Shown here: in pieces, positions 1 through 64,000 of the stretch
How positions within the stretch are numbered: the first letter of the stretch is position 1
How the letters are laid out: each line of letters begins with the position of its first letter
Virus record (IMG/VR): IMGVR_UViG_3300026521_000003
Span: 1-64,000 of that record
Length of the DNA stretch: 64,000 bases
Direction: 5' to 3' (one strand)
Notes under the pieces: model-generated
Seen by the model: the letters and a program-made list of their open reading frames with translations, nothing else
The model's database searches: none
What the model was told of the DNA's origin: nothing
Made by a program: the position numbers and the translations under genes

Positions 1-237
1 TCAGTTAATACTCGACTTGAATCAACCTTTGCATCTAATTCAGTTTGTGTTTTATCTGATGAATATACTGTGGTTGTACTAGGTGTTGTATCATCTATTA
101 CTGTAATTGTATCAGTAAATACTGCCCCTGATGGAACATCAGTTAATACTCGACTTGAATCAACCTTTGCATCTAATTCAGTTTGTGTTTTATCTGATGA
201 ATATACTGTGGTTGTACTAGGTGTTGTATCATCTATT
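1..237. repeat. Direct repeat: 99-bp identical copies (1-99 and 139-237), period 138 bp = 46 aa
   Basis: Seen directly in the sequence; in frame within the fibre gene. Confidence 0.95.
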
Positions 238-1241
238 GAAACTGAAGATGTTGCAGCACTTATATTTGAACTAGTAATTATTGCTTCAAATGCGCCATTA
301 CTATTTTCAACAAAAAGTCCAGCAGGATAAGTTTTGGAATCGATTGTTGCCCCTTCGCCTAAATAACTTAAATCCCTCCATTCATTAGCTTTTGAATCCT
401 TAAATTTTATTAATCCACTATCAGTTTGAATAAATGTTTTTGCATAAATATAATCACTACAAAATATAGCCTTGTCTGTACCCAAATAGCCATGAAATTG
501 TGTGTTTGAAGGTATAGAAAGCCCATTTGATAATCTAGGGCCGGTCATTGTAATCATCTTATATTCTGAGGGGTGTGGACTAGGATTATTTTTCATATTA
601 AAAACTACAGACGGATTACCACTACTATCAGTATTTTCCATTGTAGTATTTTCAAAGTCAAAAGTTCCAGTAGAATCTACCTTTGGGATTATAGGGGTCA
701 ATATTTTCTTATCTATAATATTAAATTCTAGTTTACTTATGTCACCTTTATCGTATGTATCTTCAGAAAGTGAACCAAATTTAAAATATTTAAAATCTCC
801 TGTTGGTAAAGATACTTTAATATCGGATATAGTTTCAGTATTTTCTAATCTAGTAGTAGCAAAAATAATCCAATCAATATTATTTTCTGAACAATAAAAA
901 TTTATAACGGGTGTGTATTGCCAATTTTTAGACGTTAGTTTTATTCTGTCAAATTCTTGAGCTGATGCAAAAGTAAAATAAACAAAATTACCATCAGGGG
1001 TGTTATCTAAAGCATTAAGGGTTACAAAAGTCGTACCACCATCAATTAAATTTTCAATATTTCCAGATACTATATCAAAAGTACTCGTTATACTAATTAA
1101 TGTACGTCTATTCCCCGAATTATAAGCTGTGTTAGCAGGTACTATTTCATCTGAACTATATACAATACCATCAGATGTAATATCCAATGGCATCCCGTTA
1201 TACTCAAAACTTTTCGGTCTAAAATCACTTAAATATATCAT
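1..1241 (-). CDS. Tail fibre/virion protein, 3'-truncated at window edge (not in ORF track)
   Basis: ATG at 1241-1239 overlaps the stop of the upstream gene (ATGA). Frame stays open to position 1 (MIYLSDFRPK...). Contains repeated IDDTTPSTTTVYSSDKTQTELDAKVDSSRVLTD units typical of phage fibre shafts. Confidence 0.7.
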   Translation of the reverse strand, partial: MIYLSDFRPKSFEYNGMPLDITSDGIVYSSDEIVPANTAYNSGNRRTLISITSTFDIVSGNIENLIDGGTTFVTLNALDNTPDGNFVYFTFASAQEFDRIKLTSKNWQYTPVINFYCSENNIDWIIFATTRLENTETISDIKVSLPTGDFKYFKFGSLSEDTYDKGDISKLEFNIIDKKILTPIIPKVDSTGTFDFENTTMENTDSSGNPSVVFNMKNNPSPHPSEYKMITMTGPRLSNGLSIPSNTQFHGYLGTDKAIFCSDYIYAKTFIQTDSGLIKFKDSKANEWRDLSYLGEGATIDSKTYPAGLFVENSNGAFEAIITSSNISAATSSVSIDDTTPSTTTVYSSDKTQTELDAKVDSSRVLTDVPSGAVFTDTITVIDDTTPSTTTVYSSDKTQTELDAKVDSSRVLT

Positions 1242-3118
1242 AAAATTCTCCAATCATTATTTATAAATACTAGTTCAAACGTCTCATCATTTGTATTTAC
1301 TATTAGAGGAGACGATGATTTCATAAATGTATTATTCGATTCAATAGTTAAATTATTTACTGAAAAATCACCTGCTAAACAATGTATCAATATCCTATCA
1401 AAATTACTAACACTACTATCAGGCAAGATAAGTGTTATGGGATTATTTGTAACATCAACATAATACCTAGTACCAATAACAGCCGTAGCATCAGAAGTTA
1501 AAATAACATCAAATTTTAGTTGATGTATGTGGTTTAATTTTAATTCTAATTCTGACGTTAGTTGATTATCTACTGCAACTCTAGTACTAACTTCATTATT
1601 AAAATCAGATGTCAAAGTATCAATTCTATCAGTTAAATTATTATCTGCTGTTGTTCGATTTACTTGTTCCGTAATTATTTTATTATCTAAATCAGTCTTA
1701 TTATCTTTTATTATAGTTTCTATTTTTAATAATGTATCATAATCAGTACTTACACCATCTAAAATAGATATTTTTGAATTGTTAATATCATTCGTTATAT
1801 CAATATATGATTTTAGACCTGAACCATTAGGGTCTGTATAAATATATTTACTAGAATAAACACCACCTTCACTCTTAACTTGGTCTTTAATATCTGTATA
1901 ACTAAAAGTGGAAAGTGTATCCGCATTTACAGCTGCATCAACTTTTATAGCTTTAACGTTTAATTTAACATCATTATTACTGAAAAAACCATCAGCTTCA
2001 TTTGTAGTTAAATTTGATGATGCATTAGTTAATATTCTACTTCTGGTAGTAGAAATAATATTTTCAGCACTATTACCATTTAAAGTATCCGCCTCTTTAG
2101 CATTATTAACTTTTGTTGTTAAGATTTCAGCTCGAAATTCAGTTATAGTCTTATTATCGTCTGCATCACCAAAACGTACTGCTCTATTTGCAGTATTAGC
2201 ATTTAAAGCTGCGACTTTATTGCTGAAATCAACACTATTAATAACCCAGGTCTTATATTCTACCCCCGTATAAATTTCACTACTTGATACTACAAATCTA
2301 GTAGCTTTATAAATTTCTGAATTGCTATCCGTCTTTAATTCATCTTTTAATTCATCCCAAGATTTTGTATTTCCATTTGCCATTTTTAAACCATTAGCAG
2401 TAAACGCATTATAAACAAGTACTTCTTTTGCTTGTTCGGAGCTAAGAATATAATCTCGTAGTTCTATTAAATTGTAATCAACCGTACCATACTTTATATG
2501 GTTTGATGCATAAACAATTAGTTCAGTCTCCCCTACTAAATCACCATTACTTCTTTTTAATTTAAGGGCTTGATTTGCCTCTTTTACTACTAACTCAGAT
2601 TGTGATGTATTATCTAATAGATATGCATTATCAGCATTAACAGCAGTCCTTACATCCAAAGTATCTTCAGTCTTCCCAGCCAATAAAGCAGAATCTTTTA
2701 CACGTCTTAAATTCACATCACTCATTAAACTAGCAACAGTAAATGTAGGTGAGTCAGGTAATTCTCCTGCTTTTAAACGCCTAGAAATATCTACTTCTAA
2801 GTTAAAGGGTTCTAAACCTCTAACCATTTCTGTATTATAAACACTAAGAGTATTTTCTGTTTTATATACCGGTTCACCATTAATATTTACTGTTGGTTCA
2901 CCATTAATATCAACACTTCTTATTTTTTCGGCATTATCTGAAAATACTGAATGATTAACATTAAGAGAACTTTCCGTTTTCCCACCTAATTTAGATGAAT
3001 CTAAAACACTTAAATTACGTTCATATTTTCCACCTAATTTAGCGGCATCTCCTACTCTTTTTGTTCCAAAATATATTTTATTAAATTCAGTTATTATTCT
3101 ATCAAAAATTAATCTCAT
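1238..3118 (-). CDS. Putative tail fibre / virion structural protein
   Basis: Repeated (D/N)A..L.GK motifs, a coiled-coil E...R...D segment, and a C-terminal YYVDVTNNPITLILP...ELVFINNDWRI domain common in T4-like fibres. Confidence 0.6.
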   Translation of the reverse strand: MRLIFDRIITEFNKIYFGTKRVGDAAKLGGKYERNLSVLDSSKLGGKTESSLNVNHSVFSDNAEKIRSVDINGEPTVNINGEPVYKTENTLSVYNTEMVRGLEPFNLEVDISRRLKAGELPDSPTFTVASLMSDVNLRRVKDSALLAGKTEDTLDVRTAVNADNAYLLDNTSQSELVVKEANQALKLKRSNGDLVGETELIVYASNHIKYGTVDYNLIELRDYILSSEQAKEVLVYNAFTANGLKMANGNTKSWDELKDELKTDSNSEIYKATRFVVSSSEIYTGVEYKTWVINSVDFSNKVAALNANTANRAVRFGDADDNKTITEFRAEILTTKVNNAKEADTLNGNSAENIISTTRSRILTNASSNLTTNEADGFFSNNDVKLNVKAIKVDAAVNADTLSTFSYTDIKDQVKSEGGVYSSKYIYTDPNGSGLKSYIDITNDINNSKISILDGVSTDYDTLLKIETIIKDNKTDLDNKIITEQVNRTTADNNLTDRIDTLTSDFNNEVSTRVAVDNQLTSELELKLNHIHQLKFDVILTSDATAVIGTRYYVDVTNNPITLILPDSSVSNFDRILIHCLAGDFSVNNLTIESNNTFMKSSSPLIVNTNDETFELVFINNDWRIL

Positions 3119-3129
3119 TTATACTTTCC

Positions 3130-3780
3130 TTAAATATTTTGATTGATATTATCATCAGCAATATTCTCATTAAATCTATTAATTAATGATTGTTGGTAAC
3201 TATCAGATGAATCTGAAACAAAATAATCAATAGCATATTGTTCAGCTTCTATTTTAGAATCATTTATCAATTCAGTATAATCATCTTTTATATTCTGGAG
3301 TGACCAATCTTCTAATAACTTAGCATTAACATTATTAATATATTTTAATATCAAGTTATCAGTTTCTTGCTTTTTATAAAAGTCGGTAATAAGGCTACCA
3401 CCAAGAATATCCTTAGATATTTCAGCTAGGTTTTTTCCTTCTAAAGTTACAGCATTTACATTACTAAGATCAACTAGTGGATGCCACCAAAATGTACCGT
3501 CGGTTGGTATATTCCCTTTATTCTGATTTTGTTTTGATACATACATTGATCCATTGTATCCAACAATATCATCAACTAAATACTTGTATTCAGAATCCCA
3601 AACAGCAACTTTTACACCTGAAGTGGTATCTGTTGTACTCGTACTAGTGTCCGTTATATCAGTACCATCTGAACTTTGAATACTGGATATATACCATTGC
3701 CCATCATCCCAATCAAGTATAATTTTTGCTTCTTGTGCTACATCTGGTATTACAATATTGAGATTAGTTTCATCTGCCAT
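3130..3780 (-). CDS. Virion protein with small carbohydrate-binding-like (CBM5/12-type) motif
   Basis: WDSEYKYLVDDIVGYNGSMYVSK...P...FWW motif. MADE start at 3780 follows GAGG. Confidence 0.5.
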   Translation of the reverse strand: MADETNLNIVIPDVAQEAKIILDWDDGQWYISSIQSSDGTDITDTSTSTTDTTSGVKVAVWDSEYKYLVDDIVGYNGSMYVSKQNQNKGNIPTDGTFWWHPLVDLSNVNAVTLEGKNLAEISKDILGGSLITDFYKKQETDNLILKYINNVNAKLLEDWSLQNIKDDYTELINDSKIEAEQYAIDYFVSDSSDSYQQSLINRFNENIADDNINQNI

Positions 3781-3839
3781 ATTTTTGCACCTCATTAATT
3801 ATTTCTATTATTTATTACTAATATTAATATTTTTGTATA

Positions 3840-4409
3840 ATGATTAAGATATTAAACATGAAAGAAGGAGAGATAATGTCAAAGCGAAAAAGTATAAAAA
3901 AGAAATCATTAATTAAGCCAAGACAATTAGCTCAAACTTATGTTGAAGATACTTTTGATTTTGAAAATATAGAAATTAAAAATGAAATAATCATAGAAAA
4001 TAATGTTAATGTCATTAATAAAAAAATAGTATCGGAAAAGGATCTATTAAATAATAAACAATTCGATTACAAACTAAAAGTTATTATTTCAAAAATTGAA
4101 TTTGAAAAATCCTTTGAGTTTCTTTTTGATTATGTTAAAAGTAGTCAATTATATAGAATATACTATATTGATGAAAATAAAGACGAATATGATATAATAT
4201 TAGATAAAATTAGCCTCCATTATATTAAAAGACTAGCTAAAATAAATTTAAATTATAATGATTATAAAAATATTTTATTCTATTTTGATAATCTGAAAAG
4301 ATTATATGGGCTATTTAAAAGAGCTTCTTTTAATGAAAAAGAGGAACTTAATAAAATACTAAAGAAGATTAATACTATGCATGACTATGTTGCTACATTA
4401 ATATTTTAG
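3840..4409 (+). CDS. Hypothetical protein (start probably 3876)
   Basis: Open ORF; AGGAG RBS before MSKRK. Confidence 0.6.
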   Translation: MIKILNMKEGEIMSKRKSIKKKSLIKPRQLAQTYVEDTFDFENIEIKNEIIIENNVNVINKKIVSEKDLLNNKQFDYKLKVIISKIEFEKSFEFLFDYVKSSQLYRIYYIDENKDEYDIILDKISLHYIKRLAKINLNYNDYKNILFYFDNLKRLYGLFKRASFNEKEELNKILKKINTMHDYVATLIF

Positions 4410-4448
4410 AATTTATAATTGTATAATTAGTATAAAATTGGGGGTTAT

Positions 4449-5252
4449 ATGAGCAAATTAGAAGAATTGATTAATGAATTAACAGATGACGAACTTGAAT
4501 ATTTACAAGAAACCGTATTTACTGATGATGGCACAATTATATCAAAAAAAGAGTTTGAGAAGATATTGCATTATGAAACAACTATGGAATCACAACAGGA
4601 TGCAGTACAATTTGCTCTTAAAATCAATCTTAATAGTGTATATGGTGTTCAAATTATGCCACATTTTAAATTTGCTGATGAATGGCAAGCATTAGGCGCT
4701 TCAACTACTTTAACAGGAAGAATTTTATCAAAATATGGCCTTATTGAAACCATAGAGCAATTTTTTAATCCTGAAAGAGAAAGTAGATTTGAATTCCCAT
4801 TACTTGATAATATTATTGTTGCTGCAGATGATGATGAGTTCTTTGAAAATCCAGAATCACAAAAATTAAGAAGTGCAGTAATTTCCGATACTGATAGTGT
4901 AACAAAAGATGCAACTATCGAAACGGATTTATTCGGTGTTATTACATTTGGTGAATTAGAGTTAAAAGCATCACATGTTAAAACTGAAAATAATAAAGAG
5001 TATTTTTATTTTGATTCTCCTTTACAAGTAACGAATTACATAGATAATAAAGTAGTATTCGATGAAGTTCAATATCTATATGCACATAGAGTTGAGAAAG
5101 AAATTTTTGAAATAGAATTAGAGGATGGTAGTTCAATCAAGGTGACTGAAGACCACTCTATAATGATTTTGGATAAAAATGGAGAACCAACTATTAAAAA
5201 GAAACCATCAGAATTATCAGTAGATGATGTATGTATGGTTTATACTAAATAA
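4449..5252 (+). CDS. polB: Family B DNA polymerase (gp43-like) internal fragment fused to split-intein N-half
   Basis: Motif B KINLNSVYG and TLTGR, then motif C cut at SDTD, followed by intein-like SVTKDATIET...IKVTEDHSIM (block B TxxH). Confidence 0.92.
   Translation: MSKLEELINELTDDELEYLQETVFTDDGTIISKKEFEKILHYETTMESQQDAVQFALKINLNSVYGVQIMPHFKFADEWQALGASTTLTGRILSKYGLIETIEQFFNPERESRFEFPLLDNIIVAADDDEFFENPESQKLRSAVISDTDSVTKDATIETDLFGVITFGELELKASHVKTENNKEYFYFDSPLQVTNYIDNKVVFDEVQYLYAHRVEKEIFEIELEDGSSIKVTEDHSIMILDKNGEPTIKKKPSELSVDDVCMVYTK
4896..5249 (+). other. Split intein N-fragment (118 aa, Ser1)
   Basis: Begins with Ser right after DTD. Block B TEDH present. The ORF ends with no block F/G. Confidence 0.9.
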
Positions 5253-5260
5253 GGTAAATT

Positions 5261-5977
5261 ATGTTTAAATGTATGTGTGGTAAAACGTATAAAACTGAAA
5301 AGGGACACCTAAAACATATATCATCTTGTAAATATAATAATATAGATTTAAAAAAAATTTATAGATTAGGATTGATTATACATGAAAATAATAAATTTTT
5401 ATTTCATGTACACTTTGGAAAAATTAATAAATTAAAAAAAGAAGGTAATTACACTAAAAGTGAGGCCGAAGAAATATTACTAAAAGAAAATATTTTTAAA
5501 TATCGAAAGTCGCTATGGGATATATTAGAAATATGGCAAGATGAATTATTGCCTAGTGAATATCGATCATTCACAGAATGGGCATTTAAAACATATAAAG
5601 ATATTACATTATTATCTTTAAAAAATACTCTTGGTAATAGAAAAGTAATTTATCGTTTTAATTTAGAAAATACAAACAAGATGATTAAAAAACGTATAGA
5701 TGATAGTTTACTATACATTCATAACAATAAGACATTTTATAACGATTTTGATTTTGTAGATGTTTTAATTACTGGAAATATTTCTATGTATTATGTATTA
5801 TTCAATGATTGGCTTGCATCAGAATGGTTTGGACGTTTAGAAATCGATTTACAGCATGAATTAGAATATTATGTGTCTATAGCTTCTAAAATTATTATTG
5901 ACCGTTTATCTCACGATGAATTTGATGAATTACAACAATTAGCAAATTCAGACACTCCAATAATTTATGAGATGTAA
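5261..5977 (+). CDS. Hypothetical protein with N-terminal zinc finger
   Basis: CMCGKTYKTEKGHLKHISSC. Confidence 0.6.
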   Translation: MFKCMCGKTYKTEKGHLKHISSCKYNNIDLKKIYRLGLIIHENNKFLFHVHFGKINKLKKEGNYTKSEAEEILLKENIFKYRKSLWDILEIWQDELLPSEYRSFTEWAFKTYKDITLLSLKNTLGNRKVIYRFNLENTNKMIKKRIDDSLLYIHNNKTFYNDFDFVDVLITGNISMYYVLFNDWLASEWFGRLEIDLQHELEYYVSIASKIIIDRLSHDEFDELQQLANSDTPIIYEM

Positions 5978-6410
5978 TATGAAATATCTATCTGGTGAAC
6001 CTATATATACATGGTTTTTTAATATGTCAGGTGAACTTAAATATCATAGAGTAATTATAGAAAATTATGAATATATGGATGGTATGCAATGGGAAGTAAT
6101 CGACACTTACAAATGCTACTATTTAAAACCTGAAAAATTTTTATATATATTTACGAAATATAAAAAAAATTATATAAAAGTACAGGGACATATGGTACAC
6201 AAAGATAAACTAACAGCTAAAATTATTTTCTTACAATCAATTTTAAAAAAATTTAAAATAAACACGTCCACAAGCAAGGAATTGAAAGTTATAATTGATT
6301 ATGCGAGTAAAACTCTTAGTCAATATATCGATAAATACCCTGAAAAGATTTTAGAAGCCTTACAAATATCTAAAATAAGTACTTCATCAGATTTTTCTAT
6401 TTGGAGATAA
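5967..6410 (+). CDS. Hypothetical protein
   Basis: ORF tightly packed in an operon. Confidence 0.55.
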   Translation: MRCNMKYLSGEPIYTWFFNMSGELKYHRVIIENYEYMDGMQWEVIDTYKCYYLKPEKFLYIFTKYKKNYIKVQGHMVHKDKLTAKIIFLQSILKKFKINTSTSKELKVIIDYASKTLSQYIDKYPEKILEALQISKISTSSDFSIWR

Positions 6411-6916
6411 CTATGGGTATGTATGATACTTTTGAAGTTAATAAGACATTAACATGTCCTCATTGTTCTAAAAAATTTCAATTAACACAAGGATTACAAA
6501 GTAAGAATTTTGAAAAAGTTTTAGAATACTATGAAATTGGTGATTTTATTGAATATGATGATAAAACATTTATCACTAATGAATATGATTGGTGTCCTTA
6601 TTGTAATAATATGGTTGATCTATATATTGGCGCACACAAAGGTATTTATATTGGTGTAGAACAGAACAAAGATATTATGAATGAAAAAATAGTTAATATA
6701 GATATACTAAAATTTTATAAAAAAACATTTAAAAAATATAAAGAAACAGATATAAAGTATCGCAAAATATATAATAGTATATCAAATACTATTGAACTTT
6801 TTAGTAAGTCAAATAAAAATAAATTTATGATCAGTCTTTTATTAAGTAGAGATGATGTATTTGATTATAGCATTATCACCACGTTAAAAAATATTATTAA
6901 TAAATTCAAAGGTTAA
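6401..6916 (+). CDS. Hypothetical zinc-ribbon protein
   Basis: MGMYD...CPHC...QSK...CPYC. Confidence 0.6.
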   Translation: MEITMGMYDTFEVNKTLTCPHCSKKFQLTQGLQSKNFEKVLEYYEIGDFIEYDDKTFITNEYDWCPYCNNMVDLYIGAHKGIYIGVEQNKDIMNEKIVNIDILKFYKKTFKKYKETDIKYRKIYNSISNTIELFSKSNKNKFMISLLLSRDDVFDYSIITTLKNIINKFKG

Positions 6917-6968
6917 TTTAAGTAAAATCTCTTTATAATTTATAAATTAAAAAAGAAGGATTTAAATA

Positions 6969-7523
6969 ATGATTGGAGCATTAAAAACATTAGGGACCGT
7001 TTTAACAATCGCATCAACTGCATCATTTGGGAAAGACCTTTATGATAAACATAAAGATAAAAAAAGAGCCAGACAAATTAACGAAGTTCATAATTTTATT
7101 AGTTCATTAGATTTAGAAGCATTACAAGATGCAATTGAAAGTAAAAATGAAGAGGCTCTTATTGATGCTGTTGAGGATATAATTATAGCTGCAGAAGCTG
7201 TAAAAAGTAAGTCAGAGTTAGAAGAATTAGCAGAAGATGCACAAGAATTAGCTACAAATATTATAGATAAAGTTTCAGTTGTAACATCAACGGTCATTGA
7301 TAAAGTTCAGAATAAAATTAAAGAGCATGAATTTAATGAAGATATCGAAAGACCTACATATAAGGAGTTTAAAAAATTAAAAAAACCCCTTATATTGTAT
7401 TCCAATGATGGTACAAAGTTTATTATAACGGTAGATATGGAGAACGTATTTACCAATAATAAAACTAAATCTGTAACATATATTGTTAGTCCAAAAGAAA
7501 GCATTATAGAAAAATTAGACTAA
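6969..7523 (+). CDS. Hypothetical protein
   Basis: AAGGA RBS; helical ORF. Confidence 0.6.
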   Translation: MIGALKTLGTVLTIASTASFGKDLYDKHKDKKRARQINEVHNFISSLDLEALQDAIESKNEEALIDAVEDIIIAAEAVKSKSELEELAEDAQELATNIIDKVSVVTSTVIDKVQNKIKEHEFNEDIERPTYKEFKKLKKPLILYSNDGTKFIITVDMENVFTNNKTKSVTYIVSPKESIIEKLD

Positions 7524-8662
7524 CGTTTAATTTTTCTACGCTTACTGATACCAATATTAGCTAATTTAGATTTTAAGGTTAAATTGGTATCACCTTTTAC
7601 TACCCCATTCATAATCATATCATATGTTTCTAACCACCCAAATTTTTCAAAACTCTCACCCACATCTTTTGCAGGCGAAGTAAATTTCGGATACGATACA
7701 ACCCATTCTGGTACGTTTGCTTTTAACACAGCTTTACCTAATTCTAACCCCTTCAAGTCTGTATCCCACTTAAAGTTTATTTTATCTTTATCCAAAACAA
7801 ACATAAGTTTCTTTTTTTGGAAGTTAAAAGATTTCAAAATTTCCATTTGTTCATAAGTTATGTTTTTGGATAGTACCGCCATACCATCAAAAATCCATGC
7901 ATCGACTAATGACTCGGTTATAAAAATTTGTTTAATATCTTCTGATTTAAATAATTTATCAAGCCCATAAATTATTCTTCCACGATCATTATAATCCTCG
8001 TCCGAAGGAGGATATAAATATTTAGTTTTTGTGGGAAAAAGTGCTCTCGCAGCAAACGAAATAAGTTTTCCGTTAAAATAAATTGGGAAAATTAATCTAT
8101 TACTATAATCCCCTTCCAAACAAATAAATAACTCTTTAGAGGCTGATATATCATCCAAACCATGGTTTTTAAGGTATTCTTTAGCTTTTTTTCTGTTTTC
8201 AATAAATCTTTTTCTATATTGCATTGATATTTTATCTTTTTTCATATTTAAGTTGATTGATACATCTGGCAATTCAATTTCTTTATATGTAATAAGTTCT
8301 ATTTTATCATCATCAACTTCATCTTTTAATTCTTCTTGATCTTTTAATTCCGCTTTTGGAAATAATTTCTCTTTTTTAATTTCAAGAAGAATAGCACCTA
8401 CTTTTTTCCATGCTGATTTTGATATGAAGTTAGCCAAGGTATTAATGTTTGAACCAGTAAATCTGTGTTTTCTCCCACAATTAAAACATTGAAATCCTAT
8501 TTCATCATGTTGAAATAAAAAGTGGCTTCTTGGATTTTTACTGCGACCATCATGACAATATGGACAACCTGTTAAGTTTTGTCGCCACCCCTTAGATGAT
8601 GTATTACCCATTCTAAAATATTGAGTTATAAATCCTTCTTGTTTAATTCCGTAATTTATCAC
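7520..8662 (-). CDS. DNA primase (T4 gp61-like)
   Basis: Zinc finger CPYC...FQCFNCG, RLIFPI, KY, TOPRIM ITESLVDA and LDKD. Confidence 0.88.
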   Translation of the reverse strand: MINYGIKQEGFITQYFRMGNTSSKGWRQNLTGCPYCHDGRSKNPRSHFLFQHDEIGFQCFNCGRKHRFTGSNINTLANFISKSAWKKVGAILLEIKKEKLFPKAELKDQEELKDEVDDDKIELITYKEIELPDVSINLNMKKDKISMQYRKRFIENRKKAKEYLKNHGLDDISASKELFICLEGDYSNRLIFPIYFNGKLISFAARALFPTKTKYLYPPSDEDYNDRGRIIYGLDKLFKSEDIKQIFITESLVDAWIFDGMAVLSKNITYEQMEILKSFNFQKKKLMFVLDKDKINFKWDTDLKGLELGKAVLKANVPEWVVSYPKFTSPAKDVGESFEKFGWLETYDMIMNGVVKGDTNLTLKSKLANIGISKRRKIKR

Positions 8663-8990
8663 TTAATTCCTTTAATATATCTGCTAATTTATTTTTTAAA
8701 TATTTCTTATATTTTACAATTTTAGTCATTTTCTCAAACTCACCTGAGATAATTTTTTTATCATTTATAGAAAATTTAATCTTTGATAAAGAATCTGTAT
8801 TTTCAAATGTCACAATAGATTTAATAAAGGACCAGGATACAATTACATAATTATATCCCTCTATTTCAAATGTGCCAAACCGATATAAACTTTTAGTATT
8901 TTTATTAATTTTTTTATGATTAAATTTGATACCTGATAAAATTAAAGCATCTATTAAAGTGCCAAGATATTCTTTATCTTTCTCTGTCAT
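8643..8990 (-). CDS. Hypothetical protein
   Basis: Overlapping ORF in an operon. Confidence 0.55.
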   Translation of the reverse strand: MTEKDKEYLGTLIDALILSGIKFNHKKINKNTKSLYRFGTFEIEGYNYVIVSWSFIKSIVTFENTDSLSKIKFSINDKKIISGEFEKMTKIVKYKKYLKNKLADILKELSDKLRN

Positions 8991-9313
8991 ATACTACCTT
9001 CTTTTATTTTAAGTAAATGTGAATTATTTCCCGAACCCATTATCATAAAAGCTATTTCAGGATATTCTTTATCAAAATTTGAAATCAGTCTATTTTTTGC
9101 TATTAAACTCAAAGGCGTTAGATCTAAAATTAAATGTTCTTCTTTAGTATATAACATATCAAATATATCATATTTTTTTAATACTGTGTCGGTCAATACA
9201 ATTAAAATATTATCATTAAAACGTTCTAAAAATTTAGCATTATCAATCATTATGTTTTTTATCTCATTAGATAAGGCATTAAGGGTTCGCCATTTAATTT
9301 CGATTATTAACAT
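8987..9313 (-). CDS. Hypothetical protein
   Basis: Overlapping ORF in an operon. Confidence 0.55.
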   Translation of the reverse strand: MLIIEIKWRTLNALSNEIKNIMIDNAKFLERFNDNILIVLTDTVLKKYDIFDMLYTKEEHLILDLTPLSLIAKNRLISNFDKEYPEIAFMIMGSGNNSHLLKIKEGSI

Positions 9314-9314
9314 T

Positions 9315-9773
9315 TTAATACATTATATTATGTTGAATTTTATGAAGATCTATAATCCCTTTGACTTTCCAGTCAAAAGCCGATAATTCTTTTTCTTTTG
9401 TCTGCATAGCATGAATAGTTTGCTCCATTTTACGCAATAATGATTTAGTAGCTTTATATTCTGATAGTTTTCTAATTTCTCGTTCATAGTCTTTAGTAGT
9501 TTTTAAGAGTTCGGGAAATCCATCATAATCTTCTGCTATACTATGAAATTGTCGTGAATGCCATGATTCAAATTCTGTCTCTAAATCAGCATACATCAGT
9601 CTAATCTTAAACATTATCTTTGTAAGTTTTGATTGGTGGAATGATGCAAGAGCTATAGACTCTTGCAATTTTTCAAGATCAATTTTTGGATCTAATGAAA
9701 AATTCATTATTTCAGTTAGATCATCAAATTCATAATCAGTCAGGACTTCTTGAAGAAATTCTAATTGTGACAT
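9315..9773 (-). CDS. uvsY: UvsY-like recombination mediator
   Basis: About 150-aa long-helix protein ending ...ELSAFDWKVKGIIDLHK, resembling the UvsY C-terminus; T4-like context. Confidence 0.5.
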   Translation of the reverse strand: MSQLEFLQEVLTDYEFDDLTEIMNFSLDPKIDLEKLQESIALASFHQSKLTKIMFKIRLMYADLETEFESWHSRQFHSIAEDYDGFPELLKTTKDYEREIRKLSEYKATKSLLRKMEQTIHAMQTKEKELSAFDWKVKGIIDLHKIQHNIMY

Positions 9774-9820
9774 ATACTTTTCCTTATTTTAAATATAAGG
9801 TAATTTTACATTTTTATTAA

Positions 9821-10156
9821 TTATTCTTCACTAAAATAAGTTACGTTTAAATCATCTAATTCAAAACCATAATTTGCAGCCGCTTGTTCTAAGTCCAATA
9901 CTGTATAATTTTCACCAGATTTTACTTTTCTTATTGCTGTTAAAGCGTTCTTATATAGAAAAGTATCAAATGCCTCAAACATAAATTGTTTATCAACTCC
10001 TGCTTTTTCTGCATATGATTCTATGACACTTATTGTAATATCCCCAGGTTTTATAGTTTTATTAATTTCTTTTACGACCTCTTGGAATTTTTTAGCTTGT
10101 TTTTGTAATGAAGCTGTTGTTGATTTAGTTGTATCTTTTTTCCTAAACATAAACAT
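9821..10156 (-). CDS. Hypothetical protein
   Basis: GAGGA RBS; open ORF. Confidence 0.55.
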   Translation of the reverse strand: MFMFRKKDTTKSTTASLQKQAKKFQEVVKEINKTIKPGDITISVIESYAEKAGVDKQFMFEAFDTFLYKNALTAIRKVKSGENYTVLDLEQAAANYGFELDDLNVTYFSEE

Positions 10157-10238
10157 ATGATTAATCCTCTCTTTAATATATTTCTTTTATTTATTCATTT
10201 TTTTGTAAAATATCTCTAAATAAAAATAAGGCTTAAAA

Positions 10239-11600
10239 ATGAAAATAATAAACAAAGAATTATTTGAAAAACCTAGTTGTAAATTTAAATTTCTAGCAAA
10301 AGAAGGCTTTAATATACCTAATTTTTATGAAGTTGAATCAACTGATGAAATTCTTGCTATATACAAAGAATACACAGAAGGTAAACGTGAGAACCTATCT
10401 TATGATATAGATGGTTTAGTTGAAGAAGTTAATGATTATGAAATTCAAGAAAAATTAGGATATGAACCAAACGGTTTAAACCCGAAATTTGCTACAGCTA
10501 TAAAATTTGATAGTATATCTAAAAGTACGGAATTAGTAGATATAAGATGGACTGTTGGTATGACTGGAAAAATTATCCCAACTGCTATTTTAAAACCTGT
10601 AGACATTATGGGAGTAACCATTACCAAAGCATCAATGCATAACTTTGATTATTTAATGGATTATATAAACAAATATGATATTGGTATTGGAAGTAAAATG
10701 ATAGTTGCAAGGAAAGGCGATGTTATACCACAAATAATAGGTGTTGCTGACAATAAAAAAATATCGGATATACAAATACCTGATTTATGCCCAATATGTC
10801 ATGAAAAAGTACATAATTTTTCAGTTGATTTAGTTTGTGAAAATCCATTTTGTGAAGCTAAGACTAAGGGAATCTTTACTAATTTCTTCGGAACATTAGA
10901 TATAAAAGGATTAAGTGAAAAATTTATAGATAAAGCTATTGAACAATTCAATATTAAAACTATCGATGATCTTATGAAACTTACGATTGATGATATAGAA
11001 TCTCTTGAAGGCTTTGCTAGAAAATCAGCAGAAAAAGCATACAACGCCATTCATAGTGTTAAAGAAGTGAGTCCAGAACAATTTATGGCATTATTAAATA
11101 TACCAAACCAAGGTGTTCGAGTATTTGAGAATTTATTATCTGAAACACCAATAGAAAAATTACTAGATCCAGATTTTAAAGCTGAAGATTTATTAGATAC
11201 TAAAGGAATTGCAGAAAAAACAGCTCAAGCTATATATGACGGCATTCAAATGAATTTAGAAAGAATACGTGAAAATGCTGAACATTTTACCATAATAACA
11301 AAGAAAAATAAAATTCAGCATTCAAGTAAAATTACAGGAAAGTCTTTCTGTATAACAGGTACTTTGAATAAAGGGAAAAGGAAAGATTATGAAAATTTAA
11401 TTAAATCTATGGGTGGATTAGTTTCTAGTGTTAATAAATCATTAAATTATTTAGTTACAAATGACCCTGAAACGACTTCTAGTAAAATGACTAAGGTATT
11501 AAAACTTAATGCAGAATGGCATAATAATGGTGAAGATAGATCAATACAAATAATCAATGAAGATGATTTAATAAATTTAATAGGAGATAGTAATGAGTAA
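10239..11600 (+). CDS. ligA: NAD-dependent DNA ligase, C-terminal fragment (end of adenylation domain, OB, Zn finger, HhH, BRCT)
   Basis: YDIDGLV, AIKF, VGMTGKIIP, ASMHN, GDVIPQI, CPIC...C...C, HhH motifs, BRCT FCITG. No KxDG motif I. Confidence 0.85.
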   Translation: MKIINKELFEKPSCKFKFLAKEGFNIPNFYEVESTDEILAIYKEYTEGKRENLSYDIDGLVEEVNDYEIQEKLGYEPNGLNPKFATAIKFDSISKSTELVDIRWTVGMTGKIIPTAILKPVDIMGVTITKASMHNFDYLMDYINKYDIGIGSKMIVARKGDVIPQIIGVADNKKISDIQIPDLCPICHEKVHNFSVDLVCENPFCEAKTKGIFTNFFGTLDIKGLSEKFIDKAIEQFNIKTIDDLMKLTIDDIESLEGFARKSAEKAYNAIHSVKEVSPEQFMALLNIPNQGVRVFENLLSETPIEKLLDPDFKAEDLLDTKGIAEKTAQAIYDGIQMNLERIRENAEHFTIITKKNKIQHSSKITGKSFCITGTLNKGKRKDYENLIKSMGGLVSSVNKSLNYLVTNDPETTSSKMTKVLKLNAEWHNNGEDRSIQIINEDDLINLIGDSNE

Positions 11601-12057
11601 AATGGAAGAAATAGAAGTAAATGAAGCACCAGAAGAAGGATTAACGGATTTACAGGTATATGGTATATCTGGAACTGTTGTACAGCTTTTAGGATTAGTT
11701 AAGAAATATTCAATACTTGCACAAATGCAAAAAGAAATAATGAATAAATTGCCGCAAACTCAACCGATAATGAGGGAGATTTATCAATTTGAAGAAACTA
11801 AACTAATAATGGATATTCGCACACAATTTGATATGGTTTATGTTTATACATTAGATAAAACGATTGTAAATAATTTTCAGGTATTAAGAGATGGATTTGA
11901 ATCAGCAATTTTATTTTTAACTACAAATTTACAAGATGTTACAAATTTTACAGACAAAAATTATATTGAGATCCTTGATGAATTTACAGATAAACTAACC
12001 ACCCTAGCCGATGCTATAGCTACAAAATCTATTTACGAATCAAATTTTAAAATTTAA
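11593..12057 (+). CDS. Hypothetical protein
   Basis: GGAG RBS; overlaps the ligase stop. Confidence 0.6.
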   Translation: MSKMEEIEVNEAPEEGLTDLQVYGISGTVVQLLGLVKKYSILAQMQKEIMNKLPQTQPIMREIYQFEETKLIMDIRTQFDMVYVYTLDKTIVNNFQVLRDGFESAILFLTTNLQDVTNFTDKNYIEILDEFTDKLTTLADAIATKSIYESNFKI

Positions 12058-12105
12058 AAATTATTTGTAAAATATCATTAATACAATTTATAAAAAAGGA
12101 AAATA

Positions 12106-13074
12106 ATGAGTAATCTAAAAGACCAAATATGGGTTGCGAAATATGCACCATCAAACTTGAATGAAACTATCATGACTGATGAAATTAAGGAAAAAATGGA
12201 AGATTTTGTTAGAACAAAAAATATTCCTAATCTTCTTTTTGCTGGACCTGCCGGTACAGGTAAAACAACAACAGGTAAAGTATTATTGGATTCATTGGGA
12301 GTTGATGATGGAGATATTATGTTTTTAAATGCTTCTGATGTAAATAGTGTAGATGCTGTAAGAAATATGATTAAACCCTTTGCTATGAGCATGAGTATAA
12401 ATCAGGAACTACCAATTAGATTTATTTTTCTTGATGAAGCAGACCATTTATCACCACAGGCACAGGCTGCTCTAAGAAATCTTATTGAATCTAGTTATAA
12501 TTCCGCTAGATTTATTTTAACGGCAAATTATCCTAAAAAAATTATTCCTGCTTTACATAGTAGATTACAGGGATTTACTTTGGAGAAACCAGCTTTAGAG
12601 CCTATATTAGAAAGAGTTATCACAATATTAGAAAATGAAGAAGTCGAAATAGAAAATGAAGATGATTTAGTAAGTTTAATTAAAAATAATAGTACAGATA
12701 TTAGAAAATTAATTCAATTATTACAACAAAATACGATTGATACAGAAGAAGGTAAAATTTTACGCATAGTTATTAAAGAAAGTGGAGGATCAAAACTTTT
12801 TGACGATTATAGTAAATTATTCTGCAAAGGTGATGCTAAAGCATTACGAAATTTAGTTTTTTCTAAATTTACTGATAGTGATTGTGCTGAATTTTGGGAT
12901 TTAATGGTAGATGATATTATTAAATCACCTGAAAAATATGAGGAAGTTGGAGCTGGCCTTGATAATATTATTTATAATTTAAATGAAGGTCAAAAAACAC
13001 ATGAAATTGTAGCAAATAAACAGTTAAATGTTCTGGGATTTACTCTTTTAGCTTTAATTGATGAGGAAGAGTAA
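12106..13074 (+). CDS. Clamp loader AAA+ subunit (gp44/RFC-like)
   Basis: WVAKYAP, Walker A GPAGTGKTT, LNASD, Walker B LDEAD, SRL. Confidence 0.92.
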   Translation: MSNLKDQIWVAKYAPSNLNETIMTDEIKEKMEDFVRTKNIPNLLFAGPAGTGKTTTGKVLLDSLGVDDGDIMFLNASDVNSVDAVRNMIKPFAMSMSINQELPIRFIFLDEADHLSPQAQAALRNLIESSYNSARFILTANYPKKIIPALHSRLQGFTLEKPALEPILERVITILENEEVEIENEDDLVSLIKNNSTDIRKLIQLLQQNTIDTEEGKILRIVIKESGGSKLFDDYSKLFCKGDAKALRNLVFSKFTDSDCAEFWDLMVDDIIKSPEKYEEVGAGLDNIIYNLNEGQKTHEIVANKQLNVLGFTLLALIDEEE

Positions 13075-13076
13075 TA

Positions 13077-13694
13077 ATGGTGTATATAAGTATAGATTTA
13101 GAAACAACTGGTTTGAATCCTGAAACATGTCAAATTTTAGAATTTGGAGCTGTCTTGGAAGACACTAATAATATCAAACCTTTAGATGAATTACCAACAT
13201 ATCATGCATATATCAAACATCCTGGCGGAAATATTTCTGGAAATATATATGCTTTAGATCTTAACAAGGAAATTATCAGTAACCTTAAAAATGAGAAAGA
13301 CTTAAAAGATAAATATAATTTTATAAAAGTTGAGGATTTAGCTGATGATTTTCTTGCATGGTGTAAAATTCAAGGATTGGAAATCAAAGAAAGTACGCAT
13401 AAAGGTGGAACAAATTTTTCATGCACAATTAATGTTGCAGGGAAAAATTTCTCCGGATTTGATCGTAAGTTTTTAGAAAATGTACCAGATTTTACTAAGA
13501 AAATACGTATGCGACAAAGAGTAATTGATCCAGCCATTTTATTTATTGATTGGGAAAATGATACTTCAGCCCCACATTTAGAATTATGCAAACAAAGGGC
13601 AAATATATCTGGAGTTGTTACACATTTAGCAGTCGATGATGCAATGGATGTAATTAAATTATTACGAACTCAATATGCTAATAAACCAAAGTAA
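13077..13694 (+). CDS. DEDDh 3'-5' exonuclease (DnaQ-like)
   Basis: IDLETTG, GKNFSGFD, HLAVDDA. Confidence 0.85.
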   Translation: MVYISIDLETTGLNPETCQILEFGAVLEDTNNIKPLDELPTYHAYIKHPGGNISGNIYALDLNKEIISNLKNEKDLKDKYNFIKVEDLADDFLAWCKIQGLEIKESTHKGGTNFSCTINVAGKNFSGFDRKFLENVPDFTKKIRMRQRVIDPAILFIDWENDTSAPHLELCKQRANISGVVTHLAVDDAMDVIKLLRTQYANKPK

Positions 13695-13977
13695 ACTATT
13701 AAATAGTCTTAAAGAGATGTCACCGGATATTTATTTAAAACTAATATCTGTTTTACCAAATCATGAGAGTTTGGACAATTTTATAAAAGATAATAAGATA
13801 CAAAGTTATGATGAATTTAATATGGATCTATTTCAAGCATATTTAAATATTTTAAACCATATATCATTTAATACTAATAATAATTCACCAGTTAAAGGTG
13901 AATTATCTCTTAATAATACTTCGGGTGAATTGTTAATATTCGATGGTAGTAATTGGATAAATATTTCTACTAAATAG
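13675..13977 (+). CDS. Hypothetical protein
   Basis: Open ORF; C-terminus resembles the P..G.L..N......IFDG..W motif of the fibre genes. Confidence 0.45.
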   Translation: MLINQSKLLNSLKEMSPDIYLKLISVLPNHESLDNFIKDNKIQSYDEFNMDLFQAYLNILNHISFNTNNNSPVKGELSLNNTSGELLIFDGSNWINISTK

Positions 13978-14689
13978 ATAATGTCTCATATGACTTTATT
14001 ATATATCTAATAGCTTGAGACTCACTTAATTGGATCTTGATTCTATTTTCATCCAATAAAATAAGTGGCACTACATCTCTTTTCCAATATTTAGTACCTT
14101 GTACATCATCATAAGTATATAATATAATATCTAAATCAAATGTAGCCATATTATGTTGTATTATATATTCAGTTGATGGTTGATCTATACCTAATACAGC
14201 TTTAACAATCGATCTATTTTCAGAATCAATATATTGTGCAACAGTACGACCAATATACCTATAAACACTAACAGTAATATCTCCTACTGGAGGAGAATTT
14301 TCAAATGATAAAATACCGTTAGTATAATCAAACAAAGGTTGGGACGGATGTGAGGTTGGTATTTTTACACCATTTGCAAAAATATTAATAGAATAATCAA
14401 TACCATATGATGGTGGTATCAACCCATTAATAAGCTCAGAATCAATTATTAACTTCCAAGCTTTACGATCTTGTACAGTTGTATCCTCCGTCATAATAAT
14501 ATTATCTAAATATTCTATATTATTTAAAGCTGTATCTGGAGTAGATGGAATATAATCAATCCAAACTTCTTTTGCATGTGGATAAATTAAGAGGCCATCA
14601 TCCTCTTCGAACCATTGTTTATTATTTGATGTATGGCGTTTATTAACTATTTTTTTATGTGAATAATTTATTTTTGTAATGTCTGTCAT
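13970..14689 (-). CDS. Putative virion structural protein
   Basis: FDYTNGILSF...YRYIG motif; co-transcribed with the large beta-rich gene. Confidence 0.5.
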   Translation of the reverse strand: MTDITKINYSHKKIVNKRHTSNNKQWFEEDDGLLIYPHAKEVWIDYIPSTPDTALNNIEYLDNIIMTEDTTVQDRKAWKLIIDSELINGLIPPSYGIDYSINIFANGVKIPTSHPSQPLFDYTNGILSFENSPPVGDITVSVYRYIGRTVAQYIDSENRSIVKAVLGIDQPSTEYIIQHNMATFDLDIILYTYDDVQGTKYWKRDVVPLILLDENRIKIQLSESQAIRYIIKSYETLSI

Positions 14690-14691
14690 TT

Positions 14692-16668
14692 CTATCTCCA
14701 GTTATCTGAAATTTCTTCAATTTCACTTATTTCAATATCACTATATAGAACGATTTTTAAAAAATATCCGTAATTAGAATCTACCGTTGAATTTGCACCA
14801 ATCGTCCAACCAATTTCAAGTCGATCACCAATCTTATTAATATCAGTTGCGCAACCTGTACCATCTACTGTACTATTATTTGAAAAATCCTGAACATCAT
14901 ATAAAATATTTAAATCCAGCCAGCCTGTTAATGATGGAAATTTAATAAATATATCAAAATCTACACCTATATTACCCAATGTTAGTATTTTGATACGTCC
15001 ATTAGAATTAGATTTTAATGGTGCTTGAAATGACCTATAATAAAATTGGTTATCTGATGAAAATAAACTATAATCTACTGCAATACCGTAATTAGTATAA
15101 TCAGTATTCGCTTTTTTAAGTTTTCCTAAAAATTGTTGAGCATTATATTGTTCTAATAATACTTCGCTATCCCATATACTCTTCGAACCAATTAATGTTA
15201 TATCATCAAAATTTATTGAATCTGGCAATCGATAATCTTCGTCTTTAAATGTCTCTTTTAATAAATTTGAATTATTATTAATATTATTAGTATCAATTAA
15301 TAAATCTATTTTGAATGATGTAGTAGGACCCCATCCTGTTGTGACTTTTCCACCTTTTGCATATATTTCTACTTTATCAAGCATAACACCGGTTCCAGTA
15401 AAGTTAATTACATAGTCAGTTAGAATCAATCTATCATTCCAATTAGGTACTAATTCTCCAGCTAAATTACTAGATGAATCATTCCAAATAACATTACCTG
15501 CATCAGAATAAGCTAATGTTAAACTTAAAGGATGATCCCAATAAGTATTAGCAAAAATATTTTCAGCTGTTAAACTTAGATTAAATGCAATATTATCATA
15601 GAAAAACTCCACCCCAGAAATGCTTTTTGTAATCCCACTTTTTAAATAAAAATTATCAATTATAGTATTTACAATAGTTTTATCATAATCATAAAATATT
15701 TCCGATATATTAGTTGAGTAATCTCCACCCACTACATCAATATGCTTAACATAAAAGGAATGTTTCCCTGGAGAAATCGATGTTTGTCCAGATATAGTAC
15801 CTATATTTAATTCACCCGTTCCTCGTTGCCATTTTTTAAAATCATTATAACGTTCAACGGTATTTATTGTTAATATTTGTGTAGAACTACGATATAAATC
15901 TTTATTCGGATTTGCTATAATATTAGTACTTGTTCCATCATTAAGAGTTATCGTTTGATTGATATCTGGTAAAAACCCTTGAACTACACCATAATAATCT
16001 CTGCTTGTTTCATTAAAATTATTAAACAAATCAATACCATTATCAACTTCTATATTATCATATACCGCAACAATAGTACCTTGATCTGCTCTACCGAATT
16101 GTAGTTGTTGCTTATCTTTTACCATATATCCATTTATAGGCAATTCAGCAGAAAGTTTATTATCAGTTATAATATACGTTATATAATCACCATCGGATAA
16201 ATCATCTAGTCGTAATAATTCAGGGATTTGATCATTTTGTTTAGCTATTTTTCCTGATTTAAAGCCACCCACAACATTAATTACTAAATCCCCGAATAAG
16301 GGTGACGCTTCTGCTGGTGCTAAATCTTTCAATGCTTCATTAATTTCATCTACTGCTGTTGATATTTTTGTAGTAGTACTGAATTCAAACAAACCATCTG
16401 GATAATATTCGCCATCTCTTGTAAAACCAATTTCATCCGAACCCAATAAAACAACTTCTAATATATGAGGTTCATAGGGTAGTCCAGTCTGTGGATCTAA
16501 TTTCAGATTAACACTTTGAAATTTTCCAATAGAAGTATTATACCATATTCTGCCTAATCGCCACTCCGATTCAGGTGGTACAGCATTTAAAGTTTCTGGT
16601 ACTAAATTTTTAATTTTAGCATTCGGGCTCATATTTAGATGTTGTTTTAAATAAAAATCTGCTGACAT
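14692..16668 (-). CDS. Putative virion structural protein (658 aa)
   Basis: Beta-rich composition, GRIWYN adaptor-like motif, ATAAATA late-like motif upstream. Confidence 0.5.
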   Translation of the reverse strand: MSADFYLKQHLNMSPNAKIKNLVPETLNAVPPESEWRLGRIWYNTSIGKFQSVNLKLDPQTGLPYEPHILEVVLLGSDEIGFTRDGEYYPDGLFEFSTTTKISTAVDEINEALKDLAPAEASPLFGDLVINVVGGFKSGKIAKQNDQIPELLRLDDLSDGDYITYIITDNKLSAELPINGYMVKDKQQLQFGRADQGTIVAVYDNIEVDNGIDLFNNFNETSRDYYGVVQGFLPDINQTITLNDGTSTNIIANPNKDLYRSSTQILTINTVERYNDFKKWQRGTGELNIGTISGQTSISPGKHSFYVKHIDVVGGDYSTNISEIFYDYDKTIVNTIIDNFYLKSGITKSISGVEFFYDNIAFNLSLTAENIFANTYWDHPLSLTLAYSDAGNVIWNDSSSNLAGELVPNWNDRLILTDYVINFTGTGVMLDKVEIYAKGGKVTTGWGPTTSFKIDLLIDTNNINNNSNLLKETFKDEDYRLPDSINFDDITLIGSKSIWDSEVLLEQYNAQQFLGKLKKANTDYTNYGIAVDYSLFSSDNQFYYRSFQAPLKSNSNGRIKILTLGNIGVDFDIFIKFPSLTGWLDLNILYDVQDFSNNSTVDGTGCATDINKIGDRLEIGWTIGANSTVDSNYGYFLKIVLYSDIEISEIEEISDNWR

Positions 16669-16751
16669 ATATGCTCTCCGTTTTTATATCATTTTTATAT
16701 ATTTATTCGATTTTTTGTAAAATATTATTAATTCAATTAAAGAGGAACTAT

Positions 16752-17480
16752 ATGAAAAAAGAAACACTAGATGAATTAACTAAATTACAAGATGCGCTAA
16801 ATGAGTTAATAACACCAAATTGGAAAACTAATCGTAACGAATTAGATTTTATGGTTGCAAATCATCAGGAAATGGCAGAATTAATTGATACCGAATACGT
16901 CGATGCTAATGGACAAAAACATGCATTAGGTTGGAAATGGTGGAAAGGTGCTGAAGGTCAAAGGACTATGGATTCTGTTGATTGGGATTCAATGCATACG
17001 GGAGTAAAAAATAATATTAAAATCGAATTGACCGATCTACTATTTTTTACACTATCTCAAAAGGTACTTGGTGACCTGACTGGTGAAGATGAAACTGTAC
17101 AACTTAGTGAAAATGATTGGATTAACTTTGTAAGTATTTCAGCAAATAATTTACTACAACGTCCTGGTGCAGCTTTAATGCTAATCCTAGAATTGGCAAA
17201 TAAAATCGGTTTTAATATAAGTGCATATTATATCGCAAAACACACTTTAAATCATATCAGACAGCTATCAGGATATAAAGATGGAACATATGTAAAGGTT
17301 AATAAAGGTATTGAAGATAATGAATTACTACACTCTGTTATTGAAAATATTTCTATCGAAGATATAGATAATAACTTTACAAATACAGCTGATAAAATTA
17401 TTGATGATACATATGACATTTTTAATGTTGATAATAAAGATAGAATGACTGTTCTAAAATGGAAAAATATTCTAAAATAA
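16752..17480 (+). CDS. dut: Dimeric (all-alpha) dUTPase, Campylobacter type
   Basis: EMAELID, WKWWK, IKIELTDLLFF, YIAKHTLNHIRQ..GYKDGTY.K....EDNE. Confidence 0.88.
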   Translation: MKKETLDELTKLQDALNELITPNWKTNRNELDFMVANHQEMAELIDTEYVDANGQKHALGWKWWKGAEGQRTMDSVDWDSMHTGVKNNIKIELTDLLFFTLSQKVLGDLTGEDETVQLSENDWINFVSISANNLLQRPGAALMLILELANKIGFNISAYYIAKHTLNHIRQLSGYKDGTYVKVNKGIEDNELLHSVIENISIEDIDNNFTNTADKIIDDTYDIFNVDNKDRMTVLKWKNILK

Positions 17481-17490
17481 AGGTTGAGAT

Positions 17491-17916
17491 ATGGAAGATA
17501 AAAATCTTGAAGAATTATCGGAAAATGAAATAGTTGATGCATTAATCACACCCATACAACCTCCAGCTAATTCTTTAGAAGAAAGTGGAGATGAATTAAG
17601 AGCTATGGGGTTTAGAGATATTTCAGAGGCTGATGATAAACAAGTCATGGAAGAAGCTATGAAAAATATTCAGATTACTAAGCTTTTATCAGATTCATCT
17701 CGGGGGACAAAAGATAAAAAATCTATTAAAGATTATTTAGAACACCATATTAAATTTTTAGAAAGTGTGTCTCCAGGTAAATCATTAAAAGACATTGTTG
17801 AAAAAATAACCGTTGAACATGCAAAGGCAATTTTGAAAACAACAGCAAAACAAACTGATATTCCCGATTCAGTAATAAAAAAACATTTGAAAACATTGAA
17901 AAAAAAATATAGTTAA
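17491..17916 (+). CDS. Hypothetical protein
   Basis: Open ORF in an operon. Confidence 0.6.
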   Translation: MEDKNLEELSENEIVDALITPIQPPANSLEESGDELRAMGFRDISEADDKQVMEEAMKNIQITKLLSDSSRGTKDKKSIKDYLEHHIKFLESVSPGKSLKDIVEKITVEHAKAILKTTAKQTDIPDSVIKKHLKTLKKKYS

Positions 17917-17965
17917 TTGTATAATTATATATGAAAACAAATTAAAAACAAAAAGGATTTAAAAA

Positions 17966-18262
17966 ATGGCAATAGAATTTGATACAGAAGTTATGGAAAA
18001 TGCAATGAGAGCATCACTAATTATCGCTCAACAAGAAGAAATTTTAAATGAAGCTTTAGGTACTCTTGCAGCAGACTTTGGTGTAAGTAAAGGCATCGCT
18101 AAAAAAATAATTAAAGCTTTTGCAGCAGATAAAATTGAGAAAACTCAAGAAAAAATGGAAGATGAAAGAAGTGCATTAGCAAACGCAGATCTAATGTTAG
18201 AAGCTGTTGAAAATATGTCTTTTGAACCGGAAGATTTATTAGATGAAGAAACTGAAAACTAA
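17966..18262 (+). CDS. Small helical protein, possibly T4 DsbA/GapR-like dsDNA-binding
   Basis: Size and LAADFGVSKGIAKKII pattern; weak. Confidence 0.35.
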   Translation: MAIEFDTEVMENAMRASLIIAQQEEILNEALGTLAADFGVSKGIAKKIIKAFAADKIEKTQEKMEDERSALANADLMLEAVENMSFEPEDLLDEETEN

Positions 18263-18284
18263 AATTTAAATTAAGGTTTATTTT

Positions 18285-19112
18285 ATGAAAAATATCAAAC
18301 AGAATCAATCTCATAATGAATATGAGATTGAAATCCCTTTACCAATAACAAAGCCTAAAAATATATCTGTCTTTGACGATCAACAAAGAAATATAGCAGT
18401 TTTACGCATATATGGCGAAATCGATGAACCTTCAGAATATATTGAGGAGCTTTCAAAATTAAATAATTTATCACATCAATATGATGTTATTGAAATTACC
18501 CTTAATTCACCGGGTGGAAGTCTTAATACTGCTGTTGACTTAGCTTCAATAATCAATAACTTTCAACATGTTGTAACTATTGGTAAAGGTGAAGTAGCTT
18601 CTGCAGCATTTATGATTTGGACTATGGGAGATATTAAGGTTGTTACTGATTACTCCATGTATATGGCTCATAGAGAATCATATGGTATGTATGGAAAAAC
18701 TTCAGAACATAAAGCTGCTGCTAATGTTTTTGGTGAAGTATATGAAGAATTATTTGAAGATTGCTTTGGTAATATTTTAACTGAAGAAGAAAAACAAATT
18801 GCAGAAAGAAGCGAAGCATGGATTTCTTATAAAGATTTATTATCTCGCCCAGGTGTAATTTCGTATGATAGTTATATTGAACCAGCTAATCCATATTCTA
18901 TTATGGATACTTATATTTCAAATGATGGTAAAATGTTTATGTTTGATAATGAAATCGGAGCATTTAGGACTATCAAAATTAAATATGGTAATGAGATTAT
19001 TACAGATATGACCGATTACCTTTATGGAATTACGACAATTACAAAATTGCCAAAAATCAAAAATAAACCTTCTAAAAATGTAAAATTAAAGAAAAAGAAG
19101 GATAACAAATGA
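18285..19112 (+). CDS. ClpP-like serine protease (divergent)
   Basis: LNSPGGS, VASAA, YMAH. Confidence 0.75.
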   Translation: MKNIKQNQSHNEYEIEIPLPITKPKNISVFDDQQRNIAVLRIYGEIDEPSEYIEELSKLNNLSHQYDVIEITLNSPGGSLNTAVDLASIINNFQHVVTIGKGEVASAAFMIWTMGDIKVVTDYSMYMAHRESYGMYGKTSEHKAAANVFGEVYEELFEDCFGNILTEEEKQIAERSEAWISYKDLLSRPGVISYDSYIEPANPYSIMDTYISNDGKMFMFDNEIGAFRTIKIKYGNEIITDMTDYLYGITTITKLPKIKNKPSKNVKLKKKKDNK

Positions 19113-19999
19113 TACAAAATCAACCAGTAAAAGTAGATGTTGAAGAAGCACAAGATTTAGCAAATATTAAAACATCGAAAACAAAAATATGTTTAGACGA
19201 TATAGACAATTTTATTAAAGATGAAATCAGAGATAGTTTTTATATGAAATTTTCCAATGGGGATTTTGAAAAATCTTGGACAGAATATAAAACAATTCCT
19301 GTATTTTTAGCAAAAGGGAATATCTATGATTTAGTACCAGAAGGTATTTCTAAAGAGACGCATTATGTATTACGTTTAGTTGCAACATGGCATGTTGAAA
19401 AAGCATTAAACGCTTTAAAATTTGATACTGATAATGACGATAATCTCAAGATAGATAATTCCATGGGTAATATCGGCACTGCTGGACGTATAGCAAAAAT
19501 ATGGGCTGGAAATACTTTAGATTCTGAAAATATTAGAGAATATGGTGATGGAAGATTTACAAAAATGCCTAGACTTGCAGCATTTCCAGCATCTGAAAAA
19601 GATAGAAAACGTCCTGTTACGGTCAATATTGAAAATGCTGGGATTGGAAGTGTCTGTTCACATCATTTCTTACCATTTAGTATAACTAATGATAGTAATA
19701 GTAGAATTGTAATTTCATATATTCCTAAAGATAAACTATTAGGTTTGAGTAAAATTGGAAGATTCGTAGAATGGTGTTTAAATAGACCATCTTTACAAGA
19801 AGAGGTAACTGCACTAATTCACGAAAAAATTTCTAAAATTGCAGAAACTGAAGATGTATATGTTGGGCTTTTTAATATTGTTCATTCCTGTGAAACAACT
19901 CGTGGCGCAAAACAATATTCCACTACTACAACTGAAGATTATAGTGGTGTATTTGATGATCCAATTATGAGAAATACTATTTTAGATGGAATCAAATAA
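19109..19999 (+). CDS. folE: GTP cyclohydrolase I
   Basis: SVCSHHFLPF, LGLSKIGR, LQEEVT, HSCETTRG. Confidence 0.9.
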   Translation: MIQNQPVKVDVEEAQDLANIKTSKTKICLDDIDNFIKDEIRDSFYMKFSNGDFEKSWTEYKTIPVFLAKGNIYDLVPEGISKETHYVLRLVATWHVEKALNALKFDTDNDDNLKIDNSMGNIGTAGRIAKIWAGNTLDSENIREYGDGRFTKMPRLAAFPASEKDRKRPVTVNIENAGIGSVCSHHFLPFSITNDSNSRIVISYIPKDKLLGLSKIGRFVEWCLNRPSLQEEVTALIHEKISKIAETEDVYVGLFNIVHSCETTRGAKQYSTTTTEDYSGVFDDPIMRNTILDGIK

Positions 20000-20453
20000 A
20001 ATACAGATCGGAGGTTATGATACACATAACCTCAGCGATAATTCAGTTTTTTTTGCATCAAAACAAAAAAAATCAAAAATATCCTTCATTATTCACAACA
20101 TTGTAATTATAAATGATTCAGAAATATTTAAAATTTTATTAAAAAATAAGTTTATTATTCGTATAATGAAGTTTAAAGATGAAGAAACACAACAACCGTC
20201 ACTTGTTATAGACTTTGTTGATACAATATCAAATCAAATTAAGTTTAAACCTGATAAAATATTTTATAATGGTGTTGGTGTTGGTGGATTCTTATTTGAA
20301 TTAAATTATATTTCACAATGGGAAATACCTATTGTTGATAAATTACTGAGATCTTTTGTTATAGGTTCAAAAGAAGATTTTTTGGAAGTTATTAACACTT
20401 ATAATTTATTTTTAAATAGTGAGACACAGTTATTCATCGAAACCCATTTTTAA
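19986..20453 (+). CDS. Hypothetical protein
   Basis: Overlapping ORF in an operon. Confidence 0.55.
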   Translation: MESNKIQIGGYDTHNLSDNSVFFASKQKKSKISFIIHNIVIINDSEIFKILLKNKFIIRIMKFKDEETQQPSLVIDFVDTISNQIKFKPDKIFYNGVGVGGFLFELNYISQWEIPIVDKLLRSFVIGSKEDFLEVINTYNLFLNSETQLFIETHF

Positions 20454-21180
20454 AAGGTTTAAATTGAGATATTCACCATATTCATTTTCCAAAATTAACA
20501 CGTACAAGCATTGCCAAAAAAAATTTGAATGGACTTATGTAAATAAAAAAAACATTGATAAAAATTATAGCGATCCCGCATACTTTCAACGGGGTCGATT
20601 TATACACCAATATATCGCAAAACGATTATTAGGCCAAAATATAGAAATAAATGGTTATGCATCAATAGAAATAGATGATAAATTAAATTTGATAAACCAA
20701 GCAGATGAAGCGCTAGAAAACGACTATATAAATATAACATTCGACTTTGATATTACGGAAGTAGAGCAACCTATCAAATTAGATAAATCTTGTAAAATTT
20801 CTAAATCAAAAAAAGATAGTATGTTTACTGGTTTTATAGATTATTATGCAGTACATGATAATCTAGGTGTAATTGTTGACTGGAAAAGTGGAAAATTCAA
20901 AGACCGACCAAGTTTTGAACAATTGCAATTATACTCTATATGGTTAATAGAAAAATATCCACAAATAGATGAAATTGATTTACTTTTTTATTATATCGAA
21001 CATAATAAATTTAATATCATTACAATAGATAAACAGTCAATTATTAAATTTCGAGATAATCTATTATCCGATATTTCCACAATAGAAAAAACTGATACTT
21101 TTTCTATCAATCCATCTAAACAATGTGTATATTGTCCTTTTTTTGAATCTTGTTTAGATGAATTTAATATTTTAATTTAG
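20419..21180 (+). CDS. PD-(D/E)XK exonuclease, Cas4/RecB-like with 1+3 Cys cluster
   Basis: SFSKINTYKHC, G..IH, GFID, VDWKSG, QLQLY, CVYCPFFESC. Confidence 0.85.
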   Translation: MRHSYSSKPIFKRFKLRYSPYSFSKINTYKHCQKKFEWTYVNKKNIDKNYSDPAYFQRGRFIHQYIAKRLLGQNIEINGYASIEIDDKLNLINQADEALENDYINITFDFDITEVEQPIKLDKSCKISKSKKDSMFTGFIDYYAVHDNLGVIVDWKSGKFKDRPSFEQLQLYSIWLIEKYPQIDEIDLLFYYIEHNKFNIITIDKQSIIKFRDNLLSDISTIEKTDTFSINPSKQCVYCPFFESCLDEFNILI

Positions 21181-21519
21181 GACATCTTGTTCTTGAATTA
21201 GACTAGATAATGCATTTTTAAGTATATCTTCATATTTACTTTTTGATGCAGGGCCTGCTAAATTACCATAGACCTTACCTTTTTTCATAAATAATACCGC
21301 CGGTAATGTATTCATTTGGAAATATGAAGCTACTTTATGTTGTTCTAATATACGACATAGATAAATATCTACTTTCCCTTTTAAACGACCATCAAATTCT
21401 TTAAATATTTCTAAAATCTGATTCTTAGTAGGTATATCATCCGAATAAAATAGTATGTACTGTGCTTTATCTTCTAATAAAACCCTATCAATATTTTCAT
21501 CTGTTAAATTTTTTATCAA
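21172..21519 (-). CDS. Thioredoxin-fold protein lacking CxxC
   Basis: LTDEN...ILFYS-DDIPT...LPAVLFMKKGKV...G; cis-Pro motif kept, catalytic cysteines absent. Confidence 0.65.
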   Translation of the reverse strand: MIKNLTDENIDRVLLEDKAQYILFYSDDIPTKNQILEIFKEFDGRLKGKVDIYLCRILEQHKVASYFQMNTLPAVLFMKKGKVYGNLAGPASKSKYEDILKNALSSLIQEQDVLN

Positions 21520-21594
21520 TTCTATCTCCTTTGTTATATTAGATTAATTTTACATTTTTTTGTAAAATATTAAAAAAGAAAATAAGGAATATAT

Positions 21595-24123
21595 ATGAAT
21601 AACCTTTCTAAAAAGGCAATCGAATATTTAAAGCAATTAAATGACTTAGACATTGCATGGTTTGAAGATAAAGATAGAAAATTTGTTATGCTATTTGAAA
21701 AGCCCTCACAAGTAAAAGCTATAAAGCCCGTTATGGGATCTACAAAAGATACAAAACATATTAAAAATATTTCGCTTGCTGGTCATACTATGAGACTAAA
21801 AAATTTTGATGAATATAATCCTAAGCTAAAGGATAAATCATGGTATAAAATGGTTAAAGATAAAGATCTACCATTTATACCTGATAACTATGAGTTAGTT
21901 GTTAAAGAAAAATCAACAGGCAAATTTAAAACTGATTATCAGGAAATGGTTTTAAATGCTAAGCGAGCATTTGATGAAGCTGATTGGATTGTACTAGGTG
22001 TTGATCCTGATAATGAAGGTTGTGCATTAGGTATGGAAGTTATTATGGAATGTAATGCTGAAGATAAAGTAATCGGCATGGTTAATATGTCCAAACTTGA
22101 TTTTCATTCATTAAAAGAGGAAGTAAAAACTTTAGACAAAATACCTTTTTGGAATATGGCACAAAGTGGTTTTGCTAGAGGAGAATTTGACTGGGCTTTT
22201 GGCTTAAATAATACTATTTTAGCGTCTGTTTTATTGGGTGGTGGTCAAACATATCATGTTGGTGGTGTGAAATCACCTGTTATAAGAATGGTAGTAGATA
22301 GACTAAATCATATTAAGAATTTTAAACCTGTTAAATATTGGAGATTCGGGGGTTTAGCAAAACATAAAGAATCTGGTGTGGAATTTAATTATATTATAAA
22401 AATTAAACAAGATGATACAGATATTATCAAAACTCAAAAAAATATAGATAAACTTGAAAAGGAATTAGAGTCTATCGATAAAGATGATGAAGTTAATAAA
22501 GATAAAGTTTCATCATTATATAATGAATTAGGCAAATTAAGATGGAAATTAAATGAATTAGTTAAAGAATTTGAGAGTTCAGAAAGAGATATTTATTCAA
22601 GTAAAATGAGAAAAAAAGTAGAAAATGCCATAAAAATAGGTATGAATTTTAAAGTAAGTAATTTCACACAAAAAAATAATCTTACCCAAAATCCACCATT
22701 AGCATATTCACTAACTGACTTACAATCAGAGGCAGGTAATTTACATAATTTTACACCTGCAAAAACATTAGCTACGGCGCAAAAGTTGTATGAAGGACAA
22801 TGGCAATCTTATCCTAGAACAGATAATAGATATTATGCTAGTGGCGAAATGTCAAATATTAAAAAGATAATACCAAATTTATTAAATCTATCATCATTTA
22901 AAAATGTTAATATTCCTACTCCATTTAAAGTAAAAACTGGAGTATTTAATAGTGCAAAAGTATCAGCTCATACAGGTTTAGCACCTACAGCAAAAGAAAT
23001 GACTGACAAATCATTATCCGGAGAACAAAAAATTATTTTTGATATGGTTGCAACAAGATACCTTATTCAATTTATGGATAAATTTGAATACTATAAAGTT
23101 GAAATGGATGCCGATATTGATGATGAAATATATTTGACTACTTTTCAAAATATTCAAACTAAAAAAGGTTGGAGAGAGTTATATAATCCAGCTAATATGT
23201 ACGGTTTTACTTACGTAGAACAACAAACCTTACCAACAATGAAAAAAGGTGATAATATTGAAATCATTACGATAGAAAAAGAATCATTAGAAACTAAACC
23301 CAAACCTATGTTTAGTGAATTTAGCTTATTAAAAGGAATGGAAAATATTTCACGTATATATCCAGAATTAGAAGGATTAGAAAAAGGCATTGGTACTCCT
23401 GCTACAAGAGCAAGTATTTTAGATTCTTTATTTAAATCAAAATACTTAATCAAAAAAGGTAGAGTTATTGATGCTAGTGAAAAGGCAATAACACTTACAA
23501 ATTTATTACCTGATGAAATGACTAATCCTAAATTAAGAGCCGATATGGAAGCAAAACTTAATCAAATTGTTGATGGTAGTTTGACAAAAAAAGAATATGA
23601 ATTAGAATTTAAGAAAATGGTAGAAGAACAGGCTAAAAAATTATATGAGATAGGTGAAAAAAATAATATTGAAATAATTGATAAAGCTACTTTACCACCT
23701 AGTGAAGCACAATTAAAATTTGCAAAAACTATGGAGAAAGAATTAAATATAAAAATCCCTAAAGAAGCCTTAGAACTTAAAGATGAATTAACCAAATGGC
23801 TTAAAAAACATGAGAAAAAAATGCCTAATTTACTTTCTGATAAACAAGTAGCATTTTTAACTGAATATGGTCAAGACGATGAAGAAATCGTAGCGATTTT
23901 AGATGCAAATGCTAAAAGAGAAATGACAAAAGAACAAAAATTTAAAGCCTCTAAATGGTTAGGAACTTATATGCGAACTAGTGAATATCAGAAAAAGAGA
24001 GCTGCAAAAGCGGCAGCAACAAGAAAACGTAATAGAGAAGCTAAAATGAAAGCTATGGGTATTGAAACACCAACAGTTTCTATAAAACGTCCACGTAAAA
24101 AGAAAGAGAAAAAAGAAAAATAA
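21595..24123 (+). CDS. Type IA DNA topoisomerase (TopA/TopB-like)
   Basis: EKPS, GH, DPDNEG, SYPRTD (catalytic Tyr), AHTGLAPT, GIGTPATRA. Confidence 0.92.
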   Translation: MNNLSKKAIEYLKQLNDLDIAWFEDKDRKFVMLFEKPSQVKAIKPVMGSTKDTKHIKNISLAGHTMRLKNFDEYNPKLKDKSWYKMVKDKDLPFIPDNYELVVKEKSTGKFKTDYQEMVLNAKRAFDEADWIVLGVDPDNEGCALGMEVIMECNAEDKVIGMVNMSKLDFHSLKEEVKTLDKIPFWNMAQSGFARGEFDWAFGLNNTILASVLLGGGQTYHVGGVKSPVIRMVVDRLNHIKNFKPVKYWRFGGLAKHKESGVEFNYIIKIKQDDTDIIKTQKNIDKLEKELESIDKDDEVNKDKVSSLYNELGKLRWKLNELVKEFESSERDIYSSKMRKKVENAIKIGMNFKVSNFTQKNNLTQNPPLAYSLTDLQSEAGNLHNFTPAKTLATAQKLYEGQWQSYPRTDNRYYASGEMSNIKKIIPNLLNLSSFKNVNIPTPFKVKTGVFNSAKVSAHTGLAPTAKEMTDKSLSGEQKIIFDMVATRYLIQFMDKFEYYKVEMDADIDDEIYLTTFQNIQTKKGWRELYNPANMYGFTYVEQQTLPTMKKGDNIEIITIEKESLETKPKPMFSEFSLLKGMENISRIYPELEGLEKGIGTPATRASILDSLFKSKYLIKKGRVIDASEKAITLTNLLPDEMTNPKLRADMEAKLNQIVDGSLTKKEYELEFKKMVEEQAKKLYEIGEKNNIEIIDKATLPPSEAQLKFAKTMEKELNIKIPKEALELKDELTKWLKKHEKKMPNLLSDKQVAFLTEYGQDDEEIVAILDANAKREMTKEQKFKASKWLGTYMRTSEYQKKRAAKAAATRKRNREAKMKAMGIETPTVSIKRPRKKKEKKEK

Positions 24124-24134
24124 ATAATTTTTTC

Positions 24135-24142
24135 TATAAATA
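24135..24142 (+). promoter_or_regulatory. T4-type late promoter motif TATAAATA
   Basis: Exact match 21 bp upstream of the 24163 ORF. Confidence 0.55.
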
Positions 24143-24162
24143 AATCAAAAAGGATGATATGA

Positions 24163-24468
24163 ATGACATTACTTGAATTAAATGAATCACTTTCTCTAAA
24201 CTTTGAAAATGGAATTATTGTATATTTAGATAAATCGAATAAAACATTTAGATTTGTAGATTCAAGCGATAGTGCTCGCCGAGGATTAACAACAACTATA
24301 AAAAATAAAAATGATTATAAAAAATTAACACGACAATATAAGATTGATAGTAGTTTTGATGAATTTATACCTTTAAGTAATGATTTTAAGAAAAATAATA
24401 AGTCATCTGAAATGAGGAAAGTTTTAGCTGCTATGCAAAATGACATCCTCAATCTAAATAGAAGGTAG
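24163..24468 (+). CDS. Hypothetical protein
   Basis: AGGA RBS and late motif upstream. Confidence 0.55.
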   Translation: MTLLELNESLSLNFENGIIVYLDKSNKTFRFVDSSDSARRGLTTTIKNKNDYKKLTRQYKIDSSFDEFIPLSNDFKKNNKSSEMRKVLAAMQNDILNLNRR

Positions 24469-24474
24469 TTAATA

Positions 24475-25428
24475 ATGGGTTATGGGTATTATTCTCGACG
24501 TTATTCATACGAAAGTCCTTCTCCCATAGAAATGTCAGATAATGACATAAATACATTAATCAATACTCTCAAAGAACAAATAGAAAATAATAAATTAAAA
24601 GATATAAGATCAACATTATCCAAATTGAAATTATCCACAAATGAAAAATATAAAGATTATGTTGGATTTAATGCTGTAATTTTAGCATACGTATATGCAT
24701 TAAAAATAGGCAGTAGTAAAACAATAAGTAGTTTGGAAAAAACTATTTTTAAAAAAAATTTTACAGTTGACGGGTTAAATATTTTATCACTTTCTAAGAT
24801 TCTAAAAAATGATTTTAAACTATTTATGGATCATTATCTAATAGATAAAAATACAATATACACAATAGATGATAATGAAACTATTACCTTTTTATTCTCA
24901 AATTATCCTACTGAAGCAGAAGTAATTATTAAAAATGGTAAAATTAGTAAATTTATAAAGGGCGAGGATAGATTAAATGTAATACTATCAATAATTAAGT
25001 ATTCTGAATTATTTGAGACTATTATAATCGGTTTAACAACTTTATATGGTACCGATTATGTAGATAAATTTTCAATCAAATATGACACTTTAAAAAAAAT
25101 CCACGATGAAATAATCTTAAAATCAAAACCTCTATTAAAGTCTCTCTTAAATGATTTTTATTATATTATTTATAAAGAATTTATAACTGCAGATATTTTA
25201 ATTTATGATTTAGAACATAAGTTGTTATTAGAAAATACACAAAAAAAATATATTGAATCTATATTAGATATAAGCGAAAAAAAACTTTTTGAATTATTAT
25301 ATCTGATTAAAAATCATGAATTACGTACTAATTTTATAGCTAATTCTGAAAAAGTATTATCATTAATTGTTAAAAATGGAGATCCCACACTTATACCTAA
25401 TGAAATAAAGGACATATTTCTTTTTTAA
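24475..25428 (+). CDS. Hypothetical protein
   Basis: 317-aa open ORF. Confidence 0.6.
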   Translation: MGYGYYSRRYSYESPSPIEMSDNDINTLINTLKEQIENNKLKDIRSTLSKLKLSTNEKYKDYVGFNAVILAYVYALKIGSSKTISSLEKTIFKKNFTVDGLNILSLSKILKNDFKLFMDHYLIDKNTIYTIDDNETITFLFSNYPTEAEVIIKNGKISKFIKGEDRLNVILSIIKYSELFETIIIGLTTLYGTDYVDKFSIKYDTLKKIHDEIILKSKPLLKSLLNDFYYIIYKEFITADILIYDLEHKLLLENTQKKYIESILDISEKKLFELLYLIKNHELRTNFIANSEKVLSLIVKNGDPTLIPNEIKDIFLF

Positions 25429-25478
25429 AAAAATTGTAAAATATTATACAAATAACATAGTATAATAAGGTATTTACA

Positions 25479-25601
25479 ATGACACTATCTCACAAAAAAA
25501 TAAAATCTATTAAAAAAGTTAAATATTATGACAAAGTATATGATATAACTATGAAGTCCAACCCACATACATTTTTTGCTAATAATATTTTAGTACATAA
25601 C
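25479..25601 (+). other. Split intein C-fragment (41 aa, basic), Ser+1 at 25602
   Basis: Block F VYDI and block G LVHN followed by Ser. Confidence 0.92.
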
Positions 25602-26633
25602 AGTTGCTATTTTAGAATAATGGAGGCAGAAAATTTGGAGGAAGCTCAAAAAATTGGTGCCGATGTTGTAAAAGCATGTGATGAAGGTAGTATTCCAATG
25701 TTGGTTAAAGATATTTTTAATGGTGATGATGTCATGAGATCCGATTTTGAAGCTATTGCCCGTTCAACATTATCATATGGTAAAAAGAAACAATATGCAT
25801 TTCTAAAAGGTTGGGAAGATGGTGAAGTACTTCCAAAGCCAAAATTAGGTATTACCGGTCTATCTATTAAAAGATCTGATTCACCCAAACAACTATCTAT
25901 GGAAATGAAACCGTTCTTTACTGAAATTATGAAAGGTTTAAAACATGAGCAAATCAAAGAAGCTATGGATAAAATTGAGTCGGATTATGATGATCTAAGC
26001 TTATATGATTTATCTGCAAAACGTTCAGCGAATAATTTAGGTAAATATTTAAAAGCATTCAATTATGAAATTGAATATAAATCTAGACCTTATAATATAG
26101 AAAAAATTGATGAATTTTTAAAAGAAGAGTACCCTGATATAAAAATTAAAATAAATGATAAAATATATTTTGATTTTATGAGAGAAGGTAGAGGTCGTTA
26201 TTCATTAGAAGATGGTGAATTAATAAAAGATGTTAATGGCGAAATTTATATTGAAGCAAAGGTAAAAATGGTTGTACCATTTCATATAAAGGCGTCTATT
26301 TTATATAACTATCTATTAGATGAATATAATTTATCATCCGAGTTTAATCAAATATTAAACGGTGAAAAAATTAAACTTTTTTATATTAAACCTACAAAAA
26401 TAAATATAAAATATACAAATAGTGATGGTGAAGTATTTGATATGATACAAGAATTTGATTGTATTGCATTCCCTTCTAGTTCTAAACACATACCATCATT
26501 TATTAATGATTTTACCCCAGATAAAAAGAGAATGCTAGAAACTTATTTCTTTGGTAAAATGGAAACTATTTTTGATGTTATTGGATTTAGCAAAGAAAAA
26601 CTTGAAAATATAGCTATGGATTCACTATTCTAA
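25479..26633 (+). CDS. polB: Split-intein C-half fused to family B DNA polymerase C-terminal part (palm/thumb)
   Basis: VYDITM...TFFANNILVHN|SCYF, then KKKQYA, GLSIKRSDSP, PFHIKASILYN, GEKIK. Confidence 0.92.
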   Translation: MTLSHKKIKSIKKVKYYDKVYDITMKSNPHTFFANNILVHNSCYFRIMEAENLEEAQKIGADVVKACDEGSIPMLVKDIFNGDDVMRSDFEAIARSTLSYGKKKQYAFLKGWEDGEVLPKPKLGITGLSIKRSDSPKQLSMEMKPFFTEIMKGLKHEQIKEAMDKIESDYDDLSLYDLSAKRSANNLGKYLKAFNYEIEYKSRPYNIEKIDEFLKEEYPDIKIKINDKIYFDFMREGRGRYSLEDGELIKDVNGEIYIEAKVKMVVPFHIKASILYNYLLDEYNLSSEFNQILNGEKIKLFYIKPTKINIKYTNSDGEVFDMIQEFDCIAFPSSSKHIPSFINDFTPDKKRMLETYFFGKMETIFDVIGFSKEKLENIAMDSLF

Positions 26634-26641
26634 ACGTATAA

Positions 26642-27028
26642 TTAAAAACTATATACGTTTAGACTATCTATAAATTCATTCCATTCTTCGATACTATTAT
26701 TACTAAATTGTTCAGCATTTTCTTTATCAAATGTAAATCCGATATTAGGAACTTTCTCTAAAATACGCTTATAAAAATTTATATCTTCAAACGTATTTTT
26801 AATTGAAATTTTTATATTTGTTTTTTTTAATTTATTTAATGTTGTTATTATTGTAGACATACGTTCACCACGTTTAAAACCTGTTACTTTTTCCGATAAA
26901 TCACCTACTATAAAATATTTTATACCATGCTCATTAGCTGTTTCTAATTCTTGCATTAATTTTAAATTAATACTCTCAATTTCTTCATTAAATTTATATA
27001 AACCTAGTACAGTATTTAATTCATTCAT
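26642..27028 (-). CDS. Hypothetical protein
   Basis: GAGGA RBS. Confidence 0.55.
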   Translation of the reverse strand: MNELNTVLGLYKFNEEIESINLKLMQELETANEHGIKYFIVGDLSEKVTGFKRGERMSTIITTLNKLKKTNIKISIKNTFEDINFYKRILEKVPNIGFTFDKENAEQFSNNSIEEWNEFIDSLNVYSF

Positions 27029-27157
27029 AATAATCCTCTTGTTTAGTCCTAATTTGTATTATTATTTAGTTAAGTTTTTTACTTTATTATAAAGTTTATT
27101 TCTATATATTTTAAAGGAATTTTACAAAATGTTATTTTTAACCCCTTTAAAATATGA

Positions 27158-28117
27158 CTATTTATGGAGCCAAGATTTAATAATTTCTTTCTGTTTTTGA
27201 CTAAGATCAACATAAAAAATTTCTATTTCTACTATAAAATCCCCGATTTTATCTTTATTAATTGACTTAATACCTTTTTCTTTAAAAACTAATTTCTTTT
27301 TATTTTTTATATCATTGGTGTCAATAGTAATTTGTTCATCAACACCATCAATAATAATTTCATCTTCTATTAAAATATCTAACACATTAAGTTTTAAAGT
27401 CTTATATATATCTAAACCATCTCTCCTAAATTCACTATCATTATTAATATTAAGTTCAATATATAAATCACCTTTTATATTATTAATTTTATTAGCTTTA
27501 CCTCTCATAACTAAACGGGTATGATTGTCGACTCCTGATGGTACAACACATTTTAATTTTATAATCTCTTCTTTGAATCCTAGACCATCACAGCTACTAC
27601 ATGAATATATTTTTGTATATCCTATACCTTTACAGTTTGAACATAATATATTTGTAGTAACAAATCCACTCTTACTTTGAATAGTGCCATTACCGTCACA
27701 ATTTGGACAGGGCTTAAAGTTACCACCATACCCGTTACATTCATTACATTCACTCTTTTGCTTAAATTCAAATGGTATTTCGACACCAATGATTGATTCA
27801 TAGAAATTAATGTGCATTTGAATTACTTCATCTTTTTTAAAAGTTTTTTTTAATTTCTTTTTGATTTCTTTCTTTGGGTATCTAAAAATTGTACGTGTAT
27901 TTTTATTATAACTATAATAAAGTTTATCATAATCAGAACGTTTTTGTGAATTTGAAAGAATATCATAAGCCGCATTAATCTTTTTAAAGATAGTTTCAGC
28001 CTCTAAGTCTTTATTTAAATCTGGGTGATATTTTTTTGCTAATTTTCTATACTTATATTTTATATCCTCTAATAAAGCATTAGGAGATATTTCCAAAATC
28101 GCATAATAATCAATCAT
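27158..28117 (-). CDS. dnaJ: DnaJ co-chaperone
   Basis: DYYAIL, J-domain KYHPD, four CxxCxGxG repeats, C-terminal domain. Start MIDYY follows GGAG. Confidence 0.92.
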   Translation of the reverse strand: MIDYYAILEISPNALLEDIKYKYRKLAKKYHPDLNKDLEAETIFKKINAAYDILSNSQKRSDYDKLYYSYNKNTRTIFRYPKKEIKKKLKKTFKKDEVIQMHINFYESIIGVEIPFEFKQKSECNECNGYGGNFKPCPNCDGNGTIQSKSGFVTTNILCSNCKGIGYTKIYSCSSCDGLGFKEEIIKLKCVVPSGVDNHTRLVMRGKANKINNIKGDLYIELNINNDSEFRRDGLDIYKTLKLNVLDILIEDEIIIDGVDEQITIDTNDIKNKKKLVFKEKGIKSINKDKIGDFIVEIEIFYVDLSQKQKEIIKSWLHK

Positions 28118-28170
28118 AGTTACTCCATTTTTAAGATATTTATTTAAGGAAATTAACATAAGTATTAATT

Positions 28171-28187
28171 TTGCAATATTTTTGCCA
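28171..28187 (-). promoter_or_regulatory. Candidate sigma54 (-24/-12) promoter facing dnaJ
   Basis: Minus strand TGGCAAAAATATTGCAA = GG-N10-GC. Confidence 0.4.
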
Positions 28188-28194
28188 TTTTAGT

Positions 28195-28221
28195 TTAAGT
28201 TTTTTGCACTATAACCGATAT
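28195..28221 (+). promoter_or_regulatory. sigma28 (FliA)-type promoter for the flagellin gene
   Basis: TTAAGTTT-N11-ACCGATAT versus consensus TAAAGTTT-N11-GCCGATAA, 100 bp upstream of the flagellin ATG. Confidence 0.75.
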
Positions 28222-28282
28222 TCTAATTGTAAGAGAAATATATACTACATTATATCATATTTCTCTTTAAATTAAACTTAAA

Positions 28283-28319
28283 TGGAAAAGGAATTTCCAC
28301 TTTACACATTGGAGGTGTA
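28283..28319 (+). promoter_or_regulatory. Two CsrA-type GGA-loop hairpins in the flagellin leader; the second contains the Shine-Dalgarno
   Basis: TGGAAA-AGGAA-TTTCCA (28283-28299) and TACAC-ATTGGAG-GTGTA (28303-28319). Confidence 0.65.
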
Positions 28320-28321
28320 TC

Positions 28322-29125
28322 ATGTTTAATTTAGGACAAGCTCAATCAATTTTAGGGATTAATAATTCAAATGATCAAATTTATAGATTAAATGAGCAGT
28401 TACAAACAGGTAAAAGAATTAACAGAGCGGCAGATGATGCTTCTGGTATGGCTATCGCAAACCAACTTAAATCACAAGCTAATGGTTTGGGTCAAGCCAT
28501 TAGAAATTTAAATGAGGCAATTTCATTAACAAACATAGCTGATGGAGCTTTAGAAGAATATACTAAAGTCCTTATGGAAATTAGAGATAAAGCGTCTCAA
28601 GCAATTTCTGATTCAAATTCAACCGAATCTAGAACAGCTTTACAAAATGATATTAATGAAATGATTAAATCTGCGGAAGCTATAGCAACTGATACGTCTT
28701 ATAATGGTATTAAATTATTAGATGGTACTTTTACAAATAAAGTATTCCAAACTGGGGCATATAGTGGACAAACAACATCTATATCAATTTCTAGTGTTAA
28801 AACAGCTGATTTGGGTATTGATGCGTTGACAGTTGATACTTCTACAAACGCTGCAACAGCATTGGATAATATCGATGCTGCTCTTAAATCTCTTGACGGT
28901 ATTAGAAGTGGTATCGGTTCTGTTACACAAGGTCTTGAATCTAAAGTTAGAAATATGCAAGTAACACAACAAAACGTCTTATCTGCAGAATCTAATATTA
29001 GAGATGTAGATGAAGCACAAGCAAAAGCTGAATTAGATAACTGGACTGTTAGAAATCAAGCTGCAATGTTCGCATTTAATATGGCAGCTCAACAACAACA
29101 AAGTATTCTAAGATTATTCCAATAG
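28322..29125 (+). CDS. Minimal flagellin (D0/D1 only), phage-encoded
   Basis: TGKRINRAADDASGMAIA, YNGIKLLDG, FQTGA, AESNIRDVD, C-terminal QSILRLFQ; 267 aa. Confidence 0.95.
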   Translation: MFNLGQAQSILGINNSNDQIYRLNEQLQTGKRINRAADDASGMAIANQLKSQANGLGQAIRNLNEAISLTNIADGALEEYTKVLMEIRDKASQAISDSNSTESRTALQNDINEMIKSAEAIATDTSYNGIKLLDGTFTNKVFQTGAYSGQTTSISISSVKTADLGIDALTVDTSTNAATALDNIDAALKSLDGIRSGIGSVTQGLESKVRNMQVTQQNVLSAESNIRDVDEAQAKAELDNWTVRNQAAMFAFNMAAQQQQSILRLFQ

Positions 29126-29139
29126 AATATTAAGATTAT

Positions 29140-29164
29140 AGGAGGGTTATTAACCCTCCTTTTT
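29140..29164 (+). terminator. Rho-independent terminator after flagellin
   Basis: AGGAGGGTTA-T-TAACCCTCCT followed by TTTT. Confidence 0.8.
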
Positions 29165-29182
29165 AATTAAAAGGAGATTATT

Positions 29183-29467
29183 ATGGGTGGATATGCTAAT
29201 GACGTAAGTAGTTTTTTATCAATTTTTTATTTTCGCATGGAAGAGAAATTAAATGAATTAATAGAATTGAGTAAAGATAAATCATTTGATAGTACTAAGA
29301 AAAGTGTTGCAATTAAAGACAAATTAATCGAAGCATTAGATATGCTTACAATGAGTGCATCAGATGATAAAATAAAAGAATTTACTGATTATCTAAGTAC
29401 GAAAATTATTCTAGGTAAAGTAGAAGATTTAGAGGACGCAAAACGTGTATGTAAACTAATACGGTAA
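29183..29467 (+). CDS. Putative FliS-like flagellin chaperone (divergent)
   Basis: All-helical, 94 aa. FLSIFY..MEEKL, FTDYLSTKI and LEDAKRVCKLIR align by eye with FliS helices (L.MLY...I.FL; LYDY...L; LDEV...L..LR). Lies between flagellin and flaG. Confidence 0.45.
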   Translation: MGGYANDVSSFLSIFYFRMEEKLNELIELSKDKSFDSTKKSVAIKDKLIEALDMLTMSASDDKIKEFTDYLSTKIILGKVEDLEDAKRVCKLIR

Positions 29468-29478
29468 AGGAGATAACT

Positions 29479-29799
29479 ATGATTCAGGAATTAACAAAAT
29501 CATTATCTAATTCAATACCTTCTATAAACTATACTGAACCACAATTAAATAATATACAAGAAAAATCTTTTAATGAAATACTTGATATTGAGAAAAGTAT
29601 AAATGAAGTTAATGAGTTATTAAAAGAAAAGAATCTAAAAGTTGAGTTAAATAGAGATATTAATATGATACAGATAAAAGAATTTGATGAAACTGGTGAA
29701 ATAGTATTAAAATCTACTCCACCAGAAGAATATATAAAAAGAGTTAAATACTTTAAAGAAAATATTCTTCCTAGTTTATTATTGGATGAAAAGGTTTAA
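29479..29799 (+). CDS. flaG: FlaG family protein
   Basis: INEVNELL...D.TGEIVLKSTPPEEYIK...LLLDEKV, the characteristic FlaG C-terminus. Confidence 0.8.
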   Translation: MIQELTKSLSNSIPSINYTEPQLNNIQEKSFNEILDIEKSINEVNELLKEKNLKVELNRDINMIQIKEFDETGEIVLKSTPPEEYIKRVKYFKENILPSLLLDEKV

Positions 29800-30563
29800 C
29801 TTTTAGACTTTAATTTTTCAAAAGCTAGTTTTTCCGCTTCAACATCTATATTATTAGATAATCTCAATTCGGTTGGGAAAGTATTTTCAATATACGGTGT
29901 TAAAACTGGTGGAACAAACTCTTTCCATTCATCAGATTCATCCATAATAGCTTTTCGGATTTCTGTTCCGCTCATACAAATACTTTCTTTTAGTCTATCA
30001 ACAATATGTATTTGAATAGTATTTTCACCATATTCTTCATTTAGAGCATTAAACCAACTTGCATCATGCTTAGAACCAGCATAGTAATGATTTGGTTTTG
30101 GTAGGTTCATACCATCAATTTTACCAAATACAAAAGAAGCCCAGGCAATTTTAGAAACCGCACCAAGATCTTTAAGCTCTATAATTTTTAATTTAGATTT
30201 TTTACCTGTTACACCAAAAACTTTTTCAATCATCTCTCTACGTTGTTTCGGTGTAAATGGATTATTAATATTGCCACTTTCTTGAATTGAACCTAAACCA
30301 ATAATGACAATATCCATTTCTTTCATCATACGAGAAATCAATTCAAAGTGACCATTATGCATAGGTTGCATTCTCATTACAGCTAATCCAACGTTTGGAA
30401 GCATTTCAATGTTTGTAACCTCTAAATCATCATCTTGATAATCTTCTTTTAATATCTTGATAGCAGCTTGCTCGGAATTTGCTTTCACAGTTTCTATTTC
30501 ATCATATGTAGAATTAAATTCATCTTCATATTTAAAGCTAATAGTGTAGGTATTCATAATCAT
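29796..30563 (-). CDS. Nicotinamide-nucleotide adenylyltransferase (NadM/NMNAT-like)
   Basis: RMQPMHNGH, IGLGS, NPFT...R..MI, SGTEIRK, W..FVP. Confidence 0.85.
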   Translation of the reverse strand: MIMNTYTISFKYEDEFNSTYDEIETVKANSEQAAIKILKEDYQDDDLEVTNIEMLPNVGLAVMRMQPMHNGHFELISRMMKEMDIVIIGLGSIQESGNINNPFTPKQRREMIEKVFGVTGKKSKLKIIELKDLGAVSKIAWASFVFGKIDGMNLPKPNHYYAGSKHDASWFNALNEEYGENTIQIHIVDRLKESICMSGTEIRKAIMDESDEWKEFVPPVLTPYIENTFPTELRLSNNIDVEAEKLAFEKLKSKS

Positions 30564-30625
30564 TCTTTTTCTCCTTAGTTATACTTTTTAACTTTGGTTA
30601 AATACTATAACAGTTTTTTCTTTAT

Positions 30626-30974
30626 GCACCACGCTGAGAAAACCCAATGATCTTTAGCCATTGGGATGAATCAGCAATAATGTTGTTAATTATATCAAAT
30701 TCAATATTAATTTTGTATTAATTTTACATTAAAATAATGTAAAAAGTATATAGATATAAAGTTTAAGGAGATCGGATTGAAATTAAATCGCAACTACAAA
30801 TATAGATTACAACCAAATACCAAACAATCCGATTTCCTTAAACTTTATTTCTTTACTGCAGATCAATCAGAATCTTTGTATCGAGAATGTCAGTTAATTC
30901 TGAAATTCGATGATTGGAGTGCCTCTCGGCACTCCCTTAGAAGCCCAATCGTCTTTAGCGGTTGGGTAGTTCAC
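30626..30974 (+). mobile_element. Internally deleted IS200/IS605-family (IS1341/TnpB) element
   Basis: Preceded by TTTAT. Left hairpin CCCAATG-ATCTTTAGC-CATTGGG, related right hairpin CCCAATCG-TCTTTAG-CGGTTGGG, ends in TTCAC. Contains a tnpB 5' stub. Confidence 0.8.
30777..30974 (+). pseudogene. tnpB: tnpB remnant (N-terminal HTH stub joined to the right end)
   Basis: MKLNRNYKYRLQPNTKQ matches the TnpB N-terminus. No RuvC or zinc finger follows. Confidence 0.75.
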
Positions 30975-30996
30975 TATACTAAATTATACATTAAAA

Positions 30997-31365
30997 TTAT
31001 TTTAACTCACATCTAGAAAGGTGAAATGTAGAACTAGGTATATGTCCTTGTTTTTTATCATATATTTGCCAACCATTAACAGGATCATTAAAGATTTCAT
31101 AAGTTTTAGTATGATAAATACGTATTGCCCCTTGGGGTGATAAACATATTAAAGTGGGATAATCATTTCTAACAAGATTAAGGGCATTTTCTCTAAAATT
31201 TGTTTTTTTAAAGAAATCTAGTTTAATAAATATTACGGAAATAATTAAAATAGGAACAATTATTGCACTCCATATCTTCACTAATATAAAAAAATCTGAA
31301 ATATATATTTTTTTAAGTCTATTTTTAATTAAAGCATATTTATTTTTATTATCTTTGATTGTCAT
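30997..31365 (-). CDS. Hypothetical membrane protein
   Basis: One hydrophobic segment. Confidence 0.55.
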   Translation of the reverse strand: MTIKDNKNKYALIKNRLKKIYISDFFILVKIWSAIIVPILIISVIFIKLDFFKKTNFRENALNLVRNDYPTLICLSPQGAIRIYHTKTYEIFNDPVNGWQIYDKKQGHIPSSTFHLSRCELK

Positions 31366-32588
31366 TATTTTAAAACCTTTAATAATTGTTCTTTAGTATT
31401 TAATTCCGGTTTATCAACTACTATTTTCAGAAGCATATTCAAATGCATTCCAATTTCCGGTCCTTTAAAACCAAGGTTTATCATATCTACACCATTTACT
31501 TTTAGTTGAGTAACTTTATATGGTTCTTCATCAACCGTACCCACCTTATTTTTAAGGGTTTTTAGAGTGATTAAACCGGCTTTATGATTATTCTCCTTAT
31601 TAAGAGTTTTAAACGTGTTTAAAAGTCGTTCACATAACTCGAAATTACCATCTGCTAATCTAAGCAGTGCTTTGACCGTTGCTTGATCTGAAAAATCTCT
31701 CCCCTCAAATCCATCTTGAAATGTAATGAAAAGTGTGTATAACGCTTTATATTCAGAACTCAATTTAAGTGCTTGAATAGACCCTTTCATTTCAAGTAAA
31801 AGTGGTAAGTAATCAAATGTCTTAAATATATCTACGAGTACCATTTTATGAACTTCTTTATCTTTAATAAATCTATGGAATATCCTCATATCATGTAGAG
31901 TATCAATAACAAAGTTTAAAGAATAAGAATCCTTTTTAAGAATTTTGAACATTGAGTTTAGCTCCTGATAAAGCCGTTCTACTGAAACAATAGAGTTATC
32001 ATACGTATAAATAGCTGCATCTAATTGATCTCTTGTTGTAGTAAAACCAAGACTATCAAATCGTGAGAGAAATCTCACAAATCGAATTGAACGAAGATTA
32101 TCTTCTTTAATCCTTTCAGTTGCGTCCCCAACAAATCTGATAATTCTATCATCAGAGTCTTGAATGCCATTAGTAGGATCTTTAAGTTCATTTGTTATAG
32201 GATTATACCCAACTGCATTGATAGTGAAATCTCTACGTTTTGCGTCTTCTTCAAAATTATCAGTAAAAGCAATGGTAGCATTTCTACCATCACAAGATAC
32301 ATCATATCGATACCGTGTTACCTCATATAGTTCTTTACCGATTTTAATAGATACAGTTCCATGCATTTCGCCAGTTGGGATGACAGTTTTAAATAATTTA
32401 TTAGTTATTTCTATTGGACAATTTGTTGCAAAATCAATATCTTTTGGACTAATACCAAGATATAAATCTCTAACAGGTCCACCAACTATAAGACATTCAT
32501 AGCCTGCATCCATAAAAGTTTTAGTAATAAAAAGTGTATCTGATTTAAAAGGCTCTGGAAGTTGATCAAAATATCGTTTAAAATTCAT
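31365..32588 (-). CDS. cca: tRNA nucleotidyltransferase (CCA-adding/poly(A) polymerase family)
   Basis: VGGPVRD...DIDFAT, EDAKRRDFTINA, EDNLRSIRFVRF. Confidence 0.9.
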   Translation of the reverse strand: MNFKRYFDQLPEPFKSDTLFITKTFMDAGYECLIVGGPVRDLYLGISPKDIDFATNCPIEITNKLFKTVIPTGEMHGTVSIKIGKELYEVTRYRYDVSCDGRNATIAFTDNFEEDAKRRDFTINAVGYNPITNELKDPTNGIQDSDDRIIRFVGDATERIKEDNLRSIRFVRFLSRFDSLGFTTTRDQLDAAIYTYDNSIVSVERLYQELNSMFKILKKDSYSLNFVIDTLHDMRIFHRFIKDKEVHKMVLVDIFKTFDYLPLLLEMKGSIQALKLSSEYKALYTLFITFQDGFEGRDFSDQATVKALLRLADGNFELCERLLNTFKTLNKENNHKAGLITLKTLKNKVGTVDEEPYKVTQLKVNGVDMINLGFKGPEIGMHLNMLLKIVVDKPELNTKEQLLKVLK

Positions 32589-32703
32589 TATCTTCCTTTA
32601 ATATATCAATTAATATATTATATTGATTCTATACTTAAAACTACTTAAAAAATTGATATTGGGGCATAAATAATTATATAGTTTAAAAATATAGGATTTA
32701 CAA

Positions 32704-33593
32704 ATGAATTTTAAAAAATTTAGAACACAATTTTTTGATACTTTTAACTTTGAAATTGATGGAAGATTACATTATGTATATAGAATTACAGAAATCGATA
32801 CAAATATGTCATATATTGGATCTAGAACATGTAATAGGTCTATCCACGATGCATATACTACATGCACCAATGATTTAAAATCTTATGGTACATCATCATA
32901 TAGAAAAGAATTTATAAAAGCAAACTTAGATAAATTTAAATTCAAGATATTACGAATTTTTGATAATTCGGTTGACAAAATATTATTTGAATCATTTATA
33001 CATCAGAAATTTGACGTTAAACATAATAATAAATTTTGGAATAAATCAAATCACACACCTAATGGTTGTGATACTACTGGAAGACAATTTACTCATAGTG
33101 AAGACCATATTAAAAAGAGAACTGAATCGAGATCAAAAACGATGTTGGAAGTTGGTGAAGATGGATTAAATAGGTATCAGAGAGCAAGTATAAAAGCAAA
33201 TAAAACAAAATTAAAGAAAGATAAGAATGGGTTAAGTCAATATCAGAAATTAGCTAAGAAAGCTTGGACGACAAAAAAGAAAAAGGATTTAAATTTACTT
33301 CAAAAAATAATCCACGTTTAAATACAATAATAATTATGAATGATAATGATGAAATTATTGAGATTATTGAAAGCTCATTTACTACTTTCTGCAAAGAACA
33401 TAAATACCCTATGAATGCGTTTAGGAAATCATATATTGCTAAAGGCAAAAAAATATATATTGATTTAGATAATGGTAATTTAAAGAAAATGAAAGATACT
33501 TTTGAGTATAATACATTTAAAGGGTGGTACGCTATAAAATATATAGATCTTTCCGATGAATTAATTAAAAAAGTAAAGGAGTTTAAAAGGTGA
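32704..33593 (+). CDS. GIY-YIG (Seg-like) homing endonuclease in two overlapping frames (32704-33321, 33264-33593)
   Basis: YVYRIT...SYIGSR, Y.TSS, E..., FWNK. The frames join at A AAA AAG (33273-33279). Confidence 0.75.
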
Positions 33594-33964
33594 AATTTTT
33601 AGTAGTAGATGATTCATCAACAATGAGACGAATTATAAAGAATACAATTATAAGATTGGGGTATAAAAAAGAAAATTTATTTGAGGCAGAAGATGGCGAA
33701 GTAGCATTAAATTTATTTAGAGAAAAAGGGAATGATTTTTTTGGGATAATTTTAACAGATATAAACATGCCGAATAAAAATGGATATGATTTAATAAAAG
33801 AAGTAAGAAAATTGGATGAGAATATACCAATCGTAACTATCTCAACAGAGGGTGGAAAATCTGAAGTTTTGAAAGCTTTAAAACTTGGTTCGACAAATTA
33901 CATCGTTAAACCGTTTACACCACAAGTACTTAAAGAAAAATTAAAAGATATACTTGGAGAATAA
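33590..33964 (+). CDS. cheY: Chemotaxis response regulator CheY
   Basis: VVDDSSTMRRIIKNT, TDINMP (phospho-Asp), TEGGK, NYIVKPFTPQVLKEKL, closely matching Campylobacterota CheY as I recall it. Confidence 0.92.
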   Translation: MKFLVVDDSSTMRRIIKNTIIRLGYKKENLFEAEDGEVALNLFREKGNDFFGIILTDINMPNKNGYDLIKEVRKLDENIPIVTISTEGGKSEVLKALKLGSTNYIVKPFTPQVLKEKLKDILGE

Positions 33965-34525
33965 TTAAATTTCTCTCAAGTATTTTTTTTCTAGTAATTT
34001 TAATAATCCAAATTCAAAACCTTGAAAATCACCAAATTCAATAAATTCATTTTCTTTTCTAATTTCATTCATTAAATTAACTTCTATTTCTAACTCTTCA
34101 TCTACACCATCTTTAATAGGCATAATCATTGTAAAAGGATTAATAGTGTTATCACGAATAAATTTTGTACATCTACTAATTTTCCAAACTGGAAAATTGT
34201 CTGATTCTTCATCGATTTCAAAATACAGATAGCTATGTTCTAAACCATCATCTTCTTCATAAAATTCATTGAATGCAACTGTAAATGGAGTATCTTCTGG
34301 GAATCCCTCCATTCTTTTCAACATATCATCTAACTCTATATTTGAATCTAATTTCCAATCACGTTTAAAATAATCAAGGGGTATTTCTTGTTCGATATTT
34401 AAACCTGCTAAACAAATGATAAATTTATCTTCAATCTTGATAGGTGATATTACATAATTAAATAATCTCTTATGTCTAAATACTTTACCTATCGCATCTT
34501 CCATCTTAAATAAGTTCGGTTCCAC
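33965..34525 (-). CDS. Hypothetical protein
   Basis: 186-aa ORF. Confidence 0.55.
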   Translation of the reverse strand: MEPNLFKMEDAIGKVFRHKRLFNYVISPIKIEDKFIICLAGLNIEQEIPLDYFKRDWKLDSNIELDDMLKRMEGFPEDTPFTVAFNEFYEEDDGLEHSYLYFEIDEESDNFPVWKISRCTKFIRDNTINPFTMIMPIKDGVDEELEIEVNLMNEIRKENEFIEFGDFQGFEFGLLKLLEKKYLREI

Positions 34526-34526
34526 C

Positions 34527-35510
34527 TTAATTTTTCTCGCTATCTATTCGTTTTTGTTCTCTATTTGAATCTTTAAATGACCATTCATCATATAGATGAC
34601 TTTTCATACCACGAGACTTAATTCGATTAACTGGCATATCATAATATTTCTTAACTAAATGATCAATGAATTCATCGACTGCTGTCATATCATCCCCAAA
34701 CCCCTCACCTTTTTGAGCCATTTCTTCCATTACTTTTTGTTCAGTTGCTAAAAAAGATAGCATTTCATGTTGAACAAATGATGGATTAATACCTAACTGT
34801 TCGAGCCATTCTTGATTTGGTTCATTAATATGATGAATTTGTCTACAACTTCTTAAAGACTGATAAAAACATCTACGTAAATTGTAATCAATATCTGCCT
34901 TTTCCATATCAACTTCATCCCAGTTTTCTAATCCAAAGGTTTCAACAATATCATCATATGCATCTTGATACATACCTATTTCTTTAATAGCCTGTTCTAC
35001 ATGAACTCTACCATCCACCATTTTAGATTTTATTTCTTCAATATCAATATCTATACGTTCTAAATCTAATTGTCTGTAATCTTCTGTTGGATATTTTGTA
35101 CCCTCTCCTACTTCAGCGGCTAAAATTTCATCTCTGCGTAGTAGTTTACGTTTTAAATCATTCTGTTGCTTTAATAGTCTAAATTGAGATTCTGATAATG
35201 CACCCCTTTTAGATTCTATCTGTGCATGTATCTGACGTATATTTCTTTCTGGAGTTGCTTCAGATAGAGTAAGTCCCAATGAAACTAATTGAGTATTTGT
35301 TTTAGAAAACGCATTTAATCCTCTATTTATTTCAGTCATACGTTCCGCTATTTTATTCATTTTAGCATCATCAATAGTAACCATGGAAAAGTCTTCTGAC
35401 CCCGCGCGTGTTGTTATTGTATGAAATTCAGAACTTGTAAATTTTTCTAATAGATTATTTTCAGATGTTGTAAGATTTGAAGTAGTATCTTTTTTTATAA
35501 TATCACTCAT
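34527..35510 (-). CDS. Hypothetical coiled-coil protein
   Basis: 327-aa helical ORF with AAGGA RBS. Confidence 0.65.
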   Translation of the reverse strand: MSDIIKKDTTSNLTTSENNLLEKFTSSEFHTITTRAGSEDFSMVTIDDAKMNKIAERMTEINRGLNAFSKTNTQLVSLGLTLSEATPERNIRQIHAQIESKRGALSESQFRLLKQQNDLKRKLLRRDEILAAEVGEGTKYPTEDYRQLDLERIDIDIEEIKSKMVDGRVHVEQAIKEIGMYQDAYDDIVETFGLENWDEVDMEKADIDYNLRRCFYQSLRSCRQIHHINEPNQEWLEQLGINPSFVQHEMLSFLATEQKVMEEMAQKGEGFGDDMTAVDEFIDHLVKKYYDMPVNRIKSRGMKSHLYDEWSFKDSNREQKRIDSEKN

Positions 35511-35596
35511 TTATTCCTTTCCTTTTATTTAATTTTTATTATATTTTACAAAAAATAAAAGGAAAGTACCGGGAGAAAAGATGATTAATTAATAAA

Positions 35597-36316
35597 TTAA
35601 TTTCCTCTTTGGTTATCGTATTTATAAGTTTCTTTAACTATTTTATTAATTCTTTCTTCTCTTTCTATAATTTCATTGATTTTTTCAATTCCATTTGAAA
35701 GATCAGCTCTCATTTTAGTTTCATTAGATAAAAGTTTTGACGATAATTTATCCATTTTATCTTTATATGATTTTGTGAGTTTTTTTGATTCATCACGCAA
35801 ATTCCATTCATTTGCTAAATAATATAAAACAGTTTGAGCAACAACTTTACTATCTGCTAAATCATCCTCAATATCAATTACATTCCCACGAATATTATTT
35901 CTTAATATAGATTTCGCATTTATTTTTTTAATTGTTTTATAAGCTTCTTTGTATGGTTTTACATCTTCACTTGTAAAGTTTTTTTGTGAACGGTCATCTG
36001 CATCATCAGGTGATACTATTGGAGTACCGTCTTCATTTACTTGTCCAGGATTATTTTCAATACGCAATTTATCCCCAGTCCCACCAATTTCATAAGCAGG
36101 TGCATTATATGCTCCTTCTTCTCTTGGTCCATTTATAGCCTCTATAAAATTATCATCAACTGGTTGTATATCAAATTCCTGTACTGATGAAATCATATCA
36201 TCTGGAAGTTCTACAACATTCCATCCAGATATATCTCCACCAAGTGCAATATCATCACCTTGCGGAGTAGTTCCACCTATCGTTTCAATATCATTTGTTT
36301 TAAATATTCCTACCAT
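35597..36316 (-). CDS. RBP partner / putative tail-fibre assembly protein 1
   Basis: Shares the D.EDDL.D.K motif with the other partner genes. Confidence 0.55.
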   Translation of the reverse strand: MVGIFKTNDIETIGGTTPQGDDIALGGDISGWNVVELPDDMISSVQEFDIQPVDDNFIEAINGPREEGAYNAPAYEIGGTGDKLRIENNPGQVNEDGTPIVSPDDADDRSQKNFTSEDVKPYKEAYKTIKKINAKSILRNNIRGNVIDIEDDLADSKVVAQTVLYYLANEWNLRDESKKLTKSYKDKMDKLSSKLLSNETKMRADLSNGIEKINEIIEREERINKIVKETYKYDNQRGN

Positions 36317-36325
36317 TATTTCCTC

Positions 36326-37945
36326 CTAGTTACCTGAATTAGCATCAAAATGATGTAAATGATACGACATATTACCAAAATAAGATGCATTTTGAGGTGT
36401 AGATGTGTTATATTTTCTAATTTGTCTCCAACCACACCAACCATATCCCCATCCACCAGCAACAGTTATAGACGTTCCATTTCCTGATGAAGCCGAATGT
36501 GAAAAATAATTTCCTATATTCCCAAAATATGATGAATTACTAGGACTTGCAATAGTAATAACTTCAATTGACCCTTTTGGATTCCACCATCCACCAAAGA
36601 TAAAACCTTTGATACCATCAGTATTACCAACATTACACCATCTGTGCCATCTTAATCCACCAAAATAAGTTCCATTTGAAGGTGTCGATATAGTGATATA
36701 GTCCATATCTTTTGATACACCCCACCACCACCAATGTTGTCTACCACCGGCATTTACACCTTTAGTACCATCAGTAATATGTGTTTGTGACCATTTTCTA
36801 GCTCTATACGCCGTACCAAAATTCTTTGAATTTGAAGGAGTAGTAATTGTTACATATTCAATATCTGATCTAGCTGACCACCAACTATTCCATCCTCCCG
36901 AAAATACACCTCTTACACCATCAGAAACACCTTGTGCACCTACAGCTCTCCAAGTAGCATTTCCAAAATATTGTCCATTACCTGGGGTAGCAAATGTAAC
37001 ATATTCATAAGTAGAAGACCATTGATGACCCGGCCAACCACCAGTATGCCATAAACCTCTATTTCCACCAGTTACACCAATCGGCGAAAGAGTCATTTGT
37101 CTTGGAGCTCCAAAAAATTTAGCATTCATAGGAGTACTTATCTGCACATAAGTATATTCATTAGGACCTTGACCACATTTCCACCCTCTAGACATAACCA
37201 TTCTATCACCTTGGAAACCTTTAACAATACGTCCTAATTTTACAGCATTATTAACATCATATACTAATTGTCCAAATTTTGCATTTGAACTATCAAATTT
37301 ACCAATACTACGCTTAACAACAGCAGTTCCCGTAGATTTATTCAATATGATAACACCTGTTGGTATTTTTGAAACATCATCCTCATTAGAATTAACTGTA
37401 TAGATAAATGAATCTTTAGTAATATGATATTGCCCTCTATCACCAAGATAAATAGATCGATCTCTAATATAAAGGGTTTTAAATCTTAATGAAAACGAAC
37501 CAAGGTCAAACATTTCATTTCTTGATGGAGTGATATTACCAGAAGTTGAAAATTTTTCTTCAACTGTTAATGCGCCACTAATTGTACCACCAGATTTATC
37601 AAATTTATCATCTAAATTTACATATCCTAGTACCCAATCTTTGATTTCTTGAATACTTTTCCCACCTATTTTACTAACATTAAAACCCCAATCAGTACCA
37701 TTAAATAACTTTAAAGTATTTGTTGATGTATCAAACCACATTTGACCAGGTAATGGATTTTCAGGTTCATCTTCACTTGCTAAATTTTCAAGTATTTTAA
37801 TAAAATTCTGGTTTAAATCTTCAATATATGATTCCGCACCCCTACCTATTAATGCAGTTGATACGACATCTTTTAAGATTTCTTTTGAACTAATATCAGC
37901 TATTACTTCATTTTGAGTATTCTTAACTGTAATTACGGTTGTCAT
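36326..37945 (-). CDS. Receptor-binding/tail fibre protein 1 (repeat propeller-like C-terminus)
   Basis: Shared N-terminal LIG...NF.K.LEN.A...P.GQ.W adaptor; repeats of YVTI.TP.N...FG. Confidence 0.7.
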   Translation of the reverse strand: MTTVITVKNTQNEVIADISSKEILKDVVSTALIGRGAESYIEDLNQNFIKILENLASEDEPENPLPGQMWFDTSTNTLKLFNGTDWGFNVSKIGGKSIQEIKDWVLGYVNLDDKFDKSGGTISGALTVEEKFSTSGNITPSRNEMFDLGSFSLRFKTLYIRDRSIYLGDRGQYHITKDSFIYTVNSNEDDVSKIPTGVIILNKSTGTAVVKRSIGKFDSSNAKFGQLVYDVNNAVKLGRIVKGFQGDRMVMSRGWKCGQGPNEYTYVQISTPMNAKFFGAPRQMTLSPIGVTGGNRGLWHTGGWPGHQWSSTYEYVTFATPGNGQYFGNATWRAVGAQGVSDGVRGVFSGGWNSWWSARSDIEYVTITTPSNSKNFGTAYRARKWSQTHITDGTKGVNAGGRQHWWWWGVSKDMDYITISTPSNGTYFGGLRWHRWCNVGNTDGIKGFIFGGWWNPKGSIEVITIASPSNSSYFGNIGNYFSHSASSGNGTSITVAGGWGYGWCGWRQIRKYNTSTPQNASYFGNMSYHLHHFDANSGN

Positions 37946-37960
37946 CTTTTCTCCTCTCCC

Positions 37961-38566
37961 TTATAGTTTCTTAGTTAAATAATAGTTATCTACTATTTTA
38001 GCTATTTCTACTTCTAAGTCTACAATTTCTTCTATTTTTTCTAAATCATTTTCAATAGTTGATAACGAATTTATACTACCTGAAATAGCTTCTTGAATTG
38101 AAGGAAAAATATCTTTGAATTTACTTTTAGATTTTTCATTCTCATCTTTATCATTCCAATCATCAACCACAAAAACCATTAAAGATTGAACTAATTTTTT
38201 AAGATCCACTAAATCATCTTCAACATCCTTCATTTCTCGTACTTTTGCACGAGTTACAAGTTTCAATTTAATATTATTTATAAAGGTTTTGGCAACTTCC
38301 ATATCACTTTTATCTTTTTCAGATAAATTAAAATTTGTAGATTCTGGCGCACCATCATCTTCTTCTACTTGCGTTGATAATAATTTTAAACCATTTGCTA
38401 CAATAGTATCAACTACAATAAAATCAAATTCTTTATAATTATGAATTTTCTCCATTGGACAATCTGCTAAATTCCAGCCTTCATAATATGCTAACCCTAT
38501 TTCAATTCCCCGAGGGTGAACTCCACCAACTCCAGGAATAATATTTTCTTTATAAATTACATACAT
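37961..38566 (-). CDS. RBP partner / putative tail-fibre assembly protein 2
   Basis: IYKEN.IP.VGGV.P.GIEIG and KDVEDDLVDLK. Confidence 0.55.
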   Translation of the reverse strand: MYVIYKENIIPGVGGVHPRGIEIGLAYYEGWNLADCPMEKIHNYKEFDFIVVDTIVANGLKLLSTQVEEDDGAPESTNFNLSEKDKSDMEVAKTFINNIKLKLVTRAKVREMKDVEDDLVDLKKLVQSLMVFVVDDWNDKDENEKSKSKFKDIFPSIQEAISGSINSLSTIENDLEKIEEIVDLEVEIAKIVDNYYLTKKL

Positions 38567-38577
38567 CTTATATCTCC

Positions 38578-40650
38578 TTAATTACCTGAAAATGCTGCTG
38601 GGTATCTTACCCCGATTGTAGCATTACCAAATTTTGTAGCAGTACCACCATTAGCATATGAAATACTATCTAATGTTCTAGAATAACTACTACCACCTGC
38701 TGCCACCATTATAGAATCATTTGAAATTGGCGTTGTTGAATGTCTAGAATATGTTAAGTTACCAAATTGACTAGAATTACTAGGTGTTGCTAATGTTAAT
38801 TTTTCTATACTATTCAAGTTACTGCCATTATAATGTCCACCTGCCCATAGACCATGAATACCATTAGAAGATGCTCCAGTCCATCCTCTACTTTGTTGCA
38901 TTTTACCAAAAATAATTGCATTTGATGGAGTTGATAAACTTACATATCTAAATTCTTGATTCGACCAACCATTAACTCCTCTATCAAAAATTGCTTTTGT
39001 ACCATCAGATACAGCCGCATTCCAATATGATGATGTTCCTAAATTTCCGTATTGTACAGCATTCATTGGTGTTGCAAATAGTACATAATTAGAAATCGTT
39101 TGATTATATCGACCACCAAATATAACAGCTCTATTACCATCTGATGCAGCTTCAGCTCTCCAACCACCATAAAATCTTCCAAAATTCACAGCATTCATTG
39201 GTGTAGCTATTGTAACATATTGAATACCCGTATAATTATGTTGATGGAATGATAATCCTCTAGTTGAATCTGATGCTCCTGCTGAATGACCACCAGTTCT
39301 ACAAGTACCAAAATTTACAGCATTAGCTGGTGTAGGAATATTTATTTTTTGAATAACTCCATGGTTCCATGAACCCATAAAAATACCTATATCACCTTTA
39401 AAACTATAATTATTACCACCTATTACCGAACCATATTTTGAATCTTGTGCTAAAGTTCTAAATGTACCATTTGATGTACTAGCTTTAAAATTTGATTTTT
39501 TAACTATAGCTTCCCCTGTAGCTCTATTAAGAATTAATGATCCCGCTGGAACATTAGTAACAGAATCTGTTTCTTTTTCAACAGTATAAACAAATGAATT
39601 TTTATTAAATTCTTTTCCTACACCCATGTAAATCGAAGCATTTTCTGATAAGTGTAAAGATCTATATCTTTTTGATGGTGAACCTAAATCCTGAATTTCA
39701 TTACCCGTTGGTATAATATCTTTAGCAGGGTGTAATGTATTAGATAATACTATTGATCCGTTAATTGTTCCACCCGTTTTATCGTATTTAACAGATAAAT
39801 CTACACCTGATAATATATAACTTCTAAGTGATGATAAATCTTTTCCATCTAATGTTTCTGCCGATAAACTCCATGTATCTCCATCCCAAACTAATAAATT
39901 TGAATTTGGCATAGGATTACCATTTGAGTCCGTTAAAGATGTCAATGCCGTATGAGGACCCATACCTTCAGATGGAACTAATGATTCAAATGCTACTTGT
40001 GCATATGCGTGTTTCTTTTCATCATAACCTTTTAAATCTTCTGATATAATACCAAATTTACCAGTACCAATCGCAGCATATGGATAACGCCAGCTTCTTT
40101 TTACTTTATGCCATGCTTTAGATTTTAATAAATCCATTCGTTTATTCAAATCATTATTAGTACCAATTGCATCATATGACACCATTATAAACATATCATT
40201 TTTAGCAATAGTTCCTAATTTTCTAGCTAACTGTGTTCTAGCCGCATTTGAACCATATGTATCATAATAACCAATAGATTTAACTTTTGTTCTAAAATTA
40301 GAATCAAAAATAACTAATGCTATACCTCTTCGGTTTTTAATTCTAATACCGGTATTACCTGCAAATTGTATATATCTACTAGCATTATAATTTAACCCCG
40401 TACCTCGTACATTAATGATATTAGAACCTTTTTTAGAATACCATAATTGACCAACAACAGGATTAGCAGGGGCTTTTTTTGAGGCAAAATTTTCTAATAA
40501 AGCATAGAAGTTTTCATTGACTTCTTTTAAATATGTTTCTGTACCCTTCCCAAAAAGATTTATAGGTGTTGTTGAACTATCAATCGTTCCATCAGTTATA
40601 GATGTAACAACCTCATTCGATGTATTTCGTATTTCAATATTTCCAGCCAT
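38578..40650 (-). CDS. Receptor-binding/tail fibre protein 2 with ILEI/GG-lectin-like insert
   Basis: Same adaptor and repeats; insert RGIALVIFD...YDTYG...MVSYDA...WRYPYAAIG. Confidence 0.7.
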   Translation of the reverse strand: MAGNIEIRNTSNEVVTSITDGTIDSSTTPINLFGKGTETYLKEVNENFYALLENFASKKAPANPVVGQLWYSKKGSNIINVRGTGLNYNASRYIQFAGNTGIRIKNRRGIALVIFDSNFRTKVKSIGYYDTYGSNAARTQLARKLGTIAKNDMFIMVSYDAIGTNNDLNKRMDLLKSKAWHKVKRSWRYPYAAIGTGKFGIISEDLKGYDEKKHAYAQVAFESLVPSEGMGPHTALTSLTDSNGNPMPNSNLLVWDGDTWSLSAETLDGKDLSSLRSYILSGVDLSVKYDKTGGTINGSIVLSNTLHPAKDIIPTGNEIQDLGSPSKRYRSLHLSENASIYMGVGKEFNKNSFVYTVEKETDSVTNVPAGSLILNRATGEAIVKKSNFKASTSNGTFRTLAQDSKYGSVIGGNNYSFKGDIGIFMGSWNHGVIQKINIPTPANAVNFGTCRTGGHSAGASDSTRGLSFHQHNYTGIQYVTIATPMNAVNFGRFYGGWRAEAASDGNRAVIFGGRYNQTISNYVLFATPMNAVQYGNLGTSSYWNAAVSDGTKAIFDRGVNGWSNQEFRYVSLSTPSNAIIFGKMQQSRGWTGASSNGIHGLWAGGHYNGSNLNSIEKLTLATPSNSSQFGNLTYSRHSTTPISNDSIMVAAGGSSYSRTLDSISYANGGTATKFGNATIGVRYPAAFSGN

Positions 40651-40663
40651 TTTTTACTCCTTC

Positions 40664-41311
40664 CTAACCTATCTTTTTCAACATTTCAGTATAATTAGAT
40701 TTAACAATCCTTGAAATAAATGTTTCATCTTTTATAATTTTTGGTATTTTATTTAAAAATTTACTATCATTAATTCTAATATCTTTTTCATTTATTGTTG
40801 ATGTTAAACCATTCATTAGATCTTTCATAGGGAAATTAGCTTTTTCAGATTCTGATTTCATTTCATAATCTTCTAAAATATATCTTAATAAAAATTCTAT
40901 TAACAGTTTAGTATCAGATAAATCATCTTCAAAATCTTTAAATTGTCTTATCTTAGATCGTGTTATAAATTTTAATTCTAATTTATCTATATATTCTTTA
41001 GATAAAGAGATCAATTTTAATTCTTCTTCACTTGAACCAAATTGTTCATTTTCTAAAGCTATTTCGCTTGGCATAACATCCATATCTTCCTGTATAGATT
41101 GATATGTTTCATTATCTAACATCATACCTACCGCTATCGATTTAGGAATAGGATACAGTTTAAATTCTGAATATTTATCGAATTCTTCTTCAACCATAGC
41201 ACACAATTTCCACCCATTATATTCAGCCATACCTATTTCTATACCATCGGGATTAACTCCACCAACTAAAGGTATAACATTTTCTTTATATATTGCATAT
41301 ATTATATTCAT
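40664..41311 (-). CDS. RBP partner / putative tail-fibre assembly protein 3
   Basis: Paralogue of 37961-38566 (KDFEDDLSDTK). Confidence 0.55.
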   Translation of the reverse strand: MNIIYAIYKENVIPLVGGVNPDGIEIGMAEYNGWKLCAMVEEEFDKYSEFKLYPIPKSIAVGMMLDNETYQSIQEDMDVMPSEIALENEQFGSSEEELKLISLSKEYIDKLELKFITRSKIRQFKDFEDDLSDTKLLIEFLLRYILEDYEMKSESEKANFPMKDLMNGLTSTINEKDIRINDSKFLNKIPKIIKDETFISRIVKSNYTEMLKKIG

Positions 41312-41324
41312 AATTTTTATCTCC

Positions 41325-42965
41325 TTAATTCCCTGAAGCTCCAGAAGGTCTAGACCCTCTTCGCATCGTCATATTTCCAAAATTAATAGAATTCATAGGT
41401 GTTTGGATAGTTACTGATTCCATAGTATTATCCCACCATGTTGCTGCAGACACACCAGTTATACCGTTTGATAAACCTATTCCCGCACTATTTCTACTTC
41501 TTCTAGTTCTTCCAAAATCAATACCGTTACTAGGAGTAGCTATGGTAATATATTCAATATAATTATTAGTCCAATTACCATCCCAGCCACCAAAGTATAA
41601 TCCTTTGATAGTATCCGTTAGTGCTGATCCAGCTGGTCCTCTATGTCTTCTTGTACTTCCAAAATAAATTGAATTCTTTAGAGTTTGAATAGTAATGTAT
41701 TCTAATCTACTAGACCATCCTCTTCTTGAATAACCACCGAATACACCTCTTGTTCCAGAAGATACAGCTGATCCCCAATATCCTTGTTTGATAGTTCCAA
41801 ATTTAGATGAATTACCAGGTGTTTCTATCGTAATATAAGTTGCAATATAATGGTGTCCTCTAGGACCTGGAGTTCGAGCATTATAACCTGGACCAATAAT
41901 ACCTTTTGTTCCATCTGATACTGATGATGAACCATAATTTTCATATCCGATAGTTCCAAAATATGTAGCGTTACTAGGAGAAGCAAAAGTAACATAATCC
42001 ATTTTTCCATTATGTGAACCATGTGAACCATTCCAACCACCTTGGAAAACTCCTCTGGTTCCACTAGACATACCCGCACCCATATGACTTCTACCATACG
42101 ATAGATTTCCGAATGTTTGACCATTACCAGGTGTTGAAATTGTTATTTTTTCAATTGACGCATTTCTATGACCACCAACAGAACCCCAGCCTCCGGCTAT
42201 TAAACCAATATCGCCTAAGAATTTAAATTTATTCCCACCTATAACAGCTGAATTTTGTTTATCATCAGCTAGTTTTCTAAATGTTTTATTATTAGCACCA
42301 AAAATACCAGTTGATTTCTTAATAATGGCTTCACCTGTTTCCTGATGTAAGATAATTGCACCTACTGGGAATTTCGATACATCAGAATTATCATTTTCAA
42401 CAACATATACAAAGTTATTAGATTTAAATTTTAATCCCTTAGATTCATCACCTAATGTAATACCATCTTCTTTTAAATAAATATTTCTAAATCTATTATT
42501 TTTTCCACCGAGATTTGATTGTTCCGTTACAACAGGCAAAATTGATTTTCGGATTTGTACTGCTCCAGAAATATCTACTTCACCAGTAATAGTACCACCA
42601 GTTTTAGATAATTTTCCAGTTGTATCCAAACCAGATAAAACATACTCACGGACACCATCCAATGTCTTACCACCAATTTTATCAGCATTTGAAAGCCACT
42701 CAGAATTAGTTCTATAATTAATTCTATTATTAGCTTTATCATACCATATTTGTCCCTCAACAACCCCATCATTAGTAGATGCTTGTGGTGGTGTACTCTC
42801 ACCTGCAAAATTTTCTAATAATTTAACAAAGTTGTCATTTATATCACCAATAAAATTCTCAACATTTTCACCAATTAATGCGGTCTCAAATGTTGAATTT
42901 ATAGTATCTTCGGCAATAGTGGCAATTTCTTGATTTTCAGTATTATATACTTTAATTTCAGCCAT
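41325..42965 (-). CDS. Receptor-binding/tail fibre protein 3
   Basis: Same adaptor, same repeats and same C-terminal SGN. Confidence 0.7.
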   Translation of the reverse strand: MAEIKVYNTENQEIATIAEDTINSTFETALIGENVENFIGDINDNFVKLLENFAGESTPPQASTNDGVVEGQIWYDKANNRINYRTNSEWLSNADKIGGKTLDGVREYVLSGLDTTGKLSKTGGTITGEVDISGAVQIRKSILPVVTEQSNLGGKNNRFRNIYLKEDGITLGDESKGLKFKSNNFVYVVENDNSDVSKFPVGAIILHQETGEAIIKKSTGIFGANNKTFRKLADDKQNSAVIGGNKFKFLGDIGLIAGGWGSVGGHRNASIEKITISTPGNGQTFGNLSYGRSHMGAGMSSGTRGVFQGGWNGSHGSHNGKMDYVTFASPSNATYFGTIGYENYGSSSVSDGTKGIIGPGYNARTPGPRGHHYIATYITIETPGNSSKFGTIKQGYWGSAVSSGTRGVFGGYSRRGWSSRLEYITIQTLKNSIYFGSTRRHRGPAGSALTDTIKGLYFGGWDGNWTNNYIEYITIATPSNGIDFGRTRRSRNSAGIGLSNGITGVSAATWWDNTMESVTIQTPMNSINFGNMTMRRGSRPSGASGN

Positions 42966-43007
42966 TATACTTTCTCCTTAAACTTATAAGTTACTCCAAT
43001 TTTTAAT

Positions 43008-43015
43008 TATTTATA
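43008..43015 (-). promoter_or_regulatory. T4-type late promoter TATAAATA for the RBP operon
   Basis: Exact match 43 bp upstream of 42965. Confidence 0.65.
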
Positions 43016-43065
43016 CTCTTTAAAACCTTTTTTGTAAAATAAAAATAATTCAATTTAAATAAGAG

Positions 43066-44211
43066 GTGAAAATGAAAAATTTAATATTAGATTTTGCAAA
43101 TCTAACCGCTATAACTCGTTTTGGCGCTATGTCAAAAGACTCTTCAACATTAATGATGAGTGACGAAGAATGGATAAATTATTTCTTAGATACTATGTTA
43201 GTTAGTATTGCAAACTATGTAAATGTCTTAAAAGCGGACAGAGTTATATTAACATTAGAAAGTCGTTCATGGAGAAAAACATACTATCCACTTTACAAGG
43301 CAAATAGAGATGCTGGAAAAGAGGCCGATGATAAACTAGACCTATTTTATGAGGCTGTAAATAAAGCTGCAGATTTTATGAGGGATTTTACAAATGCTAT
43401 TGTTTTACGAGCCGATGAAGCAGAAGGTGATGACATAATAGCAGTTTTAACTCAAAAATTTTCTGCTGAAGGCGATACTACAATAATAGTTTCCACCGAT
43501 GGAGATTTTAAACAATTATTAAGATATAAAGGAGTTAAAATTTTTAACCCTATTAAAAAAATATATGTATCGGGCGGATATTCACATTTAGATTATATTA
43601 CTAAATTAGTTAAAGGTGATGCAGGAGATAATGTCCCATCATCATACCCTCGTATTAAAAAAGATATTTTAGAATCTATTGCTACGGATAAATCTCGTTT
43701 AGAAGTCGAATTTGATAAAGTGGATAAAATGATTGAAAGGCAAAAATACTATATAAGTAAATTTTTGGAAATTGATGATATTCCAGATGATTTAACTGAA
43801 GAAGAATGGACTGAAGTACTATCAATAGCTAGAGAAAAGAAAGATAAAATAAAGGATGATGTTAAATTAGCAAAAAAAGAAAATAATTTTAAAGACAATG
43901 AAAAATTACAAATAAAAGATAAGCACCTAAAAGACATTATTAAATTGGCTAAAAAAGAGGATATAACCGAAAGTAAATTATTCAATGTTATAAATTCATT
44001 TAGGGACGGATTTAAAAGAAATGAAAAATTAATTTGTTTAAAAATAGATAATATTCCTGAACATGTAACCGATGCAATTCTTAATGAATTAAATAAAGAT
44101 CATTCACAAACAAAACAGTCAGAATTTTTAAAATTTGTAAGGAAACATAAACTACGAGAATTTGCATTTGGTTTTGAATGGAATACATTAAAAAATATAA
44201 AATCAGTTTGA
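43066..44211 (+). CDS. rnh: T4 RNase H-like 5'-3' exonuclease / flap endonuclease
   Basis: WRK.YYPLYKANR, EGDDIIA, STDGDFKQL, GDAGDNVP. Confidence 0.88.
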   Translation: MKMKNLILDFANLTAITRFGAMSKDSSTLMMSDEEWINYFLDTMLVSIANYVNVLKADRVILTLESRSWRKTYYPLYKANRDAGKEADDKLDLFYEAVNKAADFMRDFTNAIVLRADEAEGDDIIAVLTQKFSAEGDTTIIVSTDGDFKQLLRYKGVKIFNPIKKIYVSGGYSHLDYITKLVKGDAGDNVPSSYPRIKKDILESIATDKSRLEVEFDKVDKMIERQKYYISKFLEIDDIPDDLTEEEWTEVLSIAREKKDKIKDDVKLAKKENNFKDNEKLQIKDKHLKDIIKLAKKEDITESKLFNVINSFRDGFKRNEKLICLKIDNIPEHVTDAILNELNKDHSQTKQSEFLKFVRKHKLREFAFGFEWNTLKNIKSV

Positions 44212-44240
44212 TTTAAGTTAAAACTTTTTATAATTATTAT

Positions 44241-45179
44241 ATGAATAATCCTTTTAAAAATAAATTTGTAGTTAATCTTCACCATGCTGATTTTGATGGC
44301 GCTGTATCTGGAGCATGTGTTAAAAGTTGTTTGGGTGAAAATGTAATTTCCAAAAGCATAGCTATAGCAAAAGCAGAATCAGAAATAAGAAAAATTATAA
44401 ATGATATTGATATAATTTTATTAACGGATTTAGGCTTATATCCAGATGATAAAAATAACGACTTAATAGATAAAATTAAAGATAATAAAATAATCATTTA
44501 TGATCACCATATTAATCCAGCGTCAGAAGATATGTTTGCAAATTTACCAAAAGCAAACATAAGTGTATTGGAAAATGATATTTGTGGTGCAACATTAACA
44601 TGGATAAAGATGTTAGAATATTTTCCTTCTAATTCTTTTTTATACGAATTGGAGGATATCGTTTATTTAAGTGATGTCTATGATATGTGGCGTATAGATA
44701 ATAAAGATTTTGAATATGCTGTTAAGATTAATGATTTATTAGACTATCAGATTGGATATAACCCAGATCAATTTAGAGATCGATGGTTAAAAAATCCGAA
44801 TCCATTCAAATTAACGAAAAAAGAACATAAAATAATTGATACGAAGCAAATAAGAGGTGAGAGAAATTTAAAAGAATTAGAAGAAAATGCTATTATTTTT
44901 GAATACAAAAATATTATAGTTGTTTTAACGGAGGCATCATCACCAACTGACTTTATAAAAATGAAGTTTATGAATTATGTTTTAGAAGAAGAAAATGTTG
45001 ATATGTTTATATTTAAGTATCCAAATACAACACAATGTTCTGTGAGAATACCACAATCATCATCAATATTAGACTTAAATGATTGGTATGATGACTTTGG
45101 ATGTAAAGGACATTCACATGCTGGCGGAATACCAGTAAATGAATACCCAAAATTAGAAAAAATACTAAAAATTATTTAG
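44241..45179 (+). CDS. DHH-family phosphoesterase
   Basis: HADFDG, TDL, YDHH, CGA, GHSHAGG. Confidence 0.85.
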   Translation: MNNPFKNKFVVNLHHADFDGAVSGACVKSCLGENVISKSIAIAKAESEIRKIINDIDIILLTDLGLYPDDKNNDLIDKIKDNKIIIYDHHINPASEDMFANLPKANISVLENDICGATLTWIKMLEYFPSNSFLYELEDIVYLSDVYDMWRIDNKDFEYAVKINDLLDYQIGYNPDQFRDRWLKNPNPFKLTKKEHKIIDTKQIRGERNLKELEENAIIFEYKNIIVVLTEASSPTDFIKMKFMNYVLEEENVDMFIFKYPNTTQCSVRIPQSSSILDLNDWYDDFGCKGHSHAGGIPVNEYPKLEKILKII

Positions 45180-45405
45180 TAGCTTTTTCTTTCATTAAAA
45201 CTACAGCAGCTTCAATTGCTAAGTTCAACATATGTGATGCAAAATCAGTTCCAAGTTCTTTAGCCTCTGCTATAACTTTCTCTCTCTTTTGCGCACCAGA
45301 TAATTCATTATTCAATGCAACATTATTTACAAGATCTTTTATTTTTCCAAAAACATCTTTACCAATAATATAATTCATTACTTTATCTAATAACCATTTC
45401 CACAT
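45172..45405 (-). CDS. Small protein, possibly holin-like
   Basis: SGAQKREKV...LNLAIEAAV resembles LL-H-type holin tails; late motif upstream. Confidence 0.4.
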   Translation of the reverse strand: MWKWLLDKVMNYIIGKDVFGKIKDLVNNVALNNELSGAQKREKVIAEAKELGTDFASHMLNLAIEAAVVLMKEKATK

Positions 45406-45426
45406 TTTTAATCTCCTTATTAAAAG

Positions 45427-45454
45427 TTTAGGGTATAATTATTTATACCCTAAA
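45427..45454 (-). terminator. Hairpin after the 2376-aa gene, embedding a TATAAATA late motif (45440-45447)
   Basis: TTTAGGGTATAA-TTAT-TTATACCCTAAA. Confidence 0.6.
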
Positions 45455-45460
45455 TCATAT

Positions 45461-48400
45461 TTATCTAGTTCTTGCTGATTGAGCACCTAATATTTTTTTA
45501 GTTTCAGTAGCTAATAATGTATTTGCTTCTGTTTTTGAATATGTTTGAGTTGCATCAGTAACCGATAAATCATTACCATTAGCATCCGTAAATACATAAT
45601 TAACATCCGTAATACCTTCACCAATATTACTTATATGATTATCTAACCACGCACTAATCTCATATGATGTTGCGCTATCCATACCAGCTAAATAATTTGA
45701 TCCGTCTTTAATTAAAGTATTGATTTGTGTTTTTGTATAATATCTAACGCCATCTGGCATATCTATTGAAATATTTAATCTATCAAACCATTTTTGTATA
45801 TCATCACTATTGATACTATCAATACCATTTGCTAATTGTAATGATTTTCTTATAATTTCGATAATTTCAACTTTATTATAATTTCCTGTTAAATCTGGAA
45901 TAGGTCTAAATTCATCTGCTCTTGGATAAGTATTACCAAATTCATCAGTACCATCTTGAACTTCATATCCTAAAGCACTAAATGTACCTGGATCTGATGG
46001 ATTAATATTATCAATCCAAGCTTCTAAACCAATATTAGTACTATCACCTGTATGGAATAATCGCAGCATATCATCGGTAACATTAGTACCATTTTCTAAA
46101 ATATTATGCGTTATTCTCTGTAAACCTTCTATTAAAATCAATTTAATTTCTAATTTAGTAAAATATCCAGATGCATCACCCTTAATAGTTGATATTAAAG
46201 ACTTCATTTTAGATGCCCAATTATCTAATCTTAGTTTAGTTACTCTTACAGCTTCATCCATATTTGTAGTTGTAACATATTTTATATTATCCGTATAATC
46301 TTTAGGGTTCCATCCTAATTGTACCGCATGCCCACCATATCTTTCAGAATACATAGCATCAATTCTATACCAACCAGCTACAGCAAAATCGTAAGAATAC
46401 GCTGTATCTCTACAGCAATATTTATTTGATGCAATTTTCTCTTCATTTATATAAATCGCGTGTGGATCATCACCATTCATTTTAACATAATCTAATTTAA
46501 AAGGTTTCTCAACAAATATCCAAGTAGTGTATATAGCATGGTAATTATGAACATTACCCCAAACAGTTGGTCCTGCAATATATCCTTTATTCCAAACTTT
46601 TCCTAATCTATCAGTATATGTTTTTGTAAAATCTACTACTTTTACTTCTTTTTCTGCTAACGGAGTTCTACCATTTTCTATAAAATCTTTTTTAAGATCT
46701 AAATGTCTTGTTCCCAACCAACCATCAAATCTAGTACCTTTAAAAGCCCAATTCTCAAGTTTATCAGAACCAACTGGTGGAAGAATTCTAGCAGATGAAG
46801 CTAAAACTAACCCTTCATAAATCAATTCTAATGATTCTGCTCTAGAATATATTTCTGTATCTGCATCTAAAGATAAATCTTTTACAGATAGTCGTCTAAT
46901 CCATCTATCAAGCGTTTCATCATCTAACATTGTTTCACTCACAATAGATTTTAAAACAGTTACTAAAAATTTCATAAATTCTGCTTTTGTATAAGGACCT
47001 TCCATATTTTCAACAAACGAATTTACCATTCCAGTTATTTCATCTCTTGTTGGTCTTGTTCCAGATGTAAATGCATCAGTAGTATTATAATCTGTCAATC
47101 CAAGAATAGTATCTATTAAAAGACTTGTTGAAATATCTTTAGTAAATACATTAGCACTTAAATCGGCTAAATTAATATTAGTTGTTTCAAGACTTTGAGT
47201 TAATTCTTCATCTTTAGCTTCCATATCCTTTCGTACTGAAGCTTCAACTTTTGCTATATTATCATAGATTAAATTTGCTGTTGTATTGATATAACTTGTT
47301 GTTTGATCAAATCTTAAATCAGTAGCAACCGAAAACTCATCTAAATCGTTAAACCCTTTTTTAACATCAGCTTCTAAATCTTCAATTCTTTTTCTTTGAT
47401 CGTTAGCATCAATTCTTAAATCAAAAATGTCTCTAGTATTAATTTCATCATACAATAAACCGTCTGGTCTATAAGTGGTTCTAGATACCATAGAACCCCC
47501 AGCTTTATAATCCGCTGAAAATAACCATTTTAACATCACTTTAAATTTAGCTTTTCTATCTCTACCAACAGAAGAAGTTTCTAAAGTTGCAGCATTTTCA
47601 TCAACAAGTGTAAAACCTGAAATATCATCTGCAAAGTCCTCTATATCTTCAGATACATGAATACCATTAATAAAGAATGATGTTCCATTATCATTGAATT
47701 CTGGATGATAGACACCTTGGTTTCTTCTATTTACAATAGCAACTGGAATTGCATATACATAATTATTATGAGATAAGTCTGTTGGTTCTTCTACGGTAAA
47801 TAGAGCATCATCAAATAATTTTCCTTCTTTATATAATAATGAATTTGGATTACTCGCTTGAATTAATGTTCCACCAGCAAATATTTGTAGTGTTTCAGTA
47901 ATTGGTTGCCCAGTTGCATCTTCTCCAACTTCTTGAGTAACAATTCTACTAGTGACTGGGGATTTCCCTTGGAATCTTAATCCTTCAGACATATATGGTG
48001 ATGTACCTCTAAAAAAGTTATTAAATAAATTCAATCCAACAATTCTAGTTCTATATCTTATTTGTACTAATTTATCACCATCAAAATAAAGGTTGTGGTC
48101 CGCATTATGAAAAATAGTTTTTCTGTCTTCATCACTTAATTCAGATAATTTCCATCCTCTACCAATAGTATTATCTTCAACAAATGTTTCATCAATAAGT
48201 TTCTTTTCTTCATCTGTAACAGAATCAAATTCTGTACCATCATAATAGTTATATACTATATTACTTTTTTGGAATGCTTGACAATATTGTTTTGCTCCAT
48301 CTGGAATTGCTGCTGTTTCACCATTAACAGTATCATAAAATGTATGATCAAAAATAACAGTATCAATATTATCAGATGTAGATCCTTGATATTGTACATT

Positions 48401-51400
48401 TCCAAATGGGAATATAAAATCTGTTTCATCAACAGCTTCATGCCAAACTTCAATAAATACTAAATCTTTTCTTTCTAGTACAACAATATCAATAAGATCA
48501 AATTCATCATTACGTCTAATAGTAACTTCTTGTCCAATTTCCTCAAGCATAGTTAAAGTTAAGTCTTGACCTTCTTGAATATAATCTAATCCTTCAACCC
48601 AATTAATTTCTTCATATATAACTTCAAACGGAATTTCAGTTCCATCATCTTCTTCAATATTAAAATCAATTGCGAATGTAATTTCTCCACCTTCAGAAAC
48701 AACACGTTTAGATGTAAACTCTTCAGCACCAGTAGATAATAGTCTTACAACAACTTGATCTCGATCCTTAGTATCTAGTATAGTAAATGTTTTACCAAAT
48801 CTATAATAACCAACTTTTGGTACGGTTATATTTTCCCATGTATTTTGTAATTCAGTTTCAACGCCATTGATATTACGTACTATAAAGAATCCGTCATCAT
48901 TTTCTTCAACCATAAAAGTTCTAGTATATTTGTAATAATATACAATATTTCCATCTTCATCTAATAATGGGTTTCCATCTCCACCATACTTTATAAGTTT
49001 TAATACAAATTGGTCTAGATCTGTTGATAATATTTCTATGACTTTTTGTTTTTCTGATGGTGTTAAAATATCTGTATCCGTCATATTATTAATCGACTCT
49101 TCATTTAAGTCATTAACCATCTCATTAACCATAGTTTCTTTAGCTTTTTGTAAGTAAGAAACAACTTTAGCATCATCTAAATTTAAAACATTATTACCAT
49201 TACTATCAACAACAAAATATTCTAATGATAAATTATCTTCTGATGATAATTGCTCTGCATTCTTAGCCCATTCAATATCAAAATTACTAAACCAGTTACC
49301 TGTTAAATCTGACTCTATTTCCAAATATTGTCTCAATAACTCTTTTTGTAAATCATCTGATTCTCGTAATAAACTTCTTTTTAATATTGGATTTCCTAAT
49401 GAGTCAACTTTAGTTTGACCAATAAATTTATAAAATTTTAAATTTTCTTTGTCAAAAACTACATCGCCATTTTTAAGTGCTTTACCTTCAGGTAAAGTTT
49501 CACCCATAATCCATGTATATTCGTGCCCTTCAATAACTTGCGGCACAACAATATCAAATTTATTTTTAATAATATCAAATGGTACTGTTACCTTTGGTTG
49601 TGGCTCTTCAGTAATAAAATCTATTTTAAGTTCCGCTTGTGGAGCTTGTATTCTTTTTAATACCATAACATCTGTCATTGAACCAGATAAAAGAGTAAGA
49701 ATATTTTTAGATAAGAAATACCCTTCACCATAAATCATTGCTGGGTCTTCATTTACTGCTACTGTTTGTAAACCAGTTAAACGTAAAGTAAAATCATTTG
49801 CTCTATTCCCGGTATATTCACCAAAATAAGTAATTTTTTCTAATGTAAGAATATATGATTCTAATGATGCATTATCATCTATAAAGAAATTTTGATCATC
49901 TAAAATAAATAAATTTTCGCCATCTTGAGCTGCAATTTTTTCAATAGTATAAGGATCTTTTTCAACAACTGTTAATTCGCCGGAAATACTATCTTGTTCC
50001 CAAACACGTCTAATAATAGTAAATCTAATGATGTCATTCTTATCAGCATTAAAAATTTTATAATTTTGACCTTTTCTTTCATACTCTAATTCTTGAACTG
50101 TTACATCTTCCCAAAACACTCCACCTTCTACAACCGTTACAGTTTTATCATCAACTGGCATATCCTCGTATGAAAGTGCAGAACCTAAATACTGAAAATA
50201 CTTATTATCTTTTTTAACAATATCATTATAATCTAGTTGTTCACTAGGTAATAATTCTTGTCCATCCGTCCAATTAAAACTATTTCCTGTTAAAGGTTCT
50301 GGCATAACAATTATACCATTATCATTAGCCCAATGACCATCAATATCATTTGTTGGTGTTCCTGTTTTTTCTAAACGTAAAATAATATCTTTTTTTCCAA
50401 CACGTTTAATATATAATGTATCACCTTTATTAATTTCTTCATTAAATTCTAAAGGTTTATCTAGACTTAATAAACCATCAATTTCATAATCACTATAAAT
50501 TGAAAGTAATTGACCATTTCTAGTTAATTTGATATTACCTTGTATAATATTGAAATCGACCGGAATAACTAAATTTAATACATCTTCTAATACTTCTTCA
50601 GTTTCAAATACAGGCATTATTTCATTATAAGAAATTGTTATAGGTGTTTCAGTACCATCTTCAGAAATTGTTACCATTTTAAGATTATCTTCAGAATCTA
50701 CATAAACATAAACTTTCGTACTGTCAGTTTTTTTCTCAAAAACTCTATACCCATTAACATCGGTTAATTGTATTTCTTGTTTTGATTCATCTAAAATATA
50801 TGTTCTTAATGATTCACTATCAATATAAAATGTAAGGTTATTAGCAACATAAATCATAATATCTGAGTGTTCATATGTATCAGAATTATCTAATGTACCT
50901 TCAAAAATTTCTTGAACATCATTCGATGGAGTATATAAGTCGCCTTTACTATCAATAAAGTAAATATCACCATTTGATTTTTTATAATATTTTGTACCAA
51001 CTTCATGATAATAATAAAAAACTTTACCTGCACTATGTGTATATATTTCACTATTAAGTGTAGTTATTAAAATATTTTCGGTAGTGATTTTAACAGCTCT
51101 ATTAGCATTAACATCAGTACTGGTATAATTACCATCAGTATCTAAGGTACTAACAATATTACCACCATCACCAACCATTAAAGCATCCACTCTGTAATAA
51201 TTAATTTCAGTCGTATCAATAGTATGTATATCTTTAACGTCGTAATCATCTAAATTATCTTGTACTGTTATAGTTGTAGCAATATTACCATTAGTATCAG
51301 TTATATCTGCTACATCAATATATTTCACATAAGATGTATCAACTACTATTTTAGGTGCTCCGGCTGTTGCAGGAATATAATTTCCATCTGCATCTGTTCG

Positions 51401-52591
51401 TAATGTACCATCTTCATACAACCAAACAAAATCTCCTGATGCATATGTTTCATCATTAAGTTGTTTTGAATAAGGATAATAAAAATATTTTTTTCCTGTA
51501 TTTAAATACATTCTTATATTTTTATCTTCTATATATTCATTTCCATTATTGTCTGTTTGAACTTTAAATCCTTGTTCGGATACAATTACTTTATTAAGAA
51601 TTTCAGTATCAAGCCCATTTATTGTTTGTGTAGTAATATTATATGTTACTAACATAGGTTGTGTTATTTCAGATTCAACCAATACACCATTTTCCTCAAC
51701 AAATCTGGTAACTGTCATTGTATCTAAAAATACATCAGAATCATTATGTTGCAATCTTACCTCTGTAGCATCATTAGAAACCGATGGTACTATATCAAAA
51801 ATTCTTGAGGTATCAGAATCGATATATTGTGCTACAGCTTCAGAATTATAAATTCGTTCAAATTGAAAAGTATTACCAAAATCTATTGAATATCGAGTAT
51901 ATGGTTCCACTAAAGGATCTGCATCTGGATCAGTTTCAATATATGATGTTCCATCTGCTCTTAAATAGAAAACATTACTATCTTCATCCATATAATAATA
52001 TTTTACAACATCACCGTCAATCATTTGATCTATATCAATCTTATATTCATCAGTTATTCTATTAGTTACTGTAATAGTTATTGCAGAATCGGTTATTACT
52101 TTTTCATTAATAACAGTTTTTTTAGGTTGGAAATTTAATATCATATCGTTATCTTCTGGAAAGAAAACTGGAAGATTTGGTGCAATAGGAAGTTGCATCA
52201 TTTTTGATATATCTTGACCAATATCACCTTTAGTATAATTAATATTATATCCTGCTACATTAATACCTCTTTTTTGTCCATCAATAGTTTGTGGTTCAAA
52301 TGGTGATTCATTCTCATCTAAATTTGAAATCCATACACCGGTATCTGCCTGTTCGCCATTTCTAAATGGTACGAAATTTCTATTGATTTCAATAAATCCA
52401 GATTTCTCTAAATTGCGTTTATTAACTTCAATATCTCTTTCAATATGTGTTGTTTCCGGTAATCCAAATACAACATCTATCTCAGCAATTTTTGCTTCTA
52501 AATAATCTGAAAATGCTGCTGAAGCATTATTGAGATCGTTATTAATTTTCTCAAATACTTCACTATGAAGTTGATCTAATCTAATACCCAT
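45461..52591 (-). CDS. Giant tail/fibre protein (2376 aa) with PA14-like domain
   Basis: Shares blocks with 54129-57413 (VF.EVW, FP.GNVQY, DGDKLVQIRYR, RRN.G, DGL.YDE). GDD..AIYIN...GWYRID..YSE..GG resembles PA14. Confidence 0.7.
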   Translation of the reverse strand: MGIRLDQLHSEVFEKINNDLNNASAAFSDYLEAKIAEIDVVFGLPETTHIERDIEVNKRNLEKSGFIEINRNFVPFRNGEQADTGVWISNLDENESPFEPQTIDGQKRGINVAGYNINYTKGDIGQDISKMMQLPIAPNLPVFFPEDNDMILNFQPKKTVINEKVITDSAITITVTNRITDEYKIDIDQMIDGDVVKYYYMDEDSNVFYLRADGTSYIETDPDADPLVEPYTRYSIDFGNTFQFERIYNSEAVAQYIDSDTSRIFDIVPSVSNDATEVRLQHNDSDVFLDTMTVTRFVEENGVLVESEITQPMLVTYNITTQTINGLDTEILNKVIVSEQGFKVQTDNNGNEYIEDKNIRMYLNTGKKYFYYPYSKQLNDETYASGDFVWLYEDGTLRTDADGNYIPATAGAPKIVVDTSYVKYIDVADITDTNGNIATTITVQDNLDDYDVKDIHTIDTTEINYYRVDALMVGDGGNIVSTLDTDGNYTSTDVNANRAVKITTENILITTLNSEIYTHSAGKVFYYYHEVGTKYYKKSNGDIYFIDSKGDLYTPSNDVQEIFEGTLDNSDTYEHSDIMIYVANNLTFYIDSESLRTYILDESKQEIQLTDVNGYRVFEKKTDSTKVYVYVDSEDNLKMVTISEDGTETPITISYNEIMPVFETEEVLEDVLNLVIPVDFNIIQGNIKLTRNGQLLSIYSDYEIDGLLSLDKPLEFNEEINKGDTLYIKRVGKKDIILRLEKTGTPTNDIDGHWANDNGIIVMPEPLTGNSFNWTDGQELLPSEQLDYNDIVKKDNKYFQYLGSALSYEDMPVDDKTVTVVEGGVFWEDVTVQELEYERKGQNYKIFNADKNDIIRFTIIRRVWEQDSISGELTVVEKDPYTIEKIAAQDGENLFILDDQNFFIDDNASLESYILTLEKITYFGEYTGNRANDFTLRLTGLQTVAVNEDPAMIYGEGYFLSKNILTLLSGSMTDVMVLKRIQAPQAELKIDFITEEPQPKVTVPFDIIKNKFDIVVPQVIEGHEYTWIMGETLPEGKALKNGDVVFDKENLKFYKFIGQTKVDSLGNPILKRSLLRESDDLQKELLRQYLEIESDLTGNWFSNFDIEWAKNAEQLSSEDNLSLEYFVVDSNGNNVLNLDDAKVVSYLQKAKETMVNEMVNDLNEESINNMTDTDILTPSEKQKVIEILSTDLDQFVLKLIKYGGDGNPLLDEDGNIVYYYKYTRTFMVEENDDGFFIVRNINGVETELQNTWENITVPKVGYYRFGKTFTILDTKDRDQVVVRLLSTGAEEFTSKRVVSEGGEITFAIDFNIEEDDGTEIPFEVIYEEINWVEGLDYIQEGQDLTLTMLEEIGQEVTIRRNDEFDLIDIVVLERKDLVFIEVWHEAVDETDFIFPFGNVQYQGSTSDNIDTVIFDHTFYDTVNGETAAIPDGAKQYCQAFQKSNIVYNYYDGTEFDSVTDEEKKLIDETFVEDNTIGRGWKLSELSDEDRKTIFHNADHNLYFDGDKLVQIRYRTRIVGLNLFNNFFRGTSPYMSEGLRFQGKSPVTSRIVTQEVGEDATGQPITETLQIFAGGTLIQASNPNSLLYKEGKLFDDALFTVEEPTDLSHNNYVYAIPVAIVNRRNQGVYHPEFNDNGTSFFINGIHVSEDIEDFADDISGFTLVDENAATLETSSVGRDRKAKFKVMLKWLFSADYKAGGSMVSRTTYRPDGLLYDEINTRDIFDLRIDANDQRKRIEDLEADVKKGFNDLDEFSVATDLRFDQTTSYINTTANLIYDNIAKVEASVRKDMEAKDEELTQSLETTNINLADLSANVFTKDISTSLLIDTILGLTDYNTTDAFTSGTRPTRDEITGMVNSFVENMEGPYTKAEFMKFLVTVLKSIVSETMLDDETLDRWIRRLSVKDLSLDADTEIYSRAESLELIYEGLVLASSARILPPVGSDKLENWAFKGTRFDGWLGTRHLDLKKDFIENGRTPLAEKEVKVVDFTKTYTDRLGKVWNKGYIAGPTVWGNVHNYHAIYTTWIFVEKPFKLDYVKMNGDDPHAIYINEEKIASNKYCCRDTAYSYDFAVAGWYRIDAMYSERYGGHAVQLGWNPKDYTDNIKYVTTTNMDEAVRVTKLRLDNWASKMKSLISTIKGDASGYFTKLEIKLILIEGLQRITHNILENGTNVTDDMLRLFHTGDSTNIGLEAWIDNINPSDPGTFSALGYEVQDGTDEFGNTYPRADEFRPIPDLTGNYNKVEIIEIIRKSLQLANGIDSINSDDIQKWFDRLNISIDMPDGVRYYTKTQINTLIKDGSNYLAGMDSATSYEISAWLDNHISNIGEGITDVNYVFTDANGNDLSVTDATQTYSKTEANTLLATETKKILGAQSARTR

Positions 52592-52764
52592 TATATTTCT
52601 CCTGTTTATAAAATTTTAAGCTTAAAATTCGTTGATGAAAAGTATGAAAGGGCATGAGTGTATTATGAAGAACTGTAAAAGTATATTATAAAAACACTAA
52701 TGCCGACACACCAGTCATTATTTAATCAATTCGAGTCGGTTTCACAGAATTGATTTACTGTTTT

Positions 52765-52772
52765 TATTTATA
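52765..52772 (-). promoter_or_regulatory. T4-type late promoter TATAAATA
   Basis: Exact match 174 bp upstream of 52591. Confidence 0.55.
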
Positions 52773-52786
52773 CTTAAATTTACTTT

Positions 52787-53245
52787 TTAATTAGATATTA
52801 TAATTATATCGCTGCGTTTTGAATTGGGAATAATAATACTATTATCTTCTTGACGATATTCTAAAGTAGATAATTTTAACCCATTTCTTGTAACTTCAAA
52901 TGAATTATTTACAATATCGAATGAGGGTGTAAGTTTTTGTTCTTTTTTTCGCAATTTAAATTCATCTCTACGTTTTACAGGTGTCAATTCAACCCATCCA
53001 TCACCATGAAATAATTTTACTGTTTGTTCATTAGTATCATACCATAATTGTCCGGGCATAGGGTTTTCTGGAGGATTATTACCCGCAAAATTTTGTAAAA
53101 TTTTTAATAAATTTTCATTATTTGTTTTAACTATATCGCCTGCACCCTTTCCGACTAATTTTATACCTGCAAGTTCTTTAATCGTTTTATTAGGCACTTC
53201 AACAATAGATGCATGATTATCAGTTTGTGTTAATACAATTCCCAT
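52787..53245 (-). CDS. Short virion protein carrying the same N-terminal adaptor as the RBPs
   Basis: LVGKG...NENLLKILQNFAG..PPENPMPGQLWYD. Confidence 0.65.
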   Translation of the reverse strand: MGIVLTQTDNHASIVEVPNKTIKELAGIKLVGKGAGDIVKTNNENLLKILQNFAGNNPPENPMPGQLWYDTNEQTVKLFHGDGWVELTPVKRRDEFKLRKKEQKLTPSFDIVNNSFEVTRNGLKLSTLEYRQEDNSIIIPNSKRSDIIIISN

Positions 53246-53312
53246 AAGGTATCCTTATTTTTATTTTGTATTATTTATGTATTTTTACAGGATATTTTAA
53301 AGAAAGTTATGA

Positions 53313-53337
53313 TTCTATGGGTTTAAAACCCATAGAA
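53313..53337 (-). terminator. Hairpin terminator candidate
   Basis: TTCTATGGGTTT-A-AAACCCATAGAA just after the 53343 stop. Confidence 0.55.
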
Positions 53338-53342
53338 AAGAA

Positions 53343-54089
53343 TTAGTTATAATCTGCTGATAAAATATCAGAAATGATATTTTGTCTTTCAACGTATTTG
53401 TTTATTGCGTTTGAATCATCAGGTGTTAAGTTCTCACCATTGATTTGTTTAATTAATGCAGTTAATGCATTGGACATATCAGCAATTAAATCTTTATCAT
53501 CACCAACTTGTACATTAATTTCTTGTCTAACAAGAATCTTTTTAATTGCTTGTTCTTTGTCATCACTTAATGATGGTATAGGTCTAGCAGGCGCTGAAGT
53601 AATACCTCTGAACCCAGCTAAATAACCGTTGTTAGATTCTAAATCATTTCTTAATTCTAGTGCAATAGTATAAGGAGTTTGGTGCACCTCTTTAACTTTA
53701 TGTGTTTCTCTAGTATAGTGATCATAAAACTCTTTCTCAACTGTTATTGTTCCTTCAGTACATTCCGCAATTCTAGCCTTAATATTTGCTTGAACATCTG
53801 GTGTTAAAGGATTACCATTTCTATCACCATTTTTTAGTTTTAACTCTAAAGTCTCTCGTTCAGCATCCATTTTTTGTAAATCTGTTTGAGCCTTAAACCA
53901 AGCATCTTCGATACCTATTAATTCTCGTTCTGCTTCACCTTTTAAAGTTGTATTAGCAATAGAATTAATAACTTTCTGGTTGTCAATTCCAGATAATCTT
54001 TCGATTAAATTTTCTGCCGCTGTAAATGAATACTCTGCAACTCTTGTAACTTTTCCATTATTAAATGAATATTTGTATTTTGTAACCAT
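53343..54089 (-). CDS. Fibre partner protein 4 (putative assembly chaperone)
   Basis: R..I...VGDDKDLIADMS resembles the partner motif; follows the 1094-aa fibre gene. Confidence 0.5.
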   Translation of the reverse strand: MVTKYKYSFNNGKVTRVAEYSFTAAENLIERLSGIDNQKVINSIANTTLKGEAERELIGIEDAWFKAQTDLQKMDAERETLELKLKNGDRNGNPLTPDVQANIKARIAECTEGTITVEKEFYDHYTRETHKVKEVHQTPYTIALELRNDLESNNGYLAGFRGITSAPARPIPSLSDDKEQAIKKILVRQEINVQVGDDKDLIADMSNALTALIKQINGENLTPDDSNAINKYVERQNIISDILSADYN

Positions 54090-54128
54090 TATAAATCTCC
54101 TTTATTAGAGTTTAAGGGATAAACCCCC

Positions 54129-57100
54129 TTAAACTGCATCTCCAAAATAATATGGAAGTTTAATTTTTCTATGACCAACCTTAACCATATTTCCTGTACC
54201 GCCATTATCATCTGTTGTTTCTCCATCAACTACAACAAATTGATTATTGTCTAGTTTATATGCAACACCATTAATATCAATATCCATATCTAACTCTTTA
54301 TATAAAAGTTTTAAGAACATCTCACCTCTAACAGAAGTAATATACGGTAAAATTTTAATAGCTGGTCCATTACCTGCTAAGTCAACTTCAGCATGTGTTA
54401 AAATTGACCATTCATCATTTAAAACCGCTCCATCTTCACCCTTATTAACTAGATAAGTTGAAAGTGGAATTCTTTTTGCTGCACCTTTTGAACCAAGTGG
54501 AGCATCATGAATTGAAACTTTATCCATTAGATTAGATATAGCCTTACACCCTAAATCTTGTTTAAGAGCATTACCTAACCATATATCACCTAGCATATCT
54601 ACTTTTGTTGATACAGTAATAGATGTTGGATTAGATGAAACTTCATAATAAATCTCAACTATAGCATCATCTGTGAAAGTTTCCCAGTTAATAGCGATTG
54701 TATTATTATTAGTTAAGTAAACTGAATTTTCAAAACCAAATGTAGCAGGAGTTTCATCTACTTGATCAATAATTGATTTACCATTATTTGATGCTGTGAT
54801 TTGTGTTAAAAAGGCTTTTTTTCCGGCTTTTTTATCAGTTGTTACAATAACTTTTTTGATTGACTCTACTGGTTTAGATAATTTAAAAAATTTAGTATTT
54901 GTATAAACTTGTTTATTTTGATTGCTATCCCATATACCACTAATAACATCTCTTGGCAACATAGAATCACCTTCTTCATTAACAACCATAGCAGTACCTA
55001 AATTCCCATACATTTTCCAACCTTCAGAATAACCACCTTTATCGGTAATATCAATCCAAGTATTTGTATCAGTTTCATCTATTGAAAAATAACCTGCGTT
55101 ATCAGTTTGCGTACCTTGAATATCATTTAGATTTTTTGTAGCTCCTCTATAAACATAATAATTTTGACCTGTAAAAGCAATATTACCATTTTCTAAAATA
55201 GTATCAGCATCTAAATCATTACCAGTATGCATAGATGTACTAAATTTAAACGAATTTCCTTTTGGATCCCCAATTATATCTGCAAATAATTGTGATTTTC
55301 TAGCAGCTCTATCTTTTGGTGAAACTAAAATAAATTCTGTAGCTTCATCAATATAAATTGCACCATCCGAAATTACTATTTTTTGGATTAAATTTCCATC
55401 AATATCAGTTTGTTCTTCACCATTTGTATCTAGAACAGGCATTAATTTTACTTGTACTCTTCTAGTAAACGTATTAGAATAAAAAGGTCTTGGATTAGTA
55501 TCTGTTGGTTCAACACCAGGTCTTACAAATAAAGATGATGTATAACCACTAGTAATATTTGTAGCAATTTTAGCATCCATACCAGTAATTTCGCTTCCAT
55601 CTGCAAGTTTATAGTAAATTGGCAATTCAGTTACATAACCATACCCTTTTACATGCTCACCATTATCCATTAAATATGAACCATCAGCTTGTTGTACTAA
55701 TGCATCTTGAGCAATGTTACCTTCCCATTGATATAGATGATTTTCTTGTTGCCAACCTCTTTGATCACCAAGGATAAATTTATTAAATTCTTGTTCTAAA
55801 ATATATGCTAAATCTAATTGTTTATTAATATCAATTCTTAAATCCTTAATATCAACTTCATTTACTTCATCATAATAAAGACCGTCATATCTTCCAGAAA
55901 TACCAGAATTCATATCACCACCAATAACAAATCCGGCAGCATTATCATATGAAGCTAAGATAGTTGTTCTATCAAATAACCAGTTCATCATAATTTCATA
56001 TTTATCTTCCCAAGTTGCACCAGTTGTAGATGATGCTAGAGTAGCATTAGCAATATCCATTAATGCAAAACCTATAATATCATCAGATTCATCATAATCA
56101 GCAACTAATCTTAATCCATCTCTAAATCTTGCAGATCCATTAGGATTAAATATTGTATCAAAAACACCTGTATTTCTTCTTGAAACTGCAGCTAGAGGCA
56201 ATGCAAATACATATCCATCTTGTGACAAATCAGTTGTATATTCTGTTGAATATGTACCATTAAGTGAATGAGGATTATCTTCATTAAAAGGAGCTAATAT
56301 TTTGTAATTATCATCAGAATTATTAATAGTACCTAGTTTACCTTGTGCTTTAATTACTGATGTTGCATCATTGTCTTTTGTATAACCTAATACAGTAGTA
56401 TCTGTTAAAGGTGTAGCAGGGTTCTTAGCAAAAGAAACAACTCTTACTCTATATCTAATCTGTACAAGTTTATCACCATCTACAAATATATTATGTTTAT
56501 AATTTGCTGCAATTATATTTTTATAAGCTGCTTTTAAATTAGTCCATTGCCAACCTCTACCTTTTGGTTTTTCAGTTGTTGTTTCATTACCATTTTGATC
56601 AATTTCTGTTAGAGTAATTGAATCACCATCAAATGATTCACAGTAACCTACTTCACCTGTAAAATATTCAGTAGCTATACCATCTGCATTTTCACCAGTA
56701 TATTGTACATTACCATATGGGAAAACAAATCCAGTTTCAGTAATGTCCTCTCTCCATACTTCCAAAAATACTAGTTCATCTCTTACTAATTCATCAACTG
56801 TATTTGGAGCATCTGGTAGATTTATCGCCATTAATTTACTATCTGTAATTACTTCACTATTAGGAAGTGTACCTTGTATTGTTAAATTAATACCATCCAC
56901 TAATACTTCAGTTAATTCACCAGTACTTGGATCTAATGTATCTTCAGTATATCCATTAGCATTTAATAAGAAGAAGTTTTCAAACCAAAATTTCTTAATA
57001 GCATCCTCACCTTCTCCAACAATACCTGCAATTCTTGGAATTCCATCATTAGCTAACATTGATTTATTAATAGTTTTAGGACTATTAATTTTACCACCAA

Positions 57101-57413
57101 ATTCTAAGAAACCTGAACCAGTTGTAATTTGTTTTCTTGCTGTTGAAGCAGAATCAATAGCATTTCTTCCTGGTAAATATATAGCATTTGCATTTGTTAA
57201 TTCCCAATCTGCTCCTTCTCCAGTACCATTCCAAATTTTCATTAAACTTGTTGTTGTATCGAACCATCTATACCCTACTGTTGGTGCTGCTGGTGCATCT
57301 GGACCAACAGTATATTGTAAAGACGTTTCAATTTGTTGCTTGATTGCAACGTCTTTCTCATCAACTTTACTCATAATTTCATTGTGTAGTTGATTTAATC
57401 GTATCAAAGACAT
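54129..57413 (-). CDS. Tail fibre protein (1094 aa), paralogue of the 2376-aa protein
   Basis: Shared N-terminus (IRL.QLH.E) and internal blocks. Confidence 0.7.
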   Translation of the reverse strand: MSLIRLNQLHNEIMSKVDEKDVAIKQQIETSLQYTVGPDAPAAPTVGYRWFDTTTSLMKIWNGTGEGADWELTNANAIYLPGRNAIDSASTARKQITTGSGFLEFGGKINSPKTINKSMLANDGIPRIAGIVGEGEDAIKKFWFENFFLLNANGYTEDTLDPSTGELTEVLVDGINLTIQGTLPNSEVITDSKLMAINLPDAPNTVDELVRDELVFLEVWREDITETGFVFPYGNVQYTGENADGIATEYFTGEVGYCESFDGDSITLTEIDQNGNETTTEKPKGRGWQWTNLKAAYKNIIAANYKHNIFVDGDKLVQIRYRVRVVSFAKNPATPLTDTTVLGYTKDNDATSVIKAQGKLGTINNSDDNYKILAPFNEDNPHSLNGTYSTEYTTDLSQDGYVFALPLAAVSRRNTGVFDTIFNPNGSARFRDGLRLVADYDESDDIIGFALMDIANATLASSTTGATWEDKYEIMMNWLFDRTTILASYDNAAGFVIGGDMNSGISGRYDGLYYDEVNEVDIKDLRIDINKQLDLAYILEQEFNKFILGDQRGWQQENHLYQWEGNIAQDALVQQADGSYLMDNGEHVKGYGYVTELPIYYKLADGSEITGMDAKIATNITSGYTSSLFVRPGVEPTDTNPRPFYSNTFTRRVQVKLMPVLDTNGEEQTDIDGNLIQKIVISDGAIYIDEATEFILVSPKDRAARKSQLFADIIGDPKGNSFKFSTSMHTGNDLDADTILENGNIAFTGQNYYVYRGATKNLNDIQGTQTDNAGYFSIDETDTNTWIDITDKGGYSEGWKMYGNLGTAMVVNEEGDSMLPRDVISGIWDSNQNKQVYTNTKFFKLSKPVESIKKVIVTTDKKAGKKAFLTQITASNNGKSIIDQVDETPATFGFENSVYLTNNNTIAINWETFTDDAIVEIYYEVSSNPTSITVSTKVDMLGDIWLGNALKQDLGCKAISNLMDKVSIHDAPLGSKGAAKRIPLSTYLVNKGEDGAVLNDEWSILTHAEVDLAGNGPAIKILPYITSVRGEMFLKLLYKELDMDIDINGVAYKLDNNQFVVVDGETTDDNGGTGNMVKVGHRKIKLPYYFGDAV

Positions 57414-57445
57414 ATTATTCTCCTTTTCTTGTATAATTTCACTTT

Positions 57446-57453
57446 TATTTATA
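57446..57453 (-). promoter_or_regulatory. T4-type late promoter TATAAATA
   Basis: Exact match 33 bp upstream of 57413. Confidence 0.65.
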
Positions 57454-57515
57454 TCTAATATTCTAAAATTGACTTTTAATAAATACAGATTATAAAATTA
57501 TTATTTTACATTTTT

Positions 57516-59237
57516 TTAATATTTTTTTAAAATACGTCTTCCACTATCCGTATAAATTAAAAACCCATTCATTATCATATTTTCTTTAATTGTTAAATTT
57601 TCATCATACAAATCTATATATCCCATTATATTAGTATGATCTAAAGTATTATGGGAAATAAATATTTTTTCTTTATTATAATATAATGATTCTGATATTG
57701 ATCCTTCAAAACTAAAGTCAATCTTAAAAAATAAATCCAAATATAAATTAAATCTTCGGTCAATTGATATTATTATAGGCTTATCGGTCGATATTAAAAT
57801 ATCTATAAATGGATTAGTGTTAAAATTTATTTCTGGACATATTATAAAATGTTTAATTTCTATATTATTTTTATGATTAGAAATACCCATTACAGCTAAG
57901 AGTTCACCATTAAAAAATGCACCATACATTTTTATAAATGATAGGTTGATATTATACATATGTTTATTTAAAAAATCAAAACCTATGGAAGTATCAATTA
58001 TTTTGACTTCAAGCTCATTAATATCTAGGGTTTTTATTTTATATTTTAATTTATGGAGTATAATCTGTTTACAATAATCTTCATGATATTCCCATTCATA
58101 TTCATAAAATTGTATCAATGTTATATCTAAATTATCAGCGATTAGACTACTATCAATATAAGATGTATCCCTCGAAGTTGATGGTGACAAAATCTCTATA
58201 AATATATTTGATTTTAAGATTTCTATTTTATCCATATCTACTATCTTAAAGATATACCCTATTGAACTTAAAAAATCTTGGATTTTATTTAAAATATGTT
58301 TTCTATTATTTAATCTAGGATTACATTGAAAACAAACGGGTAAATTATTACTATCAATTAGACTTGTAATTATATTATTACATCTCTTACATTTAAATTT
58401 ATATTTATATTTGTTATCATATACCTGCAAATCATCAATACAAGTAACAAAAATATTATCTTTAAATTTTTCAAAAATTTTATTATTAAGGGTACTATCA
58501 ATTTTTGATAAGGATATAGGATTTTTTTGAGCAGAATAACTATCATATTTTGAAATAATTGTATTTTTACGTTTTTCTAAAATAGATTTATTCTTTATAG
58601 GAAATATAGTTCCGAATTTTTTTAAGTTTGTATTATATGCTTTTTTTCTAATATAATCTAATGATAAAGGGTGTTTAACACCATATTTAATCAAATTGGT
58701 AGTTATCGTTTTATTTCTAATTTCTTGAGATTGTTGTGCATATTCCACCCCATATTTCTCAATCATTGTCTTTTTTATTTTTTCTTTTGTACTATCTAAT
58801 TTTGCAATAGAATCAACACCATATTTTTCTTTAACCGTCTTTTTTATTTTTTCTTTTGTACTATCTAATTTTGCAATAGAATCAACACCATATTTTTCTT
58901 TAACCGTCTTTTTTAATTTCTTTTTTTGTTTTTCATTTTGTAAAGGGTGTTCTGTTCCATAATTTTTAAGAAATGTTATTTTTTGATTATGTTCTTTTGA
59001 ACATCCTAAATTAAATATATTAGTACGTTCATTAAATGAAGCATAATTTGAACAATTTTTAAATTGACATTTTGGAGGAGTATCTAGATCCCTTATCAAT
59101 AAATACCATTGGGCTTTTATAGATAAAGTTGGGTATCTCTCATTAAGATACCCAATAAGTTCTTTTGAAAAGTTTTTAAAATAAATATTTTTTTTAGTTT
59201 TATAATATTCAATTTCTTCTTTTAATTTAGTTTCCAT
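57516..59237 (-). CDS. Hef-like putative homing endonuclease with KYG repeats
   Basis: KKT..EKYGV repeats, CKRC...CFQC, C-terminal FL.K...YGAF...LLAVM...IDRRF...G.F...Y..G, typical of the Hef-like family in Campylobacter phages. Confidence 0.6.
   Translation of the reverse strand: METKLKEEIEYYKTKKNIYFKNFSKELIGYLNERYPTLSIKAQWYLLIRDLDTPPKCQFKNCSNYASFNERTNIFNLGCSKEHNQKITFLKNYGTEHPLQNEKQKKKLKKTVKEKYGVDSIAKLDSTKEKIKKTVKEKYGVDSIAKLDSTKEKIKKTMIEKYGVEYAQQSQEIRNKTITTNLIKYGVKHPLSLDYIRKKAYNTNLKKFGTIFPIKNKSILEKRKNTIISKYDSYSAQKNPISLSKIDSTLNNKIFEKFKDNIFVTCIDDLQVYDNKYKYKFKCKRCNNIITSLIDSNNLPVCFQCNPRLNNRKHILNKIQDFLSSIGYIFKIVDMDKIEILKSNIFIEILSPSTSRDTSYIDSSLIADNLDITLIQFYEYEWEYHEDYCKQIILHKLKYKIKTLDINELEVKIIDTSIGFDFLNKHMYNINLSFIKMYGAFFNGELLAVMGISNHKNNIEIKHFIICPEINFNTNPFIDILISTDKPIIISIDRRFNLYLDLFFKIDFSFEGSISESLYYNKEKIFISHNTLDHTNIMGYIDLYDENLTIKENMIMNGFLIYTDSGRRILKKY
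58768..58915. repeat. Perfect 69-bp tandem repeat (about 2.1 copies; 23 aa)
   Basis: KKTVKEKYGVDSIAKLDSTKEKI twice, identical at DNA level. Confidence 0.9.
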
Positions 59238-59243
59238 AACATA

Positions 59244-60476
59244 TTATTTTGTAGCTAGCCATTCTTTTCTAATTGATGCATTATCATCAAAAAATATTTG
59301 CATTAATTCATCTAAATGTCCTTGATCAGTAATATTAAAGGCATATTCATCCAAATTTGAAAATACATATTCCCAATCCGGCTTTTGCATAGATCCTAAT
59401 CCTTTAAAGTAATCAATTTTCCACGAATCATCAACCGCACCAGATTCTTTAGCTTCATCAAATTCATGTCTATTTGAATAATATAATACTTTTTTACCTT
59501 TTTTTGCAGCAATCATAGGAAATACAATTCTATTAATAAATGGGTTTTCATGATCCCAAAATAGTTCTGGGAAATATTCATGGAATAAATTAACAACAAG
59601 ATTATTAATAGCACTTCCATCTGGATCAGCATCAGTTGCTATATAAATTTTTGAATATTTCAATTTCGTATCAAAAGCAGGACGTAACCATTTATGAAAT
59701 CTAACTAATTTAGCAGTAGAATCAGCTTTTTTAATCTCTATACTTTGTGTTGTTTTTGGCATTTTTTTAAGTAACATAGACACTTTATGCCATTTTTTAT
59801 CAATATATACTTCATCGATGTCATTGCAAATTAATGTCGTTCTACCTATTTTAACTTCGTATTTAACACCATTTTTTCTAAATCCTCTAAATTCCCATTT
59901 TCTTCTAAAATGAAAATAATCTGGGGCTGAAAGATCAGAAATTGTAGCGTCACTTGTTTCTATTTTTTGAATATATCCACGATATAGTGTTTCATTATTT
60001 ACCAACTCACCAATACTAACCCATTTTTTATTTAAGTGGAATTTATCTTCTGAGCTAACAATTACTGTTTTGATTATAGGTTCACCTTCTTTATCAACTT
60101 CAAAAATACTTTCAAAAGTTACCTCATATATATTCACATTATCACTAATCACCCAATCACCCATTTGTTCATTAAACTCAAGATTTATTGCTGTAATTAT
60201 ATCAGCTACTTCATCATTATTCATTGCATCTATTGGTGCTTTACCATAAACATTTAAAACTTTACCTTTTAATGGCATCCCTGCTTGTGTCTCTGGATCC
60301 CTAATCTCAGTAAATGAAGCTATTGCAGAATTATGTGTTAATAATCCATTTTCAAGAATAAATGTTTCATTATCTTCTACTTGTATATCATTCATATTAA
60401 TGACTTTATTAGTACTATAAACACTATTAATTTCTACCATATCAAATTCATCAATATTTATTTCATTCAATTGCAT
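59244..60476 (-). CDS. Split-intein C-half fused to type II topoisomerase TOPRIM fragment (gp39/gp60, GyrB C-terminal-like)
   Basis: NDIQVEDNETFILENGLLTHN|SAIA (the SA of EGDSA), PLKGKVLNV, IATDADPDG, YFKGLGS. Confidence 0.9.
   Translation of the reverse strand: MQLNEINIDEFDMVEINSVYSTNKVINMNDIQVEDNETFILENGLLTHNSAIASFTEIRDPETQAGMPLKGKVLNVYGKAPIDAMNNDEVADIITAINLEFNEQMGDWVISDNVNIYEVTFESIFEVDKEGEPIIKTVIVSSEDKFHLNKKWVSIGELVNNETLYRGYIQKIETSDATISDLSAPDYFHFRRKWEFRGFRKNGVKYEVKIGRTTLICNDIDEVYIDKKWHKVSMLLKKMPKTTQSIEIKKADSTAKLVRFHKWLRPAFDTKLKYSKIYIATDADPDGSAINNLVVNLFHEYFPELFWDHENPFINRIVFPMIAAKKGKKVLYYSNRHEFDEAKESGAVDDSWKIDYFKGLGSMQKPDWEYVFSNLDEYAFNITDQGHLDELMQIFFDDNASIRKEWLATK
60330..60476 (-). other. 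Split intein C-fragment (49 aa, acidic), Ser+1 at 60329-60327
   Basis: Block F DIQV...TF and block G LTHN followed by Ser. Confidence 0.88.
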
Positions 60477-60545
60477 TTAATCTCCTTATATTATACTTTA
60501 TTTTACAATTTTTTATTTTATTATATTATAAAGAAATCAATTTAT

Positions 60546-61094
60546 CTAATTAATTTCTCTAGTAGAATGTATTTTTATTAATTCATCAGGATATTCTTCT
60601 TTGAAGATATTATAAAGTGATTCGAATTTTTTATAATTTGAATCATATATCAATGTAAATTCTTTAGAATTATAATTTATAGATTTATGAGTAGTAAATA
60701 CCAATCTAATAAAATCTAATAATACTTTGTTAATATCATTATTTACAATTTTATTAGTATCAGATAAAATGATGATTTCTTTATTTCGATCTTCATAAAC
60801 AATTAATTCAATATCATATCCTATTTCTAAAGTCAAATTCAATATATATTTTCTAATAATATTAGTGATACCTAAATTGTTAGTTAATACTTTATCAGAA
60901 TTCATTATACTGTCTGGCATTAGTGTATAATGTGTAATTGTAGTTTTTATAGGTTCTATGATAGTTTCAATTTTATATTGGTTCTCAAACCAATCAAATG
61001 ACGGTATAAGAGAAGCGTAGTAAACGTCTTGACCTATACCAAAATAATGTTTTAAGACACCAATAGATTTAAGGTTCTTATTACTGTACATCAC
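60546..61094 (-). CDS. Hypothetical protein
   Basis: Open ORF. Confidence 0.55.
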   Translation of the reverse strand: MMYSNKNLKSIGVLKHYFGIGQDVYYASLIPSFDWFENQYKIETIIEPIKTTITHYTLMPDSIMNSDKVLTNNLGITNIIRKYILNLTLEIGYDIELIVYEDRNKEIIILSDTNKIVNNDINKVLLDFIRLVFTTHKSINYNSKEFTLIYDSNYKKFESLYNIFKEEYPDELIKIHSTREIN

Positions 61095-61716
61095 TTAAAC
61101 TAGTAATTACCTTATCAATAAAGCCTTCTTCCGCTGCTTCTTCTGGAGATAACCACCAATCTCTATCAGTTTTCTTTTTCATCTCTTCAAAAGAAGTTTT
61201 GCCACCTGTAAATTCTGATAAATATCTATTTAATTTTTCATAAAGTTTTCTCGTTTCTTCAACACTTCTTTCCATATCAACGTACTGCGTACCACCTTGA
61301 ATACCACTCATTACCTGATGATACATTAATCTACTATTTGGAAGTGAATAACGTTTACCTTGTGCTCCTCCAGATACTAAAAATGACCCCATAGATGCAG
61401 CACTACCAATACAAATAGTAACAACATCATTAGGTATTAAATTCATAGTATCCAAAACAGCCAAACCATCAGAAACACTTCCACCCGGAGAATTAATATA
61501 AAAGTAAATATCTGCTTCTGGATCTTCAGAAGATAATACTAACAATTGCATAATAATCGACATAGCTGACTGATTATTTACATCACTATTCAACATAACA
61601 ATTCGGTCTTTTAAAAGTCTTGATGGTAAATCAAAACTACGTTCTCTATCTCCATCATTCTCAATTACAATGGGAGCGTATGCTGCTTTTGGTTTTAAAT
61701 TTTGTTCTAAATTCAT
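61081..61716 (-). CDS. clpP: ATP-dependent Clp protease proteolytic subunit (bacterial type)
   Basis: ERSFDLPSRLLKDRI, YINSPGGS, AASMGS, MYHQ, DRDWWL; triad intact. Confidence 0.93.
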   Translation of the reverse strand: MNLEQNLKPKAAYAPIVIENDGDRERSFDLPSRLLKDRIVMLNSDVNNQSAMSIIMQLLVLSSEDPEADIYFYINSPGGSVSDGLAVLDTMNLIPNDVVTICIGSAASMGSFLVSGGAQGKRYSLPNSRLMYHQVMSGIQGGTQYVDMERSVEETRKLYEKLNRYLSEFTGGKTSFEEMKKKTDRDWWLSPEEAAEEGFIDKVITSLSDVQ

Positions 61717-61773
61717 TATGTTCCTTCTAAAATTAATTTAGTATATTATATATTATTCTACATTAATTTTATA

Positions 61774-62190
61774 TTAAATTATTGATATATAATTTATTAA
61801 ATCGTCTGTGATACTTATTTCGGGCTCTAAATATTGTATATCTTGAAAATAATCTTTAAATTTTTCTCTACTAATGTCTATATCTATTATATTTTTTTCA
61901 ATATTAAAACTACCTGGAAAAGATAATTTTTTATATTTTAGTTCATACATATGAAATAATAAATTTCTAGGAGTATTCCTATCACTTATATAAATATACG
62001 TTAATGTATTAAAGCTATTTTTAATTAAATATAATTTTCGATAAAATGGCAGATCCCATAATATATGATGGAATTCATAAATATCCTGATCACTACCTAA
62101 TAATTTTAAAAATAATTCAGGTTTACTCGTTTTTAAAACTTGCATTATTATTTCAAATTGACTTATAGCGGGAATTTCTTGAAGTTTCAT
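61774..62190 (-). CDS. Hypothetical protein
   Basis: ORF in an operon. Confidence 0.5.
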   Translation of the reverse strand: MKLQEIPAISQFEIIMQVLKTSKPELFLKLLGSDQDIYEFHHILWDLPFYRKLYLIKNSFNTLTYIYISDRNTPRNLLFHMYELKYKKLSFPGSFNIEKNIIDIDISREKFKDYFQDIQYLEPEISITDDLINYISII

Positions 62191-62522
62191 GAAAAAATCA
62201 CTTTACCAGTTATACTTTTATTACTGATATTATTAATATTTCTCCATCGTTTGAGTTTTTCAAATTCATTAGGTATAACATTAACAATAGTTTCCATAAC
62301 CCTTGTCGATGTACCAAACATAGCTTTCTCCTTTTTTGGATTCGCTCTAGGTATTTTTGACATATTGAGATCATTTAATCCTATTTTTTGTCGCATTAAA
62401 TCATATGATCTAACAGATTCAAAATAATTAAGGATTGACTGCGCATATAATAATTCTTTCTTTAAATATTTAATCCTTTGCTGATACCATATCCATTGTT
62501 TTATTCTTTTAATATCAACCAT
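62187..62522 (-). CDS. Hypothetical protein
   Basis: ORF in an operon. Confidence 0.5.
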   Translation of the reverse strand: MVDIKRIKQWIWYQQRIKYLKKELLYAQSILNYFESVRSYDLMRQKIGLNDLNMSKIPRANPKKEKAMFGTSTRVMETIVNVIPNEFEKLKRWRNINNISNKSITGKVIFS

Positions 62523-62794
62523 TTTTTAAACCCACCCCTTTTTTTAAGCTTATTAATCCTTGCAGACTCTATTTCATCTCTATAAATACCTTGAAATTCA
62601 GCCATAGCATATATAATCTCAATAACATCAGCATACTCTTCAATATCATTAAAAGCTGTTTCGGAAAGCTCTTCTAATTCTTCATATATTTTATCTTTCA
62701 AAAAAATAAATTTTTCTGAAATATCTTCAGCAATATATAGTCGATTAGTATCGATAATAGATTCGTATTTATCTCTAATTAATTTACTCATCAT
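62501..62794 (-). CDS. MazG-like nucleoside triphosphate pyrophosphohydrolase
   Basis: KLIRDK...KIYEELEE...EEYADVIEII...R..K..KRGGF. Confidence 0.8.
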   Translation of the reverse strand: MMSKLIRDKYESIIDTNRLYIAEDISEKFIFLKDKIYEELEELSETAFNDIEEYADVIEIIYAMAEFQGIYRDEIESARINKLKKRGGFKKWLILKE

Positions 62795-62984
62795 TCACCC
62801 TTATAAATTTTTGTTGAAATTCTTCAATAGTCCTAATATATGGATTATGAGTTTTCACAAACATTTCAATATAACCACCTGCTGGAACCCATATATTATC
62901 AACTTAAATCGAACAAAAAAATTGAGGCTTATACTTTTTTTTATTTTTATAATGCATATAAGGTATGTTTAGTTCTATATTCAA
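62784..62984 (-). pseudogene. Small DUF1653-like gene interrupted by an in-frame TAA
   Basis: TTG start coupled to the upstream TGA; YMHYKNKKKY...CSI*VDNIW...Y...YIRTIEEFQQKF; stop at 62906-62904. Confidence 0.55.
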
Positions 62985-63238
62985 AGTTGCTCCCCTGTCA
63001 TATCAGCAACATATATAAGTAGATTTAACGTAGATTTACCACTTATAGGATTTACATCAGTAGAAATTTTTAATGTATCAACAATATCAATTGCTAACCA
63101 TTTATTTTTCTTATCTTTCTCAGATAATGTATTTCGTACTTCCGAACTAATAACTTGTTCTAAATCATCTAACATATCTATATCTATTGATACGTTTATA
63201 GCTTTCCATTTTCTATTTTTCCTATACATAGTCACCAT
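62981..63238 (-). CDS. Hypothetical protein
   Basis: ORF in an operon. Confidence 0.5.
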   Translation of the reverse strand: MVTMYRKNRKWKAINVSIDIDMLDDLEQVISSEVRNTLSEKDKKNKWLAIDIVDTLKISTDVNPISGKSTLNLLIYVADMTGEQL

Positions 63239-63247
63239 ACTATAACC

Positions 63248-63478
63248 CTATTCTTGAATTAATAGATGATCAATTTGTATTTTTAAATCTTCCATCTTTT
63301 TCATAGTTAATTCTTTAGTTTTAGAATCCCATACACCCCATAAATGCGACGGTGATGATTTGACTATCCGATCTGATGTTTTAAATACATACTTATAAAC
63401 TCTTTCTTCTGGTTTAAATTCAATATCTAATATTGGTAGGGTCTTAAAGATTCTACCATCATCTAATTTAGTAATCAT
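63248..63478 (-). CDS. Free-standing HINT/intein-like fragment
   Basis: VYKYVFKTSDRIVKSSPSHLWGV...KKMEDLKI..D resembles intein block B and the following strands; no block A or G. Confidence 0.5.
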   Translation of the reverse strand: MITKLDDGRIFKTLPILDIEFKPEERVYKYVFKTSDRIVKSSPSHLWGVWDSKTKELTMKKMEDLKIQIDHLLIQE

Positions 63479-63903
63479 AATACACTTTCAATGAATGAAG
63501 GACAATCAATACTTATTTTTTTATATAAATCATCGTGTATATTTAAAATATCATTCATTTTCTTAATAATGTCATCCGACACATATAAAAAATATTTTTC
63601 AGCATCATCACGAGTTTTAAAAAATTTAATACCTTTTGAATTTGCTTCCCATCTAGATAATTTAGTTCCATCTTTCATTATAAGTGTTAAACGTGTTATA
63701 GAATCATCACCATGCCAATATCTTCGATCGCCTATTTCGATAGAAACTTCTTGAGGTTCAATATAATCAACATCCACATGTTGTTTTTCATCACCTGCAT
63801 ATTTCTCGATTCTTATCCCAGAAACCCAAAACCGCTTATTCTCTTTTTTCATAGCTGAACGCAAAACAGTTTTTGGAGAAACTTGTGTGATTACTCTTGA
63901 CAT
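63475..63903 (-). CDS. Hypothetical protein
   Basis: ORF in an operon. Confidence 0.55.
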   Translation of the reverse strand: MSRVITQVSPKTVLRSAMKKENKRFWVSGIRIEKYAGDEKQHVDVDYIEPQEVSIEIGDRRYWHGDDSITRLTLIMKDGTKLSRWEANSKGIKFFKTRDDAEKYFLYVSDDIIKKMNDILNIHDDLYKKISIDCPSFIESVL

Positions 63904-64000
63904 TATTAATTACCGTTATTATAATCATATAATTTTTTTGCACCATAAGCTAAAGCCACAGAAATACCACCATCAAATATCCCTGCTATTAGCATAGCTG

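Follow-up and report, generated by a model that had tools for sequence, protein, structure and literature searches.

The ORF located at nucleotides 4449-5252 (+) of the DNA analyzed here codes for a short piece of a family-B DNA polymerase followed by one half of an intein. It raises the question of how an enzyme is built around such a piece: where the remainder of the polymerase is encoded, by what process the pieces are joined, and whether they are still maintained as functional genes. The 64-kb window, i.e. the whole stretch of DNA analyzed, is the first 64 kb of a 289,880-bp IMG/VR record (G000), and both are numbered from the same nucleotide. The record is linear, 87% complete according to CheckV, and has a G+C content of about 27%. 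Its T4-like capsid, portal, and baseplate genes (phrog_138, phrog_213, and phrog_10646) identify the source, as judged from gene content, as a T4-related jumbo phage. Two related IMG/VR virus records, G001 and G002, are the only relatives of G000 that were found in IMG/VR, and a search of the GTDB genomes returned no relative. G001 runs 15.7 kb past the left end of G000. The right end of G000 (289347-289880) is inside a region of EEPK peptide repeats and the left end of G001 (1-691) is inside TESTD peptide repeats; the assemblies probably break at repeat-rich giant genes, which would account for the approximately 13% that is missing from G000.

The N piece and its start in the fingers domain

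ORF 4449-5252 specifies a 267-amino acids protein composed of a 149-amino acids family-B DNA polymerase N-extein (4449-4895, +) and a 118-amino acids split intein N half (4896-5249, +), followed by the stop codon at 5250-5252. The N-extein includes fingers helix 2 with motif B (KINLNSVYG, amino acids 58-66), a palm segment, and motif C up to the sequence ISDTD, with which it ends. Residues K58, N62, S63, Y65, and G66 of motif B are invariant in an alignment of gp43B-type proteins. The intein half starts with Ser1 (SVTKD...) and includes block B as TEDHSIM, and residues 150-267 match the Pfam families Intein_splicing (PF14890) and Hint (PF01079). Matches of the N-extein to PHROG families cover positions 16-89 of phrog_1918 and 498-553 of phrog_262. 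Positions 26-127 of the N-extein family profile align to residues 528-630 of the RB69 polymerase and 528-605 of the T4 polymerase and, by extrapolation from this profile alignment, residue 1 of the N-extein corresponds approximately to residue 503 of RB69 gp43. In the RB69 enzyme we take the fingers to span residues 469-572, with K560 in motif B and D621 and D623 in motif C, and the alignment would consequently place the start of the N-extein at the tip of the fingers, ahead of motif B. This agrees with the first-pass annotation, which had described a 149-amino acids N-extein beginning in the fingers just before motif B.

The same annotation had reported that no C half of an intein precedes the N-extein, and several features of the locus bear this out. 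There is an in-frame stop codon six codons 5' of the ATG, and a GGGGG ribosome-binding site precedes the ATG with a spacing of 5 nt. No C-intein and no HN[CST] motif were found at the start of the ORF, and the intein match spans amino acids 196-264 only. In addition, the start aligns with those of the gp43B-type proteins P0075, P0081, P0133, and P0082, all of them without an N-terminal C-intein. The same architecture, with a total length of 264-280 amino acids, is found in about 50 protein clusters from metagenomic relatives (59-100% identity), a recurrence that rules out a chance or assembly effect behind the ORF. ORF 4449-5252 would then be an independently translated gene that encodes the first 149 residues of a gp43B-type C-terminal subunit fused to the N half of a class-1 split intein.

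The intergenic leader of the N piece (4410-4448, +) consists of TAGTATAA followed by the ribosome-binding site. A box similar to TAGTATAA is found ahead of the C piece described below (approximately 25458-25465), and 29% of the 45 TAGTATAA sites precede an ORF start vs 12% of random positions; this is a weak hint that TAGTATAA may be a promoter common to both pieces. Directly after the N piece there is a conserved zinc-finger ORF (5261-5977, +; 238 amino acids), which is part of the genetic context and not of the polymerase. Its homologues follow the N piece in G002 and in contig L024 (39% identity, E 3e-55), and contig L013 has a 239-amino acids ORF in the same place. ORF 5261-5977 showed no family match, and none to an endonuclease family, although it occupies the place where the "fractured genes" discussed below carry a homing endonuclease.

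In some relatives, P0055, P0056, P0062, and P0070 (196-209 amino acids) and P0076-P0080 (66-78 amino acids), motif B of the N piece is the site of a further cut. One part ends in ...KINLNSV plus a few junk residues and the next one begins with ...SYGVQIM or MPHF, which suggests the presence of an intron or a further split.

The C piece

A genome-wide intein scan located a C-terminal intein block at nucleotides 25479-25601 (+). This 41-amino acids split intein C half, which ends in NNILVHN, is the beginning of an ORF (25479-26633) that continues as a 343-amino acids C-extein (25602-26630, +; stop codon at 26631-26633). The first residue of the C-extein, Ser+1 (SCYF...), completes motif C as DTDS, and the extein includes the motifs GKKKQYA (KKRY-type) and TGLSIKRSD, the thumb, and a ...DSLF tail that we take to resemble the clamp-binding tails of T4-type polymerases. 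It matches phrog_262 (E 2.9e-35) and phrog_1918 (E 1.6e-24) and maps to residues 672-791 and 795-887 of the RB69 polymerase, the latter being the thumb; within its family the motifs for catalysis and primer binding are invariant, including the GKKKQYA and TGLSIKRxDSP columns. The C piece was found in about 50 related metagenomic protein clusters with the same length and ends, and a search of the phage collection gave no match to the C-extein. In all these searches the N-extein and the C-extein were used separately. About 25 genes lie in the 21 kb that separate the N and C pieces.

Other ORFs in the vicinity of the C piece, or with similar ends, were recorded. ORF 21595-24123 (+), which codes for an 842-amino acids protein related to phrog_13226 ("unknown function"), includes Toprim (DPDNEG) and YPRTD motifs typical of type IA topoisomerases. 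The gene at 27158-28159 (−), convergent to the C piece, encodes a DnaJ-type chaperone with a J domain and a CxxCxGxG zinc finger. More than 10 ORFs, such as those at 24475-25428 (+) of the window and at 236756-256664, 271115-272443, and 282561-283583 of G000, end in ...(D/E)IF(I/V/L)F, a sequence that resembles the ...DSLF of the C-extein and the clamp-binding tails of T4-type proteins. The ORFs of a second, smaller set (191-194 kb and 238-240 kb of G000) end in ...PEWLI.

The split intein and trans-splicing

The hallmarks of a class-1 split intein are present in the two pieces, i.e. Ser150, block B TEDHSIM, and ...VHN followed by S, and Pfam Intein_splicing matches both halves, which lie in separate genes. 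When residues 135-267 of the N piece were co-folded with the first 75 residues of the C piece, the model had an ipSAE of 0.83, vs 0.00 for the best of three controls, which is to be read as likeness and not as proof of binding because intein complexes have already been solved. Of 78 solved complexes 51 attained this ipSAE mark, as did 2 of 108 mismatched pairs. At least 90% of the contacts were common to the runs, the partner pLDDT was at least 68, and the interface was on residues 1-43 of the C piece. A relative that has no intein, P0075 (488 amino acids), has the two exteins fused, with the sequence ...ISDTDSCYF... unbroken and the same start as the N-extein.

Homology and modelling thus point to a process in which the product of the N piece pairs with that of ORF 25479-26633 through the intein halves, and trans-splicing would join ...ISDTD to SCYF..., rebuilding motif C. 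The predicted spliced product is a B subunit of about 492 amino acids including fingers helix 2, motifs B and C, the KKRY-type motif, the thumb, and a clamp-binding-type tail. In our judgement the generation of the B subunit by trans-splicing is well supported and very probably correct. Joining of the pieces at the RNA level was considered and rejected: an Rfam scan of the 64-kb window found no family, hence no group I intron.

Selection on the two pieces

Two pieces located 21 kb apart that do not flank a homing endonuclease gene, with the front half of the polymerase absent (see below), could also be remnants, now decaying, of a polymerase gene that mobile elements had fragmented. The first-pass annotation had noted that an intact polB elsewhere would make them relics. 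No intact polB was found in the 289,880-bp record, and the substitution patterns are not those of relics. When compared to the G001 copies (97-98% identical), the dN/dS values were 0.038 for the N-extein and 0.039 for the C-extein at a dS of 0.33-0.44; values for the exteins against more distant relatives were 0.10-0.16. The intein halves compared to G001 had values of 0.11 (N half) and 0 (C half), the C-intein being 100% identical to its G001 copy (dN = 0). Furthermore, about 50 protein clusters per piece preserve the reading frame, the start, and the catalytic residues of the intein. Strong purifying selection acts on the two exteins, and the notion that they are relics is hardly credible.

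Relationship to known divided polymerases

The family phrog_1918, which includes 382 positions and is described as "DNA polymerase", starts where the N-extein starts and is the B-type subunit family, while natural front halves match phrog_2062 (502 positions), the A-subunit family. The N-extein also shares its start with the natural B subunits P0081 and P0133. From these alignments the break of the N piece in the fingers appears to be homologous to the known gp43A/gp43B break.

The gp43A/gp43B polymerases of the Aeromonas phages 25 and 44RR, to the extent that they are described in the accounts of Petrov et al. (2006, 2010) given in PMC2988022 and PMC2677866, have the same break at the fingers tip, with a B subunit whose first residues lie immediately ahead of motif B. 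For Aeromonas phage 25, gp43A and gp43B are stated to co-purify and to be active (PMC2988022, citing Petrov et al. 2010). In the same accounts the A gene of these phages is located just upstream, past an untranslated spacer or a homing endonuclease gene, whereas no A gene was found in the 290 kb of G000, and the G000 B subunit, unlike the B subunit of phages 25 and 44RR as described there, has a split intein that divides it at motif C.

In three other T4-like lineages, a B gene with the same start is preceded by a gp43A-type gene. Lineage L010 has an A gene of 597 amino acids (PF03104 and PF00136), an inserted gene, and a B gene of 421 amino acids; L069 has A and B genes of 534 and 404 amino acids, respectively, 17 nt apart. 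In L025 (ENA ERZ4214608 NODE_47890) the order is the end of gp43A (motif A ... FWYSERK...), a GIY-YIG endonuclease gene, a gene for the N-terminal part of B fused to an N-intein, the product of which is the 263-amino acids protein P0082, and an endonuclease-like gene. L025 is like G000 in that the N-terminal part of B is fused to the N half of a split intein, and it represents the three-piece layout proposed in the first-pass annotation minus the last piece, as the contig ends before the C piece. It differs from G000 in belonging to another lineage (34% identity in the N-extein), in the clustering of the pieces, and in having an ordinary A half.

The closest cultured match to the N-extein is the polymerase of the Pseudomonas jumbo phage PA5oct (MK797984, EST35_0311/0312/0313), in which a homologous split intein interrupts motif C at the same DTD|S position. 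As in G000, its N-intein starts with SV... and contains TEDHSIM, and its C-intein ends in ILVHN|SCYF. Unlike that of G000, the PA5oct N piece is an 803-amino acids protein with the exonuclease domain, motif A, and both fingers helices, so that the enzyme consists of two pieces; its halves flank a Hef-like homing endonuclease gene, whereas those of G000 are 21 kb apart. The "fractured genes" are phage-like metagenomic loci with split inteins in which an endonuclease gene is flanked by the two halves, both on the same strand (Dassa et al. 2009, PMC2677866). G000 is like them in having a replication enzyme cut by a naturally split intein, with its parts in separate genes and predicted trans-splicing. 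Its layout is not theirs, as the halves are 21 kb apart and the ORF that follows the N piece matches no endonuclease family. The Nanoarchaeum equitans PolB is also trans-spliced, and according to the account of Choi et al. (2006) given in PMC2677866 its two pieces make a whole PolB, while those of G000 would make the rear half only.

Search for the front half

The spliced B subunit would include neither motif A nor the exonuclease domain, and it would need a separately encoded, non-covalently bound A subunit, because polymerase chemistry, the conserved active-site motifs, and the gp43A/gp43B precedent call for a partner with motif A. That the enzyme would be built from three pieces is a reasonable inference. 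The simplest reading is that the partner is an ordinary, separately encoded gp43A, a view to which we give moderate confidence.

Motif A (DxxSLYPS) is absent from both pieces and has no credible match in the 289,880-bp record. The 3'-5' exonuclease domain (DEDDy, Exo I-III) was not found in G000, G001, or G002 using PF03104, the PHROG polymerase families, and custom HMMs, nor was a front half matching PF03104, PF00136, phrog_262, phrog_2062, phrog_403, or phrog_3011 detected in these three records. The absence of the exonuclease domain and motif A that the first-pass annotation had noted in the window thus extends to the whole record. The gene with the Exo motifs and DxxSLYPS for which it had proposed to search the remainder of the genome was not found in G000, 87% complete as it is. 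It had also proposed an enzyme made by one non-covalent split plus one trans-splicing event; of this, the trans-splicing and a fingers break homologous to that of gp43A/gp43B hold up, and the third piece was not found.

Since the genome profile search had missed a phrog_405 match and DEDD exonucleases that hmmscan detected in G000, we relied on unfiltered HMMER searches of all six frames that included every G000 reading frame of at least 40 amino acids. No front half was found in G000 with those of PA5oct, L005, L010, and L069 as queries. A full-length PolB model made of four sequences scored the two known pieces at 36.9 and 53.5 bits, and neither this model nor one of seven sequences found anything else above 8 bits in the six frames of G000. 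As a control, the reference pieces of PA5oct, and likewise those of L010, were concatenated. The front halves of other T4-like polymerases have scores about 1.5 times those of the rear halves, and therefore a front half of ordinary divergence would have shown in G000.

PHROG and family scans of about 70 ORFs identified no front half, and no polymerase besides a 216-amino acids DnaE-like ORF. The search was extended to about 70 kb upstream of the N piece in an 81% identical relative, walking along a 113-kb JGI contig and past the end of a 346,973-bp contig, on a path that stops short of the right end of G000. No PolB front half was found in this stretch, which is probably what G000 lacks, because nothing in G000 corresponds to it. 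No front half was found in about 20 additional contexts of the C piece either. A word search with a natural A subunit gave mostly ordinary T4-like polymerases, and among the 120 matches listed none was on a contig of this lineage. With an ordinary gp43A as the partner, the missing gene would be in unassembled sequence or would be too diverged to be recognized.

A few candidates were discarded. The motif-A-like sequence GVDVASMYPSSTSSYN (239355-239810 of G000), the sole look-alike, has no PolB match in Pfam, PHROGs, or Atlas, and its ORF is a paralogue of that at 238118-238639, the two being members of a small family whose proteins end in ...PEWLI; the neighboring ORF 237666-238172, which has a motif-B-like string, was rejected together with it. 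The ORFs that gave the top weak matches to the front-half model were the DnaJ-type chaperone gene at 27158-28159 (−) and ORF 26642-27028 (−), which has no signal. The ORF directly upstream of the N piece (3840-4409, +; 189 amino acids) occupies the place of the gp43A gene in other lineages and is conserved in relatives, and it was considered as a reduced A subunit; it has no motif A and no support from Pfam, PHROGs, or Atlas.

Alternative partners and roles

No search for an A half succeeded, whether in the 290 kb of G000, in approximately 70 kb from a relative, or in about 20 other contexts, while the rear half was easily detected. These results would also be expected if no homologous A half existed and the spliced B subunit worked with a non-homologous or unrecognizably diverged partner encoded in the assembled genome, for instance a small palm piece paired with a free-standing DnaQ-type exonuclease. 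Two such exonucleases are present. One (13077-13694, +), which matches phrog_192 "DNA polymerase exonuclease subunit" (E 1.2e-12), is located right after the clamp-loader gene (12106-13074), the position at which T4 carries genes 62, regA, and 43. The other is at 285202-286080 (+) of G000. Both are of the DEDDh type and not of the DEDDy type found in PolB. Many ORFs of 340-725 amino acids without a family could also encode a partner of this kind. Against it, no candidate has motif A, as the GVDVASMYPSSTSSYN look-alike lacks any polymerase signal and the ORF upstream of the N piece is unsupported, the three comparable lineages all have an ordinary gp43A as the partner, and the record is only 87% complete. 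We consider such a partner unlikely, with an appreciable chance of being real. In its most definite form, a T4-like jumbo lineage of about 290-350 kb would replicate with a trans-spliced PolB rear half and no homologous front half, the first catalytic Asp and proofreading being supplied by a partner unlike the known PolB N-terminal halves, perhaps working with the free-standing DnaQ-type exonuclease encoded beside the clamp-loader gene; this has a small chance of being right.

The lack of a detected A half could also mean that the half-polymerase is kept for a role other than synthesis, e.g. as a clamp-binding or regulatory subunit, while another polymerase, from the phage or the host, replicates the genome. 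The ...DSLF tail of the C-extein, which we assume to be like the clamp-binding tails of T4-type proteins, would suit this role, and so would the DnaE-like ORF at 123161-123808 (+) of G000. This 216-amino acids ORF matches the fingers domain PF17657 with 33.9 bits (cut-off 22) and phrog_11778 (E 1.2e-19), and retains DLDLD, HPAG, KIDIL, RPG, and KPHA-type motifs in about one quarter of the usual length. Such a fragment is unlikely to be a replicase, however, and the approximately 70 scanned ORFs included no full-size polymerase of another family. Moreover, there is little or no variation across the family in motif B, in the DTD of motif C, or in the KKRY-type and thumb motifs, a degree of conservation that fits a working active site. 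We regard a non-synthesis role as distinctly improbable. As a whole, the explanation that a trans-spliced gp43B-type subunit works with a separate A subunit absent from the 290-kb record is the one we favor, as fairly likely.

Other enzymes encoded by scattered genes

The reading of a separately encoded gp43A is supported by the arrangement of other enzymes, because the same genome keeps their halves far apart. The halves of an NAD-dependent DNA ligase are 176 kb apart and have no intein: the N half (185859-186659 of G000, +) includes the KxDG motif and covers positions 4-212 of PF01653, and the C half (10239-11600, +) starts at position 175 of the same family. The halves of topoisomerase II, 117 kb apart, carry a split intein. 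The N part (176790-178418 of G000, +) ends in ...SEGD followed by an N-intein with Cys1, and the C part (59244-60476, −) begins with a C-intein ending in THN, followed by SAIASF. From these sequences topoisomerase II is predicted to be trans-spliced as well, with a junction that would rebuild the Toprim sequence EGDSA. The gene after the C part (57516-59237, −; phrog_3339) encodes a homing endonuclease.

Other intein-bearing pieces are located at 279367-280167 (+), 196330-197670 (−), 225495-226097 (+), and 226440-227642 (+) of G000. They include two parts of the terminase large subunit, each starting with a nearly whole intein that ends in HN|C, the C part of a helicase behind a C-intein (THN|SAAG), and a 401-amino acids ORF with a Hint-like C-terminal domain.

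Significance

The gp43 break in the fingers and the presence of split inteins in phage replication genes are each already known, and as far as could be found there is no description in the literature of the two combined in one polymerase. The pieces of this polymerase are scattered over at least 21 kb instead of being grouped at an endonuclease gene. Because search after search returned no A half, an unrecognizable partner or a non-synthesis role retains some real probability, and a strongly conserved half-polymerase without a detectable front half in about 360 kb of sequence of the lineage is consistent with an assembly gap or with a new kind of polymerase partner. The genome is also a source of new orthogonal split inteins with Ser at both junctions (Ser1 and Ser+1). 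Since topoisomerase II, ligase, helicase, and terminase are split in this genome too, it is a natural test bed for the rebuilding of essential enzymes from scattered parts.

Follow-up and report, generated by a model that had tools for sequence, protein, structure and literature searches.

The closest described systems to the locus analysed here are inteins in family B DNA polymerases (PolB) of phages. The Aes123 PolB1 intein of T4-like Aeromonas salmonicida phages (CL/CLm in its engineered forms) interrupts motif C (native exteins IDTD|S...N|SVY), is split at the typical position into fragments of 120 and 39 aa, uses Ser1/terminal Asn/Ser+1 oxyester chemistry and trans-splices in vitro (PMC11923092). 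The PolB intein of the Pseudomonas jumbo phages PA5oct and MIJ3 was published in 2019; its N half is one 803-aa gene which includes exonuclease and motif A, the halves lie ~1-1.7 kb apart and in PA5oct a Hef-like/HNH homing-endonuclease gene stands between them. Salicola phage SCTP-2 carries a contiguous mini-intein. In the Tenacibaculum phages PTm1 and PTm5 the polymerase, annotated as an 'intein-containing split DNA polymerase precursor', is partitioned over three genes within 6.3 kb: piece 1 (~497 aa), piece 2 (263 aa, with IntN at its end) and piece 3 (with IntC at its start). A VSR endonuclease gene separates the last two, and in PTm1 the intein halves are 1-1.5 kb apart. Dassa et al. (2009) used the name fractured gene for split-intein halves that share a locus and flank a free-standing homing-endonuclease gene.

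Unlinked halves are known from the cyanobacterial DnaE inteins (Ssp, Npu), which pair an acidic IntN with a basic IntC at the typical split site of a family C polymerase in a cellular genome and use Cys1/Cys+1 thioester chemistry. The thermophilic, cysteine-less Neq Pol intein of the archaeon Nanoarchaeum equitans also splits a family B polymerase into two pieces at separate loci, with shorter intein fragments of ~98 and 30 aa. The only naturally split cysteine-less inteins named in the literature consulted are Aes123/CL, PolB16 OarG and Neq Pol; Psp-GBD Pol, split artificially, is the only other cysteine-less example mentioned. We found no report in the literature of unlinked split-intein halves in a phage.

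Here we describe two open reading frames (ORFs) in the window, the 64-kb stretch of DNA that was analysed, which together with a further 10 kb was covered out of the 289,880-bp contig Ga0256828_1000001. The carrier is an AT-rich jumbo phage from hydrothermal-vent metagenomes and the polymerase is a T4/RB69 gp43-like family B enzyme. From sequence and predicted structure, the two ORFs together probably (roughly 0.85) encode a functional class 1 intein, naturally split, at the DTD|S site of PolB motif C. Both the intein type and the insertion site were already known; what sets this new family member apart is its unlinked halves.

Identification of the two intein halves

The features of the locus are presented in Table 1. 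The N half comprises an N-extein (residues 1-149) with motif B as KINLNSVYG, ending in motif C at S146-D-T-D149, followed directly by IntN (residues 150-267) starting at Ser150 (codon AGT at 4896). The N-extein gave a weak match to Pfam DNA_pol_B (positions 144-249 of 453, E 5.5e-4, below the cut-off), and tblastn matched it to the PolB proteins of PA5oct, PTm1 and SCTP-2; Aes123 was not found among the tblastn matches. In the C half, IntC (residues 1-41) ends in LVHN with the Asn codon at 25599-25601, and the C-extein matched residues 704-791 of RB69 gp43 by phmmer, its thumb being modelled by AF2 with pLDDT >90.

Table 1. Features of the PolB intein locus and related positions in the window
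Feature	Position	Strand	Details
Promoter-like extended -10 motif TTGTATAAT	4419..4427	+	21 nt upstream of N-half start codon
N-half ORF, PolB fragment then IntN, 267 aa	4449-5252	+	stop codon 5250-5252
PolB piece 2 (N-extein), 149 aa, fingers and palm, from before motif B to motif C	4449..4895	+	Pfam, tblastn, conservation
IntN, 118 aa: Ser1 in block A SVTKDATI, NX-type His213, block B T233-E-D-H236	4896..5249	+	
Intervening segment, 27 ORFs on both strands	5253..25433		ORF lists, Pfam
Zinc-finger protein, possible primase	within 5253..25433		inferred from sequence; no Pfam match
NAD-ligase fragment, clamp loader, RNase T-like exonuclease	within 5253..25433		
Tail-fibre-like proteins	within 5253..25433		by appearance only
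dUTPase-like protein, ClpP-like protein, GTP cyclohydrolase I, Cas4-like nuclease	within 5253..25433		
Bacterial-type DNA topoisomerase	within 5253..25433		Pfam Topoisom_bac and Toprim
Promoter-like extended -10 motif TTGTAAAAT	25434..25442	+	36 nt upstream of C-half start codon
C-half ORF, IntC then thumb domain, 384 aa	25479-26633	+	stop codon 26631-26633
IntC, 41 aa: block F VYDITM..NPHTFFAN, block G ILVH40-N41	25479..25601	+	
PolB piece 3 (C-extein), 343 aa: S42(+1)-C-Y-F completing motif C, KKKQYA region, thumb	25602..26630	+	
Second IntC, heading a topoisomerase II fragment	59244-60476	-	

An earlier sequence-only reading had proposed an acidic 118-aa IntN with Ser1 behind SDTD and a Lys-rich 41-aa IntC ending in HN before SCYF. 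Both ORFs agree exactly with that description, IntN having a net charge of -11 (pI 4.6; family mean -14) and IntC one of +6 (pI 9.9; 10 Lys; family mean +5). The intein HMM search which it had suggested returned Pfam Intein_splicing in both halves, covering complementary parts of the profile (positions 37-94 of 155, E 2.4e-6, in IntN; 119-155 of 155, E 1.7e-5, in IntC), each with a score under the Pfam gathering score. HMMs built for the PolB-intein family, run over six frames of the window, matched only these two ORFs (E 1.6e-52 and 3e-25, all others E > 0.2), so that the window contains a single IntN and a single IntC of this family; a better-matching partner, the counter-observation named in the sequence-only reading, was absent from these matches, the other IntC in the window scoring E 7.3. 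The AF2 model of IntN is all-beta (pLDDT 76-91), and in a Foldseek search against the PDB its top 32 matches were inteins, with probability 1.00 for nearly all, including Aes123 PolB1 (9hth_B), Npu DnaE-N and NeqN/NeqC. Block B of IntN was also aligned to block B of Npu DnaE by phmmer. IntC modelled alone was of low confidence.

An intein-less relative, P0125 (488 aa), begins where piece 2 begins and reads ...ISDTDSCYFR... uninterrupted; joining the two exteins gives SDTDSCYF, as had been predicted and as P0125 has at that place.

Conservation counts were taken over ~50 metagenomic homologue clusters per half (51 for the N half, 49 for the C half). Lengths are conserved at 265-268 and 381-384 aa. 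The motif B residues K58...N62-S63.Y65-G66 and the S146-D-T-D149 stretch (51/51) are invariant, as are S42, C43, Y44 and F45 of the C-extein (49/49). The intein parts are more diverged than the exteins (mean identity to family members 54% for IntN against 77% for the N-extein; 68% for IntC against 75% for the C-extein), yet their catalytic residues are invariant or nearly so: Ser1, H213, K217, T233, D235 and H236 in all 51 IntN homologues, D22, T31, F32 and N41 in all 49 IntC homologues, H40 in 48 and H30 in 44. The single Cys that had been noticed near the IntN C-terminus is C262, which is shared by 42 of 51 homologues, while 8 of 51 have an IntN devoid of Cys. IntC contains none, and the +2 extein residue is Cys. 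The intein is not strictly cysteine-less. In Ser1 (oxyester) inteins with an NX motif a conserved His upstream of block B is preceded by Arg or Lys (PMC10189870); in this clade Arg and Lys are absent from that position, which is occupied by Ser, Ala or Glu, while His213 aligns to the R-H of PA5oct and PTm1.

Comparison with described inteins

The locus shares with Aes123 PolB1 the protein and the site (SDTD|S...N|SCY here), as the sequence-only reading had correctly stated, and also the predicted Ser1/Asn/Ser+1 chemistry, a split at the position where endonucleases typically insert and fragment sizes close to its own (118 and 41 aa here). The model of IntN could be superposed on 9hth_B (E 3.8e-4, 121 aligned columns); however, identity in the structural alignment is ~24% and IntN here retains one Cys. 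The proposal that full physical separation and Ser1/Ser+1 chemistry make this a useful new intein held in so far as it is a new family member, but the chemistry at the site was already characterised in Aes123/CL, PolB16 OarG and Neq Pol.

The closest annotated relatives are PA5oct/MIJ3 and SCTP-2, the PA5oct/MIJ3 intein being a clear relative in sequence (N half 32% identity, E 4e-17), with nearly identical splicing blocks (B ...VTEDHSIM.., G ..NILVHN|S), the same site and Ser1/Ser+1. The three-gene partition is that of PTm1/PTm5, to which identity is only ~25%. With the DnaE inteins the locus shares unlinked halves, charge polarity and split position, and phmmer and Foldseek match block B and the fold; with Neq Pol it shares a naturally split intein in a family B polymerase, with halves at separate loci.

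PolB is encoded in at least three genes here, unlike the two pieces of Neq Pol, and the N-half gene holds only its middle. Scans of the window and of contig positions 64-74 kb with tblastn, profile HMMs and a regular expression found neither the exonuclease domain nor motif A (D..SLYPS), and piece 1 is presumably encoded elsewhere in the 290-kb genome. The break between pieces 1 and 2 is without an intein.

Separation and expression of the halves

The claim that the halves lie some 20 kb apart with more than 20 genes in both orientations between them was borne out: 20,226 bp separate the N-half stop from the C-half start, a stretch that carries 27 ORFs of 90 aa or more, 19 of them on the + and 8 on the - strand, and, unlike PA5oct and PTm1/PTm5, no homing-endonuclease gene. 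The description of a fractured gene by Dassa et al. (2009) does not apply to halves so far apart. No PHROG matches were found for the flanking genes 5261-5977, 24163-24468 and 24475-25428, and no significant Pfam matches for 5261-5977 and 24475-25428. The intervening gene order is collinear with that of relative IMGVR_UViG_3300035665_000004 and comprises syntenic core genes. In four genomes, this one and three relatives (identity 93/98%, 71/83% and 63/74%), the halves are 20-28 kb apart, with order and strand unchanged, and both co-occur in all four long contigs examined; in more distant relatives (L022-L036) they are 1-1.5 kb apart. In the fractured-gene pathway of Dassa et al. (2009) the locus looks like the final stage, at which the endonuclease that stood between the halves has been lost and the halves have then become uncoupled in the genome.

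The two halves are each equipped with a start codon, a ribosome-binding site and a promoter-like motif. Of this motif, TTGTAWAAT, the window holds 22 copies versus 9.6 +/- 3.1 expected (22 was reached by 0 of 100 shuffles); 13 of the copies stand 8-40 nt in front of an ATG, the distance being 16-40 nt in 12 cases. The motif is common to both halves and other replication genes; relatives L017, L007 and L020 retain it upstream of the N half, and a motif of the same class precedes the C half in L019, L009 and L014. A metatranscriptome contig with 100% identity covers 4790-5166 including the extein/IntN junction, and may stem from contaminating DNA.

Predicted splicing and alternative explanations

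We infer association, splicing and co-expression of the halves from these sequence features. IntN and IntC would each be transcribed and translated separately from a promoter-like site of one class, and the acidic IntN and basic IntC would then associate electrostatically into one HINT domain. Ser150 (Ser1) would undergo an N-O acyl shift, attack by Ser42 of the C half (Ser+1) would give a branched oxyester, cyclisation of Asn41 would release the intein, and an O-N shift would yield a 492-aa polypeptide with the active site ...SDTDSCYF... restored and the predicted junction peptide SAVISDTDSCYFR. This product would combine non-covalently with the third, separately encoded exonuclease/motif A polypeptide.

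The intein halves might instead only dimerise, as a non-splicing association module holding the PolB fragments together non-covalently. PolB of this clade already tolerates one non-covalent, intein-free break between pieces 1 and 2, the NX-motif His here lacks the preceding basic residue, and poor splicing in vitro is common among natural split inteins (PMC11923092). We nevertheless consider this improbable, since the residues needed for chemistry only (Ser1, block B Thr and His, penultimate His, terminal Asn and Ser+1) are invariant or nearly so in ~50 diverged homologues and the fragments are separated within the metal-binding DTD|S motif, a place at which an unbroken backbone would be expected to matter. 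It is also very unlikely that IntN has its partner in another IntC of the genome, or IntC in another IntN. The sequence covered is about a quarter of the contig, further halves of the same family may lie in the remainder, and a second IntC does occur in the window, but that IntC is unrelated to the PolB family and acidic (net -9), and should therefore repel the likewise acidic PolB IntN; moreover the exteins are adjacent parts of one protein in P0125 and the halves were found together in 4/4 long contigs.

Misassembly would explain the distance as an artefact, and excision or inversion of the 20-kb segment in infected cells, leaving a contiguous gene whose mini-intein splices in cis, would explain it at the DNA level. 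We found no evidence favouring either: order and strand are the same, and the spacing is 20-28 kb, in four genomes from different samples and studies, the N-half locus is present in several independent assemblies, no direct or inverted repeats of a recombination type bracket the segment at 5252 and 25479, conserved core genes lie between, and each half carries its own expression signals, so that we give such an artefact or rearrangement hardly any weight. Equally far-fetched is the notion that the PolB fragments are decaying remnants and another polymerase replicates the genome; it would fit with piece 1 not being found in the 74 kb covered, but the ORFs are intact, extein identity is 75-77%, and lengths and PolB motif residues are maintained across the clusters. 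A trans-splicing split intein at DTD|S, by comparison, agrees with the domain searches, the fold, the conservation of catalytic residues, the intein-less homologue and the same layout in three other genomes.

Significance

Serine-based split inteins are rare and sought for protein ligation under oxidising conditions, and the family described here adds ~50 natural variants at one PolB site. With unlinked halves, it is trans-splicing itself that selection must act on, as holds for the very fast DnaE inteins of cyanobacteria. A single insertion site now covers the whole proposed pathway, from an intein-less gene through a contiguous mini-intein (SCTP-2) and a gene fractured with an endonuclease (PA5oct, PTm1) to uncoupled halves in this clade, and a phage can keep an essential polymerase as three separately encoded pieces. 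We suggest only tentatively, as a possibility with odds well below even, that in this clade of vent jumbo phages trans-splicing is a standing, multi-gene part of the replication machinery, in which at least two essential enzymes, PolB and topoisomerase II, would each be made from split-intein halves that are unlinked in the genome. The two intein families would be mutually orthogonal and opposite in charge polarity, with expression from one promoter class, and assembling PolB would take a covalent trans-splice as well as a non-covalent subunit. If true, this would be the first viral case of the fully uncoupled end-state of gene fracturing and would provide a large natural library of Ser1/Ser+1 split inteins shaped by obligate trans-splicing.

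Structure and conservation of the PolB intein halves

The two PolB genes of the window encode the halves of a bona fide split intein of known type at a known site, which is very probably active. Translation of both ORFs gave what the sequence-only reading had described, a frame running through ...SDTD into a 118-aa IntN starting with Ser and a second opening with a 41-aa IntC with HN, then SCYF. PolB had been read as split at DTD|S into two halves; the split site was upheld, while the N-half gene turned out to be just the middle of PolB (piece 2), mapping to positions 144-249 of the 453-position Pfam polymerase model. The C-extein (piece 3) matched RB69 gp43 residues 704-791.

Features of the window and their coordinates
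Feature	Position	Strand	Description
PolB N half	4449-5252	+	267 aa: PolB segment with motif B (KINLNSVYG), then S146-D-T-D149, then intein tail
IntN	starts at Ser150, codon AGT at 4896	+	118 aa; block A SVTKDATI, block B VTEDHSIM
NAD-dependent DNA ligase ORF	10239-11600	+	453 aa
Stand-alone RNase T/DnaQ-like 3'-5' exonuclease	13077-13694	+	among replication genes; Pfam RNase_T E 1e-7
PolB C half	25479-26633	+	384 aa: 41-residue IntC, S42-C-Y-F, PolB thumb
IntC	first 41 residues of ORF 25479-26633	+	block F VYDITM..NPHTFFAN, block G ILVHN
DnaJ	27158-28159	-	full
Flagellin-like protein	28322-29125	+	complete; Flagellin_N E 1.4e-35, Flagellin_C E 3.3e-15
SegE-type GIY-YIG homing-endonuclease-like gene	32704-33321	+	
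Very large ORF	45461-52591	-	2376 aa
Very large ORF	54129-57413	-	1094 aa
Homing-endonuclease-like gene	57516-59237	-	directly downstream of topoisomerase II fragment
Topoisomerase II fragment with IntC	59244-60476	-	49-aa IntC-like part 60330-60476, ending ...LLTHN
(T-rich)TTGTAWAAT(AT)	4419, 10203, 12065, 16715, 17917, 21560, 25434, 43032	+	others exist
(T-rich)TTGTAWAAT(AT)	35551, 60508	-	others exist

Several independent checks agree that both ORFs carry intein halves. The Pfam intein model gave complementary matches, at positions 37-94 of 155 in the N half and 119-155 in the C half (E about 1e-5 to 1e-6, both scores below the curated cut-off), and the intein HMM search that the sequence-only reading had called for, with family-specific HMMs from homologues' intein parts, singled out these two ORFs alone when the whole window was translated in six frames (E 1.6e-52 and 3e-25). 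Modelling of the N half with AlphaFold2 gave a confident all-beta IntN (pLDDT 76-91) for which 32/32 top PDB matches were inteins, including the fused Aes123 PolB1 split intein (9hth_B), the Npu DnaE N-fragment and the NeqN/NeqC complex. The thumb of the C half was modelled well and the isolated IntC with low confidence, as would be expected of an unpaired IntC. An alternative junction (intein V151...S42, Cys+1) would give an identical spliced sequence and was rejected because the position 1 nucleophile and the terminal Asn are missing.

For the N half, metagenomic homologues of equal length fell into 74 clusters, and for the C half into 64, mostly at 53-84% identity; the conservation alignments comprised 51 full-length sequences of the former and 49 of the latter. 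Invariant positions were S146-D-T-D149, Ser1 of the intein, His213, Lys217, Thr233, Asp235 and His236 in the N halves (n=51) and Asp22, Thr31, Phe32, Asn41, Ser+1 and C-Y-F in the C halves (n=49), where His40 was found in 48/49 and His30 in 44/49. At position 262, where the IntN of the window has its one Cys, Val occurs in the family as a natural variant. Since catalytic residues are invariant or nearly so while the intein parts have in other respects diverged further than the exteins (54% vs 77% identity in the N half, 68% vs 75% in the C half), the pattern indicates selection on splicing chemistry rather than on binding alone. The computed charges, net -11 for IntN (pI 4.6, family mean -14) and net +6 for IntC (pI 9.9, family mean +5), bear out the reported acidic IntN and Lys-rich IntC, a polarity also known from DnaE split inteins, whose halves are brought together by electrostatic capture.

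Splicing would give a predicted product of 149 + 343 = 492 aa with the predicted tryptic junction peptide SAVISDTDSCYFR. The metagenomic homologue P0125 (488 aa, 49-54% identical) naturally lacks the intein; it begins at the piece 2 start and runs uninterrupted through the junction (...ISDTDSCYFR...), and the predicted product therefore matches a real contiguous protein. Domain matches, fold, residue conservation and this intein-less homologue support the interpretation as a split intein at PolB motif C.

Aes123 PolB1 of T4-like Aeromonas phages does occupy this PolB site, as had been claimed, with exteins IDTD|S...N|SVY, fragments of 120/39 aa and Ser1/Ser+1, and it trans-splices in vitro (PMC11923092); the window intein has site and chemistry in common with it. 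PolB16 OarG is inserted at the identical site, SGDTD|S (PMC10189870), Salicola phage SCTP-2 has a contiguous mini-intein at the DTD|S PolB site (PMC6892783), and the closest published sequence relative is the split PolB intein of PA5oct/MIJ3 (PMC6892783). The NX histidine, described as Ser1-specific (PMC10189870), is H213 in the window intein, where the preceding basic residue is absent. On other metagenome contigs, four PolB C-terminal fragments (P0132, P0133, P0137, P0138) carry most of an intein at the DTD|S site, with NX R/K-H and blocks B, F and G (...NILVHN|S/T); they represent inteins with an atypical split, as in PolB16 OarG, or else gene calls that were truncated.

Genomic separation of the halves and partition of PolB

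The claimed gap of about 20 kb measures 20,226 bp in the window, and the more than 20 genes in both orientations said to fill it number 27 when ORFs from 90 aa upward are counted (19 on +, 8 on -). The order N half to C half and the strand were constant in all four genomes compared, with distances of 20.2 kb in the window, 20.2 kb in IMGVR_UViG_3300026484_000295 (identity 93% / 98%, N half / C half), 28.2 kb in Ga0611983_000027 (71% / 83%) and 27.2 kb in IMGVR_UViG_3300035665_000004 (63% / 74%). In the last of these, the most distant of the four, the genes downstream of the N half and those upstream of the C half are collinear with the window. JGI, ENA and two Logan assemblies independently contain the N-half locus with the same flanking genes, and a search for repeats through which the 20-kb segment could be excised or inverted found none bracketing it. 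The shared layout, the collinearity and the lack of bracketing repeats indicate that the uncoupling predates the divergence of the clade and results from neither misassembly nor recent insertion.

For more distant IntC-bearing PolB genes (IMG/VR loci L022-L036) the C half starts 1-1.5 kb downstream of the end of the N half, which there includes the exonuclease domain. Between the PolB halves there is a Hef-like homing-endonuclease gene in PA5oct and a VSR endonuclease gene in PTm1. In a relative, a gene similar to the GIY-YIG-type gene of the window is the immediate upstream neighbour of the PolB C half, in opposite orientation (L014:1867-2910 (-)).

Piece 1, the exonuclease domain plus motif A, was not found by tblastn (queries PTm1 ORF-236 and the PA5oct N-terminus) in the window or in any clade locus up to 10 kb from either half, nor by profile HMMs and a motif A regular expression in the window or contig positions 64-74 kb. 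A profile search of the protein database returned many PTm1-like stand-alone pieces, none from the window's contigs, and an IMG/VR scan gave matches in other clades only. PTm1 has the identical three-gene partition (ORF-236, ORF-239, ORF-241) and P0125 begins at the start of piece 2, so the break between pieces 1 and 2 is an older split without intein. It resembles gp43A/gp43B of some T4-like phages. A break of this type is mentioned in PMC2677866.

Promoter-like motif upstream of both halves

The promoter-like extended -10 motif TTGTAWAAT was found 22 times in the window against 9.6 +/- 3.1 expected, a count reached in 0/100 shuffles, and 13 copies sit 8-40 nt upstream of an ATG (12 of these at 16-40 nt). 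It precedes both PolB halves, the ligase fragment, the clamp loader, the bacterial-type topoisomerase, the 5'-3' exonuclease and the topoisomerase II fragment, and its extended form also surfaces as the top direct-repeat families of the window. Relatives keep the motif upstream of both PolB halves, and sharing it suggests that the halves are transcribed separately but in coordination. A 10-mer at identical offset upstream of both halves, TAGTATAAWA, was unenriched (2 found, 2.4 expected) and was dropped for TTGTAWAAT; a generic sigma-70 and terminator scan did no better than shuffles. A metatranscriptome contig with 100% identity spans the extein/IntN junction (4790-5166) and may stem from DNA carry-over.

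Topoisomerase II fragment and gene content

After the IntC-like part of the topoisomerase II fragment comes SAIASF...GMPLKGKVLNV, at the TOPRIM 'EGD|SA' site of the T4-like large subunit, and the junction aligns exactly with the Atu_ph07 large subunit (...LGEGD|SAIAG...GLPLRGKVLNV). The Pfam intein match of this IntC is weak (E 0.03, positions 120-155/155). It is acidic (net -9) and by family HMM search unrelated to the PolB IntC, so no reaction is expected between it and the PolB IntN, which is likewise acidic. The N-terminal partner (ATPase + IntN) was absent from the window and contig positions 64-74 kb. The TOPRIM domain has an insertion of about 150 aa (residues ~99-245) between ...KGKVLNV... 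and ...IYIATDADPDG, without counterpart in the Atu_ph07 homologue. The product of the adjacent homing-endonuclease-like gene contains tandem ...KEKYGVDSIAKLDSTKEKIKKT... repeats and matched Pfam DUF7487 (E 2.9e-29), a PHROG homing-endonuclease family (E 3.5e-24) and, weakly, the PA5oct Hef-like endonuclease.

The window covers the initial 64 kb of JGI metagenome contig 3300026521|Ga0256828_1000001 (289,880 bp), also IMGVR_UViG_3300026521_000003, and the N-half locus was found in sequencing runs labelled hydrothermal vent, epibiont and biofilm metagenomes. No close cultured phage relative was found at the nucleotide level, 7.9 kb against 50,697 phage records giving a single 67-nt chance-level match. 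The genes fit an AT-rich jumbo phage with a T4-like replication set, comprising a clamp loader, NAD-ligase fragment, bacterial-type topoisomerase (Topoisom_bac + Toprim), topoisomerase II and 5'-3' exonuclease; ClpP, DnaJ, a flagellin-like gene and, by appearance only, tail-fibre-like proteins are also encoded. The only family matches of the two very large ORFs were DUF4828 (E 1.5e-4) and one PHROG, function unknown. In relatives (L009:5230-7728, L014:4256-6748) a PAS/HisKA/HATPase/response-regulator hybrid kinase comes after the PolB C half.

The profile match of the ligase ORF begins at position 177/253 of the adenylation domain, so the N-terminal part of that domain, which holds the catalytic lysine, is absent. 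Relatives keep the same 453-aa form (62% identity), and the ligase, too, may be encoded in pieces; its ORF does not open with a visible intein motif.

Discussion

Cyanobacterial DnaE and Nanoarchaeum PolB are known cases of unlinked halves, and in the proposal of Dassa et al. 2009 the halves become uncoupled last, once the endonuclease is lost (PMC2677866). We found no description of unlinked split-intein halves in a phage in the literature, of which coverage was incomplete, so that this is absence of evidence only. What is notable here is that unlinked halves are kept across a clade of vent jumbo phages, that PolB would be encoded in three pieces and that a second, probably orthogonal split intein lies in the same genome.

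Follow-up and report, generated by a model that had tools for sequence, protein, structure and literature searches.

What is a flagellin gene doing among the replication and virion genes of a very large phage, and do the two small genes that follow it belong to the same function? The window analysed here is a stretch of 64,000 nucleotides, the first 64 kb of the IMG/VR contig IMGVR_UViG_3300026521_000003, which is 289,880 bp long. From the letters alone, the sequence-only reading had described a flagellin of 267 aa, a helical ORF of 94 aa resembling FliS and a FlaG-family gene on one strand of a T4-like jumbo phage, and had proposed that the phage remodels, blocks or re-coats the host filament. 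We first examined whether these three genes are present as described. The ORFs were exactly at the described positions and on the same strand, and this observation was confirmed. The features of the locus are collected in the table.

Features of the phage flagellar locus, with positions counted from the first nucleotide of the window
Position	Strand	Feature	Description
27158-28159	-	DnaJ homologue	Conserved divergent neighbour of the flagellin gene; link to the module uncertain
28195-28221	+	Sigma-28 (FliA)-type promoter	-35 TTAAG, spacer, -10 CCGATAT
28231-28267	+	Leader stem-loop SL0	5' stem-loop of the flagellin leader
28283-28299	+	Leader hairpin SL1	AGGAA in the loop (CsrA-site type)
28303-28319	+	Leader hairpin SL2	Shine-Dalgarno GGAGG in the loop (second CsrA-type site)
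28322-29125	+	Minimal flagellin, 267 aa	D0/D1 domains only, no central domain
29140-29165	+	Intrinsic-terminator-like element	Hairpin and T run just after the flagellin stop codon
29183-29467	+	Compact FliS-like protein, 94 aa	Predicted four-helix protein, proposed private flagellin chaperone
29479-29799	+	FlaG-family protein, 106 aa	
33590-33964	+	CheY-like response regulator	Single domain; syntenic with the module in window-type phages

Next, we asked whether the surrounding DNA is that of a phage. The window holds a T4-type clamp loader, a split family-B DNA polymerase with an intein remnant, topoisomerase II, homing endonucleases and tail-fibre-like proteins. However, the term T4-like holds only loosely, as the nearest cultured relatives of the clamp loader were PA5oct-type and Atu_ph07-type jumbo phages at about 30-34% identity. 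Megablast of 20 kb around the module against 50,697 phage records gave no match, and tblastn of the flagellin found only distant flagellins (35% or less) in unrelated or fragmentary phage records. The statement of the sequence-only reading that no T4-like phage is known with this trio agrees with our searches of INPHARED and the literature, although a 2026 preprint lists flagellin and FlaG annotations in Nitrosospira phages (bioRxiv 10.64898/2026.05.02.722434). Rfam and tRNA scans of the window found nothing, and a scan of 35 other window ORFs revealed no further flagellar or chemotaxis families.

The possibility that the region is a host chimera, which had been named beforehand as a condition that would refute the finding, was then tested by comparison with related contigs (L followed by a number denotes a related contig or locus). 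The same gene order was found in independent assemblies from JGI, NCBI and Logan, and ENA contigs carry the trio, or the pair of flagellin and 94-aa genes, in other contexts. The flagellin and the 94-aa gene stay together across two divergent clades, in different orientations and in at least four genomic contexts, and the FlaG gene is conserved next to the pair in 11 loci. PHROGs gave nothing for ten neighbours of the module in contigs L091 and L092, so the viral nature of those two contig types stays unproven. The DnaJ homologue (Pfam DnaJ, DnaJ_C and CXXCXGXG; NCBIfam DnaJ 1.6e-66) holds the same position in L002, L003, L004 and L094. Related contigs add other sigma-28-class or motility genes, namely the anti-sigma-28 factor FlgM and a hybrid histidine kinase.

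The flagellin matched Pfam Flagellin_N (PF00669, 1.4e-35, residues 11-138) and Flagellin_C (PF00700, 3.3e-15, residues 181-266), and its best NCBIfam models were the Campylobacterota-type flagellin A/B models. The best PDB sequence matches were flagellins, including filament formers of 270 aa, and flagellins of about 270 aa are known to build filaments, as in the solved filament entries 9HPZ and 9OXJ. In contrast, cellular Sulfurimonas flagellins are 450-680 aa long and carry an outer domain that is wholly absent here. The first 20 or so residues differ from the canonical MGFRINTN start, so export or polymerisation could be altered, but the segment that aligns with the known export-signal region is conserved. 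The phage-type flagellins form one clade, sister to Campylobacterales flagellins, and no species-representative genome has a flagellin closer than about 58% over part of its length. The flagellin is under strong purifying selection, with a dN/dS of 0.06 against the 91%-identical copy in L002 and a range of 0.06-0.12, while the partner genes evolve faster but remain constrained at 0.26-0.40.

The 106-aa protein was identified as a FlaG (PF03646). It scored 25.0 bits against a Pfam gathering score of 23.8, and a profile of six phage homologues hit the solved FlaG proteins 2HC5 (9e-8) and 6JSX (4e-6). The NCBIfam equivalog models fell below their cut-offs, and PHROGs gave nothing. The top Foldseek hit was H. 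pylori FlaG, but the predicted model is only partly confident (pLDDT 76) and its fold matches are weak.

The 94-aa protein was more difficult to place. No FliS match was found with Pfam, NCBIfam, PHROGs or a PDB sequence search, and Pfam scans of 39 members of its family, even at E=10, gave only noise. The viral structure library gave no informative match. An hhalign comparison with 20 FliS proteins fished from cellular loci, three of them confirmed by Pfam, was collinear over 86 columns but weak (probability 3%, E 0.015). The protein belongs to a small family (41 clusters in 1.84 billion proteins) that lies next to this flagellin type in nearly every locus with enough flanking sequence. The AF2 model (pLDDT 91.3, pTM 0.80) is a confident antiparallel four-helix bundle, and in a search of 350,542 PDB chains FliS entries ranked 1, 3, 4, 5, 8, 14 and 18, with TM 0.63-0.69. 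However, the Foldseek E-values were weak (0.36-1.8 for this ranking, 0.36-3.5 for the fold-level link as a whole), and generic or designed helical bundles score nearly as well. A tyrosine at residue 4 (residue 2 in most members) is conserved in at least 90% of the family, and its equivalence to FliS Tyr10, which docks on FlhA (PMC5932034), is inferred only. The resemblance to FliS appears only at the fold level. The label is supported by the modelled fold, the strict adjacency to the flagellin and the conserved N-terminal tyrosine, but by no sequence-level test, so the protein is FliS-like rather than a demonstrated FliS.

The region upstream of the flagellin gene was then inspected. It carries a canonical sigma-28-type promoter sequence, judged against the pattern TAAA(G)-N14-16-(G)CCGATA(A/T), which is conserved in almost all related loci. 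The pattern TAAAG-N14-17-C(C/A)GATA was found by regex upstream of 14 of 19 related flagellin genes, and 3 more carry a (C/T)CGATA -10 box (L102 and L109 without a matching -35, L110 with TAAAG). We also examined whether the CCGATA motif is a general promoter of this phage. The data showed that it is not, as the promoter is the only intergenic match in the window and the other matches lie inside genes. The same layout occurs upstream of cellular Sulfurimonas, Sulfuricurvum and Sulfurospirillum flagellin genes.

RNAfold MFE and centroid structures showed a 5' stem-loop in the leader, and a comparable first hairpin appears in most related leaders; a stabilising role is inferred. The two following hairpins present GGA motifs 21 nt apart, the second covering the ribosome-binding site, as in the C. 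jejuni flaA leader with its experimentally defined CsrA sites (PMC4894983) and as in cellular Sulfurimonas flagellin genes. Stems of SL1 differ between loci with compensating changes while the AAGGA(A/T) loop is kept, and the spacing is 20-21 nt. SL1 is present in 10 of 18 phage leaders, whereas eight lack it, and in 10 of 10 cellular Campylobacterales leaders. Only 2 of 64 window genes have such a hairpin, and the flagellin gene is one of them.

A gene for a single-domain response regulator lies 4 kb from the module and is conserved in L002, L003, L004, L005 and L094. It matched Pfam Response_reg (2.5e-24), and the receiver-domain acidic pocket, Thr and Lys-Pro-Phe motifs are visible in its translation. 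The best NCBIfam model was chemotaxis CheY, with 95 bits for the window protein and 118 bits for that of L002, below the cut-off of 189.

Taken together, we favour, with moderate confidence, the view that this is a phage-borne set of late-flagellar (sigma-28 class) genes that maintains or remodels the flagellum of the infected cell. What the sequences establish is a D0/D1-only flagellin, a FlaG, a small protein, four-helix by its model, that nearly always accompanies this flagellin type, a FliA-type promoter sequence and a two-hairpin leader like those of host flagellin genes, and a CheY-like gene nearby; function, including expression, use of the promoter by FliA, CsrA binding, chaperone binding, export and polymerisation, is inferred. 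The host, a member of the Campylobacterota and probably Sulfurimonas or a relative, is inferred from flagellin phylogeny only. In this view, host RNA polymerase with sigma-28 would transcribe the phage flagellin gene once the host flagellar export apparatus is active, and translation would be gated by the host CsrA-FliW switch, so that synthesis follows export. The FliS-like protein would bind the flagellin C-terminus and dock it on FlhA through its N-terminal tyrosine, and the bare flagellin, needing no glycosylated outer domain, would be exported and added at the filament tip. The binding is supported only by the gene adjacency across clades, and export and polymerisation only indirectly, by the conserved D0/D1 core (dN/dS 0.06) and the host-like regulatory wiring. 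FlaG, which in C. jejuni antagonises FliS-flagellin docking on FlhA and limits filament length (PMC11536152), would tune or bias export and filament length, although inhibition of export sits awkwardly with a pure supply role. CheY would bias motor switching. The virus would thus keep the cell swimming on its own terms during a long infection, when host genes may be silenced, although such a shut-off by this phage is itself only supposed.

The interpretation in the sequence-only reading was partly supported. Its gene identifications stand, with the reservation on FliS, and action on the host filament gains support from the promoter, the leader and the syntenic CheY-like gene. Superinfection exclusion, the purpose it put forward first, is only one of several options and appears unlikely. 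Replacement of glycosylated host flagellin by bare phage flagellin could mask the receptor of flagellotropic phages, including siblings; the missing outer domain fits this idea, a phage that replaces flagellin has precedent in FR-phi, and the module is more diverged between sister phages than its flanks (dS 0.85-1.5 against 0.25-0.69 for the five flanking genes measured), which fits an arms-race locus. However, filaments grow only at the tip, so within one lytic cycle the old filament stays exposed, no integrase or lysogeny gene was seen among the window ORFs scanned, and the idea explains neither FlaG, CheY nor FlgM. A motility brake or resource saver is somewhat less likely still. Here FlaG would block FliS-flagellin docking, phage flagellin and its partner would soak up FliW or FliS so that free CsrA represses host flagellin, or the abundant leader RNA would sponge CsrA, stopping costly filament growth or reprogramming the CsrA regulon. 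The antagonism by FlaG (PMC11536152), the known titration of CsrA by the flaA leader (PMC4894983), the divergent flagellin N-terminus and FlgM on a related contig favour this reading, but a non-exported flagellin would repress its own CsrA-gated translation, very strong purifying selection acts across the whole D0/D1 polymerisation core, and the segment that aligns with the known export-signal region is conserved.

A FlaC-like secreted flagellin that never joins the filament, released through the flagellar export apparatus as a soluble factor or decoy, is very unlikely. Campylobacter FlaC is a short flagellin homologue that is secreted but is not a structural filament protein (PMC5466977), but FlaC mRNA is not a CsrA target (1.2-fold, PMC4894983), whereas the phage gene has the flaA-type leader, the clade is sister to the structural flagellins, and no plausible benefit for a phage of free-living sulfur oxidisers is evident. 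Flagellar genes on viral contigs are often contamination from prophage boundaries, but an assembly chimera, or a recently captured host fragment with no role for the phage, was rejected in practice, because the gene order recurs in independent assemblies, GC content matches the flanks, no close cellular flagellin was found among species-representative genomes, and the clade is old and under purifying selection. A more far-reaching possibility, which is speculative and unlikely though not excluded, is that the phage runs a private route through the host export gate, where its FlaG shuts out host FliS-flagellin complexes while its own stripped-down FliS-like chaperone still docks, handing the gate to the glycan-free flagellin, and where the highly expressed leader RNA soaks up CsrA and shifts the host CsrA regulon. 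With CheY, this would give the virus control over filament composition, filament length and swimming direction.

If the favoured reading is right, it would be the first case of a large phage with no sign of lysogeny that plugs its own flagellin operon into the host flagellar hierarchy (FliA, CsrA-FliW, FlhA), and it would add motility and taxis to the cell functions that viruses sustain or steer. Sulfur-oxidising Campylobacterota live by positioning themselves in redox gradients, and virus-controlled swimming could affect where infected cells go and where they lyse. The locus also provides a natural, minimal FliS-like chaperone and a phage FlaG, which can be used to test how chaperone-substrate complexes compete at the export gate.

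Parts of this arrangement have known counterparts. The Nitrosospira phage genomes list FlaA, FlaG and CheY among their genes (bioRxiv 10.64898/2026.05.02.722434), but that work is annotation only, in a different host phylum, and gives no promoter, leader, chaperone or phylogenetic analysis. The FliS export chaperone (PF02561; structures 1ORJ, 6GOW, 6LEA, 5XEF) shares with the predicted 94-aa model an up-down four-helix bundle over the full length and a gene next to a flagellin, and both have a conserved tyrosine near the N-terminus whose equivalence is inferred only, but the phage protein is 30-40 residues shorter and lacks HMM-level similarity in our searches. The late flagellar regulon of Campylobacterota (flaA, the flaG-fliD-fliS operon and flgM) with CsrA-FliW control matches in promoter type, two-hairpin GGA leader with 21-nt spacing, FlaG family and FliS-like fold. 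However, the genes here are on a virus, the flagellin has lost the glycosylated central domain, the chaperone is about 95 aa instead of about 135 aa and is unrecognisable by sequence, fliD is absent, and the order is flagellin, chaperone, flaG. Flagellar remodelling by phages has so far been described for temperate Enterobacter phages. The Flagellin Remodeling prophage FR-phi (fliC_P plus the RNA-guided repressor TldR; PMC13418256) likewise carries its own flagellin isoform, and changes what the host filament is made of, but it is a temperate siphovirus of an enterobacterium that silences host fliC with a TnpB-derived repressor. In the present phage the neighbours are DnaJ, an NMN adenylyltransferase-like protein and a CCA-adding enzyme, no TnpB or integrase family was found among the window ORFs scanned, the genome is about 290 kb with T4-type replication genes, the companions are a chaperone-like protein, FlaG and a CheY-like protein, and control appears to run through the host sigma-28 and CsrA circuits. 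By analogy only, the proposed logic is that of auxiliary host-function genes of lytic phages such as cyanophage psbA, which supplies a fast-turnover component to keep photosynthesis running during infection, except that the function concerned here is motility and taxis rather than energy metabolism, and that the gene set includes regulators.

First, the three same-strand ORFs described in the sequence-only reading were examined, and all three were found where it had placed them. The observation therefore held. The first ORF is a flagellin, with Pfam matches to Flagellin_N (1.4e-35) and Flagellin_C (3.3e-15), and its best NCBIfam models were the Campylobacterota flagellin A/B models. This flagellin has no central domain, only the D0/D1 core, and flagellins of about 270 aa with solved filament structures were among its best PDB matches. 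The third ORF is a FlaG, which scored 25.0 bits in Pfam against a gathering score of 23.8. A profile of phage homologues hit the solved FlaG proteins 2HC5 (9e-8) and 6JSX (4e-6), and H. pylori FlaG was the top, though weak, structural match of its predicted model. However, the middle ORF had no match in Pfam, NCBIfam, PHROGs or PDB sequences.

Coordinates of the flagellar module, its neighbors and related loci (window positions unless a contig is named)
Location	Strand	Feature
21595-26633		DNA polymerase that appears split, with an 842-aa ORF upstream of the C-terminal part
25479-26633		384-aa C-terminal part of the polymerase, beginning with an intein-splicing remnant
27158-28159	-	Full-length DnaJ, divergent neighbor of the flagellin gene
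28195-28221		TTAAG-N15-CCGATAT upstream of the flagellin gene
28322-29125		Flagellin, 267 aa
29183-29467		FliS-like chaperone candidate, 94 aa
29479-29799		FlaG, 106 aa
29796-30563	-	NMN-adenylyltransferase-like protein
31365-32588	-	CCA-adding enzyme
32589-33589		About 1 kb between the CCA-adding enzyme gene and the CheY-like gene, holding a 205-aa ORF
33590-33964	+	CheY-like single-domain response regulator, GTG start
First 35 kb, ORF not located		GTP cyclohydrolase I homologue
L002:10001-11433		Sister-phage region compared with window 28322-29799
L004:557-3055	+	Related phage contig; 832-aa hybrid histidine kinase
L091:323-535	-	L091/L103 (Ga0256828_1000002, 232 kb), the contig with the module genes, FlgM, FtsH and a DnaE-type polymerase
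L129:747-2789		3.2-kb metagenome contig; 459-aa flagellin with a central domain, followed by FliS-like and FlaG genes
L053:7902-9501	-	Cellular Sulfurimonas locus; 449-aa ORF and overlapping 102-aa ORF on the opposite strand

The genomic context of the module was then analyzed. The IMG/VR contig, of which the first 64 kb were examined, has 289,880 bp and is the largest contig of its metagenome. The window holds a T4-type clamp loader, NAD-dependent ligase, an apparently split family-B polymerase with an intein remnant, an arrangement that is conserved in related contigs, topoisomerase II, homing endonucleases and tail-fibre-like proteins, as well as GTP cyclohydrolase I, dUTPase and ClpP. The GTP cyclohydrolase I homologue (Pfam 2.9e-25) is present among the replication genes and may point to a 7-deazaguanine-type DNA modification pathway. 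No cultured phage was close at the DNA level, and the nearest cultured relatives of the clamp loader were PA5oct-type and Atu_ph07-type jumbo phages at 30-34% identity. Therefore, the description of this phage as T4-like in the sequence-only reading is true only in a broad sense.

That the region might be a host chimera had been named in advance as a ground for refutation, and the integrity of the contig was examined accordingly. The GC content was even across the module. One gene order recurred, namely polymerase part, DnaJ, flagellin, 95-aa ORF, FlaG, NMN-adenylyltransferase-like gene, CCA-adding enzyme, CheY-like gene and then virion genes, and it was found in a 172-kb IMG/VR contig (flagellin 91% identical), a 496-kb NCBI contig, JGI contigs and a Logan assembly. 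A host chimera is therefore excluded. The DnaJ, NMN-adenylyltransferase-like and CCA-adding enzyme genes flank the module and are conserved with it. In contrast, the segment of about 1 kb upstream of the CheY-like gene is absent from the sister phage L002; its 205-aa ORF has a GIY-YIG-like motif, judged by eye, but no Pfam hit at 1e-4, and the segment looks like a free-standing homing-endonuclease insertion.

We next investigated the 94-aa protein. A profile search of 1.84 billion representative proteins found only 41 clusters, all about 90-105 aa, and none of 39 members hit Pfam FliS. FliS proteins were collected from cellular loci, three of them confirmed by Pfam, and the two families were compared with hhalign. 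The alignment was collinear over 86 columns and placed the S..EFL..Y motif of the family on the ASP..L..MLY motif of FliS, but the probability was only 3% and E was 0.015. The AlphaFold model was confident (pLDDT 91.3, pTM 0.80) and showed four helices. Among 350,542 PDB chains, FliS structures took ranks 1, 3, 4, 5, 8, 14 and 18, with TM 0.63-0.69 over the full length. However, the E-values were weak and designed bundles scored nearly as well, so the fold test is positive but not specific, and a search of the viral structure library added nothing. The family has a near-invariant tyrosine at its N-terminus; in FliS, Tyr10 of the N-terminal helix is essential for docking on FlhA (PMC5932034), although equivalence of the two residues is only inferred. 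The strongest argument is linkage. A family member lies next to the flagellin in nearly every locus with enough flanking sequence. It is downstream on the same strand in the clade of 267-269-aa flagellins, while in a second clade of 274-aa flagellins it is convergent or upstream in most loci and about 2 kb away in one. We therefore call this protein a compact FliS-like chaperone candidate, not a FliS family member.

The sequence upstream of the flagellin gene was also analyzed. The TTAAG-N15-CCGATAT element found there is the FliA (sigma-28) consensus. The motif is present upstream of almost all related flagellin genes in all genomic contexts, and in the window it is the only intergenic match. 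Cellular Sulfurimonas, Sulfuricurvum and Sulfurospirillum flagellin genes have the same promoter. In one cellular Sulfurimonas locus, L053, the two overlapping ORFs between the flagellin gene and fliD/fliS look, by eye only, like a HipA-like kinase and a small antitoxin-like partner. The leader was predicted to fold into three hairpins (z = -2.2), of which the second presents AGGAA in its loop and the third holds the Shine-Dalgarno GGAGG, and the two GGA motifs are 21 nt apart. Across loci the stems differ (GGAAA, GGAC, GGTCA, TTTCACA, GGAAC) with matching changes on the other side, while the AAGGA(A/T) loop is kept. Ten of 18 phage leaders and 10 of 10 cellular leaders have this hairpin, but only 2 of 64 window genes do, the flagellin gene among them. 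This is the architecture shown experimentally for C. jejuni flaA, which has two ANGGA hairpins with 21-nt spacing, repression by CsrA and relief by FliW (PMC4894983). A strong terminator-like hairpin follows the flagellin stop codon.

To examine the origin of the module, a tree of 104 flagellins was built. The data showed that all the short flagellins of this kind fall in one clade (SH-aLRT 98), which is sister to cellular Campylobacterales flagellins, and the joint clade also has support of 98. Among 185,579 species-representative genomes, none has a closer relative than about 58% over the N-terminal part. Cellular relatives are 450-680 aa with a central domain. On the 3.2-kb contig L129, the longer flagellin is followed by the same two partner genes; it is sister to the short-flagellin clade and may be an intermediate form. 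The flagellin is under strong purifying selection (dN/dS 0.06 and 0.12), while the FliS-like gene, FlaG and CheY evolve faster (0.26-0.40). Between the window and its sister phage L002, the synonymous divergence of the three module genes (0.85-1.5) exceeds that of the five flanking genes measured (0.25-0.69), which hints at module exchange between phages or faster turnover. The pair also occurs on other long contigs, which may be viral or cellular. One is a 232-kb contig with 19% GC, the second largest contig of the same metagenome, which carries the flagellin, FliS-like and FlaG genes in a different context together with an FlgM anti-sigma-28 homologue, FtsH and a DnaE-type polymerase. Another is a 196-kb contig with GyrB, SmpB, TopA and RecA.

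Other genes possibly related to motility were found near the module. The CheY-like response regulator is syntenic with the flagellin module in all window-type phages, and CheY is its best NCBIfam model, although the score is below the cut-off. One relative, the phage contig L004, also carries a hybrid histidine kinase with PAS, HisKA, HATPase and receiver domains about 5 kb upstream of the flagellin module.

In our best reading, the phage carries the fast-turnover late-flagellar proteins and would express them through the host's own sigma-28 and CsrA-FliW circuits. The private chaperone candidate would deliver a cheap, domain-less flagellin to the export gate, FlaG, an antagonist of FliS-flagellin docking on FlhA (PMC11536152), would tune export, and the CheY-like protein would bias switching. 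The analysis establishes the gene identities, with the 94-aa protein only as a FliS-like candidate and the regulator only as CheY-like, and the wiring as it is read from sequence. However, use of these elements by FliA and CsrA, export and polymerisation of the flagellin, the roles of the partner proteins and any benefit to the phage are inferred. Receptor masking, a motility brake or titration of regulators, and a FlaC-like secreted flagellin remain as rival explanations, and the interpretation in the sequence-only reading is partly supported.

A 2026 preprint lists flagellin, FlaG and CheY annotations in Nitrosospira phages without analysis; besides this and the FR-phi case below, literature searches for flagellin in huge phages or Sulfurimonas phages found nothing else. 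The only described case of a phage changing filament composition is the temperate Enterobacter prophage FR-phi, which pairs its flagellin with the RNA-guided repressor TldR. In the phage studied here no TldR and no sign of lysogeny were seen among the window ORFs scanned, and the genome type, the host phylum inferred from flagellin phylogeny and the set of companion genes all differ from those of FR-phi.

What the first reader, a model, noticed from the sequence alone, without database searches (positions are those of the whole stretch)
28195..28321. Phage flagellin is wired into the host sigma28 and CsrA-FliW circuits
Seen: TTAAGTTT-N11-ACCGATAT, then an 11-bp stem at the predicted transcript start (AAGAGAAATAT 28231-28241 / ATATTTCTCTT 28257-28267), then two hairpins each with GGA in the loop, the second holding the Shine-Dalgarno. 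Established: this matches the sigma28 consensus and the architecture of CsrA-bound flagellin leaders (C. jejuni flaA, B. subtilis hag), where flagellin, FliW and CsrA form a partner switch. Inference: the gene is expressed only in flagellated, FliA-active cells, and its mRNA or protein could titrate CsrA or FliW and so rewire host post-transcriptional control. It also implies the host has FliA.
Basis: partly seen in the sequence, partly recalled or inferred. Interest (0 to 1): 0.82.

Follow-up and report, generated by a model that had tools for sequence, protein, structure and literature searches.

The report
Phage flagellin gene keeps host flagellar controls
A huge phage carries its own flagellin gene, complete with the late-flagellar (sigma-28) promoter and the CsrA-type mRNA leader that Campylobacter and Helicobacter relatives use for their own flagellin, so the phage gene is probably switched on and throttled by the host's flagellum-assembly checkpoints.

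Summary
TTAAGTTT-N11-ACCGATAT (28195-28221) is the only intergenic sigma-28-type site in the 64 kb window. An equivalent site lies upstream of the flagellin gene in all 13 related loci examined.

The roughly 94-nt leader has three parts:
- a stem-loop at the predicted 5' end (28231-28267);
- SL1 (28283-28299), with AGGAA in its loop;
- SL2 (28303-28319), with the Shine-Dalgarno GGAG in its loop. Its GGA lies 21 nt after the SL1 GGA, the spacing reported for C. jejuni flaA.

SL1 is an AAGGAN hexaloop on a stem that covaries across 17 phage and Campylobacterota flagellin leaders. H. pylori flaA has the same SL1 plus SL2 layout.

The gene ends in its own terminator. A FliS-like and a FlaG-like gene follow it. 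Two of the related contigs also carry FlgM.

The phage flagellins form one clade nested among Campylobacterota and Desulfobacteria flagellins.

The cis-wiring is therefore supported by comparison. FliA dependence, CsrA binding and FliW titration remain untested. A FliA promoter on prophage flagellin is already published; the CsrA-type leader on a huge-phage flagellin cassette appears to be new.

The parts
28195..28202 (+). -35 element of a sigma-28 (FliA)-type promoter, TTAAGTTT
   Evidence: Matches TAAAGTTT at 7 of 8 positions. It is identical to the -35 of the FliA-bound E. coli ycgR promoter listed in PMC4183435. An equivalent element is present in 13 of 13 relatives.
28214..28221 (+). -10 element of the sigma-28-type promoter, ACCGATAT, 11 nt after the -35 octamer
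   Evidence: The CCGATA core is intact. The same ACCGATAT is found in L002, L161, L167 and L250, and close variants in the other relatives. The same type of site lies upstream of Sulfurimonas-like and other Campylobacterota flagellin genes.
28228..28230 (+). Predicted transcription start (inferred, not measured)
   Evidence: It lies 7-9 nt after the -10. In most relatives a stem begins 3-4 nt after the equivalent point.
28231..28267 (+). 5'-terminal stem-loop (perfect 11-bp stem, 15-nt loop region); probably an mRNA 5'-end stabiliser
   Evidence: Among the 13 loci (window included), a stable 5'-proximal hairpin of unrelated sequence sits at the same offset from the -10 in 9; shuffle z ranges from -1.9 to -5.3 and the mean over all 13 is -2.5.
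28268..28277 (+). 5' arm of a possible long-range helix that pairs with 28324-28333 (the last base of the AUG and codons 2-4), enclosing SL1 and SL2
   Evidence: A 10-nt perfect complement (I5), predicted in the fold of 28228-28335. It is seen only in close relatives and shows no covariation, so it is weak.
28283..28299 (+). SL1: hairpin with the GGA (28290-28292) in an AGGAA/AAGGAA loop; candidate high-affinity CsrA site
   Evidence: In an anchored alignment of 17 phage and Campylobacterota flagellin leaders, 93.8% of cells pair, against 46.6% in shuffles. There are 27 cells changed on both sides, against 7.3 in shuffles, and pairing collapses when the partner is slid.
28303..28319 (+). SL2: hairpin with the Shine-Dalgarno GGAG (28311-28314) in the loop; candidate second CsrA site that would block ribosome binding
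   Evidence: Stem variants are UACAC/GUGUA, AGAC/GUCU, UCAC/GUGA, UUAC/GUAA and, in H. pylori, UAAC/GUUA. The GGA lies 21 nt after the SL1 GGA. GGAGGUG is the longest Shine-Dalgarno sequence in the window.
28322..29125 (+). Flagellin, 267 aa, with D0/D1 domains only
   Evidence: Pfam Flagellin_N and Flagellin_C. The best NCBIfam models are Helicobacter/Campylobacter FlaA and FlaB. About 60 close relatives were found, the long contigs among them 150-496 kb. The phage sequences form one clade.
29140..29168 (+). Intrinsic terminator closing the flagellin transcription unit (9-bp G+C-rich stem, then TTTTT)
   Evidence: Hairpins of different sequence, most of them followed by a T-rich run, sit right after the stop codon in most relatives examined.
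29183..29467 (+). 94-aa four-helix protein, probably a FliS-like flagellin chaperone
   Evidence: It is conserved directly downstream of the flagellin in 10 loci. The AlphaFold model has pLDDT 89.9. Five of the top 8 Foldseek PDB hits are FliS, with probability up to 0.97 and TM 0.55-0.72, but E-values of only 0.3-0.9. There is no sequence-family hit.
29479..29799 (+). FlaG-like protein, 106 aa
   Evidence: Pfam FlaG, E 2.2e-5, 25 bits against a cut-off of 23.8. NCBIfam FlaG is weak. A FlaG-like gene is annotated after the 94-aa gene in L161, L162, L163, L164, L167, L249 and L250.

Best explanation
Positions 28195-28321 are the control region of a self-contained late-flagellar gene cassette carried by a huge phage.

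Shown by sequence and comparison:
- a sigma-28-type promoter;
- a leader of about 94 nt with a 5'-terminal hairpin;
- an AAGGAA-loop hairpin (SL1);
- a hairpin that displays the Shine-Dalgarno GGA (SL2);
- a minimal flagellin gene, then an intrinsic terminator;
- a FliS-like and a FlaG-like gene after that.

Inferred mechanism:
1. Host RNA polymerase carrying FliA transcribes the gene only once the host hook-basal body is finished and FlgM has been exported.
2. The 5' hairpin protects the mRNA.
3. One host CsrA dimer bridges the two GGA loops, which lie 21 nt apart, and blocks ribosome binding.
4. When cytoplasmic flagellin is low because it is being exported, free FliW removes CsrA and translation resumes.

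The phage flagellin would thus be made only when, and as fast as, the host flagellar export apparatus can secrete it. It would probably be co-assembled into the host filament or replace the host subunit.
For: Promoter:
- It matches the -35 octamer at 7 of 8 positions and the -10 at 6 of 8, with the CCGATA core and 11-nt spacer intact.
- It matches the FliA-bound E. coli ycgR promoter at 15 of 16 specified positions.
- The chance of such a match in this gap is about 0.001.
- It is unique among intergenic regions of the window and of 12 related 12.8-kb loci.
- It is present in 13 of 13 relatives and upstream of cellular Campylobacterota flagellin genes.

Leader:
- The fold is as described, and 0 of 3000 shuffles give two GGA-loop hairpins.
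- SL1 covaries across 17 leaders.
- SL2 stems covary, with four different Watson-Crick pairs at one stem position.
- The architecture and the 21-nt spacing equal the C. jejuni flaA leader, in which CsrA footprints both loops (PMC4894983).
- H. pylori flaA has the same two hairpins.

Cassette: own terminator, FliS-like gene and FlaG-like gene.

Origin: the phage flagellins form one clade (support 100) within a clade of Campylobacterota and Desulfobacteria flagellins. The best NCBIfam and PDB matches are Helicobacter and Campylobacter flagellins. The control elements survive across about 50% protein divergence, for example L005, which argues for selection within phage genomes.
Against: - There is no experimental transcription start, FliA dependence or CsrA binding.
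- The host is unknown, so its FliA, CsrA and FliW are assumed from the Campylobacterota affinity.
- Five of the 13 related leaders (L163, L249, L166, L167, L168) lack SL1, and two (L162, L167) lack a convincing SL2. The two-site design is therefore not universal.
- The SL2 loop in the window reads UUGGAG, which lacks the A two bases before GGA in the C. jejuni motif.
- In this A+T-rich genome, 15 of 36 other genes with GGA in their ribosome site also have at least 4 complementary flanking bases.
- A covariance model built from cellular SL1 hairpins alone ranks the leader only 4th in the window (11.5 bits, E 3.3).
- Only 64 kb of the 290-kb genome was examined, so a phage sigma factor, FlgM, CsrA or FliW elsewhere is not excluded.
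Confidence: 0.6

Rival explanations
1. The promoter and leader are relics carried along when the flagellin gene was captured from a Campylobacterota-like host. They have no role during infection; the gene would be silent or expressed from a phage promoter.
For: The elements are the same kind as those of cellular flagellin genes, so inheritance by capture is the simplest origin. Weak sigma-70-like matches exist upstream, but not above chance.
Against: The phage flagellins are one old clade. Even so, the promoter is kept in 13 of 13 members, and SL1 and SL2 are kept with compensatory changes across about 50% protein divergence. Neutral relics in A+T-rich, tightly packed phage genomes (3.5 kb of intergenic DNA in 64 kb) would have decayed.
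Confidence: 0.1
2. The promoter is read by a phage-encoded FliA-like sigma factor, or is gated by a phage FlgM. The cassette would then run on the phage's own schedule rather than on the host checkpoint.
For: Two related contigs carry a 70-aa FlgM homologue within 6 kb of the flagellin gene (Pfam PF04316; NCBIfam TIGR03824, E 2e-8). Huge phages often encode sigma factors (my own knowledge). 226 kb of this genome was not seen.
Against: No sigma factor or FlgM domain was found in the ORFs of the window, although one search lists only 25 of 36 families. The site type occurs only in front of the flagellin gene, not in front of other phage genes. Two scans of viral contigs for FlgM relatives found nothing, at low sensitivity.
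Confidence: 0.12
3. The hairpins work without CsrA. The 5' stem and SL1 would only stabilise the mRNA, and SL2 would only tune ribosome access to a very strong Shine-Dalgarno sequence.
For: GGAGGUG is itself an extended Shine-Dalgarno sequence. Hairpins around ribosome sites are common by chance in this genome. Five relatives lack SL1.
Against: The SL1 loop AAGGA is invariant over 17 leaders while the stem changes freely. That is the signature of a protein-recognised loop. It equals the (C/A)A(A/T)GGA CsrA motif and the footprinted flaA SL1.
Confidence: 0.15
4. The flagellin-like protein is a virion part, such as a head or tail fibre, and is not exported through the host flagellum.
For: PHROG families of unknown function contain flagellin-like phage proteins. 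Tail-fibre-like genes lie 5-14 kb away. The first 24 residues differ from the usual flagellin N-terminus.
Against: The gene has a late-flagellar promoter, a CsrA-type leader and its own terminator. It has FliS-like and FlaG-like partners and full-length D0/D1 domains. It sits among replication and metabolism genes.
Confidence: 0.05

Closest known systems
C. jejuni flaA 5'UTR with the CsrA-FliW switch (Dugar et al. 2016, PMC4894983), and the H. pylori flaA leader
   Same: A sigma-28 promoter. Two adjacent stem-loops with GGA in their loops, the second over the ribosome-binding site. 21 nt between the GGAs. Compensatory base changes among relatives.
   Different: The window's leader is about 94 nt rather than 45 nt and has an extra 11-bp hairpin at the 5' end. 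The SL2 loop is UUGGAG rather than ANGGA. It sits in a huge-phage genome. CsrA binding has not been tested.
B. subtilis hag leader and the Hag-FliW-CsrA partner switch (PMC6529632, PMC6070490; Yakhnin 2007 and Mukherjee 2011 from my own knowledge)
   Same: SigD/sigma-28 transcription. Two CsrA sites, one in a hairpin loop and one over the Shine-Dalgarno sequence. Flagellin D1 regions that bind FliW are present in the phage protein.
   Different: A different phylum and no sequence similarity of the leaders. FliW binding by the phage flagellin is untested, and its first 24 residues are atypical.
Prophage fliC_P-TldR flagellar remodelling modules of Enterobacter (Wiegand et al., PMC10705468; PMC13418256)
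   Same: A phage-borne flagellin expressed from a host FliA/sigma-28-type promoter. The idea that the phage changes the composition of the host filament.
   Different: No TldR or guide RNA is present here; there is only a 26-residue TnpB N-terminal stub 1.6 kb away. This is a huge phage with no integrase domain among the Pfam hits returned for the window's ORFs, and a Campylobacterota-type gene. It has a CsrA-type leader and FliS-like and FlaG-like partners, none of which are described for fliC_P.
E. coli FliA promoters (ChIP-seq list in PMC4183435)
   Same: TTAAGTTT-N11-ACCGATAA at ycgR is nearly identical to the window's TTAAGTTT-N11-ACCGATAT.
   Different: A different organism, and only a consensus comparison.

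Membership tests
Sigma-28 (FliA/SigD)-dependent late flagellar promoter | -35 element TAAA(GTTT) | tested here: met
   TTAAGTTT matches at 7 of 8 positions and is identical to the E. coli ycgR -35.
Sigma-28 (FliA/SigD)-dependent late flagellar promoter | -10 element (G)CCGATA(A/T), 11 nt after the -35 octamer | tested here: met
   ACCGATAT with an 11-nt spacer and the CCGATA core intact.
Sigma-28 (FliA/SigD)-dependent late flagellar promoter | Located upstream of a late flagellar gene and conserved in orthologous loci | tested here: met
   It lies 100 nt upstream of the flagellin ATG. It is present in 13 of 13 relatives and is the only intergenic site of this type in the window. Chance in the gap is 23 of 20000.
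Sigma-28 (FliA/SigD)-dependent late flagellar promoter | Transcription start 7-9 nt downstream, and dependence on FliA | not testable with these tools
   Needs 5' RACE or dRNA-seq and a fliA mutant or in-vitro transcription.
CsrA-repressed flagellin leader (flaA / hag type) | At least two GGA motifs in the 5'UTR, one in the apical loop of a hairpin | tested here: met
   The SL1 loop is AGGAA (28289-28293). 0 of 3000 shuffles give two GGA-loop hairpins.
CsrA-repressed flagellin leader (flaA / hag type) | One GGA overlaps the Shine-Dalgarno sequence | tested here: met
   GGAG at 28311-28314, with 7 nt between it and the ATG, lies in the SL2 loop.
CsrA-repressed flagellin leader (flaA / hag type) | Loop sequence fits (C/A)A(A/T)GGA / ANGGA | tested here: inconclusive
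   SL1 (AAAGGA) fits. SL2 in the window (AUUGGA) lacks the A at position -2. Relatives have CAAGGA, CACGGA or CAUGGA.
CsrA-repressed flagellin leader (flaA / hag type) | GGA spacing suited to one CsrA dimer (optimum about 18 nt; 21 nt in flaA) | tested here: met
   From 28290 to 28311 is 21 nt. It is 20-21 nt in L161 and L082 and 39-48 nt in L162, L250 and L251.
CsrA-repressed flagellin leader (flaA / hag type) | Structure supported by compensatory changes | tested here: met
   SL1: 93.8% of cells paired against 46.6% in shuffles, and all 4 pairs show changes on both sides. SL2: five stem variants, but the background of chance stems is high.
CsrA-repressed flagellin leader (flaA / hag type) | Detected by a model built only from cellular leaders | tested here: inconclusive
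   A 20-position covariance model of nine cellular SL1 hairpins scores the window's SL1 at 11.5 bits, E 3.3, rank 4 of 10 in 64 kb. The model is too short to be decisive.
CsrA-repressed flagellin leader (flaA / hag type) | CsrA binds and represses; the host has CsrA and FliW | not testable with these tools
   The host is unknown. CsrA and FliW are documented in C. jejuni and H. pylori. No CsrA or FliW domain was found in the window's ORFs.
Flagellin (Pfam PF00669 + PF00700) | N- and C-terminal helical D0/D1 domains | tested here: met
   E 1.4e-35 and 3.3e-15, both above the cut-offs.
Prophage fliC_P-TldR remodelling module | Nuclease-dead TnpB (TldR) and a guide RNA next to the phage flagellin | tested here: not met
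   Only a 79-aa ORF whose first 26 residues match the TnpB HTH domain. No TnpB or TldR is annotated in the relatives' flanks.
FliS flagellin chaperone (for the 94-aa ORF) | Four-helix bundle of FliS type, encoded next to flagellin | tested here: inconclusive
   The model (pLDDT 89.9) has four helices. FliS structures are the top Foldseek hits, but E is 0.3-0.9. No Pfam, NCBIfam or PDB sequence hit. Adjacency is conserved in 10 loci.

The most novel reading that the evidence does not exclude
A whole clade of huge phages, probably infecting Campylobacterota, carries a plug-in late-flagellar module: a sigma-28 promoter, a CsrA-type leader, a minimal flagellin, a terminator, a FliS-like and a FlaG-like gene, and FlgM in some members. 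On this reading the module does more than add a subunit. At phage copy number, its leader RNA soaks up CsrA and its protein soaks up FliW, so infection reprograms the host's CsrA regulon and refits the filament, for example to exclude flagellum-dependent rival phages.
Probability: 0.2. Interest if true: 0.8.

Novelty: new variant of a known kind. Interest (0 to 1): 0.6.

Why it matters
Phage-borne flagellins were recently shown to remodel host flagella in Enterobacter prophages, using the host FliA promoter. This case would extend that idea in three ways:
- to a large, uncultured clade of huge phages;
- to a different bacterial phylum;
- to post-transcriptional control, because the phage gene appears to keep the CsrA-binding leader that couples flagellin translation to export.

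If correct, the phage gene obeys both host assembly checkpoints. In C. jejuni the flaA leader is itself the main CsrA sponge, so a replicating phage genome could shift the host's CsrA regulon.

It also gives a host clue (a flagellated, FliA-bearing, Campylobacterota-like host) for a phage lineage with no close relative among GenBank phage records.

Tried and rejected
- **Rfam scan of 27900-28500:** only chance-level hits.
- **blastn of 27000-31000 against GenBank phages:** nothing relevant. tblastn with the flagellin gave only matches of 36% identity or less.
- **RNAalifold on a MAFFT alignment of four whole leaders:** recovered only SL2, because indels misaligned the hairpins. I replaced it with loop-anchored alignments.
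- **Covariance model of cellular SL1 alone:** too short to single out the leader.
- **SL2 background test:** chance A+T stems around ribosome sites are common (15 of 36), so SL2 alone is weak evidence.
- **Other sigma-28-like sites, testing whether the phage uses this promoter type generally:** none is intergenic.
- **FlgM relatives in viral contigs, two scans:** nothing found; the patterns were poor.
- **TldR idea:** only a TnpB N-terminal stub. Relatives have a homing endonuclease at that spot, so it looks like a landing site for mobile elements.
- **PDB sequence search for the 94-aa ORF:** noise only.
- **The 77-aa ORF at 45172-45405, whose ribosome site also sits in a hairpin loop:** not CsrA-like.
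- **Metagenome and genome scans:** no cellular flagellin was more than 55% identical to the phage one over its best-matching segment, and about 40% over the full length.

Full report
**What is there.** The window is the first 64 kb of a 289,880-bp IMG/VR viral contig. It has 28% G+C and is tightly packed with genes (3.5 kb intergenic). The gene content is phage-like:
- a T4-type topoisomerase II split by homing endonucleases, a clamp loader, a ligase and a piece of DNA polymerase B;
- a repeated virion-protein N-terminal motif and tail-fibre-like genes.

ORF 28322-29125 is a 267-aa flagellin with only the D0/D1 domains. It diverges from a DnaJ gene (27158-28159, minus strand). The 162-nt gap between them therefore holds no gene end that would call for a terminator.

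**The observation.**
- TTAAGTTT (28195-28202), an 11-nt spacer, then ACCGATAT (28214-28221);
- a perfect 11-bp inverted repeat at 28231-28241 / 28257-28267;
- SL1 at 28283-28299, with AGGAA in the loop;
- SL2 at 28303-28319, with AUUGGAG in the loop, which is the Shine-Dalgarno sequence;
- the ATG at 28322.

The thermodynamic fold gives exactly these hairpins, with z = -3.56.

**Is it more than chance?**
- Over the whole window a match with 3 mismatches or fewer is unremarkable (2 found, 1.37 expected).
- A match inside this particular gap arises in only 23 of 20000 shuffles.
- It is the only intergenic sigma-28-like site in the window and in twelve related 12.8-kb loci.
- Two GGA-in-loop hairpins arise in 0 of 3000 dinucleotide shuffles of the leader.

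**Relatives.** The protein database holds about 60 clusters of 267-269-aa flagellins that are 55-91% identical. Many sit on contigs of 150-496 kb. I fetched 12 such loci.

- All 12 have a sigma-28-type site in front of the gene: TAAAGTTT or a near variant, a spacer of 10-12 nt, then (A/G)CCGATAT or a close variant.
- In nine of the 13 loci (window included) a stable hairpin of unrelated sequence begins 3-4 nt after the point where transcription should start. This points to a conserved 5'-terminal RNA structure rather than a DNA operator.
- Eight of the 13 have a hairpin with AAGGA(A/U) in its loop.
- Eleven of the 13 present the Shine-Dalgarno GGA in a hairpin loop.

**Comparison with cellular genes.** Flagellin genes of Sulfurimonas, Sulfurospirillum, Helicobacter and unclassified Campylobacterales have the same sigma-28 site, followed by a short stem around an AAGGA(A/C/U) hexaloop. 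This also holds for contigs from the same metagenome series.

In a loop-anchored alignment of 17 phage and cellular leaders, the loop AAGGA is invariant while the stem varies freely:
- 93.8% of cells pair, against 46.6% in shuffles;
- 27 cells have changes on both sides, against 7.3 in shuffles;
- pairing collapses when the partner is slid by one column.

Only 5-11% of AAGGAN words elsewhere in these sequences have 3 or more flanking pairs.

H. pylori flaA (L223) shows SL1 (AAGGAU loop) and an SL2 that holds the ribosome site (UAAC/AAGGA/GUUA). This is the same layout as L161 (AGAC/AAGGA/GUCU) and the window (UACAC/AUUGGAG/GUGUA).

In C. jejuni, CsrA footprints exactly such a pair of loops in the flaA leader. 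Mutating either GGA relieves repression. The GGAs lie 21 nt apart and the leader itself titrates CsrA (PMC4894983). In the window the GGAs are also 21 nt apart (28290 and 28311).

**Weak points.**
- SL2 on its own is not very distinctive, because 15 of 36 other ribosome sites in the window have 4 or more complementary flanking bases.
- The SL2 loop in the window lacks the A two bases before GGA.
- Five relatives lack SL1.
- A covariance model built from nine cellular SL1 hairpins ranks the phage SL1 only 4th in the window, at E 3.3.
- Rfam has no matching family.

**The cassette.** An intrinsic terminator follows the stop codon (29140-29160 plus a T run). Hairpins of different sequence, most followed by a T-rich run, occupy the same place in most relatives. 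The flagellin gene is therefore a self-contained transcription unit.

A conserved 94-101-aa ORF comes next. It folds confidently (pLDDT 89.9) into four helices, and its best PDB matches are FliS chaperones, though with weak E-values. A FlaG-like gene follows.

Two related contigs carry a FlgM homologue nearby. No FliA, FlgM, CsrA or FliW domain was found in the window's ORFs, although one search lists only 25 of 36 families. The other 226 kb of the genome were not examined.

**Origin and host.**
- In a maximum-likelihood tree the phage flagellins, including a 50%-identical sub-group (L003, L005), form one clade with support 100. That clade sits inside a clade of Campylobacterota and Desulfobacteria flagellins, also with support 100.
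- The best NCBIfam models and several of the best PDB chains are Helicobacter or Campylobacter flagellins.
- No species-representative genome holds a flagellin more than 55% identical over its best-matching segment, or about 40% over the full length.
- GenBank phage records hold nothing closer than 36%.

The most economical reading is one old capture from a Campylobacterota-like host. Both the coding sequence and its control elements were then retained under selection within this phage lineage.

**Mechanism.** The cis elements, their conservation and their identity in kind with experimentally characterised host elements are shown. The rest is inferred:
1. Host FliA holoenzyme transcribes the gene only after hook-basal-body completion.
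2. The 5' hairpin stabilises the mRNA.
3. A CsrA dimer bridges SL1 and SL2 and blocks initiation.
4. FliW, freed when flagellin is exported, lifts the block.

FliW contacts the D1 helices of flagellin (PMC6070490), and the phage protein retains these. Binding could not be tested.

**Prior knowledge and novelty.** Prophage-encoded fliC_P in Enterobacter was shown to use the host FliA promoter, next to a TnpB-derived repressor that silences the host gene (PMC10705468; PMC13418256). So the sigma-28 half of the idea is not new in kind.

There is no TldR here, only a 26-residue TnpB stub 1.6 kb away. I found no report of a phage flagellin with a CsrA-type leader, or of this huge-phage clade.

I rate it a new variant of a known kind: a real, conserved and testable feature of moderate to high interest.

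Noticed in passing
window 30777-31016 (+), within the 430-nt gap 30564-30996: A 79-aa TTG ORF whose first 26 residues match the TnpB/OrfB HTH domain (Pfam HTH_OrfB_IS605, E 4e-5). It is a stub of an IS605-family element, 1.6 kb downstream of the flagellin. Relative L249 has an HNH/NUMOD3 homing endonuclease at the equivalent spot, so this looks like a landing site for mobile elements rather than a TldR system.
   Followed up: partly
L163, L249, L165, L166, L167, L250, L251: the 60 nt upstream of the -35 element (for example L165 5890-5960): TTAAA(G) words, copies of the -35 core, recur every 10-11 nt (positions about -20, -31, -42, -53 and -64 relative to the -10). This is one helical turn apart and suggests phased bending or an UP-like element. 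The window itself has only the -35 copy.
   Followed up: partly
window 29156-29176 (+): A second hairpin (CTCCTTTT / AAAAGGAG) overlaps the 3' arm of the flagellin terminator and pairs with the Shine-Dalgarno sequence of the FliS-like gene. The terminator and this hairpin exclude each other.
   Followed up: no
L162 323-535 (-) and L167 526-738 (+): 70-aa FlgM (anti-sigma-28) homologues on two related huge-phage contigs, within 6 kb of the flagellin (Pfam PF04316; NCBIfam E 2e-8 and 2e-7, both just below the cut-off). No sigma-28-type site precedes them.
   Followed up: partly
L163 1-1055, L249 1-1064; L161 9706-10071, L163 9516-9905, L249 10555-10932; one Response_reg hit among the 25 window ORFs scanned (ORF not identified; by synteny probably in 32704-33964): The relatives encode a PAS-HisKA-HATPase-receiver hybrid kinase. 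They also encode a single-domain, CheY-sized response regulator in conserved synteny a few kb from the flagellin cassette. The window has one Response_reg hit (E 2.5e-24). This hints at wider interference with host signalling or motility.
   Followed up: no
L167 3517-3960, L168 2088-2513, L250 2925-3368; L162 7833-9788; L168 8773-9789: The related contigs carry SmpB, FtsH-like protease, RecA, gyrase B, HSP20 and DnaJ genes near the flagellin. These are cell-like genes of the kind reported for huge phages.
   Followed up: no
window 45406-45425 (-), upstream of the 77-aa ORF 45172-45405: The ribosome site AAGGAG sits in the loop of a perfect 7-bp hairpin (UUUUAAU / AUUAAAA). It was the second-best hit of the SL1 model (13.4 bits). 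The ORF is not CsrA-like.
   Followed up: partly
window 28268-28277 and 28324-28333 (+): A 10-nt perfect complement between the leader and codons 2-4 of the flagellin. It would enclose SL1 and SL2 and the start codon in a three-way junction. It is conserved only in the closest relatives and shows no covariation.
   Followed up: partly
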